Origin: a virus
Taxonomy: Duplodnaviria; Caudoviricetes
Virus record (IMG/VR): IMGVR_UViG_3300035501_000922
Length of the DNA stretch: 64,000 nt
Direction: 5' to 3' (one strand)
In this document: positions 1 through 64,000 of the stretch, piece after piece
Position numbering within the stretch: position 1 is the stretch's first letter
Layout of the letters: every line of letters starts with the position of its first letter
Notes under the pieces: model-generated
The model's database searches: none
Told to the model about the DNA's origin: nothing
What the model saw: only the letters and a program-made list of their open reading frames with translations
Program-made: the position numbers and the translations under genes

Positions 1-188
1 CCAAAATGAACGATGACATTGATTATTTAAAAGAACAGGTAAAAATGATAAATGATAGAATTGATAACTTAGAAATTACCGGCGGTGGTAGTGGAATTTA
101 CGTAGGTAGTGACAACCCAAATGCAACGTGTATATGGTATGATACCGATATAGATGATGATCTTGAAAACTTAAAAAATAAAGACTGA
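1..188 (+). CDS. 3' end of a probable virion/tail-associated protein (partial)
   Basis: The frame is open from the window edge. A coiled-coil is followed by GGGSGIYVGSDNPNATCIWYDT, a motif type seen in phage tail proteins. A hairpin terminator follows. Confidence 0.4.
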   Translation, partial: KMNDDIDYLKEQVKMINDRIDNLEITGGGSGIYVGSDNPNATCIWYDTDIDDDLENLKNKD

Positions 189-220
189 GAATATAGATAA
201 TCCTATATTCTCAGTCTTTT
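181..220. terminator. bidirectional intrinsic terminator
   Basis: 16-bp perfect stem aagactgagaatatag/ctatattctcagtctt between convergent genes, flanked by A and T runs. Confidence 0.8.
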
Positions 221-224
221 AATG

Positions 225-500
225 TCAATCTAGTTGCATTATGGTTTCTTCAAATTCATCATATTCAATTTCTTTAAGTGTATTCCAGTCAATCTCTATA
301 TCTGAAAATGCAAGCATATCAGATAAAACATCTCTGACAGTCATTTCGGGGTTATCTACCTGACCTTCATCTATTATTGAATAATCAGCATCATATAAAT
401 CATAATCCCATCCACTATCAACAGTCATGATTTTAGCATACATTGTATCTCCATCTGTAGTAATGAAGGTATATGCTTTTTGAATATCAAATTGGTTCAT
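225..500 (-). CDS. hypothetical acidic protein
   Basis: 91-aa ORF with GGAGG RBS, directly abutting the upstream gene. Confidence 0.7.
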   Translation of the reverse strand: MNQFDIQKAYTFITTDGDTMYAKIMTVDSGWDYDLYDADYSIIDEGQVDNPEMTVRDVLSDMLAFSDIEIDWNTLKEIEYDEFEETIMQLD

Positions 501-1034
501 CTAATCCTCACCTCCAATTATCATATCTTTTATGAACGGCTCTATTGCTTTTATGAATCTAATATCCAAATATGGATATTGTTCATTTACTGTAGATGTG
601 TAACAAAGTTCATCATCTTCATCATACATTTCATCAATAAATTTAACCCAATTCGACTCAATGAAATTTATAAAGTTTTCACTATCACCACGTTCTTTAT
701 AACGTCTTATGAATTCTTCTTTCATGTCTTTATCTGGGTATACAAGAATGAATTTTAATCCAGCATCTTTGAGAGCCTTTCTTACAACGTCATGCGACGA
801 TACCAAAATAATGTTAGTCTTTCCGATATGTTCTTTAATGTGGTTAATATAGTTATTCGGAAAATCAGGATTACGTTTTTTGGTATTATTACCCTTCTCA
901 TCCTTAATCCAACTAAAATTACTTGAGTCACTATCTATAATACTATTAGGATATGACTCCTTAATTTTATTGTACAGATAGCTTTTACCACAACCCGGAA
1001 ATGCACTAATTATTAAACTACATTCTTTACTCAT
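501..1034 (-). CDS. P-loop nucleotide kinase-like protein
   Basis: N-terminal Walker A AFPGCGKS followed by IIDSDS; kinase-sized at 177 aa. Confidence 0.65.
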   Translation of the reverse strand: MSKECSLIISAFPGCGKSYLYNKIKESYPNSIIDSDSSNFSWIKDEKGNNTKKRNPDFPNNYINHIKEHIGKTNIILVSSHDVVRKALKDAGLKFILVYPDKDMKEEFIRRYKERGDSENFINFIESNWVKFIDEMYDEDDELCYTSTVNEQYPYLDIRFIKAIEPFIKDMIIGGED

Positions 1035-1040
1035 TTTATA

Positions 1041-1544
1041 TCAATCCTTTCTTTTTATTTTACATCCTCTGTATTTCTTTTCAATTGAAGCTACAATGAC
1101 TGTATTCCCTTTAGCGCAACCAGAATTATTCCAATCTGGTCCTAAGAAATAATGACACAATTCATTTACCGCAGCAGCTTCAGTTATTAGTGGTGGGAAT
1201 ACTCCGTATTTATCGGATACATCAGATATATCAGCAAGATGATGTATATCAAGTTTATTTCTGATTGATATATTAAATCCGAATATACAGCGTTTCTTAA
1301 CCCAGCATCCTTTATACTGTGCCTCAATGCTCATAACAATATCGATAGGTAACTGCTCAGGACAAGGCAGTTTATGATTAGGTTTCCAGTCTTCTCCTAA
1401 GAAATAATTGCATAATTCGTTTAATGCCATACTATCAGACATTTGCGGAGAAAACGAAAAACGATACCAAGGGGAAAATACATTATTTCGTGGTTCTGGG
1501 TCAACCAATGAAATAATATGGTCGATATCAAGTTTTTTTCTCAT
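1041..1544 (-). CDS. hypothetical protein with an internal two-fold repeat
   Basis: KLDIxH...VFxP...NELCxYFLGxDW...SIExxYxGC occurs twice. Confidence 0.75.
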   Translation of the reverse strand: MRKKLDIDHIISLVDPEPRNNVFSPWYRFSFSPQMSDSMALNELCNYFLGEDWKPNHKLPCPEQLPIDIVMSIEAQYKGCWVKKRCIFGFNISIRNKLDIHHLADISDVSDKYGVFPPLITEAAAVNELCHYFLGPDWNNSGCAKGNTVIVASIEKKYRGCKIKRKD

Positions 1545-1620
1545 TTTAATTACATCCTTTCAATTTATTATAATAATAGGTGTATGTATTTTATTTAAAA
1601 TACATACACCATTACTATTT

Positions 1621-3402
1621 TTAATCAGATGATACATCATCATTTGATTCTGCCTTTGCTTCTTCAAGTACTTCGGTGTCATCACTATCTACGACTATTT
1701 CATAGTGACCTTCTCGTGATGTTCCTGACACATTGATATTATCATTCGTAAACTTTTGCATTGATACTAAAGCGTTATAATAATCGTCTTTATTATCAAA
1801 ATCAAGTTTAATAAACTGAACACCCTTTTCCTTGAAGATATCCTCCAAGTCTTTATTGAGTCTGTACCCAAAATCATCAGGCTCGTTATCATCATCAAAG
1901 TAAAGACCGTTCATATCACTGAAAGGTGACAGGAGTCCAGAAGTACCCGGGTCTGAATTTCCACATACAAGTATATCAATATAACCGAGAAAACTTGGAT
2001 GTATTCCTCTATATCTCAGTCCAATATTATTAGAATTCTTTCCACCCAAACTATGCGGACCCTTGTTTGTATATTTGAACTTACTGAAGAAATTCATATC
2101 ATTTACCGATTCATCATATCTTAATACTCCACTAGAGTGCATCTTTAAGATAAGAATATCTCCAGGGAATCTAAATAAATCACGATAGTTATCAATCGTC
2201 GCTTTATCTCTAAGAGATATTATTCTGTTAAGACGTTTACTGAATTCTTTAGTAAGTAATGATGCAATGTACTCATTACATCTAAGTCGCTTATTCTTAA
2301 GGTCAAGATTATCTTTTAATCTCAGGTCATTGTATTCTTGCATAACCCAGCGTAACAACGTGTATATATCTGACTTATGATAAGGATGTACTTTAAGTAT
2401 CTTTTTAGTAGACTCATCAAGTAGTCTATTAAAGAATCTGAGAATATCCTTACCTTTCTCATAGTTATTTGGATTAGCAATCTTCTTAATCCATACCTTA
2501 GGGTCATCAAGCTGTTCTATCGTAACTCTATTAGTACATACAGTCAAGAATGCTCCTGCAATGGATTGAACATACGGATATTTATTAAATATCTTTCTGA
2601 TAATTTGCATATAACACTTACTGGAAAGCTGAAAATAAATCATATCAGGGTCTTTCTCTTCAGGAAGTGATGGAATGAAAGATATTACATTAGATACTTC
2701 GAGAAAATCCAATGTATAATCAATACCCTTTGAAAGATAGAAAAGAATGATTGGTATTTCCTTTCGGAACACAAAAACTGAGTATACTGGGAGTACATAG
2801 TGTTCACCCTCACAATCAGATGCACTGATACCTGAGCGTTTGAGTTTCTCATCAGTAATATTGTTATGAGCTACTTCATCAGCTTCAACAATATTTCTTT
2901 TTACTGCTACAGGCATAAGACTCTTAAGTGTTACACTTGATGCACTCGTATAAGTTGATTTCTCTACCATCTGGTAAATAAGATAGTACTTCTTACCTTT
3001 AATGTAGAAATAACCATCTTCGTCTTGAAGTGGAATCAACATCGCTTTTGTTATCGGATACGTATGGATAAACTTCTCACCAGTTTCAGGATTATCTTCC
3101 AATAAAGAAACTTCCAGTTTTACAGTAAGCTTACCGTATCTATCATCGTTGATGAATTTATAGTCGTATCTATCTTTCTTTTTCTTCTTCTTTTCTCTCT
3201 TAAAAATATACTTATTAATGTCAATTTCGCTTTCTTTTTCAGTATAATCGAAACTGACACATCTGATGTTATCAACAACTTCAAGAGACTTCCAACTGTC
3301 AATAACATATTCCACAAGGGGAGCATCTGCAGTTTTGTTCATTAAAGGAACATTGAGTTCTTTCTCATACTGTGACACATACCCTTTCAGACATTTTTTC
3401 AT
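1621..3402 (-). CDS. multisubunit RNA polymerase beta subunit, N-terminal part (non-virion RNAP type)
   Basis: DGYFYIKGKKYYLIYQ matches the beta G.F.I.G...Q motif. RGIHPSFLGYIDILVCGNSDPGTSGLL matches beta R.vHpShyGri...tpeG.n.Gl. The split form is typical of phiKZ/AR9-like phages. Confidence 0.85.
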   Translation of the reverse strand: MKKCLKGYVSQYEKELNVPLMNKTADAPLVEYVIDSWKSLEVVDNIRCVSFDYTEKESEIDINKYIFKREKKKKKKDRYDYKFINDDRYGKLTVKLEVSLLEDNPETGEKFIHTYPITKAMLIPLQDEDGYFYIKGKKYYLIYQMVEKSTYTSASSVTLKSLMPVAVKRNIVEADEVAHNNITDEKLKRSGISASDCEGEHYVLPVYSVFVFRKEIPIILFYLSKGIDYTLDFLEVSNVISFIPSLPEEKDPDMIYFQLSSKCYMQIIRKIFNKYPYVQSIAGAFLTVCTNRVTIEQLDDPKVWIKKIANPNNYEKGKDILRFFNRLLDESTKKILKVHPYHKSDIYTLLRWVMQEYNDLRLKDNLDLKNKRLRCNEYIASLLTKEFSKRLNRIISLRDKATIDNYRDLFRFPGDILILKMHSSGVLRYDESVNDMNFFSKFKYTNKGPHSLGGKNSNNIGLRYRGIHPSFLGYIDILVCGNSDPGTSGLLSPFSDMNGLYFDDDNEPDDFGYRLNKDLEDIFKEKGVQFIKLDFDNKDDYYNALVSMQKFTNDNINVSGTSREGHYEIVVDSDDTEVLEEAKAESNDDVSSD

Positions 3403-3517
3403 AAAAATATCATCCTTTCAATATTTATTTCCGAGAAATAATATATACAAAAAATAAAAGTGGAAGTCAATTTCTGTCATTCCACTTTTATTTTATATTT
3501 ACTTGTTGTCTTTGGTA

Positions 3518-4234
3518 TTATTCATACTTAGACGATGCAAGTGTATCGTTCTTAAGTCTGAGCTTAGACTCAATATTCGGACGAATATATATTACACCGT
3601 TAATATCTTCTGATTCCCTCACACCGATGTAAAAACAACCCATCATGTTAATCTCGTATTCAAAACGGTCTCCACGATTCTCTATGAGATGATTTACAAT
3701 CATTTCATATGTTGTTACAAATATCGGCATAATACATTCCGAAGATGCAATCTCTACATCAATCTCCTTAAGAAGCTGTATTGCTTCAGTCGATATTTTC
3801 TTTATTACTTCGGGCTGCGATGTTATATTCTCAGCACCCCACTGAACGCATCTTTCAACTGCTGATGCTGACAGGTCATCAAACTCAACACGCTTCTTTA
3901 TGACACCGAGGTCACGAAGATAAACCATAAAATTACCCTGCTTTTCATCCTCGTCATCCTGACTTGTAGAATAACCAATCAAAAGTCTGTCACATATATT
4001 GATTTCAAAATCGCTATATGCTTTTTCAAACTTTTCAAGGCTTACTAATATAGCCTCATAAATCTTTGCAAAGCAAGCTGCCAATAATCTGGGATCAGGT
4101 TTATTTGTCTTACTATCAGTAAAACTCATTTTGAAATTATCATGCAACTGTCTGTTTGCTTCATCACATATTGACAGAATTGCATTTGTGTCCTCACTTG
4201 CGTTCTCCTTGAAAAATTCAATGTACTTTGCCAT
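3518..4234 (-). CDS. hypothetical protein
   Basis: 238-aa ORF with AAGGAGG RBS and an upstream TATACATTAT promoter. Confidence 0.8.
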   Translation of the reverse strand: MAKYIEFFKENASEDTNAILSICDEANRQLHDNFKMSFTDSKTNKPDPRLLAACFAKIYEAILVSLEKFEKAYSDFEINICDRLLIGYSTSQDDEDEKQGNFMVYLRDLGVIKKRVEFDDLSASAVERCVQWGAENITSQPEVIKKISTEAIQLLKEIDVEIASSECIMPIFVTTYEMIVNHLIENRGDRFEYEINMMGCFYIGVRESEDINGVIYIRPNIESKLRLKNDTLASSKYE

Positions 4235-4374
4235 TTAAATTTCCTCCTTTAAATAATTTTATATTATCGTTATTCTAATAATGTAAATCAATAACATTAT
4301 TACTTGCTAATAATGTATAATTAAATAATAAAGATGTGAGGATATTCGGTTATATCCTCACACTTAATTATTTA

Positions 4375-6498
4375 TTAAAGAAAATGCTTTGATACATAAT
4401 CCTTATAATTTTTAATACCTACAATAGGTATACCGTACTTCTTAGCTTTTGATACTTTAGATGACTCTACACCAACGACAGGAACAACCAATATGCTTGT
4501 ATCTTTACTGAGAGAATCCTTAACAACACCATCATTTTCAGTCGTCCAGTCTTCAAGGTCTTTGTCTCTTACTTTTGTGAATACTACAGAGAATTTTGAA
4601 TTGTTCGTTTTCTTTTCTTCAAGAATTATTAATTCATTTTCCAAAAAGCTAATCAGTTTTTCATTCTCTCTAATACCATCAATAATTTTTCTTGCAGTTT
4701 TACTTTTAATACCCGGAATAATTGTCAGCACATCCACTGCCTTTTCAGTTTTATCATCTAAAGATAATTCAAGAAGTTCATCAAATGAAATCATTTCGAA
4801 AACTTTTAAGAATGTCTTTGTTGATACTCCTTCAATTCCAAGAGAACCGAGCATTTGTGATGCAGGTACTTCACGATGATTATTAATTTCATCAATAATT
4901 GCATCGACACTTCTTTCTCCAAAACCAGAAATACTGCAGAGTTTCTTCTTATTCTTTTCGAGTTTGTATACATCCTTTATAGATTCAAGGTAGCCCTTCT
5001 CATAAAGAACATCTACTGTTGCATATGAAATTCCATCAATGTGCATTTTGTTAAAATAGTTTAATATCTTACCTTTCTCTTTGCATGGGCATTTCTTATT
5101 TACACAGTACATTATATCCCCGCTATCAGAGAACTCCAATGGTTCACCACAATCAGGACAGCACCAAGGTATCTCAAAAGGTTCTTTACCACTTTTCTTA
5201 CACTTAGGGTCATTCTCATCGAAAACAATATAAGGAATGATATCATATAAAACTTTAACTTTATCACCCTTTGACAATTTTAATGATTTAAATCTTCCCA
5301 TAGAACCCAGTGAAACATTCTCAATAGTATTTCCCTTAAGCTTAATTGGGTCAATAACTGCAACTGGACTTATACGTCCAAATAATCCTGCTGTGAATTT
5401 TACATCTTTAATCTTAGAGTATCCAACTTCTTCTGTGAACTTATATGCAACCTCGAATTTTTGTTTATTATCTTCTCTGCCGAGTATTTTCTGAATACGT
5501 TCGTTGATGATGTATATAACCATACCATCACATCTCATACCATTAGTGTATGCATGCTCGAACGCAAACTTTCTCATGGCTTCTCTGTCAGATAATCTGC
5601 ATCTTAAATACGGTGTATTAAATGCACCCGGAACTAATTCTTGTAAACTTTCGTTTCCTTTATCATCAAGATAAGACATTCTCAGCTGCATGACCTGAAG
5701 ATACTTAATACGGTCATCCACTTCATCACTGTTAATAATAGAAGACACTATAGCTCTCGACTGTTTATAGTTGGTATTATAAACTTCATTATATTTATTA
5801 AAGTCCTCGTCACTCATCATAATTTCAGTTTTTATACCGTACTCATGTTTAGCATTATCGAAAGGACCTTTACCAATCCAATCTCTAAAAACATGAGTTA
5901 TGTCTTGTGCTTCATTAGTCTCTGTAAATCCACGTGTTAATACTCTCTGTAGTTCACCGTTTTTTGAATACTCAAAGATTCCTGATACACCATCAAACTT
6001 AGGAAAACAATAAATTTCTTCATCTTTAAGACTTACTCTTTCACCAGTCTTTTCATAAATCTTATTTTCTAAAGTTTTAATCCAATCGTCTAATGATTTT
6101 CTGCTTTTATTTTCGAGAGCATCTTCTTCCGTTAAAGCATAAACTTTATCAAGAGTACCTCTTAATGATTTATATTTATGATGAACAACTTTACCGGATG
6201 ATACTACTGGAACTGTAATACCAACATCACCGGCATTTGATAGTTTCTCATAAATAATGTCATACTCGGAGTCACTCATACCAGTTTCTTCACCAGTATA
6301 ATTATAAATAGACTGAGCACAGTCTATAAGAGTCTTGCCATTTTGAATTTCATCATATGGAATTTCATCCATGCCAAGGAACCTTTCAATTTCTTTTCGA
6401 ACGTCATCACTTTTCATTAGTAAAATCAGTTCATTCATTTTCTTGGGATTATCAGATACCTGATTTTCTCGTAACCTCAATTCGTCAAAAATATACAT
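4375..6498 (-). CDS. ligA: NAD-dependent DNA ligase
   Basis: KFDG adenylation motif, LTRG, DG motif, AYKF, OB fold, CPDC..C..C zinc finger, HhH repeats, C-terminal BRCT (SSKVSKAKKYGIPI). Start placed at ATG 6498 by its RBS. Confidence 0.95.
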   Translation of the reverse strand: MYIFDELRLRENQVSDNPKKMNELILLMKSDDVRKEIERFLGMDEIPYDEIQNGKTLIDCAQSIYNYTGEETGMSDSEYDIIYEKLSNAGDVGITVPVVSSGKVVHHKYKSLRGTLDKVYALTEEDALENKSRKSLDDWIKTLENKIYEKTGERVSLKDEEIYCFPKFDGVSGIFEYSKNGELQRVLTRGFTETNEAQDITHVFRDWIGKGPFDNAKHEYGIKTEIMMSDEDFNKYNEVYNTNYKQSRAIVSSIINSDEVDDRIKYLQVMQLRMSYLDDKGNESLQELVPGAFNTPYLRCRLSDREAMRKFAFEHAYTNGMRCDGMVIYIINERIQKILGREDNKQKFEVAYKFTEEVGYSKIKDVKFTAGLFGRISPVAVIDPIKLKGNTIENVSLGSMGRFKSLKLSKGDKVKVLYDIIPYIVFDENDPKCKKSGKEPFEIPWCCPDCGEPLEFSDSGDIMYCVNKKCPCKEKGKILNYFNKMHIDGISYATVDVLYEKGYLESIKDVYKLEKNKKKLCSISGFGERSVDAIIDEINNHREVPASQMLGSLGIEGVSTKTFLKVFEMISFDELLELSLDDKTEKAVDVLTIIPGIKSKTARKIIDGIRENEKLISFLENELIILEEKKTNNSKFSVVFTKVRDKDLEDWTTENDGVVKDSLSKDTSILVVPVVGVESSKVSKAKKYGIPIVGIKNYKDYVSKHFL

Positions 6499-6639
6499 TT
6501 TTAAAACCACCTTTCATATTTATAAGGATTGCTCTCATATAAATAATATATAAATCAATAAAAAATATAGATAATGAACAGTTTAGGTTTTATTTTCTTA
6601 TTCACAGTAAAATAATTATGTTAAGCTAGGTGATTAAAA

Positions 6640-7689
6640 ATGACAAATAAAGAAACTAAACTTGATTTAATTCAAGCTCTATCAAATAGAGGAGTTTATT
6701 TTAAGCAAATAAATGATGTTGAATTTAGAACACGCTGCCCTTATTGTGGTGATTCGTCAAGAGAAAACACAGGGCATCTTTATATGAGAATAAATCCTGA
6801 CGACGATTTTAATGTCGTTTTTCACTGTTTTAAATGTGAAGAAGCAGGAGTATTAACATCCGACAATTTATCAATGTTTGATATTGAAGATATTGATTTA
6901 AAATCCAATATCTATTCTTTAAACAAAACTGCAAAAAAAGTTGACAATAAGAATATTGCAACTGGTATACGTAATAAATATTTTGATTATAAGATACCAG
7001 ATATTCATATTGGTAAAAAAACAGAATATATAGAAAAACGTTTAGGATTAAAGTTTAATAACGATGATTATAAAAAGATGAAAATGATTACATCATTAAG
7101 AGAATTTTTAATACTAAACGGTATTAAAAAAATAACTTGTCATAATGAAATAGCATTTAGATTAGAAGACCATTATGTAGGTTTTTTATCTTATGGTAAT
7201 TCACATATTCTATTTCGTGATATAACAAATAGAGAAAAAATAAAATGGGTTAAATATCCAATAACAGAAGAAAGTAAAGAAAATAGATTATTTTATTCAA
7301 TGTGTGCTGATATAGATGTGTTAACTACAGATTCTCTAGTTATTAATTTAGGAGAAGGAGTACTCGATACTTTATCAGCTTTTTATAATTTAGGATTTGA
7401 TGGTCCTAACACTATGAATATCTCAGTATCTGGAAAGTACTATGATAAATTACTACTATATTTAATTGAACTAGGATTGGTTGGAAGTAATATAACAATA
7501 AATATATTTTCAGATAATGATGAAATTTTTAATAAAAAGAATAATAATCCAACTAATATAGATTACTATAGACGAGTACTTAAGAACTATAAATATCTAT
7601 ATGGGCAAATAAATGTGTACTATAATACTATAGGAAAAGATATTGGAGTACCAAGACAAGAAATTAGTTTAAAAAGATACATTTTATAA
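6640..7689 (+). CDS. DNA primase (T4 gp61-like)
   Basis: N-terminal zinc ribbon RCPYCGDS...HCFKC; TOPRIM motifs LGEGVLD and FSDND; terminal KDIG. Confidence 0.85.
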   Translation: MTNKETKLDLIQALSNRGVYFKQINDVEFRTRCPYCGDSSRENTGHLYMRINPDDDFNVVFHCFKCEEAGVLTSDNLSMFDIEDIDLKSNIYSLNKTAKKVDNKNIATGIRNKYFDYKIPDIHIGKKTEYIEKRLGLKFNNDDYKKMKMITSLREFLILNGIKKITCHNEIAFRLEDHYVGFLSYGNSHILFRDITNREKIKWVKYPITEESKENRLFYSMCADIDVLTTDSLVINLGEGVLDTLSAFYNLGFDGPNTMNISVSGKYYDKLLLYLIELGLVGSNITINIFSDNDEIFNKKNNNPTNIDYYRRVLKNYKYLYGQINVYYNTIGKDIGVPRQEISLKRYIL

Positions 7690-7694
7690 AAAAA

Positions 7695-7730
7695 AATAAG
7701 GGTAACGATTTTTTTTTCGTTACCCTTATT
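7695..7730. terminator. bidirectional intrinsic terminator
   Basis: 14-bp perfect stem aataagggtaacga/tcgttacccttatt between convergent genes. Confidence 0.8.
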
Positions 7731-7736
7731 TATTAT

Positions 7737-8129
7737 TCACTTATCAAATTTAACAAGTTCCCAATCGTAAAACCACGGTAAATGGTAATTAAGTGGAAAT
7801 TTACCATACCACTTCCACCATGGGTCGTAAGATAAAGTGAAACGAAAACAGAGTGAAACTTTGTCTACATCTATAGATACAGTCTGACCGGGCTTAATTA
7901 TTAATTTGCCACACTCAGAAATGTGTGATGTACTTTTATTTTGTACCTCTACAGATTTTTCGTAATGTGAAGACAGATCTTTCACAAAGTTCGCAACATT
8001 AAGTTCAAACTTAAAGTTTTTCGGATCAAAACGGTCATCCGACTCTGTTACCATAGTAACGTCAGTACTACACCAGATAGCAGTGTGAAAGTGTGAACTC
8101 TGAGGTTCATTATAAAAATAAATACTCAT
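7737..8129 (-). CDS. hypothetical protein
   Basis: ORF with AAAGGA RBS before ATG 8129 and a TATACATTAT promoter at 8199-8208. Confidence 0.65.
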   Translation of the reverse strand: MSIYFYNEPQSSHFHTAIWCSTDVTMVTESDDRFDPKNFKFELNVANFVKDLSSHYEKSVEVQNKSTSHISECGKLIIKPGQTVSIDVDKVSLCFRFTLSYDPWWKWYGKFPLNYHLPWFYDWELVKFDK

Positions 8130-8296
8130 AATTTTTATGTCCTTTCTGGTTTTAGTATCTTTTCCTTGATAATTTGCAACCTGACCCATTGCACATAAAT
8201 AATGTATAATTTAATAATATAGATTTACGGTTTTACTTTACATTTTCACCACATTATTATAAAACATTTTATTATTAATTCAAAGGAGGAATTCAT

Positions 8297-8833
8297 ATGT
8301 CTAAGAAGTCTAATAAAGGTAATAAACAATATAATCCTCAAGTTAAAGCTACTGAAGATATTACTACAGAAGTAGAAGTTAGTGAAGTAGATACTACTGA
8401 GGAATCTGTAGTTGAAACCCCCGAAGAGGATACTGTAACTACTGAAGTTATAGAGGAAGAAGAAACTACTGATGTAGTAACTGAAGAACCTATTCCTGTA
8501 GTGGAAGAGCCCGTTGTAGAAACTATCGAGGAGCCCACTCCTGAAGTAGTTCCTGAAGTTACTGTAAAAAAAGTAGAAACTCCCTCTCCCGTCAAGGAAC
8601 CTACAAAAAACGCAAGTTCAAGCACTGTTTATCAAATAGTATTTGCTACTAATGCAACCCCTCTTCAGGTTTATAAGATTACGAAAAGATTATCAGACCT
8701 TTCCATAAACTATAATTATGATACTGCTACAGGAATGATAGTTGGACAGAAGTACTCGTCATTTACTGAAGCAAAAGCTGCAAAGAAGTATTTTGCTGGT
8801 AAAGGTCTTAAACCTATAATTAAAGAAATTTAA
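8297..8833 (+). CDS. E/T/V/P-rich protein with a SPOR-like C-terminal domain
   Basis: Low-complexity acidic linker followed by YQIVFA...VGQKYSSFTEAKAAKKYFAGKG (SPOR-like pattern); GGAGG RBS; AACA-N6-TA promoter. Confidence 0.6.
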   Translation: MSKKSNKGNKQYNPQVKATEDITTEVEVSEVDTTEESVVETPEEDTVTTEVIEEEETTDVVTEEPIPVVEEPVVETIEEPTPEVVPEVTVKKVETPSPVKEPTKNASSSTVYQIVFATNATPLQVYKITKRLSDLSINYNYDTATGMIVGQKYSSFTEAKAAKKYFAGKGLKPIIKEI

Positions 8834-8895
8834 AAAAAAATAGCTGTAAATTTTAATAACATTGTATTAAAAACCTACAGCCTTTAAATATTCAT

Positions 8896-9063
8896 TTATT
8901 TCATTCCCATTATAGCTTGGAATTTCGCAGCCTCACGGGCAGCTACTTTTTCAGCTTTGGGATTTCTGACGTACTGTTTGTACACAGCCATACCAGATTT
9001 TGACTGAGGCTGAGGGTCAGACGACTGACTATTAAGTACGAGAGATAAGAGGTCGTTATTCAT
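8896..9063 (-). CDS. small hypothetical protein (55 aa, not in the ORF track)
   Basis: MNNDLLSLVLNSQSSDPQPQSKSGMAVYKQYVRNPKAEKVAAREAAKFQAIMGMK; AGGTGA RBS; TATACATCAT promoter at 9102-9111. Confidence 0.65.
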   Translation of the reverse strand: MNNDLLSLVLNSQSSDPQPQSKSGMAVYKQYVRNPKAEKVAAREAAKFQAIMGMK

Positions 9064-9237
9064 TTCATCACCTACTTTCTTTTTATTGTTTATTCACGTA
9101 GATGATGTATAATTATTTTACTAAAGTAAAATAAAAAAACAGGAGCGATGAGTCCATCATCGCTCCTGTTGTATTTTTTTATCACCTCTTATTAAAATAA
9201 TATGTGTGGTTATCTATAATGATAACCACACATATTT

Positions 9238-12200
9238 TTATTCCTGTTCTGTTTCCTCATCATATGAAGGACCCATAAGATAGTTACGAGTTTTCATCTC
9301 GTGTTTTATTCTCTTTTCAAGTTCTTCTTTAGTAATTACAGGATTTTCTTCCAGAATTTCTTCTCTTATTTCTTTCTCTCTTTGAATGATAAAGAACTGA
9401 TAATCCGTACAAAAGTAATTCCTACCGTCAAGTTCATGTGACTTTAATTCGGTATTATTTAATGGATAAATAGCATCATCTTCATCAACAAAGTCTAATC
9501 CGATAGATAACGATTTAAGAATAACATCAAATATTTCTGCTACTCTTGAAGTATAAGAACTATCAATTTTCTGTATCGCATTACTATCAGAATCTTGGAA
9601 AAGTAAGTTTGCTAAATCACGTCTTCCTTTAATAGAAGTTCTATACATAGCATGAAATAATGCTATATCTTCCGGAATTAACGCTATAGAAAAGTTAAGT
9701 GTTTCGAACTCGCCACATTCGATTTATTACTTTATATCACTATAAAGATTAGACTATATCTTCATCCATATATTCTATTACCAAATATATGGAGCTCTCC
9801 GTTTCCACATTTCATGTGTACTCTACTCACTTCTTCATTATAATATTTCTATTATAACTATGCTTTCGATAGTCGTTGAACGTTCTTCTTATAAAGAAGC
9901 TTCGCTGCTGATTGTCTCATTGAGAGTTCCCAGCAATTAAAAGAGTTTTGCTAAATACTATTACTAGTATTTCCGCCCTGGCATTGTTAAAGCGGATGGC
10001 TGTACCGCTGTACTGCTCAAGATGTGACCTTGATTTATAACTTCTAGTGGGTAGTCCCTTGGTGTCAATAGCACCAGTACTTCTAGCACTAAATCCACGA
10101 CGGTCGGACTGTTTTAATTTCAATTATTATTCATATAGATTCGTTACATCTATATCTGTTTATACAGCTCTATGTCACCATAGAGTTTAGACTATATCAC
10201 ATCCATATATTCTGTTACTAAATATACAGACCCTTGCACTTCCACTCTACTTAGAGTGTACTCTACTCAGTTACTCACTTAGATATTTCTTCTAAGCTAC
10301 CTTTTCGATAGTCGTTGAGCTTAAACTAAATATTATATTTATTTTATATGTCTATTAATATAACTACGTATTTTTTCTTCATTGATATTATATTTTTTCG
10401 ATAATAAACGTTTGATATACTTACTCTTCATACCATGTTGGTATAAATTCTGTGCTTCTTTCTTTAAGTCTTCAGGCAATTCTCGATATGGAATAATTCC
10501 TCCAGTATAGTTACTTATATCTATTTCACTATAAAGACTGTTATAAATAGGATTACTTTTCTTTGCTAAAATATTTGATAGTGACGAATATTTTACACCA
10601 GTGATATCACTTATCTCATATAACGAATACTTATTTTGATTCATCAATTGAAATACCTGACGATATTGTTCTATCGTGTAACTTTCACGGTCATGATAAT
10701 AAGCATCTATATTATAATTTTGACTAATGTCCGTCCATGATTTATGTTTCACTATTAAATAAATCATAGCAAACGATACACCAGTGATATTTGATATTTC
10801 CCGCAATGTTAATAATCCTTCTTCTAAGTATACACAAACATCTTTAATTTGTTCACTGTCGTATATTGCTAAATGAGAATGATGACCACATTTAGCATGT
10901 TTTAATCCTGTTTTAAATGCATGAAGTATATTTTCAGATTTTGTTACCCATTCTAAATTTTCAATAGAATTGTCATGCTTATTGCCATTTTTATGGTTTA
11001 CTTCAGGTTTATTTTCAGGATTTGGTAAAAACGCTGAAGCAACGAGTCGATGTACCGCAAATTGGTATTGCTCATTATTATAAAATAAAACAACTCGTTG
11101 ATAATCATCGTCATAACCTCTAGGCTTTAAAAATTTATTAGTTTTTTCACTAAAAATTTCACCAGTTGAATATACAATATACTCAGTTTTTTCATCATTA
11201 ATATAGATATACTTTTTCATGTTTTTCACCGCCTTTTTAATTATTATCAATAAAGAAATTATTTAGTTTAAGTTGCGTGATTGTCTCTATTCTTAACCTT
11301 ATTACTATACCTTGGACGTTACTCCTCGCCATCATATTATTACTAATATGATTTAGTAGTTAAGACTTAACGAGAGTTCCCCGCAATTCACAAGGTTTTC
11401 TATGATTATTACTAACCATAGCCTCAAATTATTTTTTAAGGATATACATGTCTCCTACCCAAACTTTAGAAAGTATCTTTATCTTTCGTCCCCATTTGTT
11501 TATATAAACATTATCCGGTTGCAACCATGAATACTTTTCGAGAATATCTCTAATTCTATAAAATATTGGTTTAGTTTCCCACATTGGAGATTGATGAATA
11601 TAGATACCATTGTCAATCACATCATCAATAAAATCTTTCTTTTCGGACTCATTCATATCTAAATACATTTTTTGTATTTGTTTATGCTCGTCCTCATTAA
11701 ACTCATAAAGAATATCAAAGAAAAGTTTTTCTCTTTCCTTGTAATCTTCGTATTCTTGCATTTTCTTTCGCACCTGATGACAAATAGATGTCATCGTAAT
11801 TTCATAAAGCGGCATACTCGTTGTGCGATTAATAATAGCAAGAAGATTTAATAATAAATCAACCCTTCTACCATCTTCAGTAAAAGGCATATCTTCATCT
11901 TCTCTGATTTCTGAAATAACCGATTTGTTACCAAAACGCAATTACATTCATATAGACTCGTTACATCTATATCTGTTTATACAGCTCTATGTCACCATAG
12001 AGTTTAGACTATATCTTCATCCACATATTCTATTACCAAATATATGGAGCTCTGCACTTCCACTCTACTTAGAGTGTACTCTACTCACTTCTTCACTTAA
12101 GTATTTCTCTTAAGTTATGCTTTCGATAGTCGTTGAACGTTCTTCTATTAAGAAGCTTCGCTGCTGATTGTCTTCATGAGACCTTCCAGCAATTCACAGA

Positions 12201-13706
12201 GTTTGAAATATACATTACTGCATATTCAGGCAGTTTTTGTTTACCTGTTAATTTCTGTCCCTTAGCCAAAGGAACCACTTTACGTACAGTTATTTCAATA
12301 ACCATATTCGAAAAGGCACTGTCCAATTTTTTGTTAATCTCTACCTTTCAGTAGAAGTTCAGACTATATCTTCATCTTATACTCTATTACCAAGTATAAA
12401 GAGCTCTCCGTTTCCACTATATAAATAATGTACTCTACTCACTTCTTCACCTAGATATTTCTCCTAAGTTATGCTTTCGATAGTCGTTGAACGTTCTTCC
12501 ATTAGGAAGCTTCGCTGCTGATTGTCTCTATTCATTAGATTGTCACACTTTGGTACTAATGACCTAACAAGAGTTCCCAGCAATTAGAAGAGTTTATAGA
12601 GGGTTCGAATACCTTTAGCCCTCTTTCCATTTCTTTTCTTTGTCAAGCATTTCCAGTGCACGCTTATAAAGATAATCAACCTCTCTGGTATATTTATATC
12701 CAGAATCCATGATTTCTATACATGCATCAAGAATCTCTTTGTAATACTTATTTTGACCTCTGAGGTACTTATTAATCTGCTCTGTAAAAGCAGTATCAAC
12801 AATTTCTTCATTGTTATTATAAATAGTATAGTCAATAACTTCATTACCATTACCAATATAATAAACAATGTCGCCCTCATGAATCTGATTTAGTGATTCA
12901 CCTTTGAAATCAAATAAAAGCTGATTGTTAAATTGACGTCTGATAGCTGCAAGATGACCACTTACTGTTTCACCTATTTCAGGTAATGGTTTATACTTAC
13001 CTTTCTTATTAGGAATAAGAGAATAGGTATTATCAGGTTCACCCTGAAGATTAATGAAATAATCATTATCATTTAAACCAATAGTAATTACTTCAGTCTC
13101 AATAGATGTAAACTTGCCTGCTAAGCTTCTAGATACTACGGCAGCATCTTCTGAAGTATAAGGGTCAAGAGTATACATTACCGTTACATTACGACCATAT
13201 GCATAATTCATGTCTTCATCATAAGATGTTGACTTATACAATACAGTATTTTTGGGTATGTCATCTCCCTCTTCAAAACTATCAATAACGTCATTATTAT
13301 AGTCAAAACCAAAGTTTTCAGTAAGGTCTTCAACTTTCTTTCTGGTAATAACATCAAACTCTTCTTTTTCTGTATCAAATACAAAAAGTTTATAGATATT
13401 CGGTTCATCCAGAATCTCATCGAATTTTTCTACCTTTCTGAAAACTACAAGATTGTTTTTGGTCTGCTTATATCCTGAACTATGTTTACCAACAACGTTT
13501 TCTGCATTTGTAAAAACGTATGGAAATTCAGGATGCTGTAGATTCAAAAATTGCTTGAGGTGACTTGTAAACATAGTCGACCTCATACTGTTAATGTAGC
13601 CAGGATATGACAAAACAGTCATACCAAGCAGTGAAGACGAATTTTGATACTGTTCGTCTGCCTTGTACAGTTCTTCTTTCAAACTGTATTTCTGTACCTC
13701 TGGCAT
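9238..13706 (-). CDS. RNA polymerase beta subunit, C-terminal part; 5 exons and 4 group I introns (about 759 aa)
   Basis: Exons 13706-12618, 12323-12243, 11938-11438, 10120-9990, 9715-9238. Splicing restores the beta motifs EDA, GQKLTG|RFGNKSVI, DMPFTEDG, GDMYIL|KLKQ, SARSTG and RF|GEFE. Confidence 0.9.
9716..9989 (-). mobile_element. group I intron (beta-C intron 4, ORF-less)
   Basis: Core elements AAUUGCUGGGAA, AAUCAGCAGC, GUUCAACGACUA and AAGAUAUAGUC; P1 with U.G; terminal G at 9716; TT|T restores Phe of RFGE. Confidence 0.9.
10121..11437 (-). mobile_element. group I intron (beta-C intron 3) carrying an HNH ORF
   Basis: P, Q, R and S elements; P1 CCUU/GAGG; terminal G at 10121; ORF lies between Q and R (P6 region). 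Confidence 0.9.
10339..11220 (-). CDS. intron-encoded HNH homing endonuclease
   Basis: VHRLVASAFLPNPENKPEVNHKNGNKHDNSIENLEW followed by repeated HTH-like modules. Confidence 0.9.
   Translation of the reverse strand: MKKYIYINDEKTEYIVYSTGEIFSEKTNKFLKPRGYDDDYQRVVLFYNNEQYQFAVHRLVASAFLPNPENKPEVNHKNGNKHDNSIENLEWVTKSENILHAFKTGLKHAKCGHHSHLAIYDSEQIKDVCVYLEEGLLTLREISNITGVSFAMIYLIVKHKSWTDISQNYNIDAYYHDRESYTIEQYRQVFQLMNQNKYSLYEISDITGVKYSSLSNILAKKSNPIYNSLYSEIDISNYTGGIIPYRELPEDLKKEAQNLYQHGMKSKYIKRLLSKKYNINEEKIRSYINRHIK
11939..12242 (-). mobile_element. group I intron (beta-C intron 2, ORF-less)
   Basis: P1 CAGGU/GCCUG; full core; terminal G at 11939; splits GQKLTG|RFGNK. Confidence 0.9.
12324..12617 (-). 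mobile_element. group I intron (beta-C intron 1, ORF-less; junction ambiguous by 1 nt)
   Basis: Full core; P1 AGAGGG/CCCUCU; P10 AAAGGUAUU/AGUGCCUUU; no canonical U.G at the 5' splice site. Confidence 0.85.
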
Positions 13707-13837
13707 TTTTTTATCCTCCTTGTGTTTATTTAGCATGAAATGCAAATAAATAATATATAACCAAAACAATATTAGTTAAAAAAATGTGATTATTAATATA
13801 AAAAAATAAGGGTTACTATAAAAGTAACCCTTAGTAT

Positions 13838-14788
13838 TTATTTATCAAGCTTTATTCCACGGCGATCAAGCTCTTTCTTTACTGTGGAATACTTGCTCCT
13901 GATGCTTGAGATTGTCTCTCCCAACTCCTTTCTTAAGTTGTTTCTATCATCTATTGTATACAATAGATAAAAACGAATGAGATCTCCGTCTAACCAGAAA
14001 CCTACCCCGTATCCATTCGATACGTGGTTGCTGAACTTAGATGGCATCGGGGTTTCGCTACGCTTTTTTTCTTCACGTTTTTCTATCTCCTTACGAATGG
14101 CATCACGCTTGTGATAGCATGACGCCAATGCATTTATACAGCATATTTTCTTTACCTTCTCCCATTCTTTTGCATTGATGAGAGAGAGTACCAGATTAAG
14201 CTGTTCATCAGTCCAACCGGATACTCTTTTAGGCAACTCAATTTCATTGTTTATTTCTATCTCCTTTTCTGTCTCAGATTCAACGTCATTTTCATCAGCT
14301 TTAGCTGCTTCTAGTTTAGGTGCTTCATTGGTTTCAGATTCTTCAACATCCTCTGTACGCTTAATGACATATGGAGTTGCGTTGTTGATGTTCACCCCAT
14401 ATCTGCTCCACTCCTCACTGGTCTTTCTGACAACCTCTTTATCTGTCAGTAGACCATGAGTTAGTAGATATATGCGGACGAGAAGATCCAACCAATCCCC
14501 ATTTATCGCCCCATGATATGTAGCTTCGGCGAACTCATCCGGTGTAAATTCATACACCTTATGAGTGTCGACAAATGCTTCATACCCATTTGTCGACACT
14601 ATAGGGATAACCCCTTCCCATATCCCCCTGCGGCACGATGTTATGGAGAAGCATAATACTTTCTCAGTATCAGGGGTTATCTCCGACAACACAACATAGT
14701 TATGACGTGATATGTCACGTGTTGGATGTTTGTCCGTCATGAGGTACACGCCGCCCCTCTGCACGAAATCTATCTTTAGTCTTTTCAT
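13838..14788 (-). CDS. protein with a PemK/MazF-like N-terminal domain
   Basis: QRGGVYLM...RHNYVVLS...VLCFSITS resembles PemK RGDIY...RP.LVVS...V.PITS; then an acidic linker and a helical C-terminus. Confidence 0.5.
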   Translation of the reverse strand: MKRLKIDFVQRGGVYLMTDKHPTRDISRHNYVVLSEITPDTEKVLCFSITSCRRGIWEGVIPIVSTNGYEAFVDTHKVYEFTPDEFAEATYHGAINGDWLDLLVRIYLLTHGLLTDKEVVRKTSEEWSRYGVNINNATPYVIKRTEDVEESETNEAPKLEAAKADENDVESETEKEIEINNEIELPKRVSGWTDEQLNLVLSLINAKEWEKVKKICCINALASCYHKRDAIRKEIEKREEKKRSETPMPSKFSNHVSNGYGVGFWLDGDLIRFYLLYTIDDRNNLRKELGETISSIRSKYSTVKKELDRRGIKLDK

Positions 14789-14799
14789 AATTTACCCAC

Positions 14800-14831
14800 T
14801 TTCTCTGTTTTAACGTCTTTACAGCTGACTT
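14800..14831 (-). repeat. GTCAGCTG leader repeat, copy 1 (variant)
   Basis: AAGTCAGCTGTAAAGACGTTAAAACAGAGAA immediately upstream of the start of 13838-14788. Confidence 0.85.
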
Positions 14832-14909
14832 GATTAAAAAATAAAGACTGACGTAATGTTTCTCGCCAGCCTCTATTTTTGTTTTTCTTTATATGTATTA
14901 AATTAGAAA

Positions 14910-15452
14910 TTACTCCTCTCTAAAATCATCTTCATCGTCTTCGTCTTCGTCGTCGTAGTAGTCTTCATCGTCTTCGTCTTCGTCGTCGTAGTAGTCTTCA
15001 TCGTCTTCGTCTTCGTCGTCGTAGTAGTCTTCATCGTCTTCGTCTTCGTCGTCGTAGTAGTCTTCATCGTCGTAGTGCTCATCGTCGTATAGCGACTTCA
15101 AATCAGTGATGGCCATACTTCTAATGCATGAGTATTTATTCGTTAATAAATAAATACTCTTTTCTACATCCTTACTGTGTAGTGAGTGATGTATTTTATT
15201 AAATCTAATAAGCTCGCCACAGAACTTATGAAACCTCTGCAGTAGAAGATCAACCATCTCTTCGATGAAATCATCCTCTGTGCATCTGAGGACATACGAC
15301 GACGGCGTAGTTCTACGTAACTCCTCGTAGAAAACGTCATAAACGTTCTCTTCGATTGCTCTTTCGACAGTCGTGCACTTGTTACGCGAATTGATGAAAG
15401 ATTCTACCATTGCGGTTATTCTGTTTTCGGTTGTGTTAACATTAATATTCAT
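14910..15452 (-). CDS. hypothetical protein with an acidic tandem-repeat tail
   Basis: GGAGG RBS before ATG 15452; (YYDDEDEDDED)x4 tail. Confidence 0.75.
   Translation of the reverse strand: MNINVNTTENRITAMVESFINSRNKCTTVERAIEENVYDVFYEELRRTTPSSYVLRCTEDDFIEEMVDLLLQRFHKFCGELIRFNKIHHSLHSKDVEKSIYLLTNKYSCIRSMAITDLKSLYDDEHYDDEDYYDDEDEDDEDYYDDEDEDDEDYYDDEDEDDEDYYDDEDEDDEDDFREE
14929..15071. repeat. 33-bp perfect tandem repeat, 4.3 copies (coding)
   Basis: Unit tcttcatcgtcttcgtcttcgtcgtcgtagtag starts at 14929, 14962, 14995 and 15028. Confidence 0.95.
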
Positions 15453-15454
15453 AT

Positions 15455-15507
15455 AAATACCTCCAGTATTTTTAATGCCTTTCTTTTGACTAGGTTCAGG
15501 CGACCTA
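15455..15507 (-). promoter_or_regulatory. TAGGTCGCC pseudoknot-type 5' leader, copy 1
   Basis: TAGGTCGCCTGAACCTAGTCAAAAGAAAGGCATT..AATACTGGAGGTATT, nearly identical to 39038-39092. Confidence 0.75.
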
Positions 15508-15646
15508 ATATATTCATTATTGTACATAATCGTTTTATGTATTTCATATCCGATTACACAAAAATAATATATAATTATAAAACCTGACTTTACGGATAAA
15601 AGATAAAAAAAGAGGGAGTGAAACTTAATTCACTTCCTCAAAATAA

Positions 15647-17956
15647 TTACATAAACTCACTCATGAAACGGTCAATTTCCCAAGGAGTAATTACATTATC
15701 AGCTGTCTTTTCCAGACTAAACACAATGTCAGCTTTATCAGGGCTGTAAACCCTAATACCTCTAGCATCTATATTCAACTGAACTAACTCAGACAACTGA
15801 GTATAATAATTGTTAATAACGGCCCGAATGTTATTAACAATGCTAGAATTACTTGTTTTGATGTTATTTATAGATTGATTTGAGTCAGTACTCATATCCA
15901 TCCAGATAACTTCTCTCTCAACAAGGTCTATTGCATACGGAACGCAAACGTTCGATGGAGCAGTTAAGTCCATATTCATCGCTACTTTACTCGGGTCAAA
16001 TATCTTAGCGGCGTTCTCAAACCTCTCATATTTGCTTTCATGATAGTACTCATCGTATACATTAGCATCTATAGACGCTAATGCATTATCGATTTCCATG
16101 AATCCTGCACGTGAATTGAACTCATTAAATTTTATACTAGATGTATAACTGTGCACTGTAAAAACAGCATACCTTATACCATTTTGTACAAGAGCGTCAA
16201 TATCACAATCGGCAAATTCAGCAACACCGATACCGTCTGCATCACCTCCATTAACGATATCACCGGAATGTATTGCCAGATATCTTCCGTTTTTGCCACA
16301 TATTCTTAACTGCATATACGAAACACTACCACGTTCGATGAAGTTCTCATCGAGGAATGTGATAGATGAGTCAAGGTCAACTCTATCGCCTCTTTCAGTA
16401 TTCGTCCACCATATAAATGAACGAATAGTTTTTGTACCTGGTTTAAGTTTCCATCTTGAACCTCTTGTTGCTATCTTCGAGGTTTCAGAAGCAGACCTCT
16501 GTGAAGAAGGAACTACAAATCCATTGAACGAAGGGTCAATGTATACGTAACCCATGAAGTCTTTTTCTGCTAACTTAGCTCTGATAGCATTCGTAGCGAA
16601 CTTTATGATTGAAAGTGTATAACGCTCATCAATCGGTCGGAGTTTGTTCTCCATCACAAAAGCTGTTGTAGTCTGTCCCTTAGGGAAGAATACTCTAGGT
16701 TCGCTATCGTTATTGTTATAACGATATTCAAAGTGGTTCTTAATCTGAAGCAGTACAGGTACTGTCAGTTTGTTCGCACAGTGAATGAAGAGAGAAATAA
16801 CTTTCTCACAGGTTTCCTTATCTGCATTTCTTAACAGATAATCGAGCTTTCTTGCAAACTCACCGGGTCTCTCGATGAGCTTATCAACAGCCTCAGACCA
16901 TTTGCCTTCATTGAAAAGTTTCTCAACTTCTCCTTTCCAGCTTACAACTTTTAAGTCGCTACGAATAGCATTAAAAGCTGCTTGTACATGGTTGTACTTG
17001 GCTGAAGAATAAGAGCCCGGATGTATCTTCTCACCAACTCTTTTCCAGTATTCAGGATATCTTCCCATATCCTGAATCAGATTCTTGATATTGTTGAGTA
17101 AGTCCATCATGAACTTGTACTGCTTTCTAGGGCAGTTCTTAAACTTGGTTGGTTTAGCGAGTGAAATGTCTCCTCCAGATACTGCAACGTAATATCTGAG
17201 GACATCAGTTGCAGTCTTAAAGACATTCTTGTAGTCGTTGACATCTATATTCTCAATGCCTATCTTTTCAATAGACATATTGGTTACAAATGCCAAATTC
17301 TCTTTATAGTTAATCTCAGGAAGGACATCTCCGATTTTATGCAAATACTCGAAGTATATTGCAATCGTGTGCATATCCAGCACAGACAATGAAGTCTTGG
17401 ATGAAATAAGGTTGAAACATATTTCTCTTATGACAGAGTCATCATCTATAATGTCGATAGCCTTACACTCTTCTAAGTGCTTGATGGTTTCGAAAACCGA
17501 CTCATCATCATTATTCATGTTAGCCATGTAATGCTCTCTCTCTTCCTGAGCAGGTTGCCAATTACCATTCGACCAGTAGTGAAGAATGGCATTAATAAAC
17601 AACTCAGCGTCAGACAGGCTCATGACTTCTCTGGGGAATCCCGGATACATTGGAACATACTTAACGTCGTTACCGATAGATACATCAAGCTGTCTAAGGT
17701 ATGTTACAAGAAGCTCCTGAAGAGCATCAATGTCTGTAACCTTTTTAAGCTTGTCGATAGCTTCAGCAGTAAGAGCGTAACCTCTCTGTGCGAGCTTTAT
17801 GTTGAAAGTGCCGATGAGCTGGGTTCGAGTAGACTCGTTTACTGTGGTTTCAATACCACCTGTGCACAGACTTTTATCAAGATAAAAAGCCTCACGTCTT
17901 ACGATTGCAATGCTGGAAAGTTCCTTTACCTTCGCCATAGTTTTGTTTGTTTTCAT
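15647..17956 (-). CDS. large protein with a C-terminal TerD-like domain
   Basis: C-terminal RVDLDSS...HSGDIVNGG...GVAEFADCDI...RYAVFTVHSY is TerD-like; the N-terminal ~480 aa look helical (RPGEFARKLD). Confidence 0.7.
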   Translation of the reverse strand: MKTNKTMAKVKELSSIAIVRREAFYLDKSLCTGGIETTVNESTRTQLIGTFNIKLAQRGYALTAEAIDKLKKVTDIDALQELLVTYLRQLDVSIGNDVKYVPMYPGFPREVMSLSDAELFINAILHYWSNGNWQPAQEEREHYMANMNNDDESVFETIKHLEECKAIDIIDDDSVIREICFNLISSKTSLSVLDMHTIAIYFEYLHKIGDVLPEINYKENLAFVTNMSIEKIGIENIDVNDYKNVFKTATDVLRYYVAVSGGDISLAKPTKFKNCPRKQYKFMMDLLNNIKNLIQDMGRYPEYWKRVGEKIHPGSYSSAKYNHVQAAFNAIRSDLKVVSWKGEVEKLFNEGKWSEAVDKLIERPGEFARKLDYLLRNADKETCEKVISLFIHCANKLTVPVLLQIKNHFEYRYNNNDSEPRVFFPKGQTTTAFVMENKLRPIDERYTLSIIKFATNAIRAKLAEKDFMGYVYIDPSFNGFVVPSSQRSASETSKIATRGSRWKLKPGTKTIRSFIWWTNTERGDRVDLDSSITFLDENFIERGSVSYMQLRICGKNGRYLAIHSGDIVNGGDADGIGVAEFADCDIDALVQNGIRYAVFTVHSYTSSIKFNEFNSRAGFMEIDNALASIDANVYDEYYHESKYERFENAAKIFDPSKVAMNMDLTAPSNVCVPYAIDLVEREVIWMDMSTDSNQSINNIKTSNSSIVNNIRAVINNYYTQLSELVQLNIDARGIRVYSPDKADIVFSLEKTADNVITPWEIDRFMSEFM

Positions 17957-18019
17957 AATAACAACACTCCTTTTTAAATTATAGCTGATTCAGTGGCTTC
18001 TTTTAACTGAATCAATAGA

Positions 18020-18365
18020 ATAAAAAATAAACCGGTGATACTAAGCGCTTAGTATCACCGATTCTTTTTGTTGACCGTTTTTCTATATAACGAACTCAAT
18101 TAGCTCCATCTCTAAAGCATTAAAATTATTATCCATTAATTATTAGAAGGAAGAGAAAGAATAGGCTGAGTCCGAGTCTATATGCACATACGGTCATCTG
18201 TGCTTTTAACTACCATCGTATTACAATGGTAGCGTGCAGTCGGAGAATAAGCAATATGTCTAATAAAAATTCATACTATTACTATTTTAATTAGAAGGAA
18301 GACAACACTATAGCTCTCCGAATAAATTAGTAAGAATACAGACTAATTCTGTATCTTTAACCATT
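18020..18365 (-). ncRNA. putative structured non-coding RNA or long leader with twin bulged hairpins
   Basis: Own promoter at 18369-18378 and no ORF; two long hairpins (18241-18320, 18072-18196) share CUUCCUUCUAAU; ends at a perfect hairpin plus U-tract (18031-18062). Confidence 0.55.
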
Positions 18366-18392
18366 AAAATAATGTATAATTGAAATTAAAAA

Positions 18393-19930
18393 TCAATAAT
18401 CCATTTCTTCCTCAGGAATCTCCATTTCCTCAGGACTAATAGCTGATAATCTCGATTCAAGTGAAGGAATAATATTACTATAGAGAATTTTATACAATTC
18501 ACGGTCATTCTTAAAATCTTGGTGCATATTCTTTAATGTAAACTTATGGTCCTTATTATCTGTGAGATAATATCCATTTCTATTACCACCAAGAACACCA
18601 ATCTCTTTTGCATAGTTAACTGATGACCTTAAAGAATCAATACCACGAACTTTATCGTATATTAATGGAACAACCTGACCGGCTTGGTTAGTTCTTGATT
18701 TGATTATCTCAAGTCTAACACCAAAACCATCAACTCCATCATCTTCCATATTATACTTTTCTCCACCAACAGCAACAAATTTAATCAATATATGTGCTAG
18801 GAATTGGGGCGTTTTTCCCAAAAATATTCATATAGATTCGTTACATCTATATCTGTTTATGCAGCTCTATGTCACCATAGAAGTTTAGACTATATCTTCA
18901 TCTTTATATTCTATCACCAAATATAAAGAGCTCTCCATTTCCACTCTACTTAGAGTGTACTCTACTCAGTTACTCACTTAGATATTTCTTCTAAGCTACC
19001 TTTTCGATAGTCGTTGAACCTTACTCTTATAAAGAGTCTTGGCTGCTGATTGCCTCCCTGAGACCTCCCAGCAATTAAGAGAGTTTGTCCAGTAGCTCAT
19101 GCTACATTGGGGCAGAAAATTTTACCCGGTAACGCCTCATCTTGTTTTAAGTATAATATCTCTGAAGGTGATTTAACGATACCCATATTCGGGTTAGTCT
19201 TAATCTGATTGATAGCTATGAGTGTAATGTTAGCCGTTCTAATATATGGCATAATTTCATTAAAGAATCTACCAATTTCTCCGGTTAATCTCATTCTATC
19301 AGTCTGGGTGCCTATCTCTTCAAGCTTAGCAAGATCCTTTTTATCATTTTCATTTAAACTCATTGTAATAGTAGCAATTGAGTCAAGAATAATAACAGAC
19401 GGGACATACAGTTCAATTTCTTCACCGAACTCATTCATCTTTCCCGTGTTATATTTATAAAGGTCTGGATTACTTGTTTTTTCTTTATAAAGTTCCATTA
19501 TGGTTTTTTTCATATCTTCAAGAGTTGATTTCTCTTGTCTTAAGATATACTTACCATTACTCATATCAGTCATACTAAATTTAGTAAGAGCCTGAATACG
19601 AGAATAGTTCATGGCTTGTTCAAGGTCAAAATGAATAACAACACCATTATCAAAATCACGTACAATATTAGAAGCAATCTGTACTGCTGTTGTAGTTTTT
19701 GATGTAGAGGGTTTACCAATAAATTCAACGTATGACCCTGCTGTAATTCCTATAGATGAATATGTATCCTTGAGATTATTATTTTCGTCAAATACATTTA
19801 CTTTGTATCCCAGATAATAGTCTAACACTGGGAATCCAGTTTTATAGGAAATAACCGAAGCATTACAATCAAAGTAATTATTTTTACCACTATTACTTCT
19901 TAACGCTTCTACTAAAAAATTTTTGCCCAT
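18393..19930 (-). CDS. RecA/UvsX-like recombinase; 2 exons (about 410 aa)
   Basis: Exons 19930-19124 and 18818-18393; Walker A GKPSTSKTT, Walker B IILDS, INQIK; splicing restores LPG|GKTPQFLA. Confidence 0.9.
18819..19123 (-). mobile_element. group I intron in the recA-like gene (ORF-less)
   Basis: P1 GGGU/GCCC; full core; terminal G at 18819. Confidence 0.9.
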
Positions 19931-19993
19931 ATTTAAATCAAATCCTTTCGTTTAAATTAATAGAGAGTTAAACGAAATTTGGGTTTTAATTGG

Positions 19994-20326
19994 TTATTTA
20001 TCATTTATCTTATATATAATTTCTGAAATTACGGACATGTAATCGCTACGACCTTTCAGTTGCTTAACTACATAATCTACTAATGTTTTATCATTATTAC
20101 GTGTATAATCAGTAGTTCCTGTTGACTTTGAAGTTACAGGTTGAGATTCTATGGTCCTGTCATAAGATGAAAGACAATCTTCTATTTTTCTGTTTTCTAT
20201 TTTTACTGATTCAGGTACAATTGCCATACCTTTAGAAACTACCGTGGTTTCACCGTTTACTTTTCCACTGATAATATCAAACGGATTTGTAAGTTCACTA
20301 TCTTGTATTCTATCTAAAATACTCAT
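19994..20326 (-). CDS. hypothetical protein
   Basis: GAGGAG RBS before ATG 20326. Confidence 0.7.
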   Translation of the reverse strand: MSILDRIQDSELTNPFDIISGKVNGETTVVSKGMAIVPESVKIENRKIEDCLSSYDRTIESQPVTSKSTGTTDYTRNNDKTLVDYVVKQLKGRSDYMSVISEIIYKINDK

Positions 20327-20374
20327 TAATATTCTCCTCTCAAAATAAAAAAAAAGAGATGTTGTCATCTCTTT

Positions 20375-20908
20375 TTATTTTTGTATTGCCATCGTATTGC
20401 CATAGAAATATATGAACAATGACAAGTAGTCAACGCTCAGGTCTATGTCCGATGGTACCATACTGTGATATACTTGACTATCTGGGGAATAAAATTTAAA
20501 TATATCAAAGTACTTCAACATATCCAAATTTTCAATAATATCGTTATTTAGCAATGACGATTCAAAAGCCGTATACTTACCAAGCTCAATTAAAACTCGG
20601 TCTGCATGTATATACACAGTTTCTTCTTCGTATTGTGTAGTTACGATATTGACTGTTTTTCTCCCAGTCAACGTATTATCCGATTTAGTCACGAATCCCG
20701 ATTCAACGAGCATATGGCCTTTGTGATCAACGGAAAATCTACCATATGCCTCACGAGATACATCTGTAGTTTTTTCAATAAACATTTCCATGTTTCGAGT
20801 TTTACGGAATTCATTCGCTAACTCTTTTTTATTGGTGAAGGCGTATATAATTGGATTATCATATACGCCTTTGGCATCACCAATTTTTAGGAAAATATAC
20901 AGTTTCAT
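20375..20908 (-). CDS. hypothetical protein (paralog of 50967-51458)
   Basis: ATGA overlap with the upstream gene; IYAFTNKKELANEFRKTRN versus LYAFTTDKTYSLQFRSQRN. Confidence 0.7.
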   Translation of the reverse strand: MKLYIFLKIGDAKGVYDNPIIYAFTNKKELANEFRKTRNMEMFIEKTTDVSREAYGRFSVDHKGHMLVESGFVTKSDNTLTGRKTVNIVTTQYEEETVYIHADRVLIELGKYTAFESSLLNNDIIENLDMLKYFDIFKFYSPDSQVYHSMVPSDIDLSVDYLSLFIYFYGNTMAIQK

Positions 20909-21927
20909 TCCTGTTCGTCCTTGTAATCGTAATATACCCTTAGCCACTTAATGAAATCATCAGTGGAAAGGGAAGCACCCGCTGCCTTTTCATGTCCGCC
21001 GCCGCCGAGTGACGCTGCGATTACAGACACATCGGTAGTACTTGACTCGGACGCTCTGAATGAGAGTGCCCTATTCTTTGGATATAAGGCAACCACAAAA
21101 TCCATATCGGGGTAATCCCGATAAAGTTTCTCTGATTCAGCATTACCGAATTCTTCATCCGGTATGAAAATGATAGCCTTATACATTTTATTATTAATGA
21201 GAATCGGTGCCTTTTTCGCCCTTGAGCCTACTTTTTCAAGCATAGTTTCTCTTCTACGCTTATATGAGTCGATTAGGTATCTCTGTGCCTGGCTGAATAC
21301 GAATTTGTCGTCTCCTTCACTAGAGCACATATCAATCTGGGCTTTTAATGTTGCTGAGGCTTCTTCAAGCCCCACCTGATGAACTAGGATATTGTAATCC
21401 TCTTCATCGTAACATTTTGGGTGTTTCTTCCATTCCCATGTATCGTATCGACTAATATTGTCAGCGACACGATTAAGTATTGGTGAAACCCTTTCATCTA
21501 TATAATCAATCATTTCATTATATAGAATCTTCGTTGCGGAGATGGCGATACCATCCCCATCCGTAACTTGCACATGAGCCCACTCATAATGCTCGTTAAG
21601 ATGGTTCGTCTTATGATGGTCGAACAACTCTAAAGCGATGTCTTTCTCATCGCATAGGTTACTTAATCTCTCAGCCATGACATCACTGCACATGACATCG
21701 GAGATGAGAAGACCGTCGTAATTGAGATAACTGTCATCCTTAAAGAAGTACTTCTCGATTGCTTTATCAACCGATATTGCACCTGCATTACAGAATACAC
21801 GCTCCATCTCAATGCCAGTATACGACATTACCAAAACACATCCAACTGCATCAGTATCGTTGTGAGTGATATGCAGCAGACGACCTTCCTTAGAATTAGA
21901 GTTTAACAGCGACTTGATTGTTTTCAT
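20905..21927 (-). CDS. DHH/DHHA1 phosphoesterase (NrnB/oligoribonuclease-like)
   Basis: HITHNDTDAVG, ISD, FDHH, LSFR and GGGHEKAAG motifs. Confidence 0.9.
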   Translation of the reverse strand: MKTIKSLLNSNSKEGRLLHITHNDTDAVGCVLVMSYTGIEMERVFCNAGAISVDKAIEKYFFKDDSYLNYDGLLISDVMCSDVMAERLSNLCDEKDIALELFDHHKTNHLNEHYEWAHVQVTDGDGIAISATKILYNEMIDYIDERVSPILNRVADNISRYDTWEWKKHPKCYDEEDYNILVHQVGLEEASATLKAQIDMCSSEGDDKFVFSQAQRYLIDSYKRRRETMLEKVGSRAKKAPILINNKMYKAIIFIPDEEFGNAESEKLYRDYPDMDFVVALYPKNRALSFRASESSTTDVSVIAASLGGGGHEKAAGASLSTDDFIKWLRVYYDYKDEQE

Positions 21928-22034
21928 TTAAATCATCCTTTCTAGATTTTGCAACCGATTCCTTTGTACAAAAGAATGGTTTGTACGCCTTGTTAATAAG
22001 TTTTTCAAGACTTGTCATAAAGTCATCATTCATA

Positions 22035-22373
22035 CTAGAATGTAAACCGGTATCCGTTTTTTCCACTATTCGAATCTCCTCTCTCCAATATTCCAACTTC
22101 TACAAGAGTATTGATAGATTTCTTCACATCTTTCACATCCATATTGAGAGTGTCGGCAATGCGTTTCTTTTCAATAATCTTGTAGTTTAAAGGGTCAGGT
22201 GTGTTATTCCTGTAGAACGACGGTTTCCATCCATTAAGTTCAGTAAGCAGGAATAACACAATCCTTAAATCTTTTTTCCCAAGTTTATCATTATAAACTA
22301 CCCATTCAAGAAGTTCATTCTTGGGAATCGACACTGTATCTTTTTGTTGATACACACATCTGCTGTTTGCCAT
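22035..22373 (-). CDS. winged-helix DNA-binding protein
   Basis: KKRIADTLNMDVKDVKKSINTLVEVGILER wHTH pattern; AGGAGG RBS. Confidence 0.7.
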   Translation of the reverse strand: MANSRCVYQQKDTVSIPKNELLEWVVYNDKLGKKDLRIVLFLLTELNGWKPSFYRNNTPDPLNYKIIEKKRIADTLNMDVKDVKKSINTLVEVGILERGDSNSGKNGYRFTF

Positions 22374-22437
22374 TGGTTTTACCTCCTAATAATTTATTCA
22401 TTAAAATAATATATAACTATAATTAAGCGTTATTCGT

Positions 22438-23622
22438 TTATACCACGATTATAATTGATTCACTTGCTCTTGTAATTGCAGTATAATTAAGTCGTTTTTC
22501 ATCTTCTTTATTTCTCATGATATTTTCTGCTAAATAAAGAACTTTATTCCACTCACTACCTTGTGATGAATGTGTTGTTATTGCATACGCAAATTCAATC
22601 TTATCATTAAAGATATCAGTAAATGTCTTTTCTTCAGGTTCTTGACCCGGGATTTCATATAAATGCTGATAATCAAAAGTAACATTCTTAAAGCATTTAT
22701 TAGTGAAATCTGGTCTAAAGTCTATTGTCATGGTTTTACCATTAAAACTATCTCTATACACATTATCAACAAAACCGGTTGTTCCGTTTGTCATATAGAT
22801 ATTACCATCAATACATTTATCCCAGTTATTCTTTCTGCACATTACTTTTTCTCCAATATGAGGATAATCAAGTTTTTTGATTTGCTTCAAATCTTCTCTA
22901 ACGTACTTATTGATATTATAACGTAATCTATTAGTACAGGTTAAAATAATATCAGAATTTCTGAAGTAGAATTCTGTCAAATCTTGTTTATTAATAACTG
23001 CTGAATTACCATATACACCAGTTTTTAATTTATTACCTGCTAGTATTTCCTGTGATAACCAAATAATTGGATTACCTTCAGATTGTCTCATAATCTGTGT
23101 TAATATTACATCAGGGTTTCTTAAAAAGAAAGACTTACCAAATACTGGTGGTAACTGATTTAAATCACCTAATACAATGATTGGTATACCGAAACTCATC
23201 AAATCCATTGCAGTATGTTCATCAACCATTGAACCTTCGTCTACTACAATTAACTTAATCTTTTTATCTAAGTGGTCTTTCTTAATAAACTTAGAAACAA
23301 GTTTTGGCTTTCCATTTTCTCTAAAGATAATTTTACCATCATCATCTCTAGCTAAAACTTTTTCATAGTCATAAATAGTTGAGTGTATAGTCCTAGCAGG
23401 TAGACCATTTCTGGCCAATCTACTTGCAGCTTTTCCCATAAAAGCAAGAAATAATACTTCTTTATAATCTAATCCAATTCTTTCAATAAGATAATTTACC
23501 AGTGTACTCTTTCCTGTTCCTGATGCTCCAGAGATTTGAAATAGTTGCTCTGTACTGGAATTCCACCATTTTTCCATATCGTATACAGCATATATTTGCT
23601 CATTATTAAGTTCTATACTCAT
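22438..23622 (-). CDS. SF1B (Dda/RecD-like) DNA helicase
   Basis: GASGTGKS, TIHS, VDEGSM, GDLNQLPPV, YAITTHSSQGSEW and YTAITRA motifs. Confidence 0.92.
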   Translation of the reverse strand: MSIELNNEQIYAVYDMEKWWNSSTEQLFQISGASGTGKSTLVNYLIERIGLDYKEVLFLAFMGKAASRLARNGLPARTIHSTIYDYEKVLARDDDGKIIFRENGKPKLVSKFIKKDHLDKKIKLIVVDEGSMVDEHTAMDLMSFGIPIIVLGDLNQLPPVFGKSFFLRNPDVILTQIMRQSEGNPIIWLSQEILAGNKLKTGVYGNSAVINKQDLTEFYFRNSDIILTCTNRLRYNINKYVREDLKQIKKLDYPHIGEKVMCRKNNWDKCIDGNIYMTNGTTGFVDNVYRDSFNGKTMTIDFRPDFTNKCFKNVTFDYQHLYEIPGQEPEEKTFTDIFNDKIEFAYAITTHSSQGSEWNKVLYLAENIMRNKEDEKRLNYTAITRASESIIIVV

Positions 23623-23717
23623 TCATATCACCCTCTTATAAAAATTAAAGTAATGTAATTTATAGTATAAGAATAAAAAATAAAGGACTGACAAGTAAAT
23701 CGTCAGTCCTCATGAAA

Positions 23718-24272
23718 TTACAATCTAATTATTTTTGTATTCTCATCAAATGCATTCTTATCAACAATCGTATTTTTAGGTATTATAACACTTTCCAAAG
23801 ATATACAATTATGAAATGCACCGTTATAAATATGTGATATAGTATTTGGTATTGTGATGTTCTTTAAAGATTTACAAGCATAGAATGCCCAATAATCAAT
23901 AACTACTACTCCCTTAGGTATTACAACGTTATCGAGTGAAGTACAGCACCAAAATGTTTCTTTATTAATGTGTGTTATTCCCTCAGGAAGTGTAATTGAA
24001 GTGAGGGACCTACATTGTGCAAACACTCCCTCACCGATATGTGTAGTACCTTTATTCATTGTAACGGTAGTTAATTCTTCACAAAATTCAAATGTATAAT
24101 CTTCAATTTTTGATACACTTCCGGGAATTGTAACTGTAGTAATCGAATTACAATAACTGAATGCCTCTTTATCAATTAATGTTATACCTTCAGGTACAAT
24201 AACATCTCTAATGTCTTTATCAAGACACTCAGTAAGAATTTTAATTTCCTTAACTTTAAATATTTCTTCCAT
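23718..24272 (-). CDS. BspA-type leucine-rich repeat protein (LRR-1)
   Basis: Repeats of IPxxVxxIxxxAFxxCxSLxxI; N-cap ECLDK; C-cap AFDENTKIIRL. Confidence 0.9.
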   Translation of the reverse strand: MEEIFKVKEIKILTECLDKDIRDVIVPEGITLIDKEAFSYCNSITTVTIPGSVSKIEDYTFEFCEELTTVTMNKGTTHIGEGVFAQCRSLTSITLPEGITHINKETFWCCTSLDNVVIPKGVVVIDYWAFYACKSLKNITIPNTISHIYNGAFHNCISLESVIIPKNTIVDKNAFDENTKIIRL

Positions 24273-24297
24273 GATATATTCCTTTCCCAGAGTTTGA

Positions 24298-24849
24298 TTA
24301 TACTCTGATTAATTTTGTATGCTTATCAAACGCCTCATTGTTAATATCTGTTATACCTGAAGGTATTACTGCAGATTCAAGCGATTCACATTTACCAAAT
24401 GCACGATATCCAATATGAACCACGCTATTTGGAATTACTACAGACTTAAGTGAACTGCAGCCACCAAATGCCCATGGTCCAATATAGTTCACGCTATCTG
24501 GTATTATAATAGACTCAAGCGAGGTACAGTTTTTAAATGTAGCGTGCCGTATAACTGTTACTTTATTCGAAATTGTAGCAGACCTGAGTCTGCTACAATC
24601 AGAAAACACCCATGAACTAATACTCATTACACTATCAGGAATCACAATGGATTCAAGTGATATGCAGTTTCTAAATGCACTCATCCCAATATCTCTTACA
24701 CTGTTTGGAATTGTAACAGATTTGAGGAATGCACAACTGCCGAATGCCCATTGCCCGATACTTGTTACTCCATCCGGAATAACTACATTCTCAATGTTAG
24801 TATCCCTACATTCCAAGAGAATAGTTTCAATTTTTAAAGCTTCACTCAT
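24298..24849 (-). CDS. BspA-type LRR protein (LRR-2)
   Basis: Same repeat consensus; C-cap AFDKHTKLIRV. Confidence 0.9.
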   Translation of the reverse strand: MSEALKIETILLECRDTNIENVVIPDGVTSIGQWAFGSCAFLKSVTIPNSVRDIGMSAFRNCISLESIVIPDSVMSISSWVFSDCSRLRSATISNKVTVIRHATFKNCTSLESIIIPDSVNYIGPWAFGGCSSLKSVVIPNSVVHIGYRAFGKCESLESAVIPSGITDINNEAFDKHTKLIRV

Positions 24850-24871
24850 AATATGCTCCTTTTTTTAAATT

Positions 24872-25633
24872 TCAAGTTCTGATTATTTTGATGGTGTCAT
24901 CAAATGCTGTATCATCAATCTCTTTCACCGAAGAGGGGATTGTAATAGACTCGAGCGATGGACAATTGCGGAAGGCATCTATATCAATCTTAGTCACACC
25001 ATTCTGAAGTGTAACTGAATTAAGTGATGAACACTGTTCAAATGCCCAACCGGGAATAGTTTCTACAGACCGTGGTATAGTAATACTGATAAGGGATGTA
25101 CATTTACTAAATGCAAAATCACCAATACATATTAAGCTATCAGGTAGCTCAATACTCTTAAGAGAACTACATTCGGTAAATGCACTCGCAGATATCTCCT
25201 TTACTTTATTAGACATTTTAACATCTAATAATGATTCACAACTATAAAATGCGCCCCTCTGAATCTGTACTACACTATCAGGCATTGTAACTGATAGTAA
25301 AGATGTACAATGGTCAAATGCAAAGTCATCAATACGGATTAGACCATCAGGTATTTCAACCTTTTTAAGTGATTTACATCCAGAAAATGCACTTGCACAA
25401 ATGTTTGTTATACCTATAGGTAATATAATAGACTCAAGAGACATACAATTACGAAATGCATTGACTCCTATGAATTTTACACTATTAGGTATTGTGATAG
25501 ACTTAACGTAATAACAATCTTCGAATGCCCCAGAACCAATAACTCCTATGCCTTCTGGAATAGTTACTTCTGTAACTTTACTATCAAGGCATTTAATAAG
25601 AACATTGTTTCCAATCATTAAAGTATTATTCAT
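24872..25633 (-). CDS. BspA-type LRR protein (LRR-3)
   Basis: Same repeat consensus; C-cap AFDDTIKIIRT. Confidence 0.9.
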   Translation of the reverse strand: MNNTLMIGNNVLIKCLDSKVTEVTIPEGIGVIGSGAFEDCYYVKSITIPNSVKFIGVNAFRNCMSLESIILPIGITNICASAFSGCKSLKKVEIPDGLIRIDDFAFDHCTSLLSVTMPDSVVQIQRGAFYSCESLLDVKMSNKVKEISASAFTECSSLKSIELPDSLICIGDFAFSKCTSLISITIPRSVETIPGWAFEQCSSLNSVTLQNGVTKIDIDAFRNCPSLESITIPSSVKEIDDTAFDDTIKIIRT

Positions 25634-25639
25634 AATATA

Positions 25640-25676
25640 CTCCTTCTCTGTTTTAAAGTCTTTAATCAGCTGACTT
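25640..25676 (-). repeat. GTCAGCTG leader repeat, copy 2
   Basis: AAGTCAGCTGATTAAAGACTTTAAAACAGAGAAGGAG before LRR-3. Confidence 0.9.
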
Positions 25677-25754
25677 AGTTAATGTTTTACGCATAAATAA
25701 TGTATAAATATTTATGTATTGTAAAACCGCTTAAAAACAATGTTTTAAGGTGAA

Positions 25755-26180
25755 TTGGAAAGGAATGATAGTATGATTACACATATGACTATAGATGTGG
25801 ATTTAAGTAAGAAAGTTTTAGGTATTGTAACACAGAATACTCCTCCCGTTTCAATCGGAGAATCAGTACCTGTTTTTATACCGATGATAATGTGTAACGT
25901 TGAAAATGGTTCTGAAGAACCTAAAACTTCATATATTAACACATATGGTAGTACTATTTTTAAAAATGATAGTAATTGTAAACCTAAGGCATCATCCACA
26001 TTAAAACAACAAAATTATATTTTAGCAAAAAAAGAAGATAATACTAATCTTTCTAGACTACTAGATAAAGATGATGATATAGATGGATATGTGTTACCAA
26101 AAGGAAGCAAAGTAGAAATTAGCTTTGTGCATGGTAAATTATCTGCTGTTACATTTAATACTAACTATTTATTTGATTAA
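25755..26180 (+). CDS. hypothetical protein, probably virion/baseplate
   Basis: AACA-N6-TA promoter at 25736; co-transcribed with the gp53-like gene. Confidence 0.55.
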   Translation: MERNDSMITHMTIDVDLSKKVLGIVTQNTPPVSIGESVPVFIPMIMCNVENGSEEPKTSYINTYGSTIFKNDSNCKPKASSTLKQQNYILAKKEDNTNLSRLLDKDDDIDGYVLPKGSKVEISFVHGKLSAVTFNTNYLFD

Positions 26181-26193
26181 GGTGGTGATATTA

Positions 26194-26589
26194 ATGTCTA
26201 TTCCAGCTACAATGACAGCACAAATATCAGAAGCAAAGAAATTAGAAATATCATACAGAGTATTACACCCATCTGCTATACTAAAAGATGAATATAGCTC
26301 TCGTAATATAGAAATTCCATTTTCTTCTTTAACTAATAAATACAGAGATTTTTTAAATAAAATAGTAAAAACTATTGAATTGGATGATAAACTAATTGCA
26401 CGTTATAGATACAGACCAAAAATGGTTTCTTATGATTTATATGAAACAACTGAATTATGGAATGATATATTAATTCTTAATCATTGTTTTTCAACATATG
26501 AATTTCAGCCTAAAAAAATATCCGTTTATGACCCATCTAGTTTAAAAGAATATATAAATGAAATTTTGATTCTTGAGGGATTAATATAA
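26194..26589 (+). CDS. baseplate wedge protein, T4 gp53-like
   Basis: YRYRPKMVSYDLYETTELWNDILILN resembles the gp53/LysM-like RPd..a..lYg...lwW.il..N motif. Confidence 0.6.
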   Translation: MSIPATMTAQISEAKKLEISYRVLHPSAILKDEYSSRNIEIPFSSLTNKYRDFLNKIVKTIELDDKLIARYRYRPKMVSYDLYETTELWNDILILNHCFSTYEFQPKKISVYDPSSLKEYINEILILEGLI

Positions 26590-26805
26590 ATAAAATTTTA
26601 TTATAAAAACATTTTAGTAATATATGTGGGTAAGGGGGAACCACAAGAGTTAAATTGGATAATGTTGGGGACATAGAAAAAATACAAAATAAATTAGATA
26701 AATAAAAGTAAATAAAAAGAATTATATGATGAAAATAATATATATAATAGAAGAACAATATAGTAATTCTAAATAATATATCATTCATGCTTTTTCTTGT
26801 CATTT

Positions 26806-26848
26806 AAATGATAGAGATAACTTTATAAAGTTATCTCTATCATTTTTA
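26806..26848. terminator. intrinsic terminator (near-perfect palindrome)
   Basis: aaatgatagagataacttt-at-aaagttatctctatcattt followed by a T run. Confidence 0.75.
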
Positions 26849-26871
26849 TCCGTAAATCCAGATTTTTGATT

Positions 26872-26881
26872 TATACATTAT
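26872..26881 (+). promoter_or_regulatory. TATAYATTAT phage promoter (representative of 18 copies; probably early class)
   Basis: Sense-oriented upstream of genes. Minus strand: 3438, 4310, 6543, 8199, 9102, 13750, 15564, 18369, 22406, 25697, 33218. Plus strand: 26872, 38977, 40238, 40799, 48732, 50623, 58372. Confidence 0.85.
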
Positions 26882-26904
26882 TTATGTGTTAGCAATAACA
26901 AATA

Positions 26905-26941
26905 AAGTCAGCTGGTTAAAGACTTTAAAACAGAGAAGGAG
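26905..26941 (+). repeat. GTCAGCTG leader repeat, copy 3
   Basis: AAGTCAGCTGGTTAAAGACTTTAAAACAGAGAAGGAG before LRR-4. Confidence 0.9.
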
Positions 26942-26947
26942 TATATT

Positions 26948-27379
26948 ATGAAATACAACACACTGAAAATTGAAAACGGCATTCTCATTGAATGTCTCGA
27001 CAAGCACATCGAAGAGGTGCTTATTCCCGAGGGTGTAACTACCATTTGGATAGATGCATTCAAAGATTGTAAGTTCCTCAGAAGTGTAGTGCTGCCTGAG
27101 GGGACAGTCATCATTGATGACGGGGCATTCACGGATTGTGTTATGCTTGAGAATGTTGTCATTCCCGAGAGCGTATCTGTCATTGGGGAAGACGCATTCC
27201 GTGGATGCCAATCTCTCAAAGAAATCTCCGTGCCCAAAACAGTAACAAGAATTCGTAACGGGGCATTCTATGGATGTTCCGGACTTGAAAAAATTACGGT
27301 TGATTTCGAAAGAACACACATAGGGGGAGATGCATTCTTCGGGTGCAGATCCCTCAAATCTATCGTAAAACCCGAATAA
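26948..27379 (+). CDS. BspA-type LRR protein (LRR-4)
   Basis: N-cap LKIENGILIECLDK and LRR repeats; lacks the usual C-cap. Confidence 0.9.
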   Translation: MKYNTLKIENGILIECLDKHIEEVLIPEGVTTIWIDAFKDCKFLRSVVLPEGTVIIDDGAFTDCVMLENVVIPESVSVIGEDAFRGCQSLKEISVPKTVTRIRNGAFYGCSGLEKITVDFERTHIGGDAFFGCRSLKSIVKPE

Positions 27380-27470
27380 CATTGGGTCAATCGATAAAGA
27401 ATCTAAATATAAGGGCTGGCGGTTATTATGTCAGCCCTTTATTTTTTATTTTAAGAAAGGATATCTAACT

Positions 27471-28163
27471 ATGAGTGAAATTCTAAAAATTAAAGATGGC
27501 GTTCTCATTGAGTGGCTTGACAGGACTAATGAAGAAGTAATCATTCCTGCAGGTGTGACAAAAATCGATGGATGTGCATTCGCCGGTTGCAGTTCGCTTA
27601 AATCTATTACGATACCCTCGACTGTAATAGATATTGGTAAGTATGCATTCTCTGTCTGTTCTCGTCTCGAATCGGTCACGATTCTTGGAGGTGTGACAAA
27701 AATCGATGGATGTGCATTCTCTAGTTGCCACTCACTCAAAGATATTGAATTACCCAAAAGCATAAGAACGATTGCTAAAATGGCATTCTATCAGTGTGAC
27801 TCGCTTTCAGAGATCACTATACCGGCAAGCGTGACAGATATAGGCTCTTATGCATTTGCTCATTGCTCTAAACTTAAATCTGTTACAATATGTGGCGGAG
27901 TATCAAAAATCTGTATAAACACATTTCATAAATGTTTCTCACTCAAAAAGGTCATAATACCGGAAACAGTGACAACTATTGAAATGGATGCATTTTCTGG
28001 ATGTGAATCGCTTGAGTCTATTGCATTACCTTCAAGTGTGACAGATATTCAGTATCATGCATTTTCTGGATGCCAGAATCTTAAAACTGTCATAATACCT
28101 AAAAACGTAACAGGCATTGATGACGAAGCATTCGATACTGGCGTGGAGATAATCAGAGTGTAG
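27471..28163 (+). CDS. BspA-type LRR protein (LRR-5)
   Basis: LRR repeats; C-cap AFDTGVEIIRV. Confidence 0.9.
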   Translation: MSEILKIKDGVLIEWLDRTNEEVIIPAGVTKIDGCAFAGCSSLKSITIPSTVIDIGKYAFSVCSRLESVTILGGVTKIDGCAFSSCHSLKDIELPKSIRTIAKMAFYQCDSLSEITIPASVTDIGSYAFAHCSKLKSVTICGGVSKICINTFHKCFSLKKVIIPETVTTIEMDAFSGCESLESIALPSSVTDIQYHAFSGCQNLKTVIIPKNVTGIDDEAFDTGVEIIRV

Positions 28164-28234
28164 CTGTATAAGGGCTGACGGTTCATTTTGTCAGCCATTA
28201 TTTTATTTTTATTTAAAGAAAGGAAGTTTTAATC

Positions 28235-29293
28235 ATGATAACAATTAAAGAAAAAATTTACGAGGCAGCATCTTACCATCACCAGTACTACTTGGCGGGA
28301 CTGCACATAACACATGATGACGCAGATGGCGTTGCATGTGGTGTAGTATCGAAGTTTATCAAAAACCTCGATACTGATGTCATTAACTGCAGTATCGCTG
28401 ATGTGAATCAGACTATAAGTCAGATGCTCGATAGCGAACTCAGTTTAGTGTCTTATGACGCTATATTGATTACGGACATCGTAATCAGCGACAACAACGC
28501 CGAAAGACTAAACGCCTTTTGTGAAGAGAGGGGCATTGCTCTGGAGGTTTATGACCATCACGAGACGAATCATCTTGGTGAGCTCTATGAGTGGGCTCAC
28601 ATAAAGAGTACAGACGATGAAGGTATTCCTATGTCAGCTGCAAAATATCTCTGTACAGAGATGAAAGACGTCATCAATGAGAAGGTCTACCCTCATCTCA
28701 GCGTAATGATGAACGACGTAAGTCGTTACGATACGGGGGAGTGGACCAGACACCCAAAAGCGCATCCCGACGAAGATCAGTACCATATACTGAATCTGAT
28801 AAGAGGACCACAAAATTTATATGATATGCTTGTGAGTGCATTGAATACTTACAAGCATATTGAGAACACCAATGAAGCCAGCAACCTTATACGTAAAGAG
28901 TATGCTCCTTTCGCCGGCATGGTTGCAGGGTTTAAAGAGAAGAAGGACCGAGTACTTGAGCACGTGCTCGGTCCTGATAATATAACTATATTTACGGGAG
29001 GCATCAATTCGTTTACCCATAAATATGCGCTCGTCATCGTTTCAGATGACTTTGCGCATTATGAAATGCGCAAAGTCATTCAAGAGATGCCTGATATAGA
29101 CGTTGTCGTTGGCATCTATCCAAAGAGTCGAAAGCTTTCATTCAGGACTAACCATGACGACGTCGATGTGTCGGAGCTGGCTAAAAGTTTCGGTGGCGGC
29201 GGACACCGTAACATAGCCGGAGCTACACTTGACAAGGAAAACTTTATGCGAATCCTTAAAGTGTACTACGGTACTGACGTGGAGGGAATATGA
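28235..29293 (+). CDS. DHH/DHHA1 phosphoesterase, second paralog
   Basis: HITHDDADG, ITD, YDHH, LSFR and GGGHRNIAG motifs. Confidence 0.9.
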   Translation: MITIKEKIYEAASYHHQYYLAGLHITHDDADGVACGVVSKFIKNLDTDVINCSIADVNQTISQMLDSELSLVSYDAILITDIVISDNNAERLNAFCEERGIALEVYDHHETNHLGELYEWAHIKSTDDEGIPMSAAKYLCTEMKDVINEKVYPHLSVMMNDVSRYDTGEWTRHPKAHPDEDQYHILNLIRGPQNLYDMLVSALNTYKHIENTNEASNLIRKEYAPFAGMVAGFKEKKDRVLEHVLGPDNITIFTGGINSFTHKYALVIVSDDFAHYEMRKVIQEMPDIDVVVGIYPKSRKLSFRTNHDDVDVSELAKSFGGGGHRNIAGATLDKENFMRILKVYYGTDVEGI

Positions 29294-29497
29294 TAAATTG
29301 CAAATTAAACGTCAAGCGTGCCGAATTTCATTTATCCCAAAAAGCCTTGTCAGATATGACAGGAATAAGGCTTCAGACGATTTCGGACATGGAGACTGGC
29401 AAGACAAAAGCTTACTCGGCTGAGAATCTCAGCAAGCTTTGTCAAGTATTTATGTGCCAAATAATATGTTCCTGATGAAAATAACAGTGACAAGTAG
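29290..29497 (+). pseudogene. XRE/Cro-type HTH regulator, apparently frameshifted near the C-terminus
   Basis: HTH LSQKALSDMTGIRLQTISDMETGK; the frame stops at 29475 while a typical YVPDE tail continues in another frame to a TAG at 29497. Confidence 0.55.
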
Positions 29498-29554
29498 TGA
29501 CTAAAAAAATAAGGCTAACGATTAATTTCGTTAGCCTTATTATTTTTTTTTTGT

Positions 29555-32500
29555 TTAAATGCTGTTTAAGAAGAACAACAGCTCATCGCTGATCTTATCT
29601 TCGGAATAAAGTATTTCTTGACCCAGTAATTCAGGATTCTCATAAGTCACATACGTAAATCTCGTATTTATAAGTGTACTTAATAACGACAGAATGTAGT
29701 CCGGTTTAATCTGCTGTAACAAATTGTATTTATTAGTAATAAGATTTTGATAAAGATATGACTCTTCAATCTTAGAAATAAACTTGTTGTTACGAATTAT
29801 TCTTGTATTTACTCTATCTTCCAAGTTTCCTGTTAAAATATACGGCAATGCTGCTTGATGAACCTCACCGTTTTCATCTTTCTCATATCCCAGTTCGATA
29901 AGTAATTTCTTCTTAAGAAGTAATGCCAGTATAATATAATCTCTTCTAGTAAGTAAGTTTAAATCTCTATAAGACCCAAAATACTTTGTATAGTATGAGT
30001 ATATCAACTGAATTTGTATTTTTGATGGTGTAAGATGCTCTCTGTAATAATCAACCTCTTCTTCAGACAACGGTACATCAATGATCTTTCGGATCCTTTC
30101 AATTGTCTTTTGAATATTGATATCTGCAAACGTGGTAGCACCTTCATCTAACTTAGTTAGATTCATTGCCATTTTATCAATACCTGATAATCCATCACTA
30201 TTTTTTGTATTTGTAACTTCTGTTATATTTTTCTGGTACTGTTCTTTCAGGAAGTAATTAAGTTGAAATTTTATACATTTACTACCTCATGTTTCCATGC
30301 AGGATTAGACTATATCTTCATCTCTATATTCTATTACCAAATATAAAGAGCCACCCATTTCGGAATTAAAATCCTACTCTACTCAGTTACTCACTTAGAT
30401 ATTTCTTCTAAGCTACCTTTTCGATAGTCGTTGAACGTTCTTCAATAAAGAAGCTTCGCTGCTGATTGTCTCTATTCATTAGATTATTACACTTTGGTAC
30501 TAATGACCTAACAAGAAGTTCCCAGCAATTAGAGTGGTTTGTCCAGTGGTTTGCACCACTTTGCGACTATTAAATTTAATCGTTTTGTTAACCTTATATA
30601 TCTTGTCTTTCGACAAAGAAGTAGACTATATCTTCATCATATATTCTTTTACCAAATATATAATGCCTCCCATTTCGGATTTACTTAAATCCTACTCTAC
30701 TCGGTTACTCACTTAAGTATTTCTCTTAAGATACCCTTTCGATAGTCGTTGAACGTTCTTATATATTAAATTTAAATTATTTTAGTAGATTTTATTAGGT
30801 GGGGATTAAAAATTTTTATCATATTATTACTTCCTTTCATGTTTTTTAAATTCATAGTTACATGCAATAGTTTTCCACGATTTACCCGCATAGATTAATC
30901 CTATAGATTCGCTTGAAACACCTGTCTTTTCAGATATCTCAGCATATGTCTTATTGCCGGCTTGAAGCATCTCACAAACTAAATGAATTTGTTCCTTGGT
31001 ATACTTTATTTTGCATTTTCGTGCACTGACACTATATCTATCAATATCGTAATTTTTACTGATGTTATTCCATATTATATGATTACGAATTTGTTTTACT
31101 ACAGTGTATGAAACGTTAGTTAAATTTGAAATTTCTCTCATTGTTTTCAAATTTTCTTCAAGATATTTACATACCTTTTGAATTTGTTCATTCGTATACT
31201 CAGAATTTGGATGGTCTTCTCCGTCTTTTGCAGAACTTAGTCCAGTTTTCCACGCATGATGAATATTTTCTTTAGCTGTATTCCATTCTAAATTTGAAAC
31301 GCAGTTGTTATCAATATTCCCATCCTTATGGTTAACTTGTTCTTTATTTTCAGGATTTGGAATAAATGCCGATGCAACTAATCTATGGACTGCACAATAA
31401 TGGGGTTTACCATCTATATAGATAATAACATGATGGTACCCATCTTTGTCTAACCAATGCATAAGAATCTTTTTTGTTTGCTTCCTTATGCTTATTACTT
31501 CGCCATTTATTGTAACCATATATTTTGTTTTTATCCCGTTTAAATAAATCCACCTAATAAAATTATCATCTGTATAATCAATACCTAAAGTATCGATTAA
31601 AAATTGATTAAGTTGTTTTTTCTTACTCATAATTTATAAATATATAAGCTTCGCTGCGGATTGTCTCTATTCTTAACATTGTTACTATACCTTTGGAATT
31701 ACCCATTGCCATTATTATATTACTATAATAATTTAGTAGTTAAGACCTAACGAGAAGTTCCCCGCAATTAAAGAGGTTTTAATTGAGCTATAACTAACCC
31801 AATGATGTTCTCCTTGTACTTATGAAGTTTCGGATCCCAATGCTCGTTGAATTTATATTTAACTATATTTTCACTAATAAGAACAGTTTTTGTGAAGTGA
31901 TTAATTACAGTGTATACATCTGTACCAAAAATCTCCCTTTGTTCAAAGATAGGGGCATTATTACTATTTGATTCTAAAACCTTGGCTTTGCATAATTTTC
32001 ATATAAGTTTGTTATCACTTATACAGTTTTGTTATAAACTTCTTCATGTTTCCATGAATGATAAGACTATATCTTCATCTTTATTTCTGTTACCAAAATA
32101 TAGATGCCTACCATTTCCACTCTACTTAGAGTGTACTCTACTCACTTCCAGTTACCGTATTTCTCAAATAACCGTGTTTTCGATAGTCGTTGAACGTTCT
32201 TCCATTAGGAAGCTTCGCTGCTGATTGTCTCTATTCATTAGATTATTACACTTTGGTACTAATGACCTAACGAGAGTTCCCAGCAATTAGATAGGTTGCA
32301 ATAATACATCGCTGTATTACGACGCCATTAATTAACGTAGCAGTAAAGTTTGTTGTACATATTAATTTCTTGTAATGCATAATACGTACCAGATTCAGTA
32401 TAATAGTATGTCAGCCTTCTATCTGAACTTTTTACAGGAGTTAATTCTTTATTTTTAACGCCTTCATCAATAAATGATTGGGGCACATTATTATCAAGGA

Positions 32501-33170
32501 TATTACCGTTTTCATCTTTGAGTTCGTACGTTGTTCCATAACCAAAAATCTTAAAAAGATCCTGATAGAATCTGAAGATAATATCTGTATCTTTACCAGC
32601 TTTAATAACATTTAAAGCTAGATAATGAAATAATACAGGAGACATAATTTTCATACCGAAAGATATTCTTAAAAGAATCTTAATATGCTGATTGGTGAAT
32701 TCAAGACTCTCCAAGTGTTTCTTTTCGTTTTTCATATATTTTTTCTTCTCTTCGCTGTCTCCCTCTATGTCATCAAGATAATTATCTTCGACCATACGAA
32801 CTATCTTATCAACCATAGTTGGTGTAAAAATGACCTCATAGATAAAATCTATGAAAGCATTCATGTTTTCTTCGGTAAATCTTTTCTCCTTGTCAAGAGA
32901 AAATTTCAACTTCAAATAAGCTGTTGCAAGCTCATTATCAGTATCATAAAGATTCATAAAGAAGTTAGTGTACTTGGTAATAATACCTAACTGATTCTCA
33001 TATGAACCCTTGTTTATAATAAACTTATTATAAACTCTCAGATTTGAATAACCAAATATCTTATCGAAATGACAAACAAAGAGCTTGCCATCAGGTTCGA
33101 CAAATACCTGATTTTTCTTTGGTTTCCAAGTGTTAATCTTGGATGTTTTACGTTGTTTTTCTTCCGCCAT
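29555..33170 (-). CDS. conserved core protein, probable sigma-like promoter-specificity subunit of the nvRNAP (AR9 gp226-like); 4 exons (about 587 aa)
   Basis: Exons 33170-32335, 31990-31797, 30591-30579 and 30275-29555 join in frame (YCYV|KAKV...NIIG|FNKTI|IKFQL). The function is inferred only from synteny two genes from GroEL. Confidence 0.6.
30276..30578 (-). mobile_element. group I intron (sigma-like gene intron 3, ORF-less)
   Basis: P1 CGAU/GUCG; full core; terminal G at 30276. Confidence 0.85.
30592..31796 (-). mobile_element. group I intron (sigma-like gene intron 2) carrying an HNH ORF
   Basis: P1 AUUGGGU/GCUCAAU; Q at about 31650-31665, R and S at about 30620-30755; terminal G at 30592. 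Confidence 0.85.
30827..31630 (-). CDS. intron-encoded HNH homing endonuclease
   Basis: VHRLVASAFIPNPENKEQVNHKDGNIDNNCVSNLEW followed by two HTH-like modules. Confidence 0.9.
   Translation of the reverse strand: MSKKKQLNQFLIDTLGIDYTDDNFIRWIYLNGIKTKYMVTINGEVISIRKQTKKILMHWLDKDGYHHVIIYIDGKPHYCAVHRLVASAFIPNPENKEQVNHKDGNIDNNCVSNLEWNTAKENIHHAWKTGLSSAKDGEDHPNSEYTNEQIQKVCKYLEENLKTMREISNLTNVSYTVVKQIRNHIIWNNISKNYDIDRYSVSARKCKIKYTKEQIHLVCEMLQAGNKTYAEISEKTGVSSESIGLIYAGKSWKTIACNYEFKKHERK
31991..32334 (-). mobile_element. group I intron (sigma-like gene intron 1, ORF-less)
   Basis: P1 ACGU/GCGU; full core; terminal G at 31991; GT|C restores Val. Confidence 0.85.
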
Positions 33171-33250
33171 GATGTTTACCCCTCCTGATTTATTATGAAA
33201 AGTTGATGTACGAAGATATAATATATAAGCAAAAGATCAATTTAATAAAA

Positions 33251-34057
33251 TTACCCTTTCCTTTTTGTACTCTTCCTAGCAACTTTTTTAGTAATTCTAT
33301 GCCCACCAGTAATTTTTACAGTACGATGTACTGACCTATTACCATTCCGTGAAGTAGACGTACTTGCAGATATTCTATGAAGATCTGATAGTCTCTTTTG
33401 TGTTCTCTTTCTTTCAGCATTATTTTTGTTTTCAATATCTCTTTTAAGCTTTCTCTCAGTATTTAATAAATCATGGTCAAACTTAACAGATTTGAAATCG
33501 CTGATATCAGAGAAGAATTTTTCAGGTGTTTTCTTTTTTTGTAAAAGAATACCGAACTTACTTAAATACCTGAATCGACCATCAGATAGAAACTTGCATG
33601 CGAAGTAAATAGACTTATCGTATGAAAGAATCATATCCGAATTGGTCTTCTCAGGCATTACATCCTTGTAATCAGAGTCTAACTTATCATATAAATCTTT
33701 AATCAAGTAATCTTCTTTCTTATATAGGGCGGCATATTTATAAATAAATCCGGGGCTATTAGAAAAGAACTGCATATAATATGCACGTAAGCTATTGGTT
33801 AATTCGAGCTCAGGTTTATCAGTAAAGAGTCTAATTACTACATCATATTCATAACGTCCATCTTTTTGAGATTCGGACGGTACTTTAACATGAATATAGT
33901 AGGATTTTTCAATAACTGTATATCCTGCAATATAAATTTTATTCGATTTAACAAACTCATTATACAATTTTTCATACTTAGTATTTTTTTGCATAGAGTC
34001 CGTTCTACCGAAAGGAGCCCACATAAAATCACTTATAGTCTGGTATTTTTTAGACAT
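33251..34057 (-). CDS. hypothetical protein with a basic C-terminal tail
   Basis: 268-aa ORF with AAGGAG RBS, between GroEL and the sigma-like gene. Confidence 0.8.
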   Translation of the reverse strand: MSKKYQTISDFMWAPFGRTDSMQKNTKYEKLYNEFVKSNKIYIAGYTVIEKSYYIHVKVPSESQKDGRYEYDVVIRLFTDKPELELTNSLRAYYMQFFSNSPGFIYKYAALYKKEDYLIKDLYDKLDSDYKDVMPEKTNSDMILSYDKSIYFACKFLSDGRFRYLSKFGILLQKKKTPEKFFSDISDFKSVKFDHDLLNTERKLKRDIENKNNAERKRTQKRLSDLHRISASTSTSRNGNRSVHRTVKITGGHRITKKVARKSTKRKG

Positions 34058-34078
34058 GATAAATCAGACTCCTTTCAA

Positions 34079-36118
34079 TTAAAAATTATGCTTTTGTGTT
34101 ACAACCATCTGGTTTCCTGTAATAAGGAGAGAAATTAAATCAATTGTAGCTTTAAGAATCTCCTCATCCGTTTGTGCACTGTTAATAACGTTATTGGTAA
34201 ATGACTTAGTAGATACATCAAAAACACAACCATTTGCAACGGAATAATTAATAATAATATCGTGCAAAGATGTTGTAACTGTTTTATCTGTTGAATGAAT
34301 CTTTTCTATAGCATTATTGAATGATTCGTAATCTTTAAAAATCTGCTTAAACAAAGGAAGCTTATTAAAAAGATCTTCAGGAATAGTTCCATCAACTAAC
34401 TCAATTTCAATATCGTTAAATGCATTTGACAATACGGTACGATATACATCTTCAAATCCACCTTGAAGAATTTCGTATAAAGTTCTTGTCACATCATCAT
34501 AGTCACAACAAACTCTTTTATCAATAGCTCTTAAAAGGTCTACATTACAACCATTAACTACGCCATGATTGAATGCGGATGCAGCAGCCTTTATAGCATC
34601 ATCAACCGCATCTTTCAGTAACTTCTGGGAAAGTTCACTATCGGCTCCGACCTCGATAATACCCATTTTTAAGTTAAGTGAATAGAAGCGTTCTTGTGCC
34701 TGACTAACTTCAAGATTAAATGTACCAAGTTTCTGATATTTTGCTTCTGTCTCAGCAAGTGTATCTTTAGCATCTTTATATATAACATCAAATCTCTTTT
34801 CATCATATACAAAGCTGCCAAATACTGATGACTTCAGTCCAATCGAGCAATCCTTAACGTATCCAAGTCGAATCGGATTTTCTATAAGGTCAGGTAATCT
34901 ATAACCTTCAGGGAGCTCTTCTTGACCATAAGTAAAATTACTAGCAGTCAATGAACCAGCATTGTCATGAAGAATCATACACTTTGTACCCTGTATTTCT
35001 CGATTATGAATATTAAAGATTTCCCAAATATATCTACCATTATCGTACTCTTCAAAAATAGTCCTTTCAATAGGTCTATCAATAATAAGAGTATTAGTCA
35101 ATACTGCAAAATCTTCAATCAATCTTCTTGCATGAGCAGAAGTAGACTTATAGGTTGTTAAAACCATATTAATATCCTTATTCTTCTGGTACTCATTGTT
35201 TAAGTCACGAGCAATTACTTGTCTTAAAGCAACCTCATCATATAAAGGTGCTGCAACAATGAGATGACGTCCCATGTACTTACTCTGTTCATTCAGAGGT
35301 TTGAGAATCTTCTCATATGTATCTTTCGTAACTTTTGTAGAGAATATTACAATGTCAGCGTCGGAAAGCTTCATTGTATCATCATCTGAATTTATGTATA
35401 ACTTATCGGTGAGCGTTAAGTCAAACTTATAGCCATCAATAAGTCTTTTCTTTGTAATTCCATCAGGAGCAAGCATACAGCTGATAGCAGGACAACCAAG
35501 TTCCTTATATAAGTCAGATATATATTCTGTTATTTCTTCATCACCATTACTAGAGATATAAACAACATCGTAGATATTTTTATATAAAGTTTCAGGGTCA
35601 TCACTGCGAATTACTCTTACATATTCTTGTAAGTCTTTAACAAGGTCTTCCTTGATTTTATTATACTTCTTGATAATATCTCTAGGAAGGATGGAATGAT
35701 TATTTAACCAATCCCTTCTTTCAATGTAATTCTGATAAATGCTATTTGTTGCAATTACTGCAGATGTTGTTCCATCACCAACTGAATAATTCAAACGTCC
35801 GCATATATCAGCTGCCATGTCGGCAATTGCTTGGTCAACGAGTGTTTCAGACGCATCCATTGAAAGATTTTTCATGATTGTATATCCGTCTTTAGTCACA
35901 TGGCTCCACGGATAATTATAAATTAACGTGGGTGCACCATAAGGACCAAAAGATTTAGATAGAGTTTTCCAAAGAAGATGAAAAACCTTCTGGATTCTCT
36001 CTTCAAACTCTTCCTTGGAAATTACATTAACGGCAGGATCCTTCTTGAATCTTCTACCATCTTCAGAACTCATATCGGTACCGACGTTGAGTTCTTTAAC
36101 TTCACCATTGTTTGCCAT
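34079..36118 (-). CDS. groEL: GroEL-like chaperonin
   Basis: SFGPYG, VTKDGYTI, GDGTTSA, ISSNGD, DAVDDAIKAA and GVVNG motifs. Confidence 0.9.
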   Translation of the reverse strand: MANNGEVKELNVGTDMSSEDGRRFKKDPAVNVISKEEFEERIQKVFHLLWKTLSKSFGPYGAPTLIYNYPWSHVTKDGYTIMKNLSMDASETLVDQAIADMAADICGRLNYSVGDGTTSAVIATNSIYQNYIERRDWLNNHSILPRDIIKKYNKIKEDLVKDLQEYVRVIRSDDPETLYKNIYDVVYISSNGDEEITEYISDLYKELGCPAISCMLAPDGITKKRLIDGYKFDLTLTDKLYINSDDDTMKLSDADIVIFSTKVTKDTYEKILKPLNEQSKYMGRHLIVAAPLYDEVALRQVIARDLNNEYQKNKDINMVLTTYKSTSAHARRLIEDFAVLTNTLIIDRPIERTIFEEYDNGRYIWEIFNIHNREIQGTKCMILHDNAGSLTASNFTYGQEELPEGYRLPDLIENPIRLGYVKDCSIGLKSSVFGSFVYDEKRFDVIYKDAKDTLAETEAKYQKLGTFNLEVSQAQERFYSLNLKMGIIEVGADSELSQKLLKDAVDDAIKAAASAFNHGVVNGCNVDLLRAIDKRVCCDYDDVTRTLYEILQGGFEDVYRTVLSNAFNDIEIELVDGTIPEDLFNKLPLFKQIFKDYESFNNAIEKIHSTDKTVTTSLHDIIINYSVANGCVFDVSTKSFTNNVINSAQTDEEILKATIDLISLLITGNQMVVTQKHNF

Positions 36119-36172
36119 AAATAAATCTCCCTTCAAAAAATGTTAGAAAACTGTTGTGAGCAATATGCTATT

Positions 36173-36883
36173 CTAGTTCAATCGTGTTATGTCGAAGAAA
36201 TCATATTTAAATACATACTCTTTACTAAGCTTTCCAAAATCAACTTTATAATTATCCTTGTCTATCATATTATACCTATAACCATTAGGTATTAATACGG
36301 ATGCACATTTAAGTTTTCCAGTTTCAGCTAAGATATTAATTTTATTAATATCCGAAAAAACAAATGTTGAATCATTCGGAATCTTAGCAATAACACTTCG
36401 AAAATCACCACATACAAATTCAGCTTTCTTTCCGTATAAACGAGTTATATCACTTCTAATAAATGGATTATCATCTTTATCATATATGACAACACGCTTT
36501 ATCAGTTTTTCTTGTGCTACAGCAAGTCTTATAACATCAGCAAAACTTAATTCTGAATTAATAGTAAAAAACTCATCAGTTGCATGTAAATAATTTCTCA
36601 ATAAATCATCATGAAAACCCTCAGGTATTTTTTCAACAGGGATACGAATTGGTAAATCTTTAAAGAAGTTTATATGTCTTCTATTGATGTACCATTCGAA
36701 TAATGATGGGGTATCTAACATTTTTATTTCGGTAGTATCAAAAATATTCTCAATATTATCATTGTCTTTAAGAGCTACGAGTAACACAAACATTGGCATT
36801 TTAATAACATCGTGGTACTCTACAAATAAACACTGAGAATTATAGAATATTGTGTCTTTGGTAACATACACATGCTTTTCCAT
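36173..36883 (-). CDS. hypothetical protein
   Basis: 236-aa ORF with AAGGAG RBS. Confidence 0.8.
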   Translation of the reverse strand: MEKHVYVTKDTIFYNSQCLFVEYHDVIKMPMFVLLVALKDNDNIENIFDTTEIKMLDTPSLFEWYINRRHINFFKDLPIRIPVEKIPEGFHDDLLRNYLHATDEFFTINSELSFADVIRLAVAQEKLIKRVVIYDKDDNPFIRSDITRLYGKKAEFVCGDFRSVIAKIPNDSTFVFSDINKINILAETGKLKCASVLIPNGYRYNMIDKDNYKVDFGKLSKEYVFKYDFFDITRLN

Positions 36884-36947
36884 AAATATTTCTCCTTTTA
36901 TAAATATAAAACAGCGAATTAGATTTCTCTAATTCGCTGTTTAACCA

Positions 36948-37649
36948 TTATGACATTGGTAAGAAATCACTCATGTCTCCGCTATAAGTATTAGTCGGGG
37001 CAGAGTAGTTATTATTACCAGAGCCATATGATGTATTCTGGTTATTATTCCTATATAATGCTTTATTAGCATTGGAATAATTAATTGAATGTGCAGTCAT
37101 AGGTACAAGGGACTGACAACCTTCAATTTTTTTCATGAAATTGTACAGGTCAGCTTCAACAGGAACTTCAGTTCCAGCACCTGTAATATAGTTATACCCA
37201 GTCATAAAGCTCTTCTTATTAAACTTATGTCTGAGAACATTTTCTTCATTAGTGACACCATCTTCATTTAAAGCCGTTGCAATTTCGAGATAAGCATCTT
37301 TTCCATCATAATAAATAGAAAGAGCTTTACGATTCTCATTATTTCCGATAGAAATTGTAACCTTTGCTTCAGTTGAATTTTCGATGGCAGGTTTAATTTC
37401 CTTATTAAAACCTTCAAACAGTGCAATTGCATTTTCTTCTCGTATTGATGTATTAATCTGCTGTGAAATTTCAGTTGCATATTGTGTTACACCGGTAGAA
37501 TCCTTGCCAACTGCAGGCTGTAGTTTAATTGATAAATTCCTATTCCAACCACCAACACTTAAAAGTGATGTATCGGAATACGATGTGTAAAATGAAGTAT
37601 TAATATTAACCCCATTTCCATTGTTATTCTGTCTTCTCGCGAACATCAT
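36948..37649 (-). CDS. hypothetical protein, possibly ssDNA-binding
   Basis: Beta-rich body, N/S/Y-rich linker and an acidic-hydrophobic tip DMSDFLPMS reminiscent of SSB tails (inference). Confidence 0.45.
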   Translation of the reverse strand: MMFARRQNNNGNGVNINTSFYTSYSDTSLLSVGGWNRNLSIKLQPAVGKDSTGVTQYATEISQQINTSIREENAIALFEGFNKEIKPAIENSTEAKVTISIGNNENRKALSIYYDGKDAYLEIATALNEDGVTNEENVLRHKFNKKSFMTGYNYITGAGTEVPVEADLYNFMKKIEGCQSLVPMTAHSINYSNANKALYRNNNQNTSYGSGNNNYSAPTNTYSGDMSDFLPMS

Positions 37650-37696
37650 AGTCAAAAGACTCCTTTCAAAATATAATTGTTTTTTATTACTAAAGA

Positions 37697-38482
37697 TTAT
37701 TCATCTGTAGTTTCAATATTGTTTTCCTCATTATTCTTTTTCCTTTTGGGATAATTCTTTAATATTTTATTTCGTATCTTTGATTCTAATTCAACAAAGA
37801 AGTTTTCATCAATCATTTTAATATAGTCTTGAATAAAATTACCTGTTATTAAGAATTCATCAAATTTCTCTTCTACAAATTCTGTTTCAAGACAATTACT
37901 ATCTGATTTGATTAATTCAAAGAAATCATCAACTGTTAATTCTTGAGATAGAATATAACGAATTACTGAACCTAGATTAGAAAGAATGATTACATCATTT
38001 TCATCATTAATTTCAACTTTGAAATTAAGTGTAGTAACATCCCTTTTCTTAGGTGCAATCTCTTCGTCAACAAGTTCTTCTTTATGCTCATTAATATAAT
38101 TTATTATTAATGTGACAAAGTTCTTTTTTATATTCTTAATGAAGAATCTATATGTTAAAAGAATTAGTTCATGTTGGTCATCATCTTCTGCATCTTCAAT
38201 ATCAGGAAAACCTATAGAGAGATAGGTATCAAAAATATTAATAATAAACTTAATAAATTGGTCATGCATCTGCTCTAAGTTTTCTTGTTCTTCTTCATAT
38301 AAATTCTCTTTACTAAAATCATATTTGGTAATAAATGTTTGTATATAATCTTTTTTTCGATATTCTAGTGGATCTTGAAATTGTGATTCAATTGCTTTTT
38401 CTAATAAATTTAACGGAACCTCTGATAAAAAAAGTTCGTCCTCAATATCAGTAGGCTCGTATTCAAATTCTGTATTCCACAC
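37697..38482 (-). CDS. hypothetical acidic protein
   Basis: 261-aa ORF, GTG start, AAGGAG RBS. Confidence 0.75.
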   Translation of the reverse strand: MWNTEFEYEPTDIEDELFLSEVPLNLLEKAIESQFQDPLEYRKKDYIQTFITKYDFSKENLYEEEQENLEQMHDQFIKFIINIFDTYLSIGFPDIEDAEDDDQHELILLTYRFFIKNIKKNFVTLIINYINEHKEELVDEEIAPKKRDVTTLNFKVEINDENDVIILSNLGSVIRYILSQELTVDDFFELIKSDSNCLETEFVEEKFDEFLITGNFIQDYIKMIDENFFVELESKIRNKILKNYPKRKKNNEENNIETTDE

Positions 38483-38516
38483 AACGTAAAACTCCTTTCA
38501 GATTAAAGTTTCCTCT

Positions 38517-38906
38517 TTATAAAAATTTCGGCTCATTTAAAGCTTTAACTTTAAGTTCACATTGATATTGAAAATCACATTCATTATCGCAACCACATGA
38601 ACTGGTTTCTGTTTTTTCAGGATTTTGTGGACATGTGTTATATAAACCACAGTTAGTATGAGGACAGTAAGACTCACGTATACATTTCTGTGATCCTGCA
38701 TGAAGTTTATGGTTTATATAATCTAGACTTGTAGTCTGGGTAAACTGTGGATATATAAATGTTACTGTTCTGCCACAATTACAACAACGTAATGTATGAC
38801 CTACTACGTTATTAAGATTATCAATAATATCAGTGTAAAGTTTATTTTTACAACCACAGTAATGACATTTCTCAAGCATCGTTTCCGAACGTGCAAATTC
38901 TCTCAT
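38517..38906 (-). CDS. Cys-rich zinc-binding protein
   Basis: CHYCGC, CCNCG and further Cys clusters; AAGGAG RBS. Confidence 0.7.
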   Translation of the reverse strand: MREFARSETMLEKCHYCGCKNKLYTDIIDNLNNVVGHTLRCCNCGRTVTFIYPQFTQTTSLDYINHKLHAGSQKCIRESYCPHTNCGLYNTCPQNPEKTETSSCGCDNECDFQYQCELKVKALNEPKFL

Positions 38907-39037
38907 TTAAAAGCACTCCTTTAAATAAAAATTTTTATTTAATTGTCGTTCTATCCGTAAAATGAGTCTTTTCATTTATATATTATTTTCGTGTAATTGA
39001 ATAAGAAATAGAGAAATTCGATTATACATAAATAAAA

Positions 39038-39092
39038 TAGGTCGCCTGAACCTAGTCAAAAGAAAGGCATTTAAAATACTGGGAGGTATTTT
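39038..39092 (+). promoter_or_regulatory. TAGGTCGCC pseudoknot-type 5' leader, copy 2
   Basis: TAGGTCGCCTGAACCTAGTCAAAAGAAAGGCATTTAAAATACTGGGAGGTATT. Confidence 0.75.
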
Positions 39093-39093
39093 T

Positions 39094-39495
39094 ATGGCAA
39101 AATTTATTTGGAACACCTGGAACACCCGAAGAAAATTCAAGTCTGCGGTCAAAAGTGCACGAAAGACCGCACAAAAAAAGAATAAGCATGACGAGGCTAC
39201 AAGATGGCTTGTATTATTTAAACAAGCTGTGGCTGTCGAAGACAAATTTGATGCTGACGATGCATTGGAAAAAGTGTTCGACGATATACTCAAAACACAC
39301 TTTATTTGGTATGAGCTGTATGGATATGAGTTGAGAGAAATGTTTGAATTAATGGATTCATTTTATGAAGTTCTGTTAGAAGCCCACAATGAAGAGGGTT
39401 TCCTCAGTGACAGTGAAATGGAAGACGTACGACAGCTATGGATGGATGACGGAGGACTAAGAATAGCAGCATCCATATTATGCTGTAAGGCATAA
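39094..39495 (+). CDS. hypothetical protein
   Basis: GGAGG RBS; basic N-terminus and acidic C-terminus. Confidence 0.75.
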   Translation: MAKFIWNTWNTRRKFKSAVKSARKTAQKKNKHDEATRWLVLFKQAVAVEDKFDADDALEKVFDDILKTHFIWYELYGYELREMFELMDSFYEVLLEAHNEEGFLSDSEMEDVRQLWMDDGGLRIAASILCCKA

Positions 39496-39514
39496 TATAA
39501 TGAAAGGAGTAATT

Positions 39515-40189
39515 ATGAAAATCGAAAATAACATTATTATTGACTGTCCCGACAAAACCATCACTGAGGCGGTCATTCCTGACACTATAAGAGCTATCAG
39601 ACCGTATGCATTTTGCAAGTGCGTGTCACTTAAGAAAATCGCGTTTTCAGATAGCGTAAAATTTATTAAAAGTGCCGCATTTATGGGTTGCACTTCACTG
39701 GAGAGTGTGGTGCTACCTAAAAATCTAAAAAGGATTGAATCATACACATTTCAGTACTGCTCATCGCTTGAGAAAGTTATAATATCAAATAGCGTAACAA
39801 GCATTGGTGATTCGGCATTCAATAACTGCTCCTCACTTGAGGAGATCATAATCCCGAATAGTGTAACAAGCATTGGGGAGTTTGCATTTTGCAAGTGTGG
39901 ATCACTTAAGGGAATCACGCTTTCAGATAGCCTTGCAGTAATCGGTGAACACACGTTCAGTGAATGTGTGTCTCTTAAGGGAATCACAATCCCTGATAGC
40001 GTCGAAGTAATAGGCTATGGCGCTTTTTACGAATGTTCATCACTGAAAAGTGTAATAATACCGAGCAGTGTAACAGTCATCAAAAGATTTGCGTTTCACA
40101 AATGCCCGATTGAAAGTGTCGTGGTTCCACGCGATACGATCATCGAATATGGTGCGTTTGATGAACGCACGAAAATAATCAGAGTATAA
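39515..40189 (+). CDS. BspA-type LRR protein (LRR-6)
   Basis: LRR repeats; C-cap AFDERTKIIRV; start placed by the AAGGAG RBS. Confidence 0.9.
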   Translation: MKIENNIIIDCPDKTITEAVIPDTIRAIRPYAFCKCVSLKKIAFSDSVKFIKSAAFMGCTSLESVVLPKNLKRIESYTFQYCSSLEKVIISNSVTSIGDSAFNNCSSLEEIIIPNSVTSIGEFAFCKCGSLKGITLSDSLAVIGEHTFSECVSLKGITIPDSVEVIGYGAFYECSSLKSVIIPSSVTVIKRFAFHKCPIESVVVPRDTIIEYGAFDERTKIIRV

Positions 40190-40304
40190 AAATTAAGGTC
40201 GGCGGTTCATCTGCCGACCTTATTTTTTTCATATATTTATACATTATTTTTTCATATCTCGATGACTACAAATTAAATAAACTAAATATGAAAGGAAGAT
40301 TAAT

Positions 40305-40736
40305 ATGAATGATATTCTAGAGATTAAGTCTGGGTTTCTCATTGCTTGTCATGATAAAGACATTAAGAGTATAGAAATACCCAGTACAGTAAAAGTAATT
40401 TGCAAAGGGGCATTTTTAAATTGTTCATCCCTCGAAAGTGTAACAATACCTCCCTCTGTAAATATTATTGGTGAGCTGGCGTTTTTATTTTGTACGTCCC
40501 TCTCAAGCATTGTAATACCTGGTTCAGTAAGAAGAATCAGTAACGGTGCATTTTCCAAATGTATATCCCTTAAATCTGTTGAAATCTGTAGTGGAGTAAC
40601 AAGTATCGGTATACGTGCATTTATTGGTTGTACATCATTATCATCAATTGTAATACCCGAAAGTGTTACAAGTATCGGCGAACACGCATTTGACAAGAAT
40701 ACTGTACAGTATAGATATTTTAGTACATTACGATAG
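40305..40736 (+). CDS. BspA-type LRR protein (LRR-7)
   Basis: LRR repeats; C-cap AFDKNT. Confidence 0.9.
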   Translation: MNDILEIKSGFLIACHDKDIKSIEIPSTVKVICKGAFLNCSSLESVTIPPSVNIIGELAFLFCTSLSSIVIPGSVRRISNGAFSKCISLKSVEICSGVTSIGIRAFIGCTSLSSIVIPESVTSIGEHAFDKNTVQYRYFSTLR

Positions 40737-40828
40737 ACAAAAAAGACTGTGATTTCGTATCACAGTCTTTTTTTATCCGTAAAATGGGTCTTTATATTTA
40801 TACATTATTTATGTGTAAAACAATAACT

Positions 40829-40863
40829 GAGTCAGCTGTAAAGACCTTAAAACAGAGAAGGAG
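40829..40863 (+). repeat. GTCAGCTG leader repeat, copy 4 (variant)
   Basis: GAGTCAGCTGTAAAGACCTTAAAACAGAGAAGGAG. Confidence 0.9.
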
Positions 40864-40869
40864 TATATT

Positions 40870-41397
40870 ATGAATACAACAGTAGAAAATATGAAAATTG
40901 AAGAAGGCGTTCTTGTTGAATGCCTTGATAAAACCGTTACAGAGGTTTCAATACCTGAAAATGTAAAGGAAATTGGTGCCAATGCATTTTATGGCTGTGA
41001 CAGGTTAAAAACTGTCATAATACCCGAGGGTATAACAGTAATTGGTAGAGGGGCATTCTCGCGTTGCAGTTCTCTCTCAGAGGTTTCAATTCCTAGTAGC
41101 GTTGAATATATTGGTGTAAGTGCATTCATGCGTTGTGGTAACTTAAAATCTATTACAATACCTAAAGGAGTAATAAGTATCGGACCTGCTGCATTCTTAC
41201 ATTGTGACTCCCTTTCAGAGGTTTTAATACCTGAGGGGGTTGAGTATATTGGAACTAATGCATTCTTAAGTTGTCCGAACCTCAAGACAGTAAGAATACC
41301 CAAGACGGTAACGAAACTTGGTATGGCTGTATTTAATAATGGTACCAAAATCATTTGTTGCCATGAGTTTGATAGCTTTGGCCATCCTAAGATATAA
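40870..41397 (+). CDS. BspA-type LRR protein (LRR-8)
   Basis: LRR repeats; tail GTKIICCHEFD. Confidence 0.9.
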   Translation: MNTTVENMKIEEGVLVECLDKTVTEVSIPENVKEIGANAFYGCDRLKTVIIPEGITVIGRGAFSRCSSLSEVSIPSSVEYIGVSAFMRCGNLKSITIPKGVISIGPAAFLHCDSLSEVLIPEGVEYIGTNAFLSCPNLKTVRIPKTVTKLGMAVFNNGTKIICCHEFDSFGHPKI

Positions 41398-41402
41398 TAA
41401 TT

Positions 41403-41439
41403 AAGTCAGCTGGTTAAAGACTTTAAAACAGAGAAGGAG
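41403..41439 (+). repeat. GTCAGCTG leader repeat, copy 5
   Basis: AAGTCAGCTGGTTAAAGACTTTAAAACAGAGAAGGAG. Confidence 0.9.
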
Positions 41440-41446
41440 TTACAAT

Positions 41447-42040
41447 ATGAGTGAAATTCTGTGCATTGAGAATGGTGTTCTCATCAAATGCCTAGACAAA
41501 ACCGTTACGGAAATAGTCATTCCTGAAGGGGTGACTAGAATTGGTATCGCGGCATTCGAGGACTGCGATAGGTTAACAAATGTCACAATGCCTAAGAGTA
41601 TGACAGTGATTGATGGATGGGCATTTAGGTATTGCAGTTCTCTCTCAGAGATTTCAATACCTAAAAAGGTGACAGAGATTCGTGATGCTGCCTTCTATGG
41701 CTGCGAATCTTTGACAAAGATATCAATACCTAAAGGGGTGGCAGTGATTTCTCGCAACACATTTTATGGGTGCATTAGGTTAAAAACTGTCGTAATACCT
41801 AAGAGTGTGAGATTAATTGGCGGAAGTGCATTCGAACATTGTAGTTCTCTTAGTTCCGTCAGAATACCTGAAGGGGTTGAGGGTATTGGGATTCGTGCAT
41901 TTTTAGATTGCCCAAATATCAAATCAATTAAAATACCTAATAGTGTAAAGACACTTGGAGGAGATGCATTTAATAGAGGCACGAAAGTCATTCGTGTGCA
42001 TGAATTTGATGGCATTGGATGGCAAAAAATGCTGGATTAA
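41447..42040 (+). CDS. BspA-type LRR protein (LRR-9)
   Basis: LRR repeats; tail GTKVIRVHEFD. Confidence 0.9.
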   Translation: MSEILCIENGVLIKCLDKTVTEIVIPEGVTRIGIAAFEDCDRLTNVTMPKSMTVIDGWAFRYCSSLSEISIPKKVTEIRDAAFYGCESLTKISIPKGVAVISRNTFYGCIRLKTVVIPKSVRLIGGSAFEHCSSLSSVRIPEGVEGIGIRAFLDCPNIKSIKIPNSVKTLGGDAFNRGTKVIRVHEFDGIGWQKMLD

Positions 42041-42052
42041 GATATAATAATC

Positions 42053-42091
42053 AAGTCAGCTGGTTAAAGACTTTAAAACAGAGAAATGGAG
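42053..42091 (+). repeat. GTCAGCTG leader repeat, copy 6
   Basis: AAGTCAGCTGGTTAAAGACTTTAAAACAGAGAAATGGAG. Confidence 0.9.
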
Positions 42092-42098
42092 TTTTATT

Positions 42099-42872
42099 AT
42101 GAATACATTAGAAATCTTGAAAATTGAAAACGGTGTTCTCACCAGATGCCTCGACAAAAACGTTACCGAAATCACAATACCCAAGGGGGTAACGGAAATC
42201 GGTACAAAAGCGTTCTATAACTGTGAACAGCTTGTATCAGTCGATATACCCGAAGGAGTGAAAAAGATCGGTTACAAAGCGTTTCGAAATTGCGATTCGC
42301 TAATAACGGTCGTATTACCCAAGGGGGTAACCGAGATAGGTAAAGATGCATTCATGGCTTGCACGAGCCTTGAATCTGTATCAATACCTGATACTGTTAC
42401 AAAAATCAACAGCTATGCTTTCTGCGCTTGTAAAGCGCTAAAGTCGATTAAAATCCCAAACGGGGTAAAAGAAATCGGCAATAAAGCATTCTGTGATTGC
42501 AATTCAATACTGTCGGTCGAAATACCCGACAGTGTGATTAAAATCGGAAACTATGCGTTCTGCTGGTGCTGTTCACTTGAAAAAGTGGACATTCCTAAAG
42601 GAATAACATCTATAAATTCCGGATTATTCGCAAAGTGTCACTCCCTTCAGTCTGTTACCATCCCCGAATGGATAAAAACGATTTCCATGGGTGCATTTTA
42701 CTATTGCACGTCGCTTACAGAAGTCAGAATTTCTGACGGTGTGAGAGGAATCGTCAGAAACGCTTTCATAGGTTGCGAGTCTCTAACGGAAGTCTCAATA
42801 CCTAAAAGTGTAACGAGACTTGATGAGTGGGCCTTCGACGAGGAGAAGGTCGTACTGCAAAGGGAAGTATGA
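42099..42872 (+). CDS. BspA-type LRR protein (LRR-10)
   Basis: N-cap LKIENGVLTRCLDK and LRR repeats. Confidence 0.9.
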   Translation: MNTLEILKIENGVLTRCLDKNVTEITIPKGVTEIGTKAFYNCEQLVSVDIPEGVKKIGYKAFRNCDSLITVVLPKGVTEIGKDAFMACTSLESVSIPDTVTKINSYAFCACKALKSIKIPNGVKEIGNKAFCDCNSILSVEIPDSVIKIGNYAFCWCCSLEKVDIPKGITSINSGLFAKCHSLQSVTIPEWIKTISMGAFYYCTSLTEVRISDGVRGIVRNAFIGCESLTEVSIPKSVTRLDEWAFDEEKVVLQREV

Positions 42873-42891
42873 AATCAGAGGAGTAATAATC

Positions 42892-42928
42892 AAGTCAGCT
42901 GGTTAAAGACTTTAAAACAGAGAAGGAG
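42892..42928 (+). repeat. GTCAGCTG leader repeat, copy 7
   Basis: AAGTCAGCTGGTTAAAGACTTTAAAACAGAGAAGGAG. Confidence 0.9.
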
Positions 42929-42933
42929 TTATT

Positions 42934-44031
42934 ATGAGCACGAATCTAAAAATCAAAACTATCCTCTATGATTGTCCTAATAAAAAAATAGAGGCAGTAA
43001 CCGTACCGGACGGAGTAACAATAATTGGGGATAAAGCATTCGATGAGTGCTATTATCTTGAGAATGTAAAAATTCCCGACAGTGTAAAATATATCAAGGA
43101 ATATGCATTCAGAGGTTGCTCTGCACTTAGGTCGGTAGGTCTATCCAAAAATATAGAAAAAATCTACCAAGGTGCATTCGAAAACTGTGCAAAGCTTGAA
43201 GGAATCACAATTCCCGACAGTGTAAAACATATCGGGTACTATGCATTCTCAGGCTGCTCTGCACTTAGGTCAGTGGAACTGCCTAAAAATCTAGAAGTAA
43301 TCAACCACAATGTATTTGAAGACTGTACAAATCTTCAAAGAATCACAATTCCCGATAGCGTTACAGAAATCGGTAATTATGCATTCGCAAATTGCGAATT
43401 AGCTTATGGTGTAAGAATTCCCGACAACGTATCATCGATTGGTAATTATTCATTCAGAGGGTGTATTTCACTTGATGATATAAAAATTCCCGACAGTGTA
43501 AAATATATCGGGTGGTCTGCATTCTCAGGTTGCTCTGCACTAAGGTCAGTAGAGCTGCCCAAAAATCTAAAAATAATCCATAGTGCGTTGTTTTGTCGTT
43601 GTACCGCACTTAGGGATATAGAAATTCCGAATAGTGTTAGAGAAATTGAGGATCATGCATTTAATCTCTGTGTTTCACTTGAAGGAATAACAATCCCGAA
43701 TAGTGTTAGGGAAATAGACGATGGTGCATTTTCTTTTTGTCGTTCGTTAAAAAATATTGTACTTCCGAACAGTATTACGGAAATTAAATATGTTACATTC
43801 TGTAGTTGTATATCGCTTGAAGAAATCACAATTCCGGATAGTGTTACGGAAATAGGCCAGGGGGCATTTGTTCATTGTACAGCCTTAAAGTCTGTTACAA
43901 TTCCGAGCAGTGTAACAGCTATAAAAAAGCGTGCGTTTGCAGAATGTGCAATTGAACGAGTGGAAGTTCCACTCAATACGGATGTTGCAGACGACGCATT
44001 CGATGCTGACGTGGAGATAATCAGAGTGTGA
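42934..44031 (+). CDS. BspA-type LRR protein (LRR-11, the longest)
   Basis: About 14 repeats; C-cap AFDADVEIIRV. Confidence 0.9.
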   Translation: MSTNLKIKTILYDCPNKKIEAVTVPDGVTIIGDKAFDECYYLENVKIPDSVKYIKEYAFRGCSALRSVGLSKNIEKIYQGAFENCAKLEGITIPDSVKHIGYYAFSGCSALRSVELPKNLEVINHNVFEDCTNLQRITIPDSVTEIGNYAFANCELAYGVRIPDNVSSIGNYSFRGCISLDDIKIPDSVKYIGWSAFSGCSALRSVELPKNLKIIHSALFCRCTALRDIEIPNSVREIEDHAFNLCVSLEGITIPNSVREIDDGAFSFCRSLKNIVLPNSITEIKYVTFCSCISLEEITIPDSVTEIGQGAFVHCTALKSVTIPSSVTAIKKRAFAECAIERVEVPLNTDVADDAFDADVEIIRV

Positions 44032-44037
44032 TAATCA

Positions 44038-44078
44038 AAGAAGACTGCGATATGAAAACGCAGTCTTCTTTTTTTTTT
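44038..44078. terminator. bidirectional intrinsic terminator
   Basis: aagaagactgcg/cgcagtcttctt stem plus a T run, between convergent genes. Confidence 0.8.
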
Positions 44079-47000
44079 AGAATTTAATAATATTTGTTAT
44101 TGTGTCAGTTTTTCTATTGACACCATTTTTACTTTTACCTTCTTCAGTGAATCTTGAACCGAATATTTCAAGTACAGGTTTAAACGGTGCAATGATATTA
44201 TTAATCATTGTTGAATAGTCAATATACGGTTGTGTCCACTCAGGAATTGTAGCATTACTCGGTATTGCTAATACCTGTAATCCTCTTTTTTTATAAGTCC
44301 ATTGACCTTGTATTTGGTCTTTATACTTTTCACGGTCTTCACCAAGAGCAACATCCACAAAACTATTCCATGCTTCAGGCCCAAGTTTTTTATACTTAGA
44401 TTTATATTTTTTTGGTAAATCCTCATACCAATCTTTCTTTTTTGGATTTACATAATCTATACCGTTATCTTTAGTCTTAGTGACAAAGATTCCAGTAGTA
44501 TCATTAAAAATCTTCTCAATGATCGTATCATAAATATCAGGATGAGTTCTTTCTAAATCAGCCATATCTTCCTCAGTAAAAATATTCATCTTTACTAAAC
44601 TTACCTTTGACGGGAAATCAATAGCATTATCAGGATATAGAATATTCCATGCTAGAGCACCACGAACACTTTGCTCAGAAGCTGGGTCTTTATATGCACC
44701 AAGTTCTTTAGCACTTCCATTAGGTAAAAACGTTCTTTCACCTCTTTGTATTGATTTTCTGATTTCTTCTTTGAACTCTCTGATTCCTTTTATCATTTCT
44801 TTCAACTCAACAGTTTCTGAGTTAAGTATATGATTCTTAATTAACTTCATGAATACTTCTTCAGCATATTCTGAAGTTGTAGCTTTTTTAAAGTCAAATC
44901 CTTTAATATCAGCTTTTGGTGGAGAAAGTAAATTACCCTCTCTCAGTTTCTGTTTTGAAATATATCTTTTCTTTGCTTTACCTATAACCAATAGAGTATT
45001 AAAGAACTCATTTTTCATATTAAAACGAGGTCTATACTCTTCAGGAATATTTGAATACTTTCCATAATGAATAAGCATATCATAAATAGCATTAGTTATT
45101 GTATACGTAATAGTATTTACAACAACGAATCCATTATGCTCAAAGTCTCTTCCATATGTGTTATCTCCTACAACATCATCAAATATATAATTGATTAATG
45201 TATCAAGAGATAAGAAGTTTGAGTCAGTGTCTATAACTGTGACAACACGACGCTTAAAATTTTTTAATCTATATATTCTATCAACCGATAGATACTTTAC
45301 ATAACAATACTTCATCAAATAATCAGAGAGGACTCCTAATGTTCCTTCAATTTTTTTAGGTGGGTCATTAGGGTCCATGAAGTACTGCTTATTTACAAAC
45401 TTATTCCAGTCTTTTGCTGTTTTATTTGAAAAATCATACCTATATTCATTAGGAATTTTTTGTAACCACTTATCATCTTTAGTATCAGCATACTCAAGAT
45501 TCTCAACGTTTTCAAATATAGTTTCAAATAAAGATTTAATAAAATCGTGGTCATGAATAAATTCAATCATATTATTTTTATAATATAACCGAGTAATTTC
45601 TTCTTCACTTAATGAGAGCAAATAATTGTATAGTATTTCTTCATCATTATCTTGAGGTTGTAGTATTTTATTAATTAATCTATCAACCAAATCATTTATA
45701 GATTTCACTTGAACAAAATCGTCTATTATAATATCTTCTTTTAAAACGACATTAATCCATTCGATAAGTTCTGTTAAATCTAAGTATATATAGTTATCAG
45801 CAAGAAACGATTCAAACATTGTTTCTGCTGTAGAAATTACTGATTGAGCAGTAAGTGTTGTGGCAGGACCACTCCATTTAGAATAAAATGCTGAAGATGG
45901 TGCACCACTCGATCCATAATATGAATTCATATTTATCTTTTCGTTAGCTTGCAAAATTAAAAATTATACTTTTTAGAAATTTCTACCCATGATGCTTTAT
46001 ATTTTATATTATATATTTTTGATGCTGGTATGTCCAGTTGTTTGGATATAACTGATACTTTAATGCCTTTCTCTAGCATAGTACATATATCTTCTGCTAA
46101 TTTAGAATCTATATGCCTTATTATATGAAAGTCATATTCACATGATATATCTGTCCAGTTTAATCCACTTCGAATATTACGAACCGTTGGTTTAGGTACA
46201 CTGAGTAATTCAGAAACTTCACTAATATTATATCCAAGCTCTAAATATTCACATATGTTTCGAGCCATCTCAATATCAATATTTTTTTTTGTTGAAAATG
46301 TATAATTACATGAAATAGATTTCCAACACGTTCGATTTTTTATATTCTGGACTGTTGTTACAGGTATATCAAGTTTACTGGCTATATCTTTAACTCGTTC
46401 ACCATCCTCAAGCATTTGACATATTCTCTCAACGGTTTCATTGGTATTTTTAGCTACAGGGCATTCCTCACCAACTCTTCGTAAACCTGTTTTTATAGCA
46501 TGAGAATTATTATGATAAGCAGTACACCATTCCAAATTTGTAACACTGGGATTTAATTTGTTGCCATCAATATGATTAACCATAGGAAAGTTGTGTTTGT
46601 TATCAAGAAACGTACTTGCAACTATTCGATGAAGACTAAAAGTTCTGGTTTTTTTAATACCATTTCGTTCACCATATAAACCAACTGAATAATACCCCGT
46701 ACTATTAATCCAACAAGGAACATTTTTCTTTAATTTATGGTCATAAATAATTCCATTTTCGAAGACTTCATAACGTTTTTTCTGTATACATGGGTAGTTT
46801 ACATATTTACTTTTCATTTCATATTTTTCCTTTCATTTTTTAATGAAAAGTTAAAGTATAATTTTTTAATTTAGACTATATCTTCGATGCATATTCTGTC
46901 ACCAAATATACATCGCCTTCCGTTTCGGATTTAGAAAAATCCTACTCTACTCACTTCTTCACTTAAGTATTTCTCTTAAGCTATGCTTTCGATAGTCGTT

Positions 47001-47593
47001 GAACTCACATCCATAAAGGATGCTTCGTTGCGTCGATTACTACATTAATAACCTTTTTACTATACCTTTGGAGTTACCCATTGCCACTATTATATTACTA
47101 TAATAATTTAGTAGTTATTAATTACGTAGTGTTCCCGCAATTAGAAAGGTTACGTAGCCAAGCTTTAACTAAGTTAACTACGGTCTAGGTCTTGGTATTC
47201 GTAACTATCAAAACCTAATGTTTCTCCTACACTAAACATTTGTTTTTTATATGCTTTACGACTAGCAGCCCATTTATCAAGCATTAACGAAATTGGGTTT
47301 AATGCTTCATCTTGAGTTTTATAAAATGTGCCATTACCTGCAATAAGAGGCTTTCTTTCAAGAGCCCAGTCAAAAACACTTATTAGTGTAGTTTCTCTAT
47401 TTTCACCAGTGTAGTTATTATCTAATTCTACACGTGGATTCATTGTTTGTTCTTTTATCATTTTAAGAACTATTTTTTCCACTTTATCTTTGTCCCAATC
47501 GGGATTTAACCGACACATTATGTTTACCATCCGTTTTTTATACTTATTGATAAACTTACTATCGGCATTAATATGAGTATTCATAAAACTCAT
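44077..47593 (-). CDS. family B DNA polymerase, polymerase-domain subunit (split phiKZ-type); 2 exons (about 763 aa)
   Basis: Exons 47593-47177 and 45951-44077; splicing restores motif B DRS|QANEKINMNSYYG; motif C IDTDS; KKRY; no exonuclease domain. Confidence 0.9.
45952..47176 (-). mobile_element. group I intron in DNA polymerase, with the HNH ORF in P9
   Basis: P1 CGUAGU/GCUACG and P10 AGCUUG/CAAGCU pair fully; core ends at about 46872; the ORF follows; terminal G at 45952. Confidence 0.9.
45957..46817 (-). CDS. intron-encoded HNH homing endonuclease
   Basis: LHRIVASTFLDN...VNHIDGNKLNPSVTNLEW followed by three HTH-like repeats. Confidence 0.9.
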   Translation of the reverse strand: MKSKYVNYPCIQKKRYEVFENGIIYDHKLKKNVPCWINSTGYYSVGLYGERNGIKKTRTFSLHRIVASTFLDNKHNFPMVNHIDGNKLNPSVTNLEWCTAYHNNSHAIKTGLRRVGEECPVAKNTNETVERICQMLEDGERVKDIASKLDIPVTTVQNIKNRTCWKSISCNYTFSTKKNIDIEMARNICEYLELGYNISEVSELLSVPKPTVRNIRSGLNWTDISCEYDFHIIRHIDSKLAEDICTMLEKGIKVSVISKQLDIPASKIYNIKYKASWVEISKKYNF

Positions 47594-47695
47594 TCCTTTC
47601 TTAAAAAGTTTAAGGTTATGTCATTTCATTAATCATTTTTAATATTTCTACGAAATACATTTATATAATGGAATTTCTATTTAATTTATTTAAAA

Positions 47696-47707
47696 AACAA
47701 GATAATA
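47696..47707 (+). promoter_or_regulatory. (A)ACA-N6-TA phage promoter (representative; AR9 late-type)
   Basis: AACA form on plus at 8263, 25736, 26608, 47696, 63152 and on minus at 36144, 50599. NACA variants on plus at 6603, 54465, 58879 and on minus at 23646, 38936, 47611. Confidence 0.75.
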
Positions 47708-47738
47708 AAATATTTTATATGAAAGGAATGAATTCAAT

Positions 47739-48668
47739 ATGAGTAAATTTAGTGATCTCATGAATAAGCCCCTGCCTTCTGCTTTAGACAGAGCTTTTCA
47801 GGAATTTCTTGAAGCTGGGGAAGAAGATGAGGAAGATAAGGATGTAGATGCTCAGGAAGAACCCGATACTGAGGAATGTGGCGATTCTGGTGTTTGTGAT
47901 GAACACTATGATGAAGACGACCCTGAGCACAGGGCATACCATTCTATTCACGATGACAATGGTGATGGTATTGAAGATGACGATGAACATCTCAAGTACC
48001 ATCATTCAGATGATGATATTGACGATATCGACAGCGACCTGAATTCGATTGCAAGTGATGTTGACGACGATGAGGATGATATTGATGACTTATCGGACGC
48101 TGAACTGAGTGCACTTGATGCTGAATTATCTGGTTCACAGGTTGATAATGTTGCACTTGATGGAAGTGAGCATCAGGTTAGCTTAAGCCCTGACGAGCAG
48201 CAGGAAGCTGATGACATGATGGGCGTTGCTGCAACAACGATTCTTATTAACGATGAAATGAACGGTGCTGAAAAGACCAAGTTTATTGAGTCTGTATCAG
48301 ATGTTCAGGCTGCAGTAAACGAAGGGCTTCTTTTAGAGTCTGATGTTAACGAGCTTGCTACAACCCTTGGTCTTATTACAGAAGCTAATAACTATAACAA
48401 GAAGATGATTATCAGACTTGATAAGGAAGCAAAGAAGAAGCAGCTTTATGCAGTTGCTATTAATGTTTCCGCTGCAGCGCATCATGACCCTGATTATGTT
48501 AAGCTGAAGAAGATTAACAGAATGAGAAAGGTTCTTAGAGCTAAGCTCAGAAAGAAGTATCATGCTGAAGCAGTTAAGAGAATGAAGGTTTACTTCAAGA
48601 GACTTACATCTTCTAAGTCATCTCCTCTTGCAGCAATTGGAAAGAAACTTGAAAAAGATACAAAGTAA
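47739..48668 (+). CDS. probable virion protein with an Asp/Glu/His-rich N-terminus and a basic C-terminus
   Basis: AACA-N6-TA promoter at 47696; strong charge polarity. Confidence 0.55.
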   Translation: MSKFSDLMNKPLPSALDRAFQEFLEAGEEDEEDKDVDAQEEPDTEECGDSGVCDEHYDEDDPEHRAYHSIHDDNGDGIEDDDEHLKYHHSDDDIDDIDSDLNSIASDVDDDEDDIDDLSDAELSALDAELSGSQVDNVALDGSEHQVSLSPDEQQEADDMMGVAATTILINDEMNGAEKTKFIESVSDVQAAVNEGLLLESDVNELATTLGLITEANNYNKKMIIRLDKEAKKKQLYAVAINVSAAAHHDPDYVKLKKINRMRKVLRAKLRKKYHAEAVKRMKVYFKRLTSSKSSPLAAIGKKLEKDTK

Positions 48669-48775
48669 AAATAAAGTAGAGATAAGCAATAAGCTTATCT
48701 CTACTTTTTATGTATTATAAAAAATAATAATTATACATCATCTTAGTGTAATAAAATTGAAAGGAGGTTGATTTG

Positions 48776-48958
48776 ATGAGAAACAACCAAGAAATCATCG
48801 ACCAAATTAAGATGATGTTTGACGCTGGGATAACGTCAGGAAATAGCCGTATGGCTACTTCCCAACGCCCAGTTAGTAGTAATGATGCTCTTGAGAGACT
48901 GCTCAAAGAATTTCAAGAGCTCATGAAAGAACCTAACATCACAAATATGACAATATGA
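48776..48958 (+). CDS. small hypothetical protein
   Basis: AGGAGG RBS; TATACATCAT promoter at 48732. Confidence 0.7.
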   Translation: MRNNQEIIDQIKMMFDAGITSGNSRMATSQRPVSSNDALERLLKEFQELMKEPNITNMTI

Positions 48959-48998
48959 TGTTATATTAGTGTTGGGTATAATAAAAATTTAGAAAGAG

Positions 48999-49322
48999 AT
49001 GATTAAAATATTTAAAAGCAACGAATACATACTGGAATTCTGCGAATTAAATCGCAGACTTTTGAATCTGTTCATACAGGAAATGGAATCTGACCCTACA
49101 GCACTTGCAGAATCCGGTTTTAAAGAAATTCCGTTAATATACTCAGATTCAAATACATTCATAAACACATTTGATATTTTTCATTGCCATGGTATTATCA
49201 TTGATAATATGGAAATTGGTTATCGTTTTTGTGTTGATGAACTGGGTAACGAAAGCAGATTGTACGGAGAACTAATTAAAGAGAAAAAGAATCTTGATAT
49301 GATTCTTTCTCATTGTATTTAA
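48999..49322 (+). CDS. hypothetical protein
   Basis: 107-aa ORF followed by a terminator. Confidence 0.65.
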   Translation: MIKIFKSNEYILEFCELNRRLLNLFIQEMESDPTALAESGFKEIPLIYSDSNTFINTFDIFHCHGIIIDNMEIGYRFCVDELGNESRLYGELIKEKKNLDMILSHCI

Positions 49323-49361
49323 GAAAAGAGAACGGCGAAATAAACCGTTCTCTTTTTTTTA

Positions 49362-50567
49362 TTATTTTTTTATATTTATTGCATCATTCACAACTGTTTG
49401 AATTATATACATAATGATTGGAGTAATAAAGAATACCTCAAGACTATTATTTAAGTCAAGTAATTCTTCGTTTAAATCTAATGGTATATCATTAATACTC
49501 ATGTTTTTATCTCTTACAAACTTTTGGATTAACTCAGCATGTTTAGATTGTGTAAACCCGTTAGTTTTAATTGACATTACAAACTCATCAGAGAATATAT
49601 CAAATGTTTCAGATGGTATAACTGATGGTATGTCTAATACCTGTACAGTTGTATCTGCCCATCTGTAGAATGATGTTTCATGATATGCTGAACCCTGAAA
49701 ATATGTGAATTTAAAATTATGCACACGGCTATAGTCACGTCTTTCAATGAACCTATATACCGATTTCTCATACTTTAATCTATGAGTCTTATCTTCAAGT
49801 TGATTTGTGAATAACACTGTTTTTAGATTATTTTTTCTGTTAAACAACGAGTGCTTATTTGCAAACTCATTCATGTACGGATCATACAAACGAGTACCAG
49901 CACCAAGGTCACCAATTAAGCAATTATGTCTTTCATCATAGAATAATGTCATATATGTATTAGCCATATCACTATACATTTCTTCTATGACTTTAATTTT
50001 TGTCATTGTATCAGTTTCAATGATACACTTATTTTCGGTTCCTATATTATCAAGAATACATGTATATGATTCATTAGCCTGTTTTTCAATAGCGTCAACT
50101 TTCTCTTGCTCTAAGTATTCAAGCTGGAAATTTACCTTATAAAAATTATCAGGCATTATGTTATCATATGAGATTTCTGTAATTCTGAATAAATATACAT
50201 CATGAAGATATGGAATCATAAAGAAATCATTTTCAAGAGGCTTGATAGTATTAGGCAGTATTATTGCATCATTAGAATACTCAGTGTCAAGTCCTTGGTC
50301 TTGGTCTTGAAGCTGTAATACAATCTGCTCAATTCCATACATGGGGAAATTCTCAATTTTTTTAAACTTAATAGGAGAACGAAAACCTACAATAGATGCT
50401 ACATCCTTATATCCAGCATCAGTTGTAGTCTCATCAGCATTTATATGATAATATGTTACAAACGTTGGTGTTGTATCTAAAAATCTTGCCATTGGTGATT
50501 TTAGTTTTTCTTCATATTGAAAGATATTACTTTCAACCATTTTCTTTTCATTTACAAAAATCGCCAT
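49362..50567 (-). CDS. probable virion structural protein
   Basis: 401-aa ORF under an AACA-N6-TA promoter (50599-50610); beta-rich N-terminal half. Confidence 0.55.
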   Translation of the reverse strand: MAIFVNEKKMVESNIFQYEEKLKSPMARFLDTTPTFVTYYHINADETTTDAGYKDVASIVGFRSPIKFKKIENFPMYGIEQIVLQLQDQDQGLDTEYSNDAIILPNTIKPLENDFFMIPYLHDVYLFRITEISYDNIMPDNFYKVNFQLEYLEQEKVDAIEKQANESYTCILDNIGTENKCIIETDTMTKIKVIEEMYSDMANTYMTLFYDERHNCLIGDLGAGTRLYDPYMNEFANKHSLFNRKNNLKTVLFTNQLEDKTHRLKYEKSVYRFIERRDYSRVHNFKFTYFQGSAYHETSFYRWADTTVQVLDIPSVIPSETFDIFSDEFVMSIKTNGFTQSKHAELIQKFVRDKNMSINDIPLDLNEELLDLNNSLEVFFITPIIMYIIQTVVNDAINIKK

Positions 50568-50686
50568 TAAAAATCACATCCTTTAGTGGTATTTCTATTA
50601 AAACTATGTTTTTTCATATATTTATACATTATTTTTTCGTATCTTGATGCTTACAATTTAAATAAACTAGAAAGGGTGTGATAACC

Positions 50687-50977
50687 ATGGGCAAGAAAAA
50701 AAAGAAGAAAAACGATAATAAGCATTATGTTCAAGGATATGACCAAAAGGTACTTGACCGTATTGCTGATTCATTGGAAGAGTATATAAACCTTTTTGAC
50801 CAATTCATTATTCGTGATGGAACTGATGAGAAGGAATATAAAAAAGCCATGAAAATTATTCGTAAAGCAATTAAGAATTTACGAGAAGGAAACGGTGACG
50901 AAGTCTTTGATTCTGAAAGATATCAAGAGATGATGGAACGGATGGAAAATAACGTGGGGTATAGAGATGAATGTTGA
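50687..50977 (+). CDS. hypothetical protein
   Basis: Poly-Lys N-terminus; TATACATTAT promoter at 50623. Confidence 0.7.
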   Translation: MGKKKKKKNDNKHYVQGYDQKVLDRIADSLEEYINLFDQFIIRDGTDEKEYKKAMKIIRKAIKNLREGNGDEVFDSERYQEMMERMENNVGYRDEC

Positions 50978-51458
50978 TTTGTATTATTTAAAATCTAACA
51001 ATCAGCTTTATGCCTTTACAACCGATAAAACATACAGTCTCCAATTTCGTTCACAGCGAAACAAAGCACTCTTTATTCATAAGAGAGTCAAAATACCAAA
51101 ATGTGAGTATCATAATTTTGAATCAGATAATTACCATAGTAAATTGGATAGAATCCTTTTATATGATGGAAAACATGATTTTGAAATTATTGGTACAATC
51201 GAAGAAGACAGTAAACTTGATTCAGTTTGTACAAAAATACATGACAAATTGGATTACTATCATCATTACTTTTCAAGTAAACTTAATAATGAATACTTGA
51301 ATGTAATTAATGATGCTACAAAACTAATAAAAGAAAGCGATAAAGCTTGTAACTCATATCTTGAAATAAATACGTTTGATTTATTCTGTTACTTATTCAG
51401 ATTCACTTTTATTTCTAATGATTATGAAATTGCAAATGCTTATATCGATTCTTTATAA
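50967..51458 (+). CDS. hypothetical protein (paralog of 20375-20908)
   Basis: Shares the YAFT..K....F...RN motif and a C-terminal LF.Y.F motif. Confidence 0.7.
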   Translation: MNVDLYYLKSNNQLYAFTTDKTYSLQFRSQRNKALFIHKRVKIPKCEYHNFESDNYHSKLDRILLYDGKHDFEIIGTIEEDSKLDSVCTKIHDKLDYYHHYFSSKLNNEYLNVINDATKLIKESDKACNSYLEINTFDLFCYLFRFTFISNDYEIANAYIDSL

Positions 51459-51481
51459 ATTATTGAAAGGAAGAATTAAAA

Positions 51482-52189
51482 ATGAGTAAAAAAGAAGAAA
51501 CCAGTGCACAGGAAACATCAATGGTTCTTAAGGCTGCTGAAGAACGGAAACCATTCAGGCTGAATGCCTATCGGATTCCTGATGTGGAGTTTGTATCTGT
51601 TCCTACTAAGGAAGATGTTGAAAAATTATTTAAAATGACTGATGCTGATTTTATAGTAATCAATGAGCTTCTCAGCACAAAATGTTCTGATGAAGATGTA
51701 AACAATTTCCTTGGTGATATGGAACTTGAAAGTAGAGAAATAGATGGTACTACTTTCATCCATGTATCATCAATTGTTAAGAATGATGAATGGGATGTAC
51801 CATCTCTTCCCATATTCGAGTTTGTAATGAAGCAGTTTTTCAAGAGTTATGTGAAATGCATTAAGGAACTTCAATCACCATCAGCTGATTATCAGCCGAA
51901 AACCCATATGATTTATTTTGATTGCAGTGACTTGGGTGTTATACACAATGACCGTCACAGAATTCATGAAAACATGCTCGACGATGTACAAGGTGTTCTC
52001 ATGAAAGTTATGGAAGATACATGGTATTCCGAACCTGAACTTGAGTATGAGAATATTTTTATTTGTATGGCGATAACTAATAACTGCAGTAACGACCCAA
52101 TCTTTACCCTTGAATCTGATAATCCGTATAAGACAAAGGATAAGAAGAACAAGAAGAAAGATAAAAAGAAGAAAAAGAAGAAGAAGTAA
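51482..52189 (+). CDS. hypothetical acidic protein with a poly-Lys tail
   Basis: 235 aa; ends KTKDKKNKKKDKKKKKKKK. Confidence 0.75.
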   Translation: MSKKEETSAQETSMVLKAAEERKPFRLNAYRIPDVEFVSVPTKEDVEKLFKMTDADFIVINELLSTKCSDEDVNNFLGDMELESREIDGTTFIHVSSIVKNDEWDVPSLPIFEFVMKQFFKSYVKCIKELQSPSADYQPKTHMIYFDCSDLGVIHNDRHRIHENMLDDVQGVLMKVMEDTWYSEPELEYENIFICMAITNNCSNDPIFTLESDNPYKTKDKKNKKKDKKKKKKKK

Positions 52190-52293
52190 ATTTGTGAATT
52201 AATGACAGTGAGAAATTTTCTCACTGTCATTAAATTTTTTAAGTTTATTTTATTATTTTTCTTACGACTTTAAAAATAAAGGAAGGTGAAATT

Positions 52294-53553
52294 ATGATAG
52301 ATTTAAAAGGTAAAGGTGATGAGATATTTCAATATATCTTTGATGATTATATTTTTAATAGAGACCTTAGTCCTGCAAATTCTGTGTTACAGCAATTAGA
52401 TTTATTGATAGAAAATAAACTTGCTGTAAAGATTACAGGACATGCTTATTTATATTCATCATCATTAAATATTCAATATAATGTCGCATCACAACTTATG
52501 GTAAAACATAATAAAGATTTAAAGAAATGCTTTAGGCGACTAAGTCATAATACACGTAGTGGTGGTATAAAAATATTCGCTGATGATAACCCGGAGCTTA
52601 TTAAAATAAGTTCTTATGTTTTAGACTGTGGAACTTATTCAGTGGTATTAAAAGATTCTGATTATGCAATTTTAATTGTAAATGAAGACCCTGATGACAG
52701 AAACTACAGTATTGAGTACGAATTATATTTTGTAGGAAAGCATTGTAACAAGTGGAAAAACAAGTATTTCGACAAAGTTAACAAGTACGAACAAATCAGA
52801 GATTCTAGTAGGGATGAAATCATATCATATAGCGAAAGGCATAAGCAACAAAAAATCGTAAAATTCAAATCATTCGATGATATGGTTTTTAAGGATAAAG
52901 AAAAGTATATTAAATATATTGATAACTGGGTTTCAAATATACCGACTTATTACAAACGAGGTGTACCTGCTAAGTTATCAATATTAATGTATGGAAAACC
53001 CGGTACAGGAAAGAGTAGTTTTTATAAAGCTCTTGCTAAGTATTTAGATATTCAAGATGTGTGCTGTATATCAGCATCATATTTTACAGACCCCGGAAAT
53101 AATAATCTAAGGTTTGGTTCTAAATATGCATATCCGGTTGTTTATGCATTAGATGATATTGATTGTGTTTGTAACTCAAGAAAGAATGATAAGAGTTTAA
53201 AGAACTCACAAATTGTATCATCACTTCTTGAATTTTTAGATAATCCACCGGGTTGTTATTACAAAGCCAGTGATGGTGTTTTCTATCCAGTATCAATAAT
53301 CGTTGCAACTACAAATTACTATGATGATTTGGATGAAGCTGTTAAACGATATGGTCGTTTTGATTTACAAATTGAAATGACTGATTTTGATGCTAATGAA
53401 GCAGAAGAAATGTGTCATTTATATGATTTGGCACTTTCGGATATAATTCATGAAAAAATTAAAGATGATTTTACTATTTCTCCTGCAAAGCTTCAGGCTT
53501 TATGTGTGGAGAATATCGATAGTCATCTTAAAGAAATGAAAACGGAGGTATAA
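52294..53553 (+). CDS. AAA+ ATPase (BCS1-like motif spacing)
   Basis: ILMYGKPGTGKSS, LDDID and TTNYYDDLDEAVKRYGRFD (second region of homology). Confidence 0.85.
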   Translation: MIDLKGKGDEIFQYIFDDYIFNRDLSPANSVLQQLDLLIENKLAVKITGHAYLYSSSLNIQYNVASQLMVKHNKDLKKCFRRLSHNTRSGGIKIFADDNPELIKISSYVLDCGTYSVVLKDSDYAILIVNEDPDDRNYSIEYELYFVGKHCNKWKNKYFDKVNKYEQIRDSSRDEIISYSERHKQQKIVKFKSFDDMVFKDKEKYIKYIDNWVSNIPTYYKRGVPAKLSILMYGKPGTGKSSFYKALAKYLDIQDVCCISASYFTDPGNNNLRFGSKYAYPVVYALDDIDCVCNSRKNDKSLKNSQIVSSLLEFLDNPPGCYYKASDGVFYPVSIIVATTNYYDDLDEAVKRYGRFDLQIEMTDFDANEAEEMCHLYDLALSDIIHEKIKDDFTISPAKLQALCVENIDSHLKEMKTEV

Positions 53554-53555
53554 AA

Positions 53556-54410
53556 ATGAAACACAAGAAAAAGAACGCATATTCTGTTGCAGAGCAGAAT
53601 ATCAAAATTCTCAAGTCTGGGAAGATTAAGATTCAAAAGGGACAGAAAATTTCTCTGGTTCCTTATATCACAGACTCAGTAGCAAACACAGTTTGCTCAA
53701 GAATTGATGCAATCATCAGTAAGGAAGAAGTTGTTGTCGATACAACTAACTGCAGACTTGATACAACATCAACACTCTCAACTATGAGAAAAACTGTTGA
53801 GATGTTGTCTCGTATCGAAGGCTCTGGTACGCAGACAGTTATTCATATTATCAATAAGAAGAATGCAATTGAGATATTCGATTTTATGGATGACTCAATT
53901 GTTGGTACACTGCTTCGTTCTTCAACACTTGCAGCAATCTATAAGAAGATTAAAGATGATTGGTTTGATTTGAATGAATCTGATAAAACTCAGTTCACTA
54001 ATATTCTCTTCATTCCTGATATTCTTGTATTCCTTGATGAGGATACAGGAAAGGTAAAGAAAATACCTCACAAGGTTAATCTTCTTTTAGTAGCAGAACC
54101 TAGTCTTAAGGCAATGGCAACTGGTGTTGAAAGAGTTACTAGCGAACAGGCTGTTGAACGTACAATCAATGATGTATTCGCATCTGCAATTAAATGCGGT
54201 GCTAAGAACTTGGTAATTGCACCGTATTGTCATAAGATATTCCTTGAAGACCCTTATACAACTGCAGGAGTATGGCATGATTATACGACAATACAGAAGT
54301 CCATCGAAAACCTCAATAATGTAAATTTTGCTGTTAATAACGATGACTTATATATTATATTCATGAAGAATAACTCTTATAACAAGATGAATTCTGATTT
54401 AACCAAGTGA
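53556..54410 (+). CDS. degenerate microbial PARG-like (TIGR02452-type) macrodomain protein
   Basis: Ordered matches LLRSSTL, ILFIPDILVF, P.KVNLLLVAEP, GAKNLVI, DP and VNFAV; the GGG...QEE and GAwGCG motifs are absent. Confidence 0.6.
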   Translation: MKHKKKNAYSVAEQNIKILKSGKIKIQKGQKISLVPYITDSVANTVCSRIDAIISKEEVVVDTTNCRLDTTSTLSTMRKTVEMLSRIEGSGTQTVIHIINKKNAIEIFDFMDDSIVGTLLRSSTLAAIYKKIKDDWFDLNESDKTQFTNILFIPDILVFLDEDTGKVKKIPHKVNLLLVAEPSLKAMATGVERVTSEQAVERTINDVFASAIKCGAKNLVIAPYCHKIFLEDPYTTAGVWHDYTTIQKSIENLNNVNFAVNNDDLYIIFMKNNSYNKMNSDLTK

Positions 54411-54497
54411 TGTAAATTATGATTCTAACAGTTGAAATACACTGTTAGAATCTATTTTATTAATCACAATTGTTTAATTTGAAAGGAGTCGTTTATT

Positions 54498-57400
54498 ATG
54501 GCTATTGATTTATCAGTCGATGTTCCTGTTATTAATAATAGGAGCGAATTAAAACAATGGTTGAAACCAATGTATATCATATCAGATTATATGTCTGATT
54601 ATGATACCTACAAGAAGTTTCAACAAAAGATGTATAATCTTATTAAAGGGTGCTTTGTTATTAAAGAATGCAGAGAATACCCCGTAAGATTTAAGTTCAA
54701 CAAAAGAGATTCTGAAACATACGAACTTCAGTTAAGACATTTTGTAGTTAATCTTATTGTATGGTATCCTTTCATTGAACTTAACGACATTGATGTTCTC
54801 AATAAGTCTTTTATTCTCGATTGTTTCAATGACATTCCTGCTATTGAAACTTATATCAACGAGAAGCTTATCAGTACTTTGAGAGAATACCATGTTAAAT
54901 CAACTAAAGTTAACTACGCAATTTCAGAAGTCCTGTATAATTTAAGAAAAATCTCAGAGGATTTTTCCATTATATTGGGACTTAATTTTTCAGCACCCAC
55001 TTTCATTGATATGTACAATAATAATCCTGAAATTAAAGAACTCATGGAATGCACGTTTGAAGAGAACATGCAACCACATGAGATTGAACAAAAGTTACAG
55101 GAGTATGAAGATAAAGAAATAGGTATATTTAAGAATACTAAGGATAATCCTATTGGTACCATCCTTCGAGCTCAGACTGGTATTAAGCTTAAACAGCTTA
55201 GAGAATTTACCATCTCAGAAGGATTAAAACCTACTCTTACAGGAGAAACAATTCCTATACCTATTCAAAATAGTACAATGTTACGTGGTCTTGATAGACC
55301 CTCATACTTGTTCATAGACGCTATGGGTGCTCGTAAGTAAAAAATTATTAATGGCTTACGTTAAACTCCCTTAACTGCTGGAAACTCCTTGGTGAGAGGA
55401 CAATCAGCAGCCAAGACATTTAAAGTATTACATTATGTAAGATTCCAATATGACTAACATTATTTTAAAAATTTTATGAAAAAGGTGATAATAATGATTT
55501 ATATTGGATTCGAAGAAGAATGGAAAAAAATTATAATTGATAATCAAGAAACGATTTATAGTATATCAAATTTTGCTAGAGTCCGTAATGATGAAACTGG
55601 TTTGATTAAAAAACATACAGTTGCCGAAAATAAACGTCATTTCGTGACATTGAATATAGACGGTGAATCTGTAAAAAAACTGGTATACAGATTAGTAGCA
55701 GAAGCATTCATACCTATACCTGAAAAATATCTTAAATTAGGTTATAATGCAAAATCCTTAGAAGTTGACCATATCAGAGATGGCGACCCTGAAAATCACG
55801 ATGATAATTCTGTATTTAATCTTCAATGGTTGACTAAGCGTGAGAATATAATCAAAGCTAGTCAAGCAGGTTTATATAAATCTGAAAATAAAAAATACAA
55901 GGATAAAAATCGAGAGAAAAAAGAAAGTGGATGGGGTCGACCCGGTGAAAAAAATCCTTCATCGGTTTATACTGAAAAACAGATTCGAGAAATATGTGAA
56001 CTACTTGTCGAAAATAAACTTAATGCACAAGAAATCGCTGATAAAGTTGGCGTTAAAAAAGGACTTGTACATGATGTTAGAATCGGTAGAGCATGGAAGC
56101 ATGTATCAAAAGAATATGACTTCAGTCATTATGACAGAAAGATTGGTTTACAGTATGAGCCAGAGTTGCTAAAAAATTTAGATATACTGATTAATATGGA
56201 TGCTACTAATAAACAGATACGTGAAATACTAAAACTTGATAATGACAAAACCGTCAGAGCACTGATTTCCAGTCATAGAAAAAAACTTGGTAAGAACATA
56301 ACTGTTCGAACGGTATATGATCCACAGATTCTTCAAAAAATAGATGAGTATATAATTGCAGGGAAAACTAATAATGAAATTAAATCTCAACTTAATCTAG
56401 TACATGAAGGTAGAACAGATGTTTTACTTTCTGCACATAGAAGAAGACTAAGTGTTCCTGCACCATCTAGAAATTAATACTTTTAAATGTAAGGTTCAAC
56501 GACTATCGAAAACATAACCTAGAAGAAACATCTAGGTGAAGAAGTGAGTAGAGTACACTCTAAGTAGAGTGGAAATGGGGAGCAGTGTATATTTGGTAAT
56601 AGAATATATATTGAAGATATAGTCTACTCTGCATGGTAACATGCAGCCGTTTACGGATATAAGTGTAACGGACTTATATGAATACAATACTAACGCATTA
56701 GTAATGAATAAGAAGGTCATGGGAAGAGCTGGTTACTTCGGTGTGTAATATTCGCCGGGAATATATAGTAATATATATTCATGTACTCTCTTAATTGCTG
56801 GGAACTCTTGCTAGGTCATTAGTACTACGTGTAATAATCTAATGAATAGAGACAATCAGCAGCCAAGACTCTTTATAAGAGTAAGGTTCAACGACTATCG
56901 AAAAGGTATCTATAATAGAAATATCATAGAGAGTAACTGAGTAGAGTAGGATTTAAGTAAATCCGAAATGGAGAGCTTCCTATATTTGGTAATAGAATAT
57001 AGGAATGAAGATATAGTCTAGTATCCTATGGAGACATAGGGAAGTTCATAAGAGAACTGTATAGAATTAACACTTCTATATGAATAAAACGAAAATAGTT
57101 CTTTTACTAGCAAGAACACTTAGCTTATCAACAGAGACATCTGATTGTAATACTAAGCATCTTGTTACGTATGACATAACCAGTAAAAAAGTACTCAATA
57201 AACTAAACGGAAAATATTATAAAGAGAGCGAAGATGATGATATTAAGCTTCTTAATGCTAAAACAGATATTCACCTTATAGGTAAGAGTATTCTTGTTCG
57301 CTCTCCTGCAACATGTGCTTGTGGAGATAGTGTATGTGCTAGATGCATTGGTACTACTGCTGTAATTAATCAGGATATTGGTGATGGATTCTCAGCGTTT

Positions 57401-58297
57401 GAATCTGAAGAAATTACCAAGATAATTAATCAGTCTATTCTATCGACAAAGCATCTTTTAACAACTAATTCGGAGGTTATTGAATTTAACCCAGAATTTC
57501 ATAAGTTCTTTACCATTCTTGGTGGAGAGATTAATCCAATCGTTAATGAAAACAAATACGTTGACGATATATCGGATTATGCAATTTATATAGACCCAGA
57601 TGATATATCTAAGGTTGAAGAGATGGATGATGATTCACTGTATAATACTATGATTTACAATGGTAGATTTTACGTAAGAAACATCAATGACCCTGAAGAA
57701 CCTGATATATTAATACAGGCTGTAGGAGAAAAGGAGATATATATAACAGAAGAAGCAACTACACTTCTTAAGAAGGGTAAAGGTTTAATTAAATTCCAAG
57801 ATTTGGATGATGACATTAAGTTATTTGAGATGACAATTCTTAATAATGAACTTACTAAACCTTTGTATGATTTGATGGACCTGCTCAATAAAAATAAGAA
57901 AGACGATATTGATATGACAATAGACTCTATGTGTCAGAAGTTCATGGAACTGATGATTGATTCTAAGATTTCCGCTAATATCGTAGCAGCAGAAATAATC
58001 ATTAATAGATTAATAAGGTCTGTAGAGAATCCTTATGATAGACCCGATTTTACACAAGATGAGATGCCCTTGTATACAATCTTCACAGTCAGAAAAGCCC
58101 TTGAAAAGAATCGTTCACCATTAATTGGATTATCATTCCAAGATATCAAACGACAGTTTTTAAGTGATGACCTTTATGATGAGCGAGATGGAACATCTTA
58201 TATTGACGCATTCTTCCGTACTGAAATACCTACTGACAATCTTAAGACTTATGCTGAGATGGTTAGTAAAGATAATTTAAATAAGAGAGGTAAATAA
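54498..58297 (+). CDS. RNA polymerase beta' subunit, C-terminal part; 3 exons (about 697 aa)
   Basis: Exons 54498-55338, 56696-56742 and 57092-58297. Splicing restores the bridge helix RGL...GARK|SLVMNKKVMGRAGYFG|KI. Also DCNT, the Zn site RSPATC..VCARC and a trigger-loop-like NQSILSTKH. Confidence 0.9.
55339..56695 (+). mobile_element. group I intron (beta'-C intron 1) carrying an HNH ORF
   Basis: P1 CGUAAGU/GCUUACG; P10 UUAUUAAUG/CAUUAGUAA; terminal G at 56695. Confidence 0.9.
55476..56477 (+). CDS. intron-encoded HNH homing endonuclease
   Basis: VYRLVAEAFIP...VDHIRDGDPENHDDNSVFNLQW followed by HTH-like modules; the true start may be 55494. Confidence 0.85.
   Translation: MKKVIIMIYIGFEEEWKKIIIDNQETIYSISNFARVRNDETGLIKKHTVAENKRHFVTLNIDGESVKKLVYRLVAEAFIPIPEKYLKLGYNAKSLEVDHIRDGDPENHDDNSVFNLQWLTKRENIIKASQAGLYKSENKKYKDKNREKKESGWGRPGEKNPSSVYTEKQIREICELLVENKLNAQEIADKVGVKKGLVHDVRIGRAWKHVSKEYDFSHYDRKIGLQYEPELLKNLDILINMDATNKQIREILKLDNDKTVRALISSHRKKLGKNITVRTVYDPQILQKIDEYIIAGKTNNEIKSQLNLVHEGRTDVLLSAHRRRLSVPAPSRN
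56743..57091 (+). mobile_element. group I intron (beta'-C intron 2, ORF-less)
   Basis: P1 UUCGGU/GCCGGG; full core; terminal G at 57091. Confidence 0.9.
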
Positions 58298-58407
58298 TAC
58301 GGAACGTTTTTATGTGTAGGAGATTATCGATCTCCTACACATTTTTTTATAGTTTTTATAGGGTTTTTATTTATATATTATTATATTGAAGAAAGGAGTT
58401 GGTTATA

Positions 58408-58800
58408 ATGCCAGTACAAGTAATAATCCATCGTCAACTTATTTACAAGGAGGTTAATAGAATCTTTGAGTCGAATTTACCTGCTGAACTCAAAGGTAAA
58501 TTATTACCTCCTAATTCTAAGTATGCAAAATTGTTCATGAGCATAGCAACGAGTATTTCGCTTAACAAAGGTGACTGTTTGTTAAAGGAGAATACATACT
58601 GCTGGACTATTAGTATGGACGATTTTAACAGTATACTTGAGGATTTGGAAGACGGCTTTGGTACAAAATTTACAGAAACGAGCGGTCAAAGAGTGTGCAA
58701 TGATATGGTTTTCCGTGATGGAGATTATATCATATTTGATAACCATGATAAATTTATATTCTCAGGTGGTTATTGGTTACATGAAAAAGATAGAGGTTAA
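58408..58800 (+). CDS. hypothetical protein
   Basis: AAGGAG RBS; TATATATTAT promoter at 58372. Confidence 0.7.
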   Translation: MPVQVIIHRQLIYKEVNRIFESNLPAELKGKLLPPNSKYAKLFMSIATSISLNKGDCLLKENTYCWTISMDDFNSILEDLEDGFGTKFTETSGQRVCNDMVFRDGDYIIFDNHDKFIFSGGYWLHEKDRG

Positions 58801-58920
58801 CCTCTATCTTTTTTTATTTTTTTATTTTTGAACTAGCCAATTAATTACTTGAATAAACCTATTTTTCATTTTAATAAAGACATTTTCTTAATCTATTTGA
58901 AGAAAGGACTGATTTATCCA

Positions 58921-61900
58921 ATGATGAAAATCATTAAACGAGATAGTACGGAAGTTGATTTCATTCGTACTAAAATCGAAATTGCTATTTCAAAAGCTAA
59001 TAAAGAGGTGAAGCCTGAACAACAGATTTCATATGAAACTATATGTAATATAGCTAACGATATTGAAAAGACGTGTGCTAAATCTCAGCATGCTCTTAAT
59101 GTTGAAGATATTCAGGATATGGTTGAAACAAAGTTAATGGAAGTTGGAGCTTTTGAAATCTCTAAGAAGTATATCAAATATAGATATGACCATGAGTTAA
59201 GAAGAAAAGCAAATACCACAGATGATAAAATCATGTCTCTTATCGAATGTAATAATGAAGAAATCAAACAAGAAAATTCAAATAAAAATCCAACCATAGT
59301 TTCTGTTCAGAGAGACTATGTTGCTGGTGAGGTAAGTAAAGATTTAACAAGAAGATTTCTACTTGATGAAGATATAATCGCTGCTCATGATGAAGGTATT
59401 ATTCATTTCCATGATATGGATTATTTTCTTGAGAAAATGTCGAATTGCTCTCTTGTTAATCTTTTTGACATGCTATGGAATGGTACTGTAATAAGCGGCA
59501 CAATGATAGATAGACCTCATACATTCTCAACTGCTTGTAATATAGCAACGCAAATCATTGCCCAAGTGGCATCTTCGCAGTTTGGGGGTCAGTCTATAAA
59601 TATGGCTGACTTAGTCAAATTCGTTGATATATCAAGACAGAAAATAAAAGCAGATGTTGAGGACGAACTCCAGATTTCTGGTGGAGACATTTCTCGTTTA
59701 GATGAAATTGTCGAAAAGAGACTTAAAAAAGAAATTGAAAAAGGTGTACAGACAATCCAGTATCAGGTAGTGACCCTGATGACCACTAACGGTTTAATTA
59801 ATAAATTTGGCTGTTATAAAACTGCGTGAACTGTTTTATTCAACAGGTGTGAGTTATAAAACTCGCTAACGGTAGAAGTGATATACATAAATAAGCTTCG
59901 TAAGAGAACCTACGGTCCAGCAATGGATAGCAGGTAATACCGTGCTAAGTTTATCTAAATAATAAATAGATAAAAAAGTGTAGAGACTAAGGCTGATGAA
60001 TGTAAGCCTGTAGGGTGGAGATGAATACCACTCAAAGTGCGTGGCAAATGTTTTTAACATTTGAAGAGATAGTCCATTTGTAATTGAAAAATTACTGGAG
60101 CAATGCAAGCTCCATTTGTAACATTATTTTTATACTTAGGTGCTGTACCTGAAGGACCTGAAAAAGAAGACCTTGCTATGGTTATCGAAGAAGTACTTAA
60201 ACAACGTTACATTGGTACAAAGAATGAAAAAGGTGAGTATGTTACACCAGCATTTCCAAAGCTTATATTTGTTTTGGATGAAGATAACGTATATGATGAT
60301 AGTAAATATCATTATTTATTCGAATTAGCTGCTAAATGTACAGCTAAGCGTATGGTTCCCGATTATATATCTGCTAAGATTATGAAGCAGTTAAAACAGG
60401 GTAACGTATATACGTGTATGGGATGTGTAGATGGAGATTCCATTATTAAATATAAATATAAAGATGAAACGTACTTTGAGTCTTTCTTTAAAGCATGGAA
60501 TAGACTCTCAAAAGATTTTGAAGTAAAACATCAGTATACAGAAGATAATCCTAATGTATATATGGATTTAACTGGTGTTGAAATATATGACACATTAAAA
60601 GGATTCGTTAATACAAAACGAATTATTCGTAATATAAGTAAAGAATGGTTAGAAGTTACATTCAGTAATGGTCAAAAGATAATTTGTACAAAAGACCATC
60701 CATTTGATGTTATTGATAAAGGAAGAACTTTAGCATCTGAATTAACTGTAGATAATTGCTGGGTATATAGTTCATTTCCTACTGATTCGTCATTAAATTG
60801 CCAAGAGGTATGCACAGTATTCGTAACTAATATCAAAGAAGTAGTTAAGTCTGCTTACAGTTATGATGTAACAACTGATTCTGATCATTTTGAAGTAAAT
60901 AGTATTTATAGTCACAACTGTCGTTCATTCTTGACGGTTGAAGACAAGATAAGAAACGAAGATGGGACTCATAAGTTCTACGGACGTTTGACCCTTAAGT
61001 TAAGACGTCCTTAAACCCTGTGAACGCATGAAAAAGCGGTGTGGAGATTTTCTCTGCTAACGGCGAAACCTCTATGAGGTAATACCGTGCCAATTATTGA
61101 ATTCAATAAAGGTGTAACGACTATCGAAAACATAACCTAATTACATAGGTGAAGAAGTGAGTAGAGTAGAATTGATTTTATCACAGTTCGAAGCGCAGGG
61201 CATGTATTAATGAATACATGATGAGATAGTCTATGCATATAGCGATATATGTTTAACATGTTAACCAAGGTGTTGTTACTATTAATTTAGTTGACGTTGC
61301 TTTATCATCTGGAAAAGATGAAAACAAATTCTGGAAAATATTTGAAGAGAGACTTGAATTATGTCATAGAGCATTAAGAGCAAGACATGAAAGACTTCTT
61401 GGAACTCCTTCAGATGTTGCTCCTATTTTCTGGCAGCATGGTGCAATTGCCAGATTGAAGAAAGGTGAAACTATTGATAAACTCTTATATGATGGATATT
61501 CCACATTATCTCTTGGATATGCTGGTTTATATGAGTGTGTATATTATATGACTGGTGTATCTCATACAGAAAAAGATGTTGGTATGCCGTTTGGTTTATC
61601 AGTAATGCAGAAATTAAATGATAAGTGTGCTGAATGGAGAGCTGCTGAAAATATTGCATATTCAGTTTATGGTACTCCCCTTGAAAGTACTACATATAAA
61701 TTTGCTAAATGTCTGCAGAAGAGATTTGGTATTATTGAAAATGTAACTGACCATAATTACATTACGAATTCATATCATTGCTCAGTTAGAGAAGAAATCA
61801 ATGCATTTGATAAGCTTACATTTGAGTCTGAATTCCAGAAGTTATCACCAGGTGGAGCTATTAGTTATGTAGAAGCTCCTAATCTTGAAGATAACTTAGA

Positions 61901-62507
61901 TGCAGTTATGGAGATTCTTAAGCATATATATGATACCATTATGTATGCTGAAATTAATATAAAGAGTGACTATTGTCACGTTTGTGGTTCTACTCAAGAA
62001 ATTAAAATAGTCGAAGATGAATCCGGTAAACTCATTTGGGAATGTCCTAATTGTGGAAACAGAGACCAGAATAAAATGAATGTCGCTAGACGTACATGTG
62101 GGTTAATTTAATATAGCTCACGTTAAATTGCTTAAATTGCGGGAAAGTCCCCATAATACTAATTGGCTACAACGTAATCTGAAAAGATAAGCGTGAATGC
62201 GGTATAAGTTTAAAACTTTAGAAACCTTAAAAACAAATTAGCGTAGGGATAACCGAGGGTGCAAGTCCCTCAGACGCAGCAAAACTCCTTAACAGGTTAT
62301 GCTGATGGAGGATGTTCAACGACTATAATAGCAATTAATTATTTATAAATAATTAAAATGTATAGTCTACTCCCCTAAGTAAATATCGGGAAACCGAGGG
62401 TATTAAAGGATATTGGAAGTAATTTCTGGAATCAGGGAAGAACTGAAGAAATTAAAGACAGGTACGTTCATTGCGATAATCATGACTTTGACCTTGAGTC
62501 TATTTGA
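58921..62507 (+). CDS. nrdD: anaerobic (class III) ribonucleotide reductase; 4 exons plus an intein
   Basis: ATP cone; exons 58921-59793, 60106-60988, 61261-62103 and 62410-62507 restore TNG|QAPF, GR|FNQGVVTINL and RRTCG|YIG; also YITNSYH and a CxxC..CxxC zinc site. Confidence 0.95.
59794..60105 (+). mobile_element. group I intron (nrdD intron 1, ORF-less)
   Basis: P1 UAACGGU/GCUGUUA; R GUAGAGACUA; S AAGAGAUAGUCC; terminal G at 60105. Confidence 0.85.
60424..60918 (+). mobile_element. mini-intein (165 aa) in NrdD
   Basis: Starts CVDGDS, block B CTKDHPF, ends YDVTT..DHF...IYSHN before +1 Cys; removal restores CMG|CRSFL; no endonuclease domain. Confidence 0.92.
60989..61260 (+). mobile_element. 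group I intron (nrdD intron 2, ORF-less)
   Basis: P1 GGACGUU/GACGUCC; R GUAACGACUA; S AUGAGAUAGUCU; terminal G at 61260. Confidence 0.88.
62104..62409 (+). mobile_element. group I intron (nrdD intron 3, ORF-less)
   Basis: P1 GUGGGU/GCUCAC; P AAUUGCGGGAAA; R GUUCAACGACUA; S AUGUAUAGUCU; terminal G at 62409. Confidence 0.88.
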
Positions 62508-62521
62508 AAGGATTGTTTTAA

Positions 62522-63076
62522 ATGATAAAATATGCGAAGGTACGTGACCAAGATATATCTAATGGTCCTGGAATAAGAGTTTCCATTTTTTTACAAGGAT
62601 GTAATCATCAGTGTCAAAATTGCTTTAATCCAGAGACGTGGAATCCTAACGGAGGATATTGGTGGTCTATTGAAAAAATGGAGAAAGTTTTAGAGCTTTG
62701 CGGTAATGATAAAATATCCGGTTTATCACTATTAGGAGGAGACCCTTTATTTTATTTTGACAAATCTAATTTACATAATACATTTAACAGAACCATATTA
62801 ATAGATTTAGTCAGAGAGTTTAAACAACAGTATCCGGATAAATCCATATGGCTCTGGACAGGATATACGTGGGAACAGTGTGTTGGTAATGATGGACCAT
62901 TGATTACATCCATGGTATCTTATTTTTTAGAATATATAGATGTTATAGTAGATGGTCTGTTTATTGAAGACTTAAAAGTTCCTAATTTAAAATGGAGAGG
63001 ATCAACAAATCAACGATTTATTGATGTTCAAAATAGCCTACATTATAATAAAATGATTCCTTTCAATGTACAATAA
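62522..63076 (+). CDS. nrdG: anaerobic RNR activating enzyme (radical SAM)
   Basis: NGPGIRVSIFLQGCNHQCQNCFNPETW, LLGGDP, WTGY and WRGSTNQR motifs. Confidence 0.95.
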   Translation: MIKYAKVRDQDISNGPGIRVSIFLQGCNHQCQNCFNPETWNPNGGYWWSIEKMEKVLELCGNDKISGLSLLGGDPLFYFDKSNLHNTFNRTILIDLVREFKQQYPDKSIWLWTGYTWEQCVGNDGPLITSMVSYFLEYIDVIVDGLFIEDLKVPNLKWRGSTNQRFIDVQNSLHYNKMIPFNVQ

Positions 63077-63193
63077 ATACACAGCTATAAATATATGGTT
63101 ATGACTATTTTTGTCATAACCATATATTTTTCACTCTGGTTTGATTCAAAAAACAATCAGATAACCAAATCATATAGAAAGGAATTGATAATC

Positions 63194-64000
63194 ATGAGTA
63201 CTGCATATACGGGTAATAATATCTATATAACAAATAGTTCTCAGTTAACAACTGATATTGGTCATAATGGCGATATTGCATATGTAATAAATACAGTAAC
63301 CAGTAAAGTAATTGGTCAATATCATAAATTAAATGGTGGTTGGGTAAAATCAATTACTTCTAATTTAAATGCAAATGATATATTAGATTTAATAGAGCAA
63401 GTATCCAATAATACTGAAAATATAGAAGATCTAAAAGATAGATTAACCGAAATGGGTTATGATATCGATACCATAAATAATGAAATACTCGAATTAAAAA
63501 ATGCAAGTAATGATAATACAAATGATAGAAGTGCCGGATTAAAAGTTGATGGTGATTCATTTACAATAGGGGAAACAACAACAACAGCTTCGGATGGTGC
63601 TGAAATATTTAATAATTATGAAAAAAATATAGCCACTGGTATGTATTCTCATGCTGAAGGAAGTATCACAACAGCAAGTGGTTATTCATCACATGCTGAG
63701 GGTGCAAGTACTACTGCAAGTGGAGCAAACTCTCATGCAGAAGGTGCAAGTACTACTGCAAGTGAATCAAATGCTCATGCGGAGGGTGCAGGTACTACAG
63801 CAAGTGGTATGAATTCACATGCAGAAGGTGCAGGCTCTACTGCAAGCGGAGTGAATTCCCATGCGGAAGGTTCAGGTACCACTGCTAGTGCGTCGAATTC
63901 ACATGCAGAGGGATATAGTGCTAAAGCATATGGCATGCTTTCTCATGCGGAATGTAATGGTGCTATCACTGGTATTCTAGGTAATACTAATTGGGGTAAC
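63194..64000 (+). CDS. tail fibre/adhesin-like protein with 14-aa SHAEG repeats (partial)
   Basis: Open frame from ATG 63194 to the window end; tandem SHAEGxxTTASGxN repeats (YadA-head-like) at about 63640-63955; AACA-N6-TA promoter at 63152. Confidence 0.7.
   Translation, partial: MSTAYTGNNIYITNSSQLTTDIGHNGDIAYVINTVTSKVIGQYHKLNGGWVKSITSNLNANDILDLIEQVSNNTENIEDLKDRLTEMGYDIDTINNEILELKNASNDNTNDRSAGLKVDGDSFTIGETTTTASDGAEIFNNYEKNIATGMYSHAEGSITTASGYSSHAEGASTTASGANSHAEGASTTASESNAHAEGAGTTASGMNSHAEGAGSTASGVNSHAEGSGTTASASNSHAEGYSAKAYGMLSHAECNGAITGILGNTNWGN

Follow-up and report, generated by a model that had tools for sequence, protein, structure and literature searches.

Why does a phage carry fourteen introns in six essential genes, and do these introns regulate its programme or exploit it? 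A sequence-only reading of a 64-kb window (the whole stretch of DNA analysed, from virus record IMGVR_UViG_3300035501_000922) had listed 14 group I introns: four in the gene for RNA polymerase beta-C, one in recA, three in a sigma-like gene, one in the gene for a family B DNA polymerase (PolB), two in the beta'-C gene and three in nrdD. We searched the window with the Rfam RF00028 (Intron_gpI) covariance model, whose gathering score is 50 bits, and obtained matches for all 14, confirming both the total and the count in each gene. In a whole-window scan seven introns scored above the gathering score (78-97 bits) and five more matched below it, while I12 in nrdD (35.4 bits) and I9 in PolB (40.8 bits) matched in local scans alone. 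The seven under the threshold, at 22-42 bits, are I12-I14 and the endonuclease-bearing introns. A window-wide search for the core motifs AAYTGCKGG, GTTCAACGACTA and RWGAKAKAGTC picked out the same 14 cores, and every intron has the J6/7-P7 and J8/7-P7 motifs. We found no additional introns in the window with Rfam at E values up to 1, and none that was convincing by core motifs. The 14 cores are spread over 53 kb, and the introns make up 8.2 kb, or about 13% of the window; ten have no open reading frame (ORF) and four (I3, I7, I9 and I10) encode a predicted HNH endonuclease. Judged by their RF00028 matches, core motifs, P1 helices and terminal G, all 14 are group I introns, resembling the phage-type introns of Twort, SPO1 and T4. 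No near-identical phage was found in INPHARED; the intron cores alone match Staphylococcus and Pseudomonas phages, over ~100 nt.

The sequence-only reading had also counted nine splicing events for three interrupted transcription genes, and our exon map agrees (4+3+2 introns). By homology, these genes encode subunits of an AR9-type non-virion RNA polymerase (nvRNAP), and we identified beta-C, beta'-C and a gp226-like subunit in the window, as follows (scores in bits are to RF00028; vertical bars mark splice junctions):

9238..13706, minus strand: nvRNAP beta-C gene, located by tblastn with the homolog from relative G001; five exons (13706-12617 or -12618, 12322 or 12323-12243, 11938-11438, 10120-9990, 9715-9238), spliced coding sequence in frame, 759 aa
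12323..12616 (alternative register 12324-12617), minus strand: intron I1, 294 nt, no ORF, 83.6 bits
11939..12242, minus strand: I2, 304 nt, no ORF, 85.6 bits, GQKLTG|RFGNK, unique U/G junction
10121..11437, minus strand: I3, 1317 nt, YIL|KL, 29.3 bits on the 3' core plus core motifs; P1 CCUU/GAGG, 6-bp P10
10339-11250, minus strand: predicted HNH endonuclease ORF of I3, Pfam HNH_3 E=3e-12
9716..9989, minus strand: I4, 274 nt, no ORF, RF|GE, 95.7 bits; P1 with U.G, P10 UGGCG/UGCCA
29555..33170, minus strand: gene for the AR9 gp226-like promoter-specificity subunit (the 'sigma-like' gene), phrog_25005; four exons by alignment to the G001 protein (33170-32335, 31990-31797, 30591-30579, 30275-29555), 587 aa
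31991..32334, minus strand: I6, 344 nt, no ORF, LYCYV|KAKVL, 97.2 bits
30592..31796, minus strand: I7, 1205 nt, partial match of 33.1 bits plus core motifs; 7-bp P1 with U.G
30827-31630, minus strand: predicted HNH/NUMOD4 endonuclease ORF of I7, Pfam HNH_3 E=2e-7
30579..30591, minus strand: 13-nt micro-exon UUAACAAAACGAU between I7 and I8, read from the sequence
30276..30578, minus strand: I8, 303 nt, no ORF, 82.7 bits
54498..58297, plus strand: nvRNAP beta'-C gene, phrog_3015; three exons by alignment to the G001 protein (54498-55338, 56696-56742 of 47 nt, 57092-58297), 697 aa
55339..56695, plus strand: I10, 1357 nt, bridge-helix junction GARK|SLV, 41.7 bits on the 3' core; 7-bp P1 with U.G, 8-bp P10
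55476-56477, plus strand: predicted HNH/NUMOD4 ORF of I10, HNH_3 plus NUMOD4 or HTH matches weaker than those of I3 and I7
56743..57091, plus strand: I11, 349 nt, no ORF, GYFG|KIV, 78 bits

Spliced beta-C matches PDB 7S00_C at E=6e-81. The beta'-C and gp226-like products are 70% and 64% identical, respectively, to intron-free G001 proteins (607 aa for the latter), and the gp226-like protein matches AR9 gp226 (PDB 7S01_A; E=4e-10) over ~150 residues only. Together with its flanking split codons, the micro-exon restores G-F-N-K-T-I, of which FNKTI aligns at equal length to LNKTV in the reference; the P1 of I8 (CGAU+UA/UAGUCG) draws on this same exon.

The other three genes belong to replication and nucleotide metabolism:

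18393..19930, minus strand: recA-like gene, two exons by G001 alignment (19930-19124, 18818-18393), 410 aa
18819..19123, minus strand: I5, 305 nt, no ORF, ALPG|GKTPQF, 90.4 bits; P1 with U.G, 6-bp P10
44077..47593, minus strand: family B DNA polymerase gene, Pfam divDNApol, two exons (47593-47177, 45951-44077), 763 aa
45952..47176, minus strand: I9, 1225 nt, 40.8 bits in a local scan, complete core at 47176-46857; 9-bp P1 with U.G, 6-bp P10, junction 6 aa before motif B
45957-46817, minus strand: predicted HNH ORF in a 3' extension of I9, ending 5 nt before the 3' splice site, phrog_59 at 5e-49
58921..62507, plus strand: nrdD (anaerobic ribonucleotide reductase), Pfam NRDD, ATP-cone and Gly_radical; four exons by alignment to the intact gut-phage NrdD L009 (58921-59793, 60106-60988, 61261-62103, 62410-62507)
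59794..60105, plus strand: I12, 312 nt, no ORF, divergent, TTNG|QAPF, 35.4 bits; P1 with U.G
60989..61260, plus strand: I13, 272 nt, no ORF, YGRF|NQG with the F codon split, 37.5 bits; 7-bp P1 with U.G, 5-bp P10
62104..62409, plus strand: I14, 306 nt, no ORF, RTCG|YIG in the glycyl-radical loop, 22.2 bits plus core motifs; 8-bp P1 with U.G, 8-bp P10
60424..60918, plus strand: nrdD mini-intein, 165 aa, at the CRSFL cysteine, TIGR01445 27.2 bits (cut-off 24.5)

The recA-like product aligns without gaps to an intron-free G001 protein (86% identity), and PolB is 73% identical to its intron-free G001 counterpart. Division of PolB by a free-standing endonuclease, with the two pieces translated apart, was ruled out by the complete ribozyme core, with its P1 and P10, upstream of the ORF, whose Pfam matches (HNH_3 plus NUMOD4 or HTH) are weaker than those of the I3 and I7 ORFs. 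The nrdD insert, absent from the sequence-only list, is by its sequence (CVDGDS...TKDH...SHN|C, with no endonuclease domain) and its match to PDB 2JMZ (E=5e-4) a class 1 mini-intein; L009 NrdD has no intein and runs continuously across MG|CRSFL. The nrdD ORF of gut phage MT835556.1 also breaks off at RTCG|Y, but we found no RF00028 match there.

Each of the six spliced coding sequences has a length divisible by three, runs from ATG to stop and contains no internal stop. Using intron-free homologs from the 250-kb relative G001 and, for nrdD, L009 as references, we found that the spliced products align collinearly, in frame and free of gaps over every junction that has an intron-free reference. 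The junctions that had been proposed (GQKLTG|RFGNK, YIL|KL, RF|GE, the bridge helix, PolB motif B and RTCG|Y) match ours, with the bridge helix reading GARK|S..GYFG|K and the motif B sequence KINMNSYYG just after its junction. For RF|GE (I4) the best reference, G001, has an intron at the same site, and the placement is therefore supported instead by P1/P10 pairing, the downstream exon of the G001 ortholog and the general RpoB motif RFGE. The expectation that ordinary gene callers fragment these genes was borne out by ORF calling; such callers would give ~25 fragments and miss six essential genes, an annotation that the exon map corrects. We also examined whether the introns sit in conserved motifs, as had been claimed, and across 13 junctions with one reference per gene found insertion sites to be locally better conserved than positions drawn at random from the same genes (mean excess identity +0.12, permutation P ~0.007).

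The splice sites themselves carry the expected ribozyme signatures. A P1 helix with U.G at the 5' splice site is present in 13 of the 14 introns (I1 is the exception), each intron ends in a terminal G at the sole frame-restoring junction, and eight have a P10 pairing of 4-8 bp. For I2, I3, I4, I5, I6, I10 and I11 the 3' end given by Rfam falls short of the splice site; the true terminal G follows 14-50 nt later, past an extra hairpin. Among seven ORF-less paralogs, which are few and related sequences, 28 of 70 RNAalifold consensus pairs have changed on both sides with pairing kept.

These signatures bear on whether some of the elements, above all I1, are decayed relics that no longer splice, leaving the pieces to be translated separately or the gene defective. 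At I1 a U-A or C.A pair adjoining a 6-bp helix replaces the canonical U.G, and P2 is also absent; several introns fall under the Rfam gathering score, and the polymerases of giant phages already come as separate N and C subunits. But neither a start codon nor a ribosome-binding site is present in the internal exons of 13, 47, 80 and 131 nt, introns split junction codons, every exon is in frame and conserved, and the helices retain pairing through compensatory changes. I1, too, retains the full set of core motifs at 83.6 bits. We consider decay very unlikely, and suggest that I1, having neither U.G nor P2, may splice poorly or at a non-canonical site.

Introns I1-I11 form one family, with pairwise identities of 57-81%, and exact blocks of 56-79 nt recur between different pairs as a mosaic. 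The four HNH ORFs, found only within introns, share 25-45% identity; their HNH and NUMOD/HTH domains mark them as predicted homing endonucleases of the I-HmuI / gp210 type. In relatives, the I4 site is filled in G001 and G004 (the G001 ortholog is 87-91% identical and carries an HNH gene), the I2 site in G005 and G006, and the recA (I5) site in G003 and G006, by a ~1.2-kb insertion; all three sites are empty in the remaining relatives. Such patchy occupancy is what homing would predict. I4 is closer to the G001 intron at the same site (91%) than to its paralogs in the window. At the I2 and I5 sites it is the paralogs that are closer (77-81% identical versus 72-74% for the same-site introns), which, with relatives this distant, does not decide the matter.

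The density of introns had been called unusually high for a phage, and as a distinguishing claim this was not supported. With the same RF00028 search, AR9 has 18 matches, Internexus and Staphylococcus phage LY01 have 21 each, and the uncultured relative G006 has 19; local clusters in all four are as tight as in this window. Other close relatives have one or two matches, and genomes of the ~250-kb clade range from 1 to 19. Counted this way, the density is not exceptional for the lineage. Elsewhere, crAss-like Zeta phages have up to 14 introns and three inteins per genome (PMC7886860), and Jug phages a mean of 18.5 introns (PMC12880540). The intron load is real and dense, yet in line with known AR9-like giant phages.

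Could splicing time the infection programme? The sequence-only reading had proposed that it gates the early-to-late switch, the nine nvRNAP introns delaying assembly of the late polymerase through the efficiency of their splicing. All three interrupted transcription genes do encode AR9-type nvRNAP subunits, and since AR9 nvRNAP requires gp226 for promoter recognition (PMC5449584), late transcription would depend on nine splicing events. However, G001 has intron-free beta'-C and gp226-like genes, as well as intron-free recA and PolB, and G002 and G003 have intron-free beta-C; because close relatives have these uninterrupted copies, the introns are dispensable for the programme. The replication genes PolB, recA and nrdD are struck equally, occupancy is patchy in the manner of mobile elements, and we found neither a regulatory RNA element nor a splicing cofactor. 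Moreover, group I introns normally splice fast and co-transcriptionally. With intron-free copies in relatives and replication genes also hit, we found no evidence for such a gate and regard it as very unlikely.

From the cores, guide pairings, frame restoration, family relations and patchy occupancy observed here we infer splicing, endonuclease activity and mobility, and conclude that the window very probably belongs to an uncultured, AR9-like giant phage whose 14 group I self-splicing introns in six essential genes are selfish mobile elements at conserved sites, not designed regulation. In such a phage the beta and beta' polymerase subunits would each be in two parts, and a gp226-type subunit would confer specificity. 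In each transcript, the intron's guide sequence would form P1 with the last bases of the upstream exon, with U.G at the cut, and in many cases P10 with the first bases of the exon downstream. Attack of an external guanosine on the 5' site would release the upstream exon, whose free end would then attack behind the terminal G and join the exons precisely. Splicing would make full-length beta-C, beta'-C, gp226-like protein, PolB, RecA and NrdD translatable, with NrdD needing an additional protein-splicing step to remove the mini-intein. By analogy with I-HmuI and PhiPA3 gp210, the four paralogous HNH endonucleases would nick intron-free alleles in co-infecting relatives, and repair would copy the intron in. 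The ten introns without an ORF most likely descend from endonuclease-bearing ones and would still shield the site from cutting. Introns would build up at conserved sites because endonuclease targets are invariant there and imprecise loss is lethal.

A related reading makes the load partly adaptive, with introns acting as weapons and shields: endonucleases would cut the intron-free polymerase, PolB and recA alleles of relatives in interference competition and marker exclusion, ORF-less introns would be kept as site protection, and co-circulating phages would become genetically isolated. PhiPA3 gp210 reduces PhiKZ progeny 3.7-fold in co-infection (PMC11620839), relatives have endonuclease-bearing introns at two sites where those of this phage are ORF-less (I4 in G001, recA in G003 and G006), and relatives of ~250 kb have anywhere from 1 to 19 introns. 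But purely selfish homing cycles with endonuclease loss predict the same pattern, and 10 of the 14 introns have no endonuclease at all. We regard an adaptive role as rather unlikely.

The selfish-element reading fits what is known of other phages. In AR9-like phages, polymerase genes are disrupted by introns (bioRxiv 10.1101/2020.12.14.422802, which cites Lavysh et al. 2016 for the group I introns of AR9/PBS1 and relatives such as Internexus). The phage described here resembles AR9 in its beta-C match (E=6e-81) and its gp226 homolog, and resembles both AR9 and Internexus in having many group I introns, some with HNH endonucleases, in polymerase-subunit and replication genes; one AR9 cluster holds four introns within 1.35 kb. 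Protein identity, however, is only ~33%, and the nvRNAP beta-C gene of AR9 is intact where this one has four introns; the occupied sites are not the same set, and the three introns plus intein in nrdD and the 13-nt exon set this phage apart. In MarsHill and Madawaska, nvRNAP beta-C is likewise annotated as a join of four and three pieces, respectively, and their group has introns in polymerase, DNA polymerase, terminase and gyrase genes, an intein in gyrase A, and intron positions that differ between close relatives. Their junctions, in contrast, were predicted from protein alignment only, and RF00028 finds few of their introns (4-5 matches); the ORF-less introns of this phage are full-size, at 272-349 nt, and belong to the Twort/SPO1 type.

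PhiPA3 gp210 offers a model for the possible role of the four predicted endonucleases, as it pairs a group I intron and an HNH nicking endonuclease with a conserved site in a multisubunit polymerase gene of a giant phage (PMC11620839). That case involves a single intron in a virion RNA polymerase gene of a nucleus-forming Pseudomonas phage, with activity and competitive effect shown experimentally (Birkholz et al., Science 2024; PMC11620839). Zeta (PMC7886860) and Jug (PMC12880540) phages likewise have essential genes laden with group I introns and inteins; of 104 Jug genomes, 95 have a fragmented nrdD, and metatranscriptome reads from three further genomes back the splicing of 37 of 76 predicted introns (PMC12880540). 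They are, however, unrelated lineages with Bacteroidota hosts and no multisubunit AR9-type polymerases, and Jug introns average ~206 nt. The best nucleotide match of an intron core (~84% over 98 nt) is to introns of Twort-like Staphylococcus phages, such as the recombinase intron of Romulus/812, which is of the same ribozyme type and also lies in a recA-like gene. A shared insertion site was ruled out: tblastn gave no match, and the ORFs show that the Romulus intron lies in the Walker A loop, not at the PG|G site found here. The Romulus endonuclease, of 328 aa, is annotated only as 'intron-encoded endonuclease'.

Because introns that are 57-81% identical share exact mosaic blocks of 56-79 nt, it is conceivable, if rather unlikely, that one ribozyme lineage radiated to at least 11 unrelated sites by changing its guide sequence alone, its copies exchanging modules by gene conversion, and that together the introns may isolate the phage genetically from intron-poor relatives. 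If so, this phage would be a natural system for group I intron colonisation of new sites, and ordered splicing around the 13-nt exon, which serves as P10 for one ribozyme and P1 for the next, would be open to study. That exon between two ribozymes, an I1 that has no U.G and the mosaic identity of the paralogs each pose questions for RNA biochemistry. Within the clade, the contrast between genomes with anywhere from 1 to 19 detectable introns and the presence of intron-free alleles of the same genes suit the study of homing, endonuclease loss and intron-mediated competition, and the phage is a well-resolved example of how high intron load reaches in AR9-like giant phages.

An AR9-type giant phage is the source of the window, judging by its polymerase genes. 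We found that its beta-C homolog matches the AR9 non-virion RNA polymerase (nvRNAP) chain 7S00_C (E=6e-81), and that the N-terminal part only of a protein earlier labelled "sigma-like" matches AR9 gp226 (7S01_A; E=4e-10). The label was a fair one, since promoter recognition by that polymerase is the task of gp226, a subunit that resembles sigma region 2 to a limited extent (PMC5449584); we refer to the gene as gp226-like. The window has a G+C content of ~32% and no tRNA genes, and the deposited phage genomes include none that matches it closely. By tblastn, its nearest cultured relatives are AR9/PBS1, Listeria phage LPJP1 and Staphylococcus jumbo phages, at ~33% identity. Far closer are six uncultured IMG/VR contigs of 249-279 kb (G001-G006); in one of them, G001 (IMGVR_UViG_3300032038_000001), the six proteins studied here are 64-86% identical to those of the window. 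The window also encodes a 685-aa GroEL-like chaperonin at 34079-36136 (-), of which GroEL models match the first ~350 residues only, with scores far under the family cut-offs.

The sequence-only reading had counted 14 group I introns in the window: four in beta-C (I1-I4), one in recA (I5), three in the gp226-like gene (I6-I8), one in PolB (I9), two in beta'-C (I10-I11) and three in nrdD (I12-I14). A whole-window scan with the Rfam group I intron model (RF00028) returned seven introns over the gathering score (78-97 bits) and five more under it, and the two that it missed, I9 in PolB and I12 in nrdD, scored 40.8 and 35.4 bits when their own regions were scanned. Three core motifs (J3/4-P4, P6-J6/7-P7 and J8/7-P7) pick out the same 14 elements and no further convincing core in the window. 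Since the scans and the motifs agree, both the count and its distribution over genes are right. Intron DNA amounts to 8.2 kb of the window.

To define exons, we used tblastn of reference proteins against the window. G001 supplied uninterrupted recA (412-aa frame), gp226-like (607 aa), PolB (772 aa) and beta'-C (716 aa) genes and a beta-C gene that lacks three of the four window introns; for nrdD we used the intact 739-aa NrdD of gut phage MT835469.1. We then enumerated all junction pairs that keep the frame, with the exon ending in U (or C) and the intron in G, and each time one solution fitted the reference length. Once spliced, each of the six coding sequences has a length divisible by three, an ATG start, a terminal stop and no internal stops, and the predicted products align gap-free to their references across the junctions. 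The exon ends predicted to be joined are, from I1 to I14, 12617/12322 (or 12618/12323), 12243/11938, 11438/10120, 9990/9715, 19124/18818, 32335/31990, 31797/30591, 30579/30275, 47177/45951, 55338/56696, 56742/57092, 59793/60106, 60988/61261 and 62103/62410. The junctions agree with those proposed earlier. In beta-C they include GQKLTG|RFGNK, YIL|KL and RF|GE; in beta'-C both interrupt the bridge helix, at GARK|S and at GYFG|K; in PolB the junction lies 6 residues upstream of motif B (KINMNSYYG); and in NrdD they are TTNG|QAPF, YGRF|NQG and RTCG|YIG. Because the closest relative has an intron at the same place, RF|GE (I4) is supported instead by P1/P10 pairing, by the general RpoB motif and by the exon downstream of it, whose ortholog is 68% identical. 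Directly 3' of the beta-C stop, a weak L20-leader match (9131-9243 (+); 31.7 bits, under the cut-off) has the look of a hairpin followed by a U-run, and so is probably a bidirectional terminator, not a leader.

Self-splicing of the window introns is predicted from sequence, and their ribozyme features are consistent with it. Thirteen of the 14 have a 4-9-bp P1 helix in their first 25 nt, in which a U.G pair falls precisely on the 5' splice site deduced above; G is the last nucleotide of every intron, and in eight a 4-8-bp P10 pairs with the exon downstream. Among seven of the ORF-less introns, compensatory changes on both sides keep pairing at 28 of 70 consensus pairs, and P3 and P4 have such changes in the full alignment too. 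In several introns P9 is followed by an additional hairpin, so the true splice site is often 14-50 nt past the Rfam 3' end. The sole intron without U.G at the 5' splice site is I1 (12323-12617 (-)), which has no P2; its P1 is AGAGGG/CCCUCU, with the splice site just past the helix at a U-A or C.A pair, and the frame is preserved in either of two registers, KEG-Y-SAFS or KEG-D-SAFS. At its 5' end (47150-47180 (-)), the PolB intron has two near-identical copies of UAGUUAA(C/A), each able to pair with the guide; an open frame results from the first copy only.

Some of the exons are very small. A 13-nt exon (30591-30579) separates I7 and I8 in the gp226-like gene; with its flanking split codons it encodes G-F-N-K-T-I (G-L-N-K-T-V in a relative), and its 3' end, CGAU, pairs as P1 of the downstream intron. 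Another, of 47 nt, contributes part of the beta' bridge helix. In addition to its introns, nrdD encodes a 165-aa mini-intein at the CRSFL cysteine (60424-60918 (+); C...TKDH...SHN|C), which scores over the TIGR01445 cut-off, resembles the KlbA mini-intein 2JMZ and contains no endonuclease domain, so that producing NrdD takes three steps of RNA splicing and a further one of protein splicing. The nrdD of gut phage MT835556.1 (L008:2332-5337) is a single 1002-aa frame that probably includes one or more inteins and that stops after RRTCGL, the place of the window I14 site; RF00028 has no match in the ~860 nt after this stop. Another gut-phage scaffold, MT835498.1, has a c-di-GMP-I riboswitch (L010:1043-1118; 57.5 bits, over the gathering score) with a 651-aa ORF downstream.

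Most of the introns had been described as lying inside conserved motifs, and this holds: identity to the reference in the 12 residues around a junction is on average 12 points over that of the whole gene, an excess that random positions in the same genes (intein excluded) reach in 0.7% of 20,000 draws, and 9 of 13 testable sites are at least 5 points over their gene mean. The I7 and I8 sites are only 2 points over it, and those of I1 and I9 are under it.

With ORFs removed, I1-I11 are 57-81% identical to one another, and the three nrdD introns are more distant (40-60%). Despite this overall divergence, various pairs of the eleven, some from different genes (for example 10121-11437 and 18819-19123), have exact blocks of 56-79 nt in common: 79 nt for I3/I5, 67 for I1/I6, 63 for I6/I8, 62 for I5/I8, 58 for I2/I3 and 56 for I5/I11. 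These mosaic blocks suggest recent exchange, or gene conversion, between intron copies. I3, I7, I9 and I10 contain paralogous HNH endonuclease genes, 25-45% identical and confined to introns. The ORF lies between the P4-P6 domain and P7 in I3, I7 and I10; in I9 it is 3' of the whole core, and 5 nt separate its end from the 3' splice site.

We compared intron load across relatives by counting RF00028 matches at E up to 0.001.

RF00028 matches per genome
G001: 2 (three by motif)
G002: 1
G003: 6
G004: 2
G005: 11
G006: 19
AR9: 18
Internexus: 21
Staphylococcus phage LY01: 21
MarsHill: 5
Madawaska: 4
LPJP1: 3

Clustering also recurs, with ~15 matches inside 55 kb of G006, and four introns inside 1.35 kb and eight inside 25 kb of AR9; the MarsHill nvRNAP beta-C is annotated in four pieces. 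Frequent intron disruption of jumbo-phage polymerase genes has been described (bioRxiv 10.1101/2020.12.14.422802), and crAss-like Zeta phages (PMC7886860) and Jug phages (PMC12880540) have comparable intron loads.

The I4 site is occupied in G001 and G004, the I2 site in G005 and G006, and the recA site in G003 and G006, where the insertions are ~1.2 kb long; in the other relatives compared these three sites are empty. In the G001 beta-C gene (L001:9788-10969), the intron at the I4 site is 87-91% identical to I4 and carries an HNH ORF (9957-10757) in its P6 region, whereas I4 itself is 274 nt long and has no ORF, so either the window phage lost the endonuclease or G001 gained it. On this comparison, such patchy occupancy is the mark left by cycles of homing in which endonucleases are lost.

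The introns are best read as ordinary selfish self-splicing mobile elements in a lineage known for introns, at whose intron-rich end the window phage lies. A reasonable second reading is that they could serve as weapon and shield in co-infection, a role demonstrated for PhiPA3 gp210 (PMC11620839); relatives do carry endonuclease-bearing alleles where the window introns are ORF-less. The sequence-only reading, right in every countable respect and partly supported in its interpretation, had gone further and proposed that splicing could gate the early-to-late switch. Nine splicing events are indeed needed for the late polymerase, given the nine introns in the three nvRNAP genes, but nothing suggests a timer: close relatives lack these introns, and replication genes are equally interrupted. 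The main value of the window lies in a clean exon map and contrasting relatives.

Follow-up and report, generated by a model that had tools for sequence, protein, structure and literature searches.

The 64,000-nt stretch of DNA analysed here (the window) derives from an uncultured AR9-like jumbo phage and encodes 11 stand-alone BspA-type LRR_5 proteins (PF13306) of 143-365 aa, arranged in three clusters within the replication module and placed behind early-type promoters. These proteins are, on balance, probably signal-less binders made early inside the infected cell that act on proteins of the host or of rival elements and stem from a lineage-specific expansion. The window contains a split multisubunit RNA polymerase, a GroEL-like chaperonin, PolB, Dda helicase, and NAD ligase as markers of the phage type, and the LRR ORFs are phage genes. 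The phage inhabits animal guts. No close relative was present among 50,697 GenBank phage records, and the phage helicase used as a single-protein query had no match in IMG/VR. LRR_5-like sequence occurs in only 32 of the 50,697 records, all of them uncultured gut phages. Small genes with weak similarity to baseplate proteins lie between clusters 1 and 2 (25755-26589).

Bare LRR_5 solenoids with generic caps

All 11 ORFs exceeded the PF13306 gathering cut-off of 27.7 bits (102-433 bits; E 3e-29 to 1e-131), and a profile built from them detected neither a twelfth copy nor partial LRR cassettes in the six frames of the window. The gene number, sizes, and three clusters reported in the initial annotation thus stand. 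The repeat register is fully regular, with 90 units of 23 aa following the solenoid-forming pattern LxxIxIPxxVxxIxxxAFxxCxx and 5-15 units per protein, cap unit counted. As the initial annotation had noted, an N-cap (LKIENGVLIxCLDK-like) is common to all proteins (11 of 11, mean pairwise identity 42%) and a C-cap to most. The C-cap AFDxxxxIIR[VLT] is the exact end of six proteins and is followed by a 13-aa tail in LRR09; LRR08, LRR10, and LRR07 have a degenerate version, and LRR04 has none. LRR04 and LRR07, having no normal C-cap, might be decaying.

No other Pfam domain was found in the 11 proteins, and a Kyte-Doolittle heuristic revealed no hydrophobic N-terminal segment (maximal 12-residue mean ≤1.63, compared with 2.2-3.6 in secreted bacterial LRR_5 homologues), which agrees with their earlier description as proteins without signal or extra domain. 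Because no export signal is apparent, the LRR proteins are predicted to be cytoplasmic. The AlphaFold2 model of LRR05 (pLDDT 96) shows a regular solenoid capped by an N-terminal beta-hairpin, suggesting that the N-cap is a structural element and not a tag.

Homology to solved LRR_5 chains reached E values down to 1e-50. With BspA/TpLRR-type proteins (4fs7, 4gt6, 4h09, TpLRR 6mlx, and PcpA 4cp6) the phage proteins share the domain family, the 23-residue unit, an N-terminal hairpin (xIxNGVLxKYxG-like), a C-terminal AF[PD]xxxxII[RY] cap, and the per-position variability. The "constant caps", previously read as a special design, are generic LRR_5 capping elements that also occur on secreted bacterial proteins. 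Most BspA-type LRR_5 proteins are located at the cell surface. The bacterial representatives are mostly exported or anchored and multi-domain, whereas the phage proteins are stand-alone and signal-less, have early promoters, and occur in 11 copies; Pfam and the hydropathy heuristic detected no export signal, anchor, or adhesin domain in any of the 11. For annotation, this means that bare LRR_5 solenoids, usually labelled "surface proteins", also exist as signal-less phage early genes.

The paralogs have diverged to 32-53% identity with all 11 frames intact, and scaffold positions are 74% identical. The paralog tree is a star in which only the array of the related phage L036 is clearly monophyletic, so that the order of duplication cannot be given. 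The best bacterial homologues in a scan of genome contigs were at most 46% identical and came from many phyla, and the scan yielded neither a donor nor a host clue. A search with ten of the LRR proteins in a 15-billion-protein collection found no entry, and an N-cap-restricted protein search turned up nothing closely related to the phage-type cap. The families matched in PHROG have no known function, and PADLOC returned no match for the LRR proteins. A DNA-mimic role was rejected because the pI spans 4.75 to 8.6.

Early-type promoters and a shared leader

The motif TATAYATTAT occurs 18 times in the window against 2.4 expected, with a G six bases downstream in 16 of these cases. In five LRR transcription units the first gene has this motif 67-117 nt upstream; the initial annotation had already placed the clusters behind it. 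The G is present for four of the five units and replaced by an A for LRR07. LRR05 has no promoter motif of its own and is positioned behind the LRR04 terminator. The units are closed by terminators, and the LRR genes have strong ribosome-binding sites. Including the spacing to the +1 G, the motif fits AAATATATATTAT-6N-G(+1), which experiments have defined as the early promoter type of Bacillus phage AR9, used by the virion RNA polymerase and independent of protein synthesis (PMC5312081). AR9 early genes, which have promoter consensus, +1 G spacing, and phage kind in common with the window, mostly encode small proteins that have no known function and are presumed to target the host; an LRR family is not mentioned there (PMC5312081). 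The late AACA-N6-TA/G motif was not found upstream of the LRR units, bar one chance fit within the LRR10 leader.

A conserved leader with a Shine-Dalgarno sequence precedes several of the LRR genes and one non-LRR gene (13838-14788). The leader pattern has seven matches in the window against none expected, and its copies are 83-98% identical, compared with the roughly 60% of the coding sequences. Leader copies form no stable RNA fold (folding z -0.4 to +1.1 against shuffles) and no Rfam family lies within the LRR clusters, so a role as an RNA structure is not supported. The leader is absent from five complete relatives, and a scan of IMG/VR for its pattern yielded three single matches. The shared leader is an independent entry point to the gene regulation of AR9-like phages.

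Identical fragments of several LRR genes are present in contigs from four metatranscriptomes of animal guts; these RNA libraries possibly contain DNA, and the contigs are untimed and give no expression levels. Matches of 100% identity were obtained for LRR02, 04, 05, 06, 07, 09, and 11 (four runs). For LRR02 the identical contig spans 24613-24824, and one strain variant carries S94P. The LRR04 contigs of the four runs begin at 26900, 26901, 26904, and 26923, i.e., 12-35 nt past the predicted +1, and intron-skipping joints of this phage were found in the same four runs. Low-support joints between LRR genes (39873>43479 and 41264>40652) also appeared in RNA contigs, and parts of the stretch have no RNA-contig cover.

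Features of the three LRR clusters (positions in the window)
Feature	Position	Strand	Evidence
Leader copy before non-LRR gene	about 14789-14835	-	
Terminator hairpin and T-run after LRR01	23683-23711	-	
LRR01, 184 aa, 7 units, C-cap = protein end	23718-24272	-	PF13306 E 1e-47; repeat parse
LRR02, 183 aa, 7 units, C-cap	24298-24849	-	PF13306 E 5e-57
LRR03, 253 aa, 10 units, C-cap; heads unit LRR03-02-01	24872-25633	-	PF13306 E 1e-69; leader and early motif upstream
Leader copy	about 25634-25676	-	
Early-type promoter TATACATTAT-6N-G of LRR03-02-01	25697-25706	-	motif scan; AR9 consensus PMC5312081
Early-type promoter motif of LRR04; predicted +1 G 26888	26872-26881	+	motif scan
Conserved leader GTCAGCTG..AAAGACYTTAAAACAGAGAA and Shine-Dalgarno	26905-26947	+	before LRR04
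LRR04, 143 aa, 5 units, stops mid-repeat without C-cap	26948-27379	+	PF13306 E 3e-29
Terminator hairpin separating LRR04 and LRR05	27411-27439	+	
LRR05, 230 aa, 9 units, both caps	27471-28163	+	PF13306 E 3e-72; AlphaFold2
Terminator after LRR05	28173-28196		
Early-type promoter motif of 133-aa ORF and LRR06	38977-38986	+	
133-aa ORF, part of inserted block, 4 nt ahead of LRR06	39094-39495	+	
LRR06, 229 aa, 9 units, C-cap	39500-40189	+	PF13306 E 1e-66
Terminator after LRR06	40194-40222		
Early-type promoter motif of LRR07, +1 = A not G	40238-40247	+	
LRR07, 143 aa, 5 units, C-end divergent	40305-40736	+	PF13306 E 1e-33
Hairpin and T-run after LRR07	about 40743-40776		sequence read directly
Early-type promoter motif of LRR08-09-10-11	40799-40808	+	
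Leader copies	about 40828-40869, 41403-41446, 42053-42098, 42892-42933	+	
LRR08, 175 aa, 6 units, degenerate cap and HEFD tail	40870-41397	+	PF13306 E 8e-63
LRR09, 197 aa, 7 units, cap and HEFD tail	41447-42040	+	PF13306 E 6e-55
LRR10, 257 aa, 10 units, degenerate cap	42099-42872	+	PF13306 E 9e-74
LRR11, 365 aa, 15 units	42934-44031	+	PF13306 E 1e-131
Hairpin and T-run after LRR11	about 44041-44077		

LRR gene content of related phages

Comparison of the LRR complement among related phages revealed that all three clusters are insertions in a backbone that is otherwise syntenic with the relatives, and that gene number varies. The PolB junction holds zero, two, or six LRR genes depending on the relative. 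In six relatives only 100-600 nt separate PolB from the 38517 homologue; L037 has two LRR genes with the early motif at this position, and the phage studied here has a 133-aa ORF and six LRR genes. The 133-aa ORF is missing from the relatives at this junction and had no Pfam, PHROG, or PADLOC match. At the helicase junction, G001 and G003 contain no LRR gene. L036 carries its own four-gene array in a different slot, with a C-terminal helical domain modelled at low confidence (pLDDT 30-69); LRR arrays have expanded independently in related phages. No LRR_5 genes were found in eight complete relatives. In G001, the closest complete relative, an LRR_5 domain is part of a fibre-like protein of 583 aa that also has a PKD-like segment, showing that an extracellular use of LRR_5 is possible in this clade as well.

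The LRR genes are fast-turnover accessory genes of the lineage, and since most relatives have none, the family is dispensable. The spread in copy number among close relatives (0, 2, 4, 6, and 11 genes) represents a natural experiment.

Possible roles of the LRR proteins

Binding is a general property of LRR solenoids, and by this analogy the phage LRR proteins are probably binders as well. We propose that LRR_5 solenoid genes expanded in the lineage and entered the replication and early-gene region at three junctions, in the form of self-contained units with promoter, gene, and terminator. Given the similarity of their promoters to those of AR9, a cultured but distant phage, these units would most likely be transcribed at the start of infection by the injected virion RNA polymerase. 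Each LRR protein would probably bind with its own surface and hold or block proteins of the host or of rival elements, the target class being a guess, and the outcome would be host take-over or, in a broad sense, counter-defence. If early LRR proteins do bind host proteins, they would form a new class of phage factors for host interaction that is easy to recognise, and the proteins they target could lead to as yet unknown pathways, defensive or essential, of uncultured gut bacteria.

A more specific version appears doubtful to us, namely that the bare LRR solenoids of large gut phages form an early, rapidly turned over cytoplasmic "binder tool kit" in which each paralog inhibits or redirects a different immune or housekeeping protein of the host via non-concave faces. 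If true, it would be the bacterial-virus counterpart of the repeat families of giant viruses (LRR, FNIP/F-box, and ankyrin) and a new class of anti-defence or take-over proteins. Giant viruses likewise encode many lineage-specific paralogs of a repeat scaffold, and the structural matches include LRR and FNIP proteins of Mimiviridae. However, these are families of eukaryotic viruses that often carry F-box or other adaptor domains, whereas the phage proteins consist of LRR_5 alone; the two groups resemble each other in design and are not connected by descent.

Alternatively, a captured LRR gene may have undergone a largely neutral or selfish expansion, with moron-like units duplicating together with leader and promoter and contributing little to infection. 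The absence of the family from most relatives and the aberrant ends of two copies fit this reading. In addition, variable positions are fully randomised (7.7% identity between same-index and 8.8% between different-index units), and in the L036 array, the only related array in which dN/dS was estimable, their omega of about 0.7-1.0 is compatible with neutrality. We nevertheless regard this reading as unlikely, given intact frames in all 11 genes despite their divergence, a strongly constrained scaffold (omega 0.07-0.11 in L036), strong ribosome-binding sites and a near-identical leader, sequence present in RNA libraries, and the independent array expansion in related phages.

We give little credence to a virion-associated role, in which the LRR proteins would be packaged and injected, or would decorate the particle and bind the host there, like LRR families in other large phages. 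Precedent comes from gp161 of Goslar, a jumbo phage with BspA-like LRR modules, which fuses an LRR domain, proposed to recognise the host, with a virion-anchoring DUF7941 module (bioRxiv 10.64898/2026.04.21.720040). The fibre-like N-terminal part of the G001 protein, the mostly large size of LRR proteins from uncultured phages in BFVD/PHROGs, and the baseplate-like genes between clusters 1 and 2 point in the same direction. Unlike gp161, the window proteins have no anchor domain, and their N-terminus is predicted to be a folded cap and not a cleavable tag. Their genes lie in the replication and not in the structural module and have early-type promoters only, whereas 41 of 43 AR9 virion proteins are late (PMC5312081).

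Action outside the cell after lysis, with an indirect benefit to the phage or host population through binding of bacterial surfaces or animal-host molecules in the manner of BspA-type adhesins and immune modulators, seems similarly improbable. The surface location of most BspA-type proteins, caps and repeats as in secreted bacterial homologues, and the gut habitat favour it, but the promoters are early and not late, an export signal is absent, and a released factor would hardly be expected to come as 11 different paralogs.

The initial annotation had proposed a diversified repertoire resembling lamprey VLRs, with a variable concave face that neutralises host defence proteins. VLRs are assembled somatically from flanking cassettes; they carry LRRNT/LRRCT caps, and their concave face is hypervariable. 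Capped solenoids of varying repeat number, many paralogs with differing surfaces, early promoters, accessory status, and the enrichment of aromatic residues at variable positions 12, 15, 16, and 19 are in keeping with the proposal, which we consider very unlikely because none of these VLR features was seen in the phage proteins and no PADLOC or other defence link was found. The pattern of a constant scaffold with other positions varying, formerly taken as special, is the signature of the LRR_5 family (Spearman rho 0.94 with the per-position profile of 138 unrelated homologues) and therefore cannot serve as independent evidence that new specificities were selected. With faces assigned from repeat register and DSSP and not from coordinates, the expected variable concave face turned out to be the less variable one: concave-strand positions 2, 3, 5, and 8 reach 2.5-2.8 bits, compared with 3.6-3.9 bits at positions 12, 15, 16, 19, 20, and 22, and an omega of 0.12-0.22 at the concave positions of the L036 array shows purifying selection there. 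No cassette exchange or gene-conversion tracts were seen between paralogs, whose longest exact DNA match in coding sequence is 20 nt (11-15 nt in codon-shuffled sets). Within a single gene, LRR11 is enlarged by duplicated two-repeat modules of 138 nt (internal repeats D8 and D11).

LRR_5 genes and their transcription units

The window comes from the genome of an uncultured AR9/PBS1-type jumbo phage. Its genes include multisubunit RNA polymerase pieces, a GroEL-like chaperonin and a family-B DNA polymerase (PolB), together with a Dda-like helicase, an NAD-dependent ligase and DHH phosphoesterases. We found no close relative among GenBank phage records. Eleven ORFs match the Pfam LRR_5 domain with E values from 3e-29 to 1e-131 and matched no other Pfam domain type. 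As a search with a profile made from the eleven found no twelfth copy in the window, the initial annotation's count of stand-alone LRR genes holds. In each protein a ~20-residue N-cap is followed by 5-15 repeats, every one exactly 23 residues long (90 in total), and most also have a short C-cap. AlphaFold2 models LRR05 (230 aa) as a regular solenoid (pLDDT 96), with a beta hairpin as N-cap and the final strand as C-cap. Paralogs are 32-53% identical in pairwise comparison, their pI ranges from 4.75 to 8.6, and the genes enlarge through duplication of two-repeat (138-nt) modules within genes. In line with the reported lack of signal peptides, a hydrophobic N-terminal segment resembling the signal peptides of bacterial homologues is absent from all eleven proteins.

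The LRR_5 domain is well known, and several of its structures have been solved, but phages seldom carry it: of 50,697 GenBank phage records 32 contain it, every one from an uncultured gut phage. The PHROG families matched by the LRR proteins contain large proteins with no assigned function. A Lachnospiraceae phage encodes a 598-aa LRR protein that likewise lies in the replication module, and giant-virus LRR and FNIP multigene families are among the structural matches. We found no literature account of early, bare LRR_5 arrays in phages.

The window contains 18 copies of TATAYATTAT (2.4 expected), 16 of them with a G six bases downstream. This TATAYATTAT-6N-G motif is the same as the early promoter of the cultured Bacillus jumbo phage AR9, AAATATATATTAT-6N-G(+1), which is used by the injected virion RNA polymerase and does not require new protein synthesis (PMC5312081). 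Five of the 18 motifs head five LRR units, bearing out the proposal that the clusters sit behind such promoters, and the units end in hairpin terminators. Two sigma-70-like promoter matches, both with TATAAT, lie in the 3' ends of LRR08 and LRR09 (41369-41398, plus, 11/12; 42019-42048, plus, 10/12), directly ahead of the LRR09 and LRR10 leaders; they may be due to chance (26 found versus 19.8 expected in all).

A shared leader of 37-46 nt, GTCAGCTG..AAAGACYTTAAAACAGAGAA plus a Shine-Dalgarno sequence, stands ahead of six LRR genes and a single unrelated one; its pattern has seven matches versus none expected. Leader copies are 83-98% identical to one another, coding DNA ~60%. It has no stable fold and no Rfam match, and five complete relatives lack it. 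The leader probably serves as a regulatory or translation-initiation element that a protein recognises. Because it also stands ahead of a 316-aa non-LRR gene, which has no match in Pfam, PHROG or PADLOC, we regard it as a portable regulatory element and not only as a duplication scar.

LRR_5 genes, early-type motifs and associated features (window positions unless a contig is named)
Feature	Position	Strand	Remark
LRR01	23718-24272	minus	PF13306, cluster 1
LRR02	24298-24849	minus	PF13306, cluster 1
LRR03	24872-25633	minus	PF13306, cluster 1
LRR04	26948-27379	plus	PF13306, cluster 2
LRR05	27471-28163	plus	PF13306, cluster 2
LRR06	39500-40189	plus	PF13306, cluster 3
LRR07	40305-40736	plus	PF13306, cluster 3
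LRR08	40870-41397	plus	PF13306, cluster 3
LRR09	41447-42040	plus	PF13306, cluster 3
LRR10	42099-42872	plus	PF13306, cluster 3
LRR11	42934-44031	plus	PF13306, cluster 3
Early-type motif	25697	minus	heads LRR03-02-01
Early-type motif	26872	plus	heads LRR04, then LRR05 beyond a hairpin
Early-type motif	38977	plus	heads 133-aa ORF and LRR06
Early-type motif	40238	plus	heads LRR07
Early-type motif	40799	plus	heads LRR08-11
LRR-type leader and 316-aa non-LRR gene	13838-14835	minus	gene at 13838-14788
LRR array of related contig L036	L036 1282-5656		four tandem signal-less LRR_5 proteins, ~315-407 aa

Caps and repeat variability

The initial annotation had read the family as a VLR-like library with constant caps and had expected a variable concave face. 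The caps are no phage invention: the N-terminal hairpin (xIxNGVLxKYxGxxxxVxIP) and the C-terminal AF[PD]xxxxII[RY] end are shared by many bacterial LRR_5 proteins, whether or not these have a signal peptide. The one cap feature specific to the window family is the C-L-D-K form of the N-cap, for which a search of 5.8 billion protein clusters gave no close relative. Per-position entropy of the window repeats matches that of 138 unrelated homologues (rho 0.94), so a constant scaffold with a variable rest is a signature of the LRR_5 family and not of a special design.

The most variable repeat positions (12, 15, 16, 19, 20 and 22; 3.6-3.9 bits, aromatic-enriched) map, by register and DSSP, to the second strand and to the coil's third side, whereas the concave-strand positions 2, 3, 5 and 8 reach 2.5-2.8 bits. 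The hypervariable positions are saturated, with paralogs 7.7% identical there in same-index units and 8.8% in different-index units. Omega was computed in the L036 array, which is younger than the window's family; with dS near saturation, it was 0.07-0.11 at scaffold, 0.12-0.22 at concave and 0.7-1.0 at hypervariable positions. No exchange tracts were detected between paralog genes, the longest exact DNA match being 20 nt. With generic caps and variability, a less variable concave face, no exchange tracts and growth by internal duplication, neither the VLR analogy nor the predicted variable concave face is supported.

LRR clusters in related phages and likely role

Relatives were gathered through PolB searches (11 IMG/VR and 8 JGI/ENA contigs, 41-75% PolB identity). 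Among eight complete (98-100%) genomes of ~250 kb and three partial ones, only G001, the closest (75% PolB identity), contains LRR_5, in three small divergent ORFs elsewhere in its genome and in a protein of 583 aa whose N-terminal part is fibre-like and which also has a PKD-like segment. The backbone flanking all three LRR clusters is syntenic with the relatives, the clusters themselves being insertions. The stretch from PolB to the homologue of 38517-38906 measures only 100-600 nt in six related contigs (L002, L013, L034, L035, L036 and L039); in a seventh (L037) it holds a pair of opposite-strand LRR_5 genes downstream of an early-type motif, and in the window the 133-aa ORF with six LRR genes. 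At the junction of the helicase with the 25755/26125 gene pair there is a 358-nt gap in G001 and an unrelated 220-aa gene in the relative G003. L036 (71% PolB identity) carries its own monophyletic four-protein array in a slot that differs from the window's. A ~130-aa helical C-terminal domain, modelled with low confidence and lacking a Pfam match, is conserved in three of these four proteins. LRR complements thus differ across the related phages, the comparison that the initial annotation had proposed. The synteny, the insertions and the differing LRR content mark the family as accessory, with rapid turnover and independent expansions in sister lineages.

The gene pair between the divergent LRR units (25755-26589, plus) consists of two small conserved genes, one with weak similarity to T4 gp53/baseplate wedge (E 1e-3 Pfam, 8e-11 PHROG), and adjoins the helicase in all relatives in varying orientations. 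The window also encodes two DHH/DHHA1 phosphoesterase paralogs (20905-21927, minus; 28235-29293, plus). The latter comes after LRR05, beyond a terminator, and seems to belong to the inserted block because it has no counterpart at the same place in G001 or G003.

We lean towards the LRR proteins being accessory proteins that would work within the infected cell as infection starts. This reading draws on the early-type promoters, the lack of an export signal or virion anchor, the location among replication genes, the self-contained promoter-terminator units with lineage-specific copy number, and the fold, since LRR solenoids have protein binding as their general activity. A putative anti-defence role, as suggested originally, would be one option within it and a rather unlikely one, because nothing in the PADLOC search ties the LRR genes to defence. 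A largely neutral expansion of the family appears improbable. Virion association, of which the fibre-like G001 protein is reminiscent, is very unlikely: 41 of 43 AR9 virion proteins are late (PMC5312081), and no AR9-type late motif lies upstream of the LRR genes, save one fit within a leader. Extracellular action after lysis is just as implausible given the early-type promoters.

Metatranscriptome contigs and split genes

Four studies each contributed one animal-gut metatranscriptome run with contigs that match parts of LRR02, 04, 05, 06, 07, 09 and 11 at 100% identity. The runs were picked by their match to cluster-3 sequence; such contigs carry neither expression level nor timing information. 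LRR04 is also covered in all four runs, although these were picked through cluster 3, by contigs starting at 26900, 26901, 26904 and 26923, 12-35 nt past the predicted +1 (26888). Contigs in the same runs join across 30660>31659 and 31990>32335, the exact group I intron sites, which argues for genuine phage RNA, with intron-less DNA variants as an alternative source of the joints. One LRR02 contig differs from the window at 24570 and 24607; one change, S94P, brings repeat position 7 back to the consensus Pro, and the other is synonymous.

Three group I introns lie in 29555-33170 (minus), at 32042-32344, 30285-30588 and 30603-30664 plus upstream sequence, the last carrying an HNH endonuclease ORF (30827-31630). 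The halves of the gene split by group I introns, 32328-33170 (RNA-polymerase-like PHROG) and 29555-30172, are adjacent in relatives. PolB is also split in the window (44077-47593, minus). Its parts are separated by an HNH-like ORF of 286 aa (45957-46817) and by a match resembling a group I intron (46857-47221) that scores 41.9 bits where Rfam requires 50. In the related contig L001, PolB and the homologue of 47174-47593 form a single 762-aa ORF.

Follow-up and report, generated by a model that had tools for sequence, protein, structure and literature searches.

A 13-nt segment of the minus strand, in the 64,000-nt stretch of viral DNA analysed here (hereafter, the window), was found to be, with high probability, a true coding micro-exon between two separately inserted mobile group I introns, which make non-overlapping contacts with it and can be spliced in either order. 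The micro-exon belongs to one gene (minus strand 33170-29555) with four exons and three introns, designated A, B, and C (Table 1). Joining the four exons gives 1764 nt encoding 587 aa, with the only stop codon at the end. We confirmed both the position (30591-30579) and the sequence (TTAACAAAACGAT) that a preliminary description had given for this exon, as well as its location between two group I introns. The same description had stated that splicing of the two introns must be ordered and that 13 nt is near the minimum length for an exon in this arrangement; neither of these two claims held, as discussed below.

Table 1. Exons, introns, and recognition elements of the interrupted gene in the window, and micro-exons of the tandem lineages.
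Feature	Start	End	Strand	Description and basis
Exon 1	32335	33170	-	Starts MAEEKQRK, ends ...NKLYCYV; ORF list; phrog_25005 'RNA polymerase' (E = 1.6e-10)
Intron A	31991	32334	-	Group I, without ORF; RF00028, 97.2 bits at 32344-32042; ends set by homologue frame and by terminal U and G
Exon 2	31797	31990	-	KAKVLES...KYKENIIG plus base 1 of the Phe codon
Intron B	30592	31796	-	Group I, 1205 nt, endonuclease ORF in P6 loop; Rfam halves, core alignment with intron C, 7-bp P1
GUUA in P1 loop of intron B	31791	31794	-	Candidate P10 partner of micro-exon nt 2-5 (UAAC)
Guide sequence of intron B, GCUCAAU	31782	31788	-	P1, 7 bp, with exon 31803-31797 (AUUGGGU)
Intron-B ORF	30827	31630	-	Predicted I-HmuI-like HNH homing endonuclease, 267 aa plus stop; phrog_59, HNH_3, 1U3E
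Micro-exon	30579	30591	-	13 nt, TTAACAAAACGAT; last two bases of Phe, Asn, Lys, Thr, first two bases of Ile
Intron C	30276	30578	-	Group I, without ORF, 303 nt; RF00028, 82.7 bits; terminal G at 30276
Guide sequence of intron C, UAGUCG	30564	30569	-	GUCG with micro-exon CGAU (30582-30579); UA with first two intron bases
Exon 4	29555	30275	-	Third base of Ile, then IKFQLNYFLKEQ...FFLNSI plus stop; phrog_25005 match
Micro-exon, window				TTAACAAAACGAT
Micro-exon, L031 / L029				TTAATAAAACGAT
Micro-exon, L033				TTAATAAGACTAT
Micro-exon, L037 / L038 / L028				TCAACAAAACCAT

Identity and Reading Frame of the Interrupted Gene

Exons 1 and 4 both matched phrog_25005, which is annotated as 'RNA polymerase'. 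A profile built from 17 homologues (44-76% identity to the first aligned homologue, P0002) matched PDB 7S01_A with an E value of 5.9e-29 over residues 10-461 of 464, and also matched chain A of 7UM0 and 7UM1 over nearly its full length; we take chain A of these three structures to be gp226, the promoter-specificity subunit of the AR9 non-virion RNA polymerase (nvRNAP). Judged by sequence, the interrupted gene is a homologue of this AR9 gp226 promoter-specificity subunit of a jumbo-phage nvRNAP. Its homologues are located on metagenomic contigs of about 220-280 kb. The sole match of the locus in a megablast search against GenBank phages was to 73 nt of an I-HmuI-like gene, and a tblastn search with exon 4 against GenBank phages returned no match, and hence no cultured relative among them. 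A 687-aa ORF (34079-36142 (-)), GroEL-like chaperonin by eye from its translation, is located just upstream of the subunit gene.

Read along the minus strand, the junctions follow the order ...GAGAACATCATTGGGT / intron B / TTAACAAAACGAT / intron C / TATAAAATTTCAACTT...; insertion site B is in phase 1 of a Phe codon (after GGG T), and insertion site C is in phase 2 of an Ile codon (after ACG AT). The interval from the terminal G of intron B to the first base of intron C is exactly 13 nt, leaving no fitting choice. These 13 nt are needed in the mature message because uninterrupted homologues read through this position without a gap. At least 120 uninterrupted homologues (~570-640 aa) among the matches listed read ...ENIIGFNKTIIKFQL... 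gap-free, and a search with exon 4 retrieved 273 longer proteins, of which those inspected were uninterrupted, up to 91% identical, and read ...KYKENIIGFNKTIIKFQLNYFLKEQ...; an alignment of 198 sequences was likewise gap-free at the micro-exon, with G, F, N, K, and T as the majority residues. Consistent with the earlier assignment of FNKTI to this exon, it supplies (F)NKT(I), as the four-exon join keeps the frame and the homologues agree; skipping the 13 nt would also shift the frame as predicted, giving ...KENIIGL-stop. The exon 1/exon 2 junction (YCYV|KAKVLES) agrees with the homologues as well, and exon 4 is 91% identical to the intron-free homologue P0001, with all 239 codons intact. Gene callers fragment this essential RNA-polymerase subunit gene of such phages; annotation of these phages needs models that take introns and micro-exons into account, which mitochondrial annotators already have.

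Structure of Introns A, B, and C

A total of seven group I introns in the window reached the Rfam gathering score, introns A and C among them. The RF00028 match of intron C covers model positions 1-253 and lies well above the gathering cut-off of 50 bits. Intron B is represented in Rfam by two halves, one of 33.1 bits (30664-30603, P8-P9) and one of 16 bits (31766-31610, P4-P6), against the same cut-off of 50, because an 801-nt ORF occupies its P6 loop. After deletion of this ORF, intron B aligns end to end with introns A and C, with all core blocks present and 79% identity to intron C. The last base is U in each of the three 5′ exons and G in each of the three introns (30592 for intron B). 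P3 differs among the introns by compensatory changes (CCUAUC/GGUAGG in A, CCUCUU/GGGAGG in B, and CCACUC/GGGUGG in C). Judged by these core elements, introns B and C are predicted group I self-splicing introns, whose autocatalysis we infer from structure.

The ORF in intron B is a predicted HNH homing endonuclease of the I-HmuI type, with matches to phrog_59 (E = 1.9e-50), Pfam HNH_3 (31 bits; cut-off 24.8), and PDB 1U3E (I-HmuI; E = 3.6e-17, residues 26-132); its score against NUMOD4 (18.4) is under the cut-off of 23.4.

Intron A extends ~50 nt past its Rfam match (31991-32041 (-)), with a tail hairpin (UAUAAGU...ACUUAUA) that is also present in the intron at a further insertion site, D, of a related locus (L031:7650-7706); automated intron ends in this intron family fall short because this hairpin lies outside the Rfam match. 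Continued into intron C, the frame of the micro-exon meets no stop for ~26 codons (through P1-P5), and in intron B it meets one after 9 codons (30500-30625 (-)); ribosomes entering unspliced intron C could therefore disturb its folding. Two further group I introns lie in tandem elsewhere in the window (11985-12675 (-); Rfam matches 11985-12252 and 12339-12675), with an exon of ~85-90 nt between them that ends ...GQKLTG.

Recurrence of the Micro-Exon in Related Phages

We compared the window with 37 IMG/VR loci encoding the subunit protein; related loci are referred to by L numbers. Introns at both the B and C sites, with a 13-nt exon between them, are present in six of the 37 loci, which represent three lineages of uncultivated jumbo phages (four lineages with the window). 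The four micro-exon variants (Table 1) differ solely at nt 2, 5, 8, and 11, each of them the third base of a codon (Phe, Asn, Lys, and Thr, respectively); the chance of four random sites in 13 falling on third positions is 1 in 715. Because variation is confined to third-codon positions, all lineages must read the micro-exon in the predicted frame, and this substitution pattern indicates that it is under in-frame purifying selection in the four lineages. An intron at site B only is present in L024 and L002, and an intron at site C only in L034-36, while most of the 37 loci have no intron at either site; because B-only, C-only, and empty alleles all exist, introns B and C represent separate insertions.

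Interpretation of L028 and L037 as containing a single 720-nt intron, with the 5′ site of B and the 3′ site of C as its ends, was rejected as two introns were resolved; a permissive Rfam scan of L037 gave two intron matches, of 37.6 and 44.5 bits, on either side of TCAACAAAACCAT, and L028 contains the same micro-exon by pattern. Assignment of L001 (a 579-nt contig) to the B site was rejected because it puts IKFQL out of frame; as a C-site intron, with the 3′ tail ...UCAAUAAAACG, it fits both the frame and the AATCAAG exon start of L033 and L037. In this contig (L001:100-180; ENA ERZ28612962 scaffold_1476441), the 3′ tail of the intron reads ...GGTATTATGTCAATAAAACG|AATCAAG, and the micro-exon sequence recurs in the final 11 nt of this tail (TCAATAAAACG); this copy may be a footprint or a pseudo-exon.

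A third intron was identified in L031 at site D, 19 nt after site C, and an apparent intron at site D was also found in L003, where the upstream exon is off the contig. The L031 region (L031:5760-8200; IMGVR_UViG_3300045988_176405), on a 249-kb contig, contains six group I introns in ~200 coding nt, with successive exons of about 33, 28, 13, and 19 nt between them and with sites B, C, and D all filled; all six introns have a near-identical P5 extension. The comparative set, with four tandem lineages as well as B-only, C-only, three-intron, and empty alleles, can be used for work on intron hot spots, co-conversion, and mis-splicing in uncultivated jumbo phages.

Exon Recognition by Introns B and C

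P1 was listed for each intron as the best guide pairing that sets the last U of the exon opposite a G. The guide of intron B co-varies with the Gly and Ile/Val codons of the upstream exon in L031, L024, L033, L037, and L028; the pairing is AUUGGGU/GCUCAAU in the window, GUUGGAU/GUUCAAC in L031 and L024, GGCU/GGCC in L033, and GUUGGGU/GCUCAAC in L037 and L028. For intron C, the proposal that the 3′ CGAU of the micro-exon forms P1 of this downstream intron was borne out, as the pairing exists and its two sides change together from phage to phage (window and L031, CGAU/GUCG; L033, (AGA)CUAU/GUAG(UCU); L037 and L034, CCAU/GUGG). The synonymous third positions of the Gly and Thr codons each occur in three different complementary pairs. 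Both 5′ splice sites are fixed because P1 varies by compensation.

Intron C pairs with the beginning of exon 4 in a long P10, whose sequence likewise varies along with the exon. This P10 comprises nine of ten possible pairs in the window (one A-A mismatch; read from the sequence), 9 bp in L031, 6 bp in L037, and 4 bp in L034. A P10 between UAAC in the micro-exon and GUUA in intron B had been described as well; while this pairing does exist, it is by itself no better than chance, with a match of at least 4 bp in ~50% of shuffled loops (P about 0.5), and the window P10 of intron B was therefore rejected as independent evidence. P10 at the B site measures 6 bp in L031 and 8 bp in L024 and just 2-3 bp in L033, L037, and L028. 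Overall, a P10 for intron B is plausible but weak, with moderate support from the longer P10s in related B-site introns.

Proposed Splicing Pathway and Alternative Explanations

We propose that two mobile group I introns inserted at neighbouring sites in the conserved N-I-I-G-F-N-K-T-I-I-K stretch and that the micro-exon would have been created in this way. Intron B would recognise its 5′ exon through the 7-bp P1 and perhaps its 3′ exon through the weak P10, in which nt 2-5 of the micro-exon take part; for intron C, a P1 of 4+2 bp would bind CGAU (micro-exon nt 10-13), and the long P10 would align exon 4. The two introns would then splice independently and in either order; the order of transcription probably favours removal of intron B first, as a matter of kinetics and not of necessity, and synthesis of the 587-aa protein would require both splices to be exact. 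Splicing in vivo, with its order, efficiency, and fidelity, is what we infer from these features.

With regard to origin, intron B carries an intact I-HmuI-like HNH gene and intron C has no ORF, and the two occur together in four lineages, whereas B-only alleles and C-only alleles are each known from a single IMG/VR lineage. This pattern may suggest that the tandem moves as a linked unit, in which the HNH endonuclease of intron B cuts near its site and repair co-converts intron C, 13 nt away (collaborative or trans homing). However, intron B is without an endonuclease ORF in three of the four tandem lineages, where it measures 258-376 nt, and alleles with only one of the two introns exist; furthermore, introns at the same site in different phages are 71-73% alike, less than introns B and C within the window (79%), so that orthology by site was rejected and no clean co-inheritance signal emerges for the pair. 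We consider linked mobility unlikely on this evidence; it is compatible with the splicing pathway proposed above and differs from it on origin only.

A different objection concerns the length of the exon, which is so short that one intron might have to leave before the other ribozyme can assemble. In the window, eight of the 13 nt are engaged (nt 2-5 and 10-13), and in L031 ten are (nt 1-6 and 10-13); the linker between the P10 of intron B and the P1 of intron C is only 3-5 nt, such that two folded ribozymes might clash sterically, and intron B is transcribed ~300 nt before intron C is complete, which would favour removal of B first. Nevertheless, the P10(B) and P1(C) segments do not overlap in any of the four lineages, and removal of either intron spares P1, P10, and core of the other. 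In addition, mitochondria correctly splice exons as short as 1-3 nt (PMC5436844, PMC2987802), and placozoan RNA-seq data contain both half-spliced intermediates, upstream-first and downstream-first (PMC5436844). An obligatory order is thus distinctly improbable; no order is imposed by the anatomy of the locus because each splice leaves the recognition elements of the other intron unchanged, and the same mRNA results either way.

An equally improbable, broader scenario is that the ~30-nt stretch encoding GFNKTIIKFQLNY serves as a landing pad with three sites (B, C, and D) that accepts related group I introns of one family, where the endonuclease-bearing intron B would co-convert its ORF-less neighbours as a block; divergence of P1 and P3 in each intron, acting against cross-pairing, would allow the introns to sit so densely, with exons of 13 and 19 nt and, in L031, as many as six introns in ~200 coding nt, or, alternatively, occasional skipping would lead to a truncated sigma-like protein.

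That intron B, the micro-exon, and intron C form one composite unit, with exon 2 joined to exon 4 in the main product and the gene either inactivated or giving a truncated N-terminal protein (...ENIIGL-stop) as a regulated alternative, is very improbable, since the micro-exon is selected in frame in four lineages with synonymous changes only, exon 4 retains its 239 intact codons and 91% identity to an intron-free homologue, and a hybrid of B-5′ and C-3′ would have an internal U-U mismatch in P3, even though the B and C cores are 79% identical, the UUAUA in the guide loop of intron B offers a possible pairing partner for the UAUAA at the beginning of exon 4, and phage genes with tandem group I introns, in Twort (orf142) and in SIOphi, are known to undergo exon skipping (PMC11878797, PMC3073962). 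With independent removal of introns B and C as the preferred reading, some exon-skipped, frameshifted product is still possible, because the guide loop of intron B could pair with exon 4 and the two introns are so alike; the divergence of P3 between the introns, which would place a mismatch in a B-5′/C-3′ hybrid, may limit such mis-splicing.

Comparison with Known Systems

The endonuclease of intron B resembles I-HmuI, the HNH nicking endonuclease from the DNA-polymerase intron of SPO1, in that both are HNH proteins encoded inside a phage group I intron; however, the intron-B ORF is longer (267 vs. 174 aa), with extra C-terminal regions that are helix-turn-helix-like.

Exons considerably shorter than 13 nt have been published for mitochondrial genes, and the suggestion that 13 nt is near the minimum for an exon between tandem group I introns was accordingly abandoned. 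In placozoan cox1, a 1-nt exon is flanked by two group IB introns, and both half-spliced intermediates have been seen (PMC5436844); Agaricus bisporus cox1 contains a 3-nt exon (PMC2987802), and mini-exons of under about four codons 'occur regularly' in mitochondrial genes (PMC10352661). In mitochondrial cox1, as in the window, two self-splicing introns, independent of each other, interrupt a conserved coding motif, the tiny exon between them is essential for the frame, and insertion hot spots are found in conserved sequence. The mitochondrial cases differ in that they concern organellar genes with exons of 1-3 nt, often with LAGLIDADG or GIY-YIG ORFs and with protein splicing cofactors, whereas the window presents a phage gene with phage-type introns and an HNH ORF; at 13 nt, moreover, the recognition segments need not overlap.

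Among phages, a small exon between two introns is described for phiNIT1 (PMC11878797), and exon skipping is described both for Twort orf142 and for SIOphi, a Bacillus phage, in its terminase and polymerase genes (PMC11878797, PMC3073962). These tandem-intron genes share with the window the presence of several related group I introns, small internal exons, and a risk of cross-intron joining, while they differ in host gene and in that splicing was shown experimentally (PMC11878797); the window gene, for a gp226-like RNA polymerase subunit of an uncultivated jumbo phage, is known from sequence. The 13-nt phage exon is therefore a further example of a known phenomenon, as small exons and exon skipping have already been published for phages.

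Intron-rich gut jumbo and crAss-like phages (Jug phages) carry about 18.5 group I introns per genome (PMC12880540), and an RNA polymerase gene of PhiPA3 contains an intron with an HNH endonuclease (PMC11620839). In these phages, essential genes, including those for RNA polymerase, carry many group I introns, and HNH genes are located within or close to the genes so interrupted (PMC12880540, PMC11620839), as in the window. Jug phages have genomes of 360-402 kb, whereas contigs related to the window measure 220-280 kb and have the gp226-like subunit gene as the interrupted gene; micro-exons are not discussed, nor does the word 'exon' occur, in the available excerpt on Jug phages (PMC12880540). 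Our finding leaves the knowledge of group I splicing unchanged; what the window illustrates is how little space a phage gene can leave between two self-splicing ribozymes, each of which keeps its own exon contacts.
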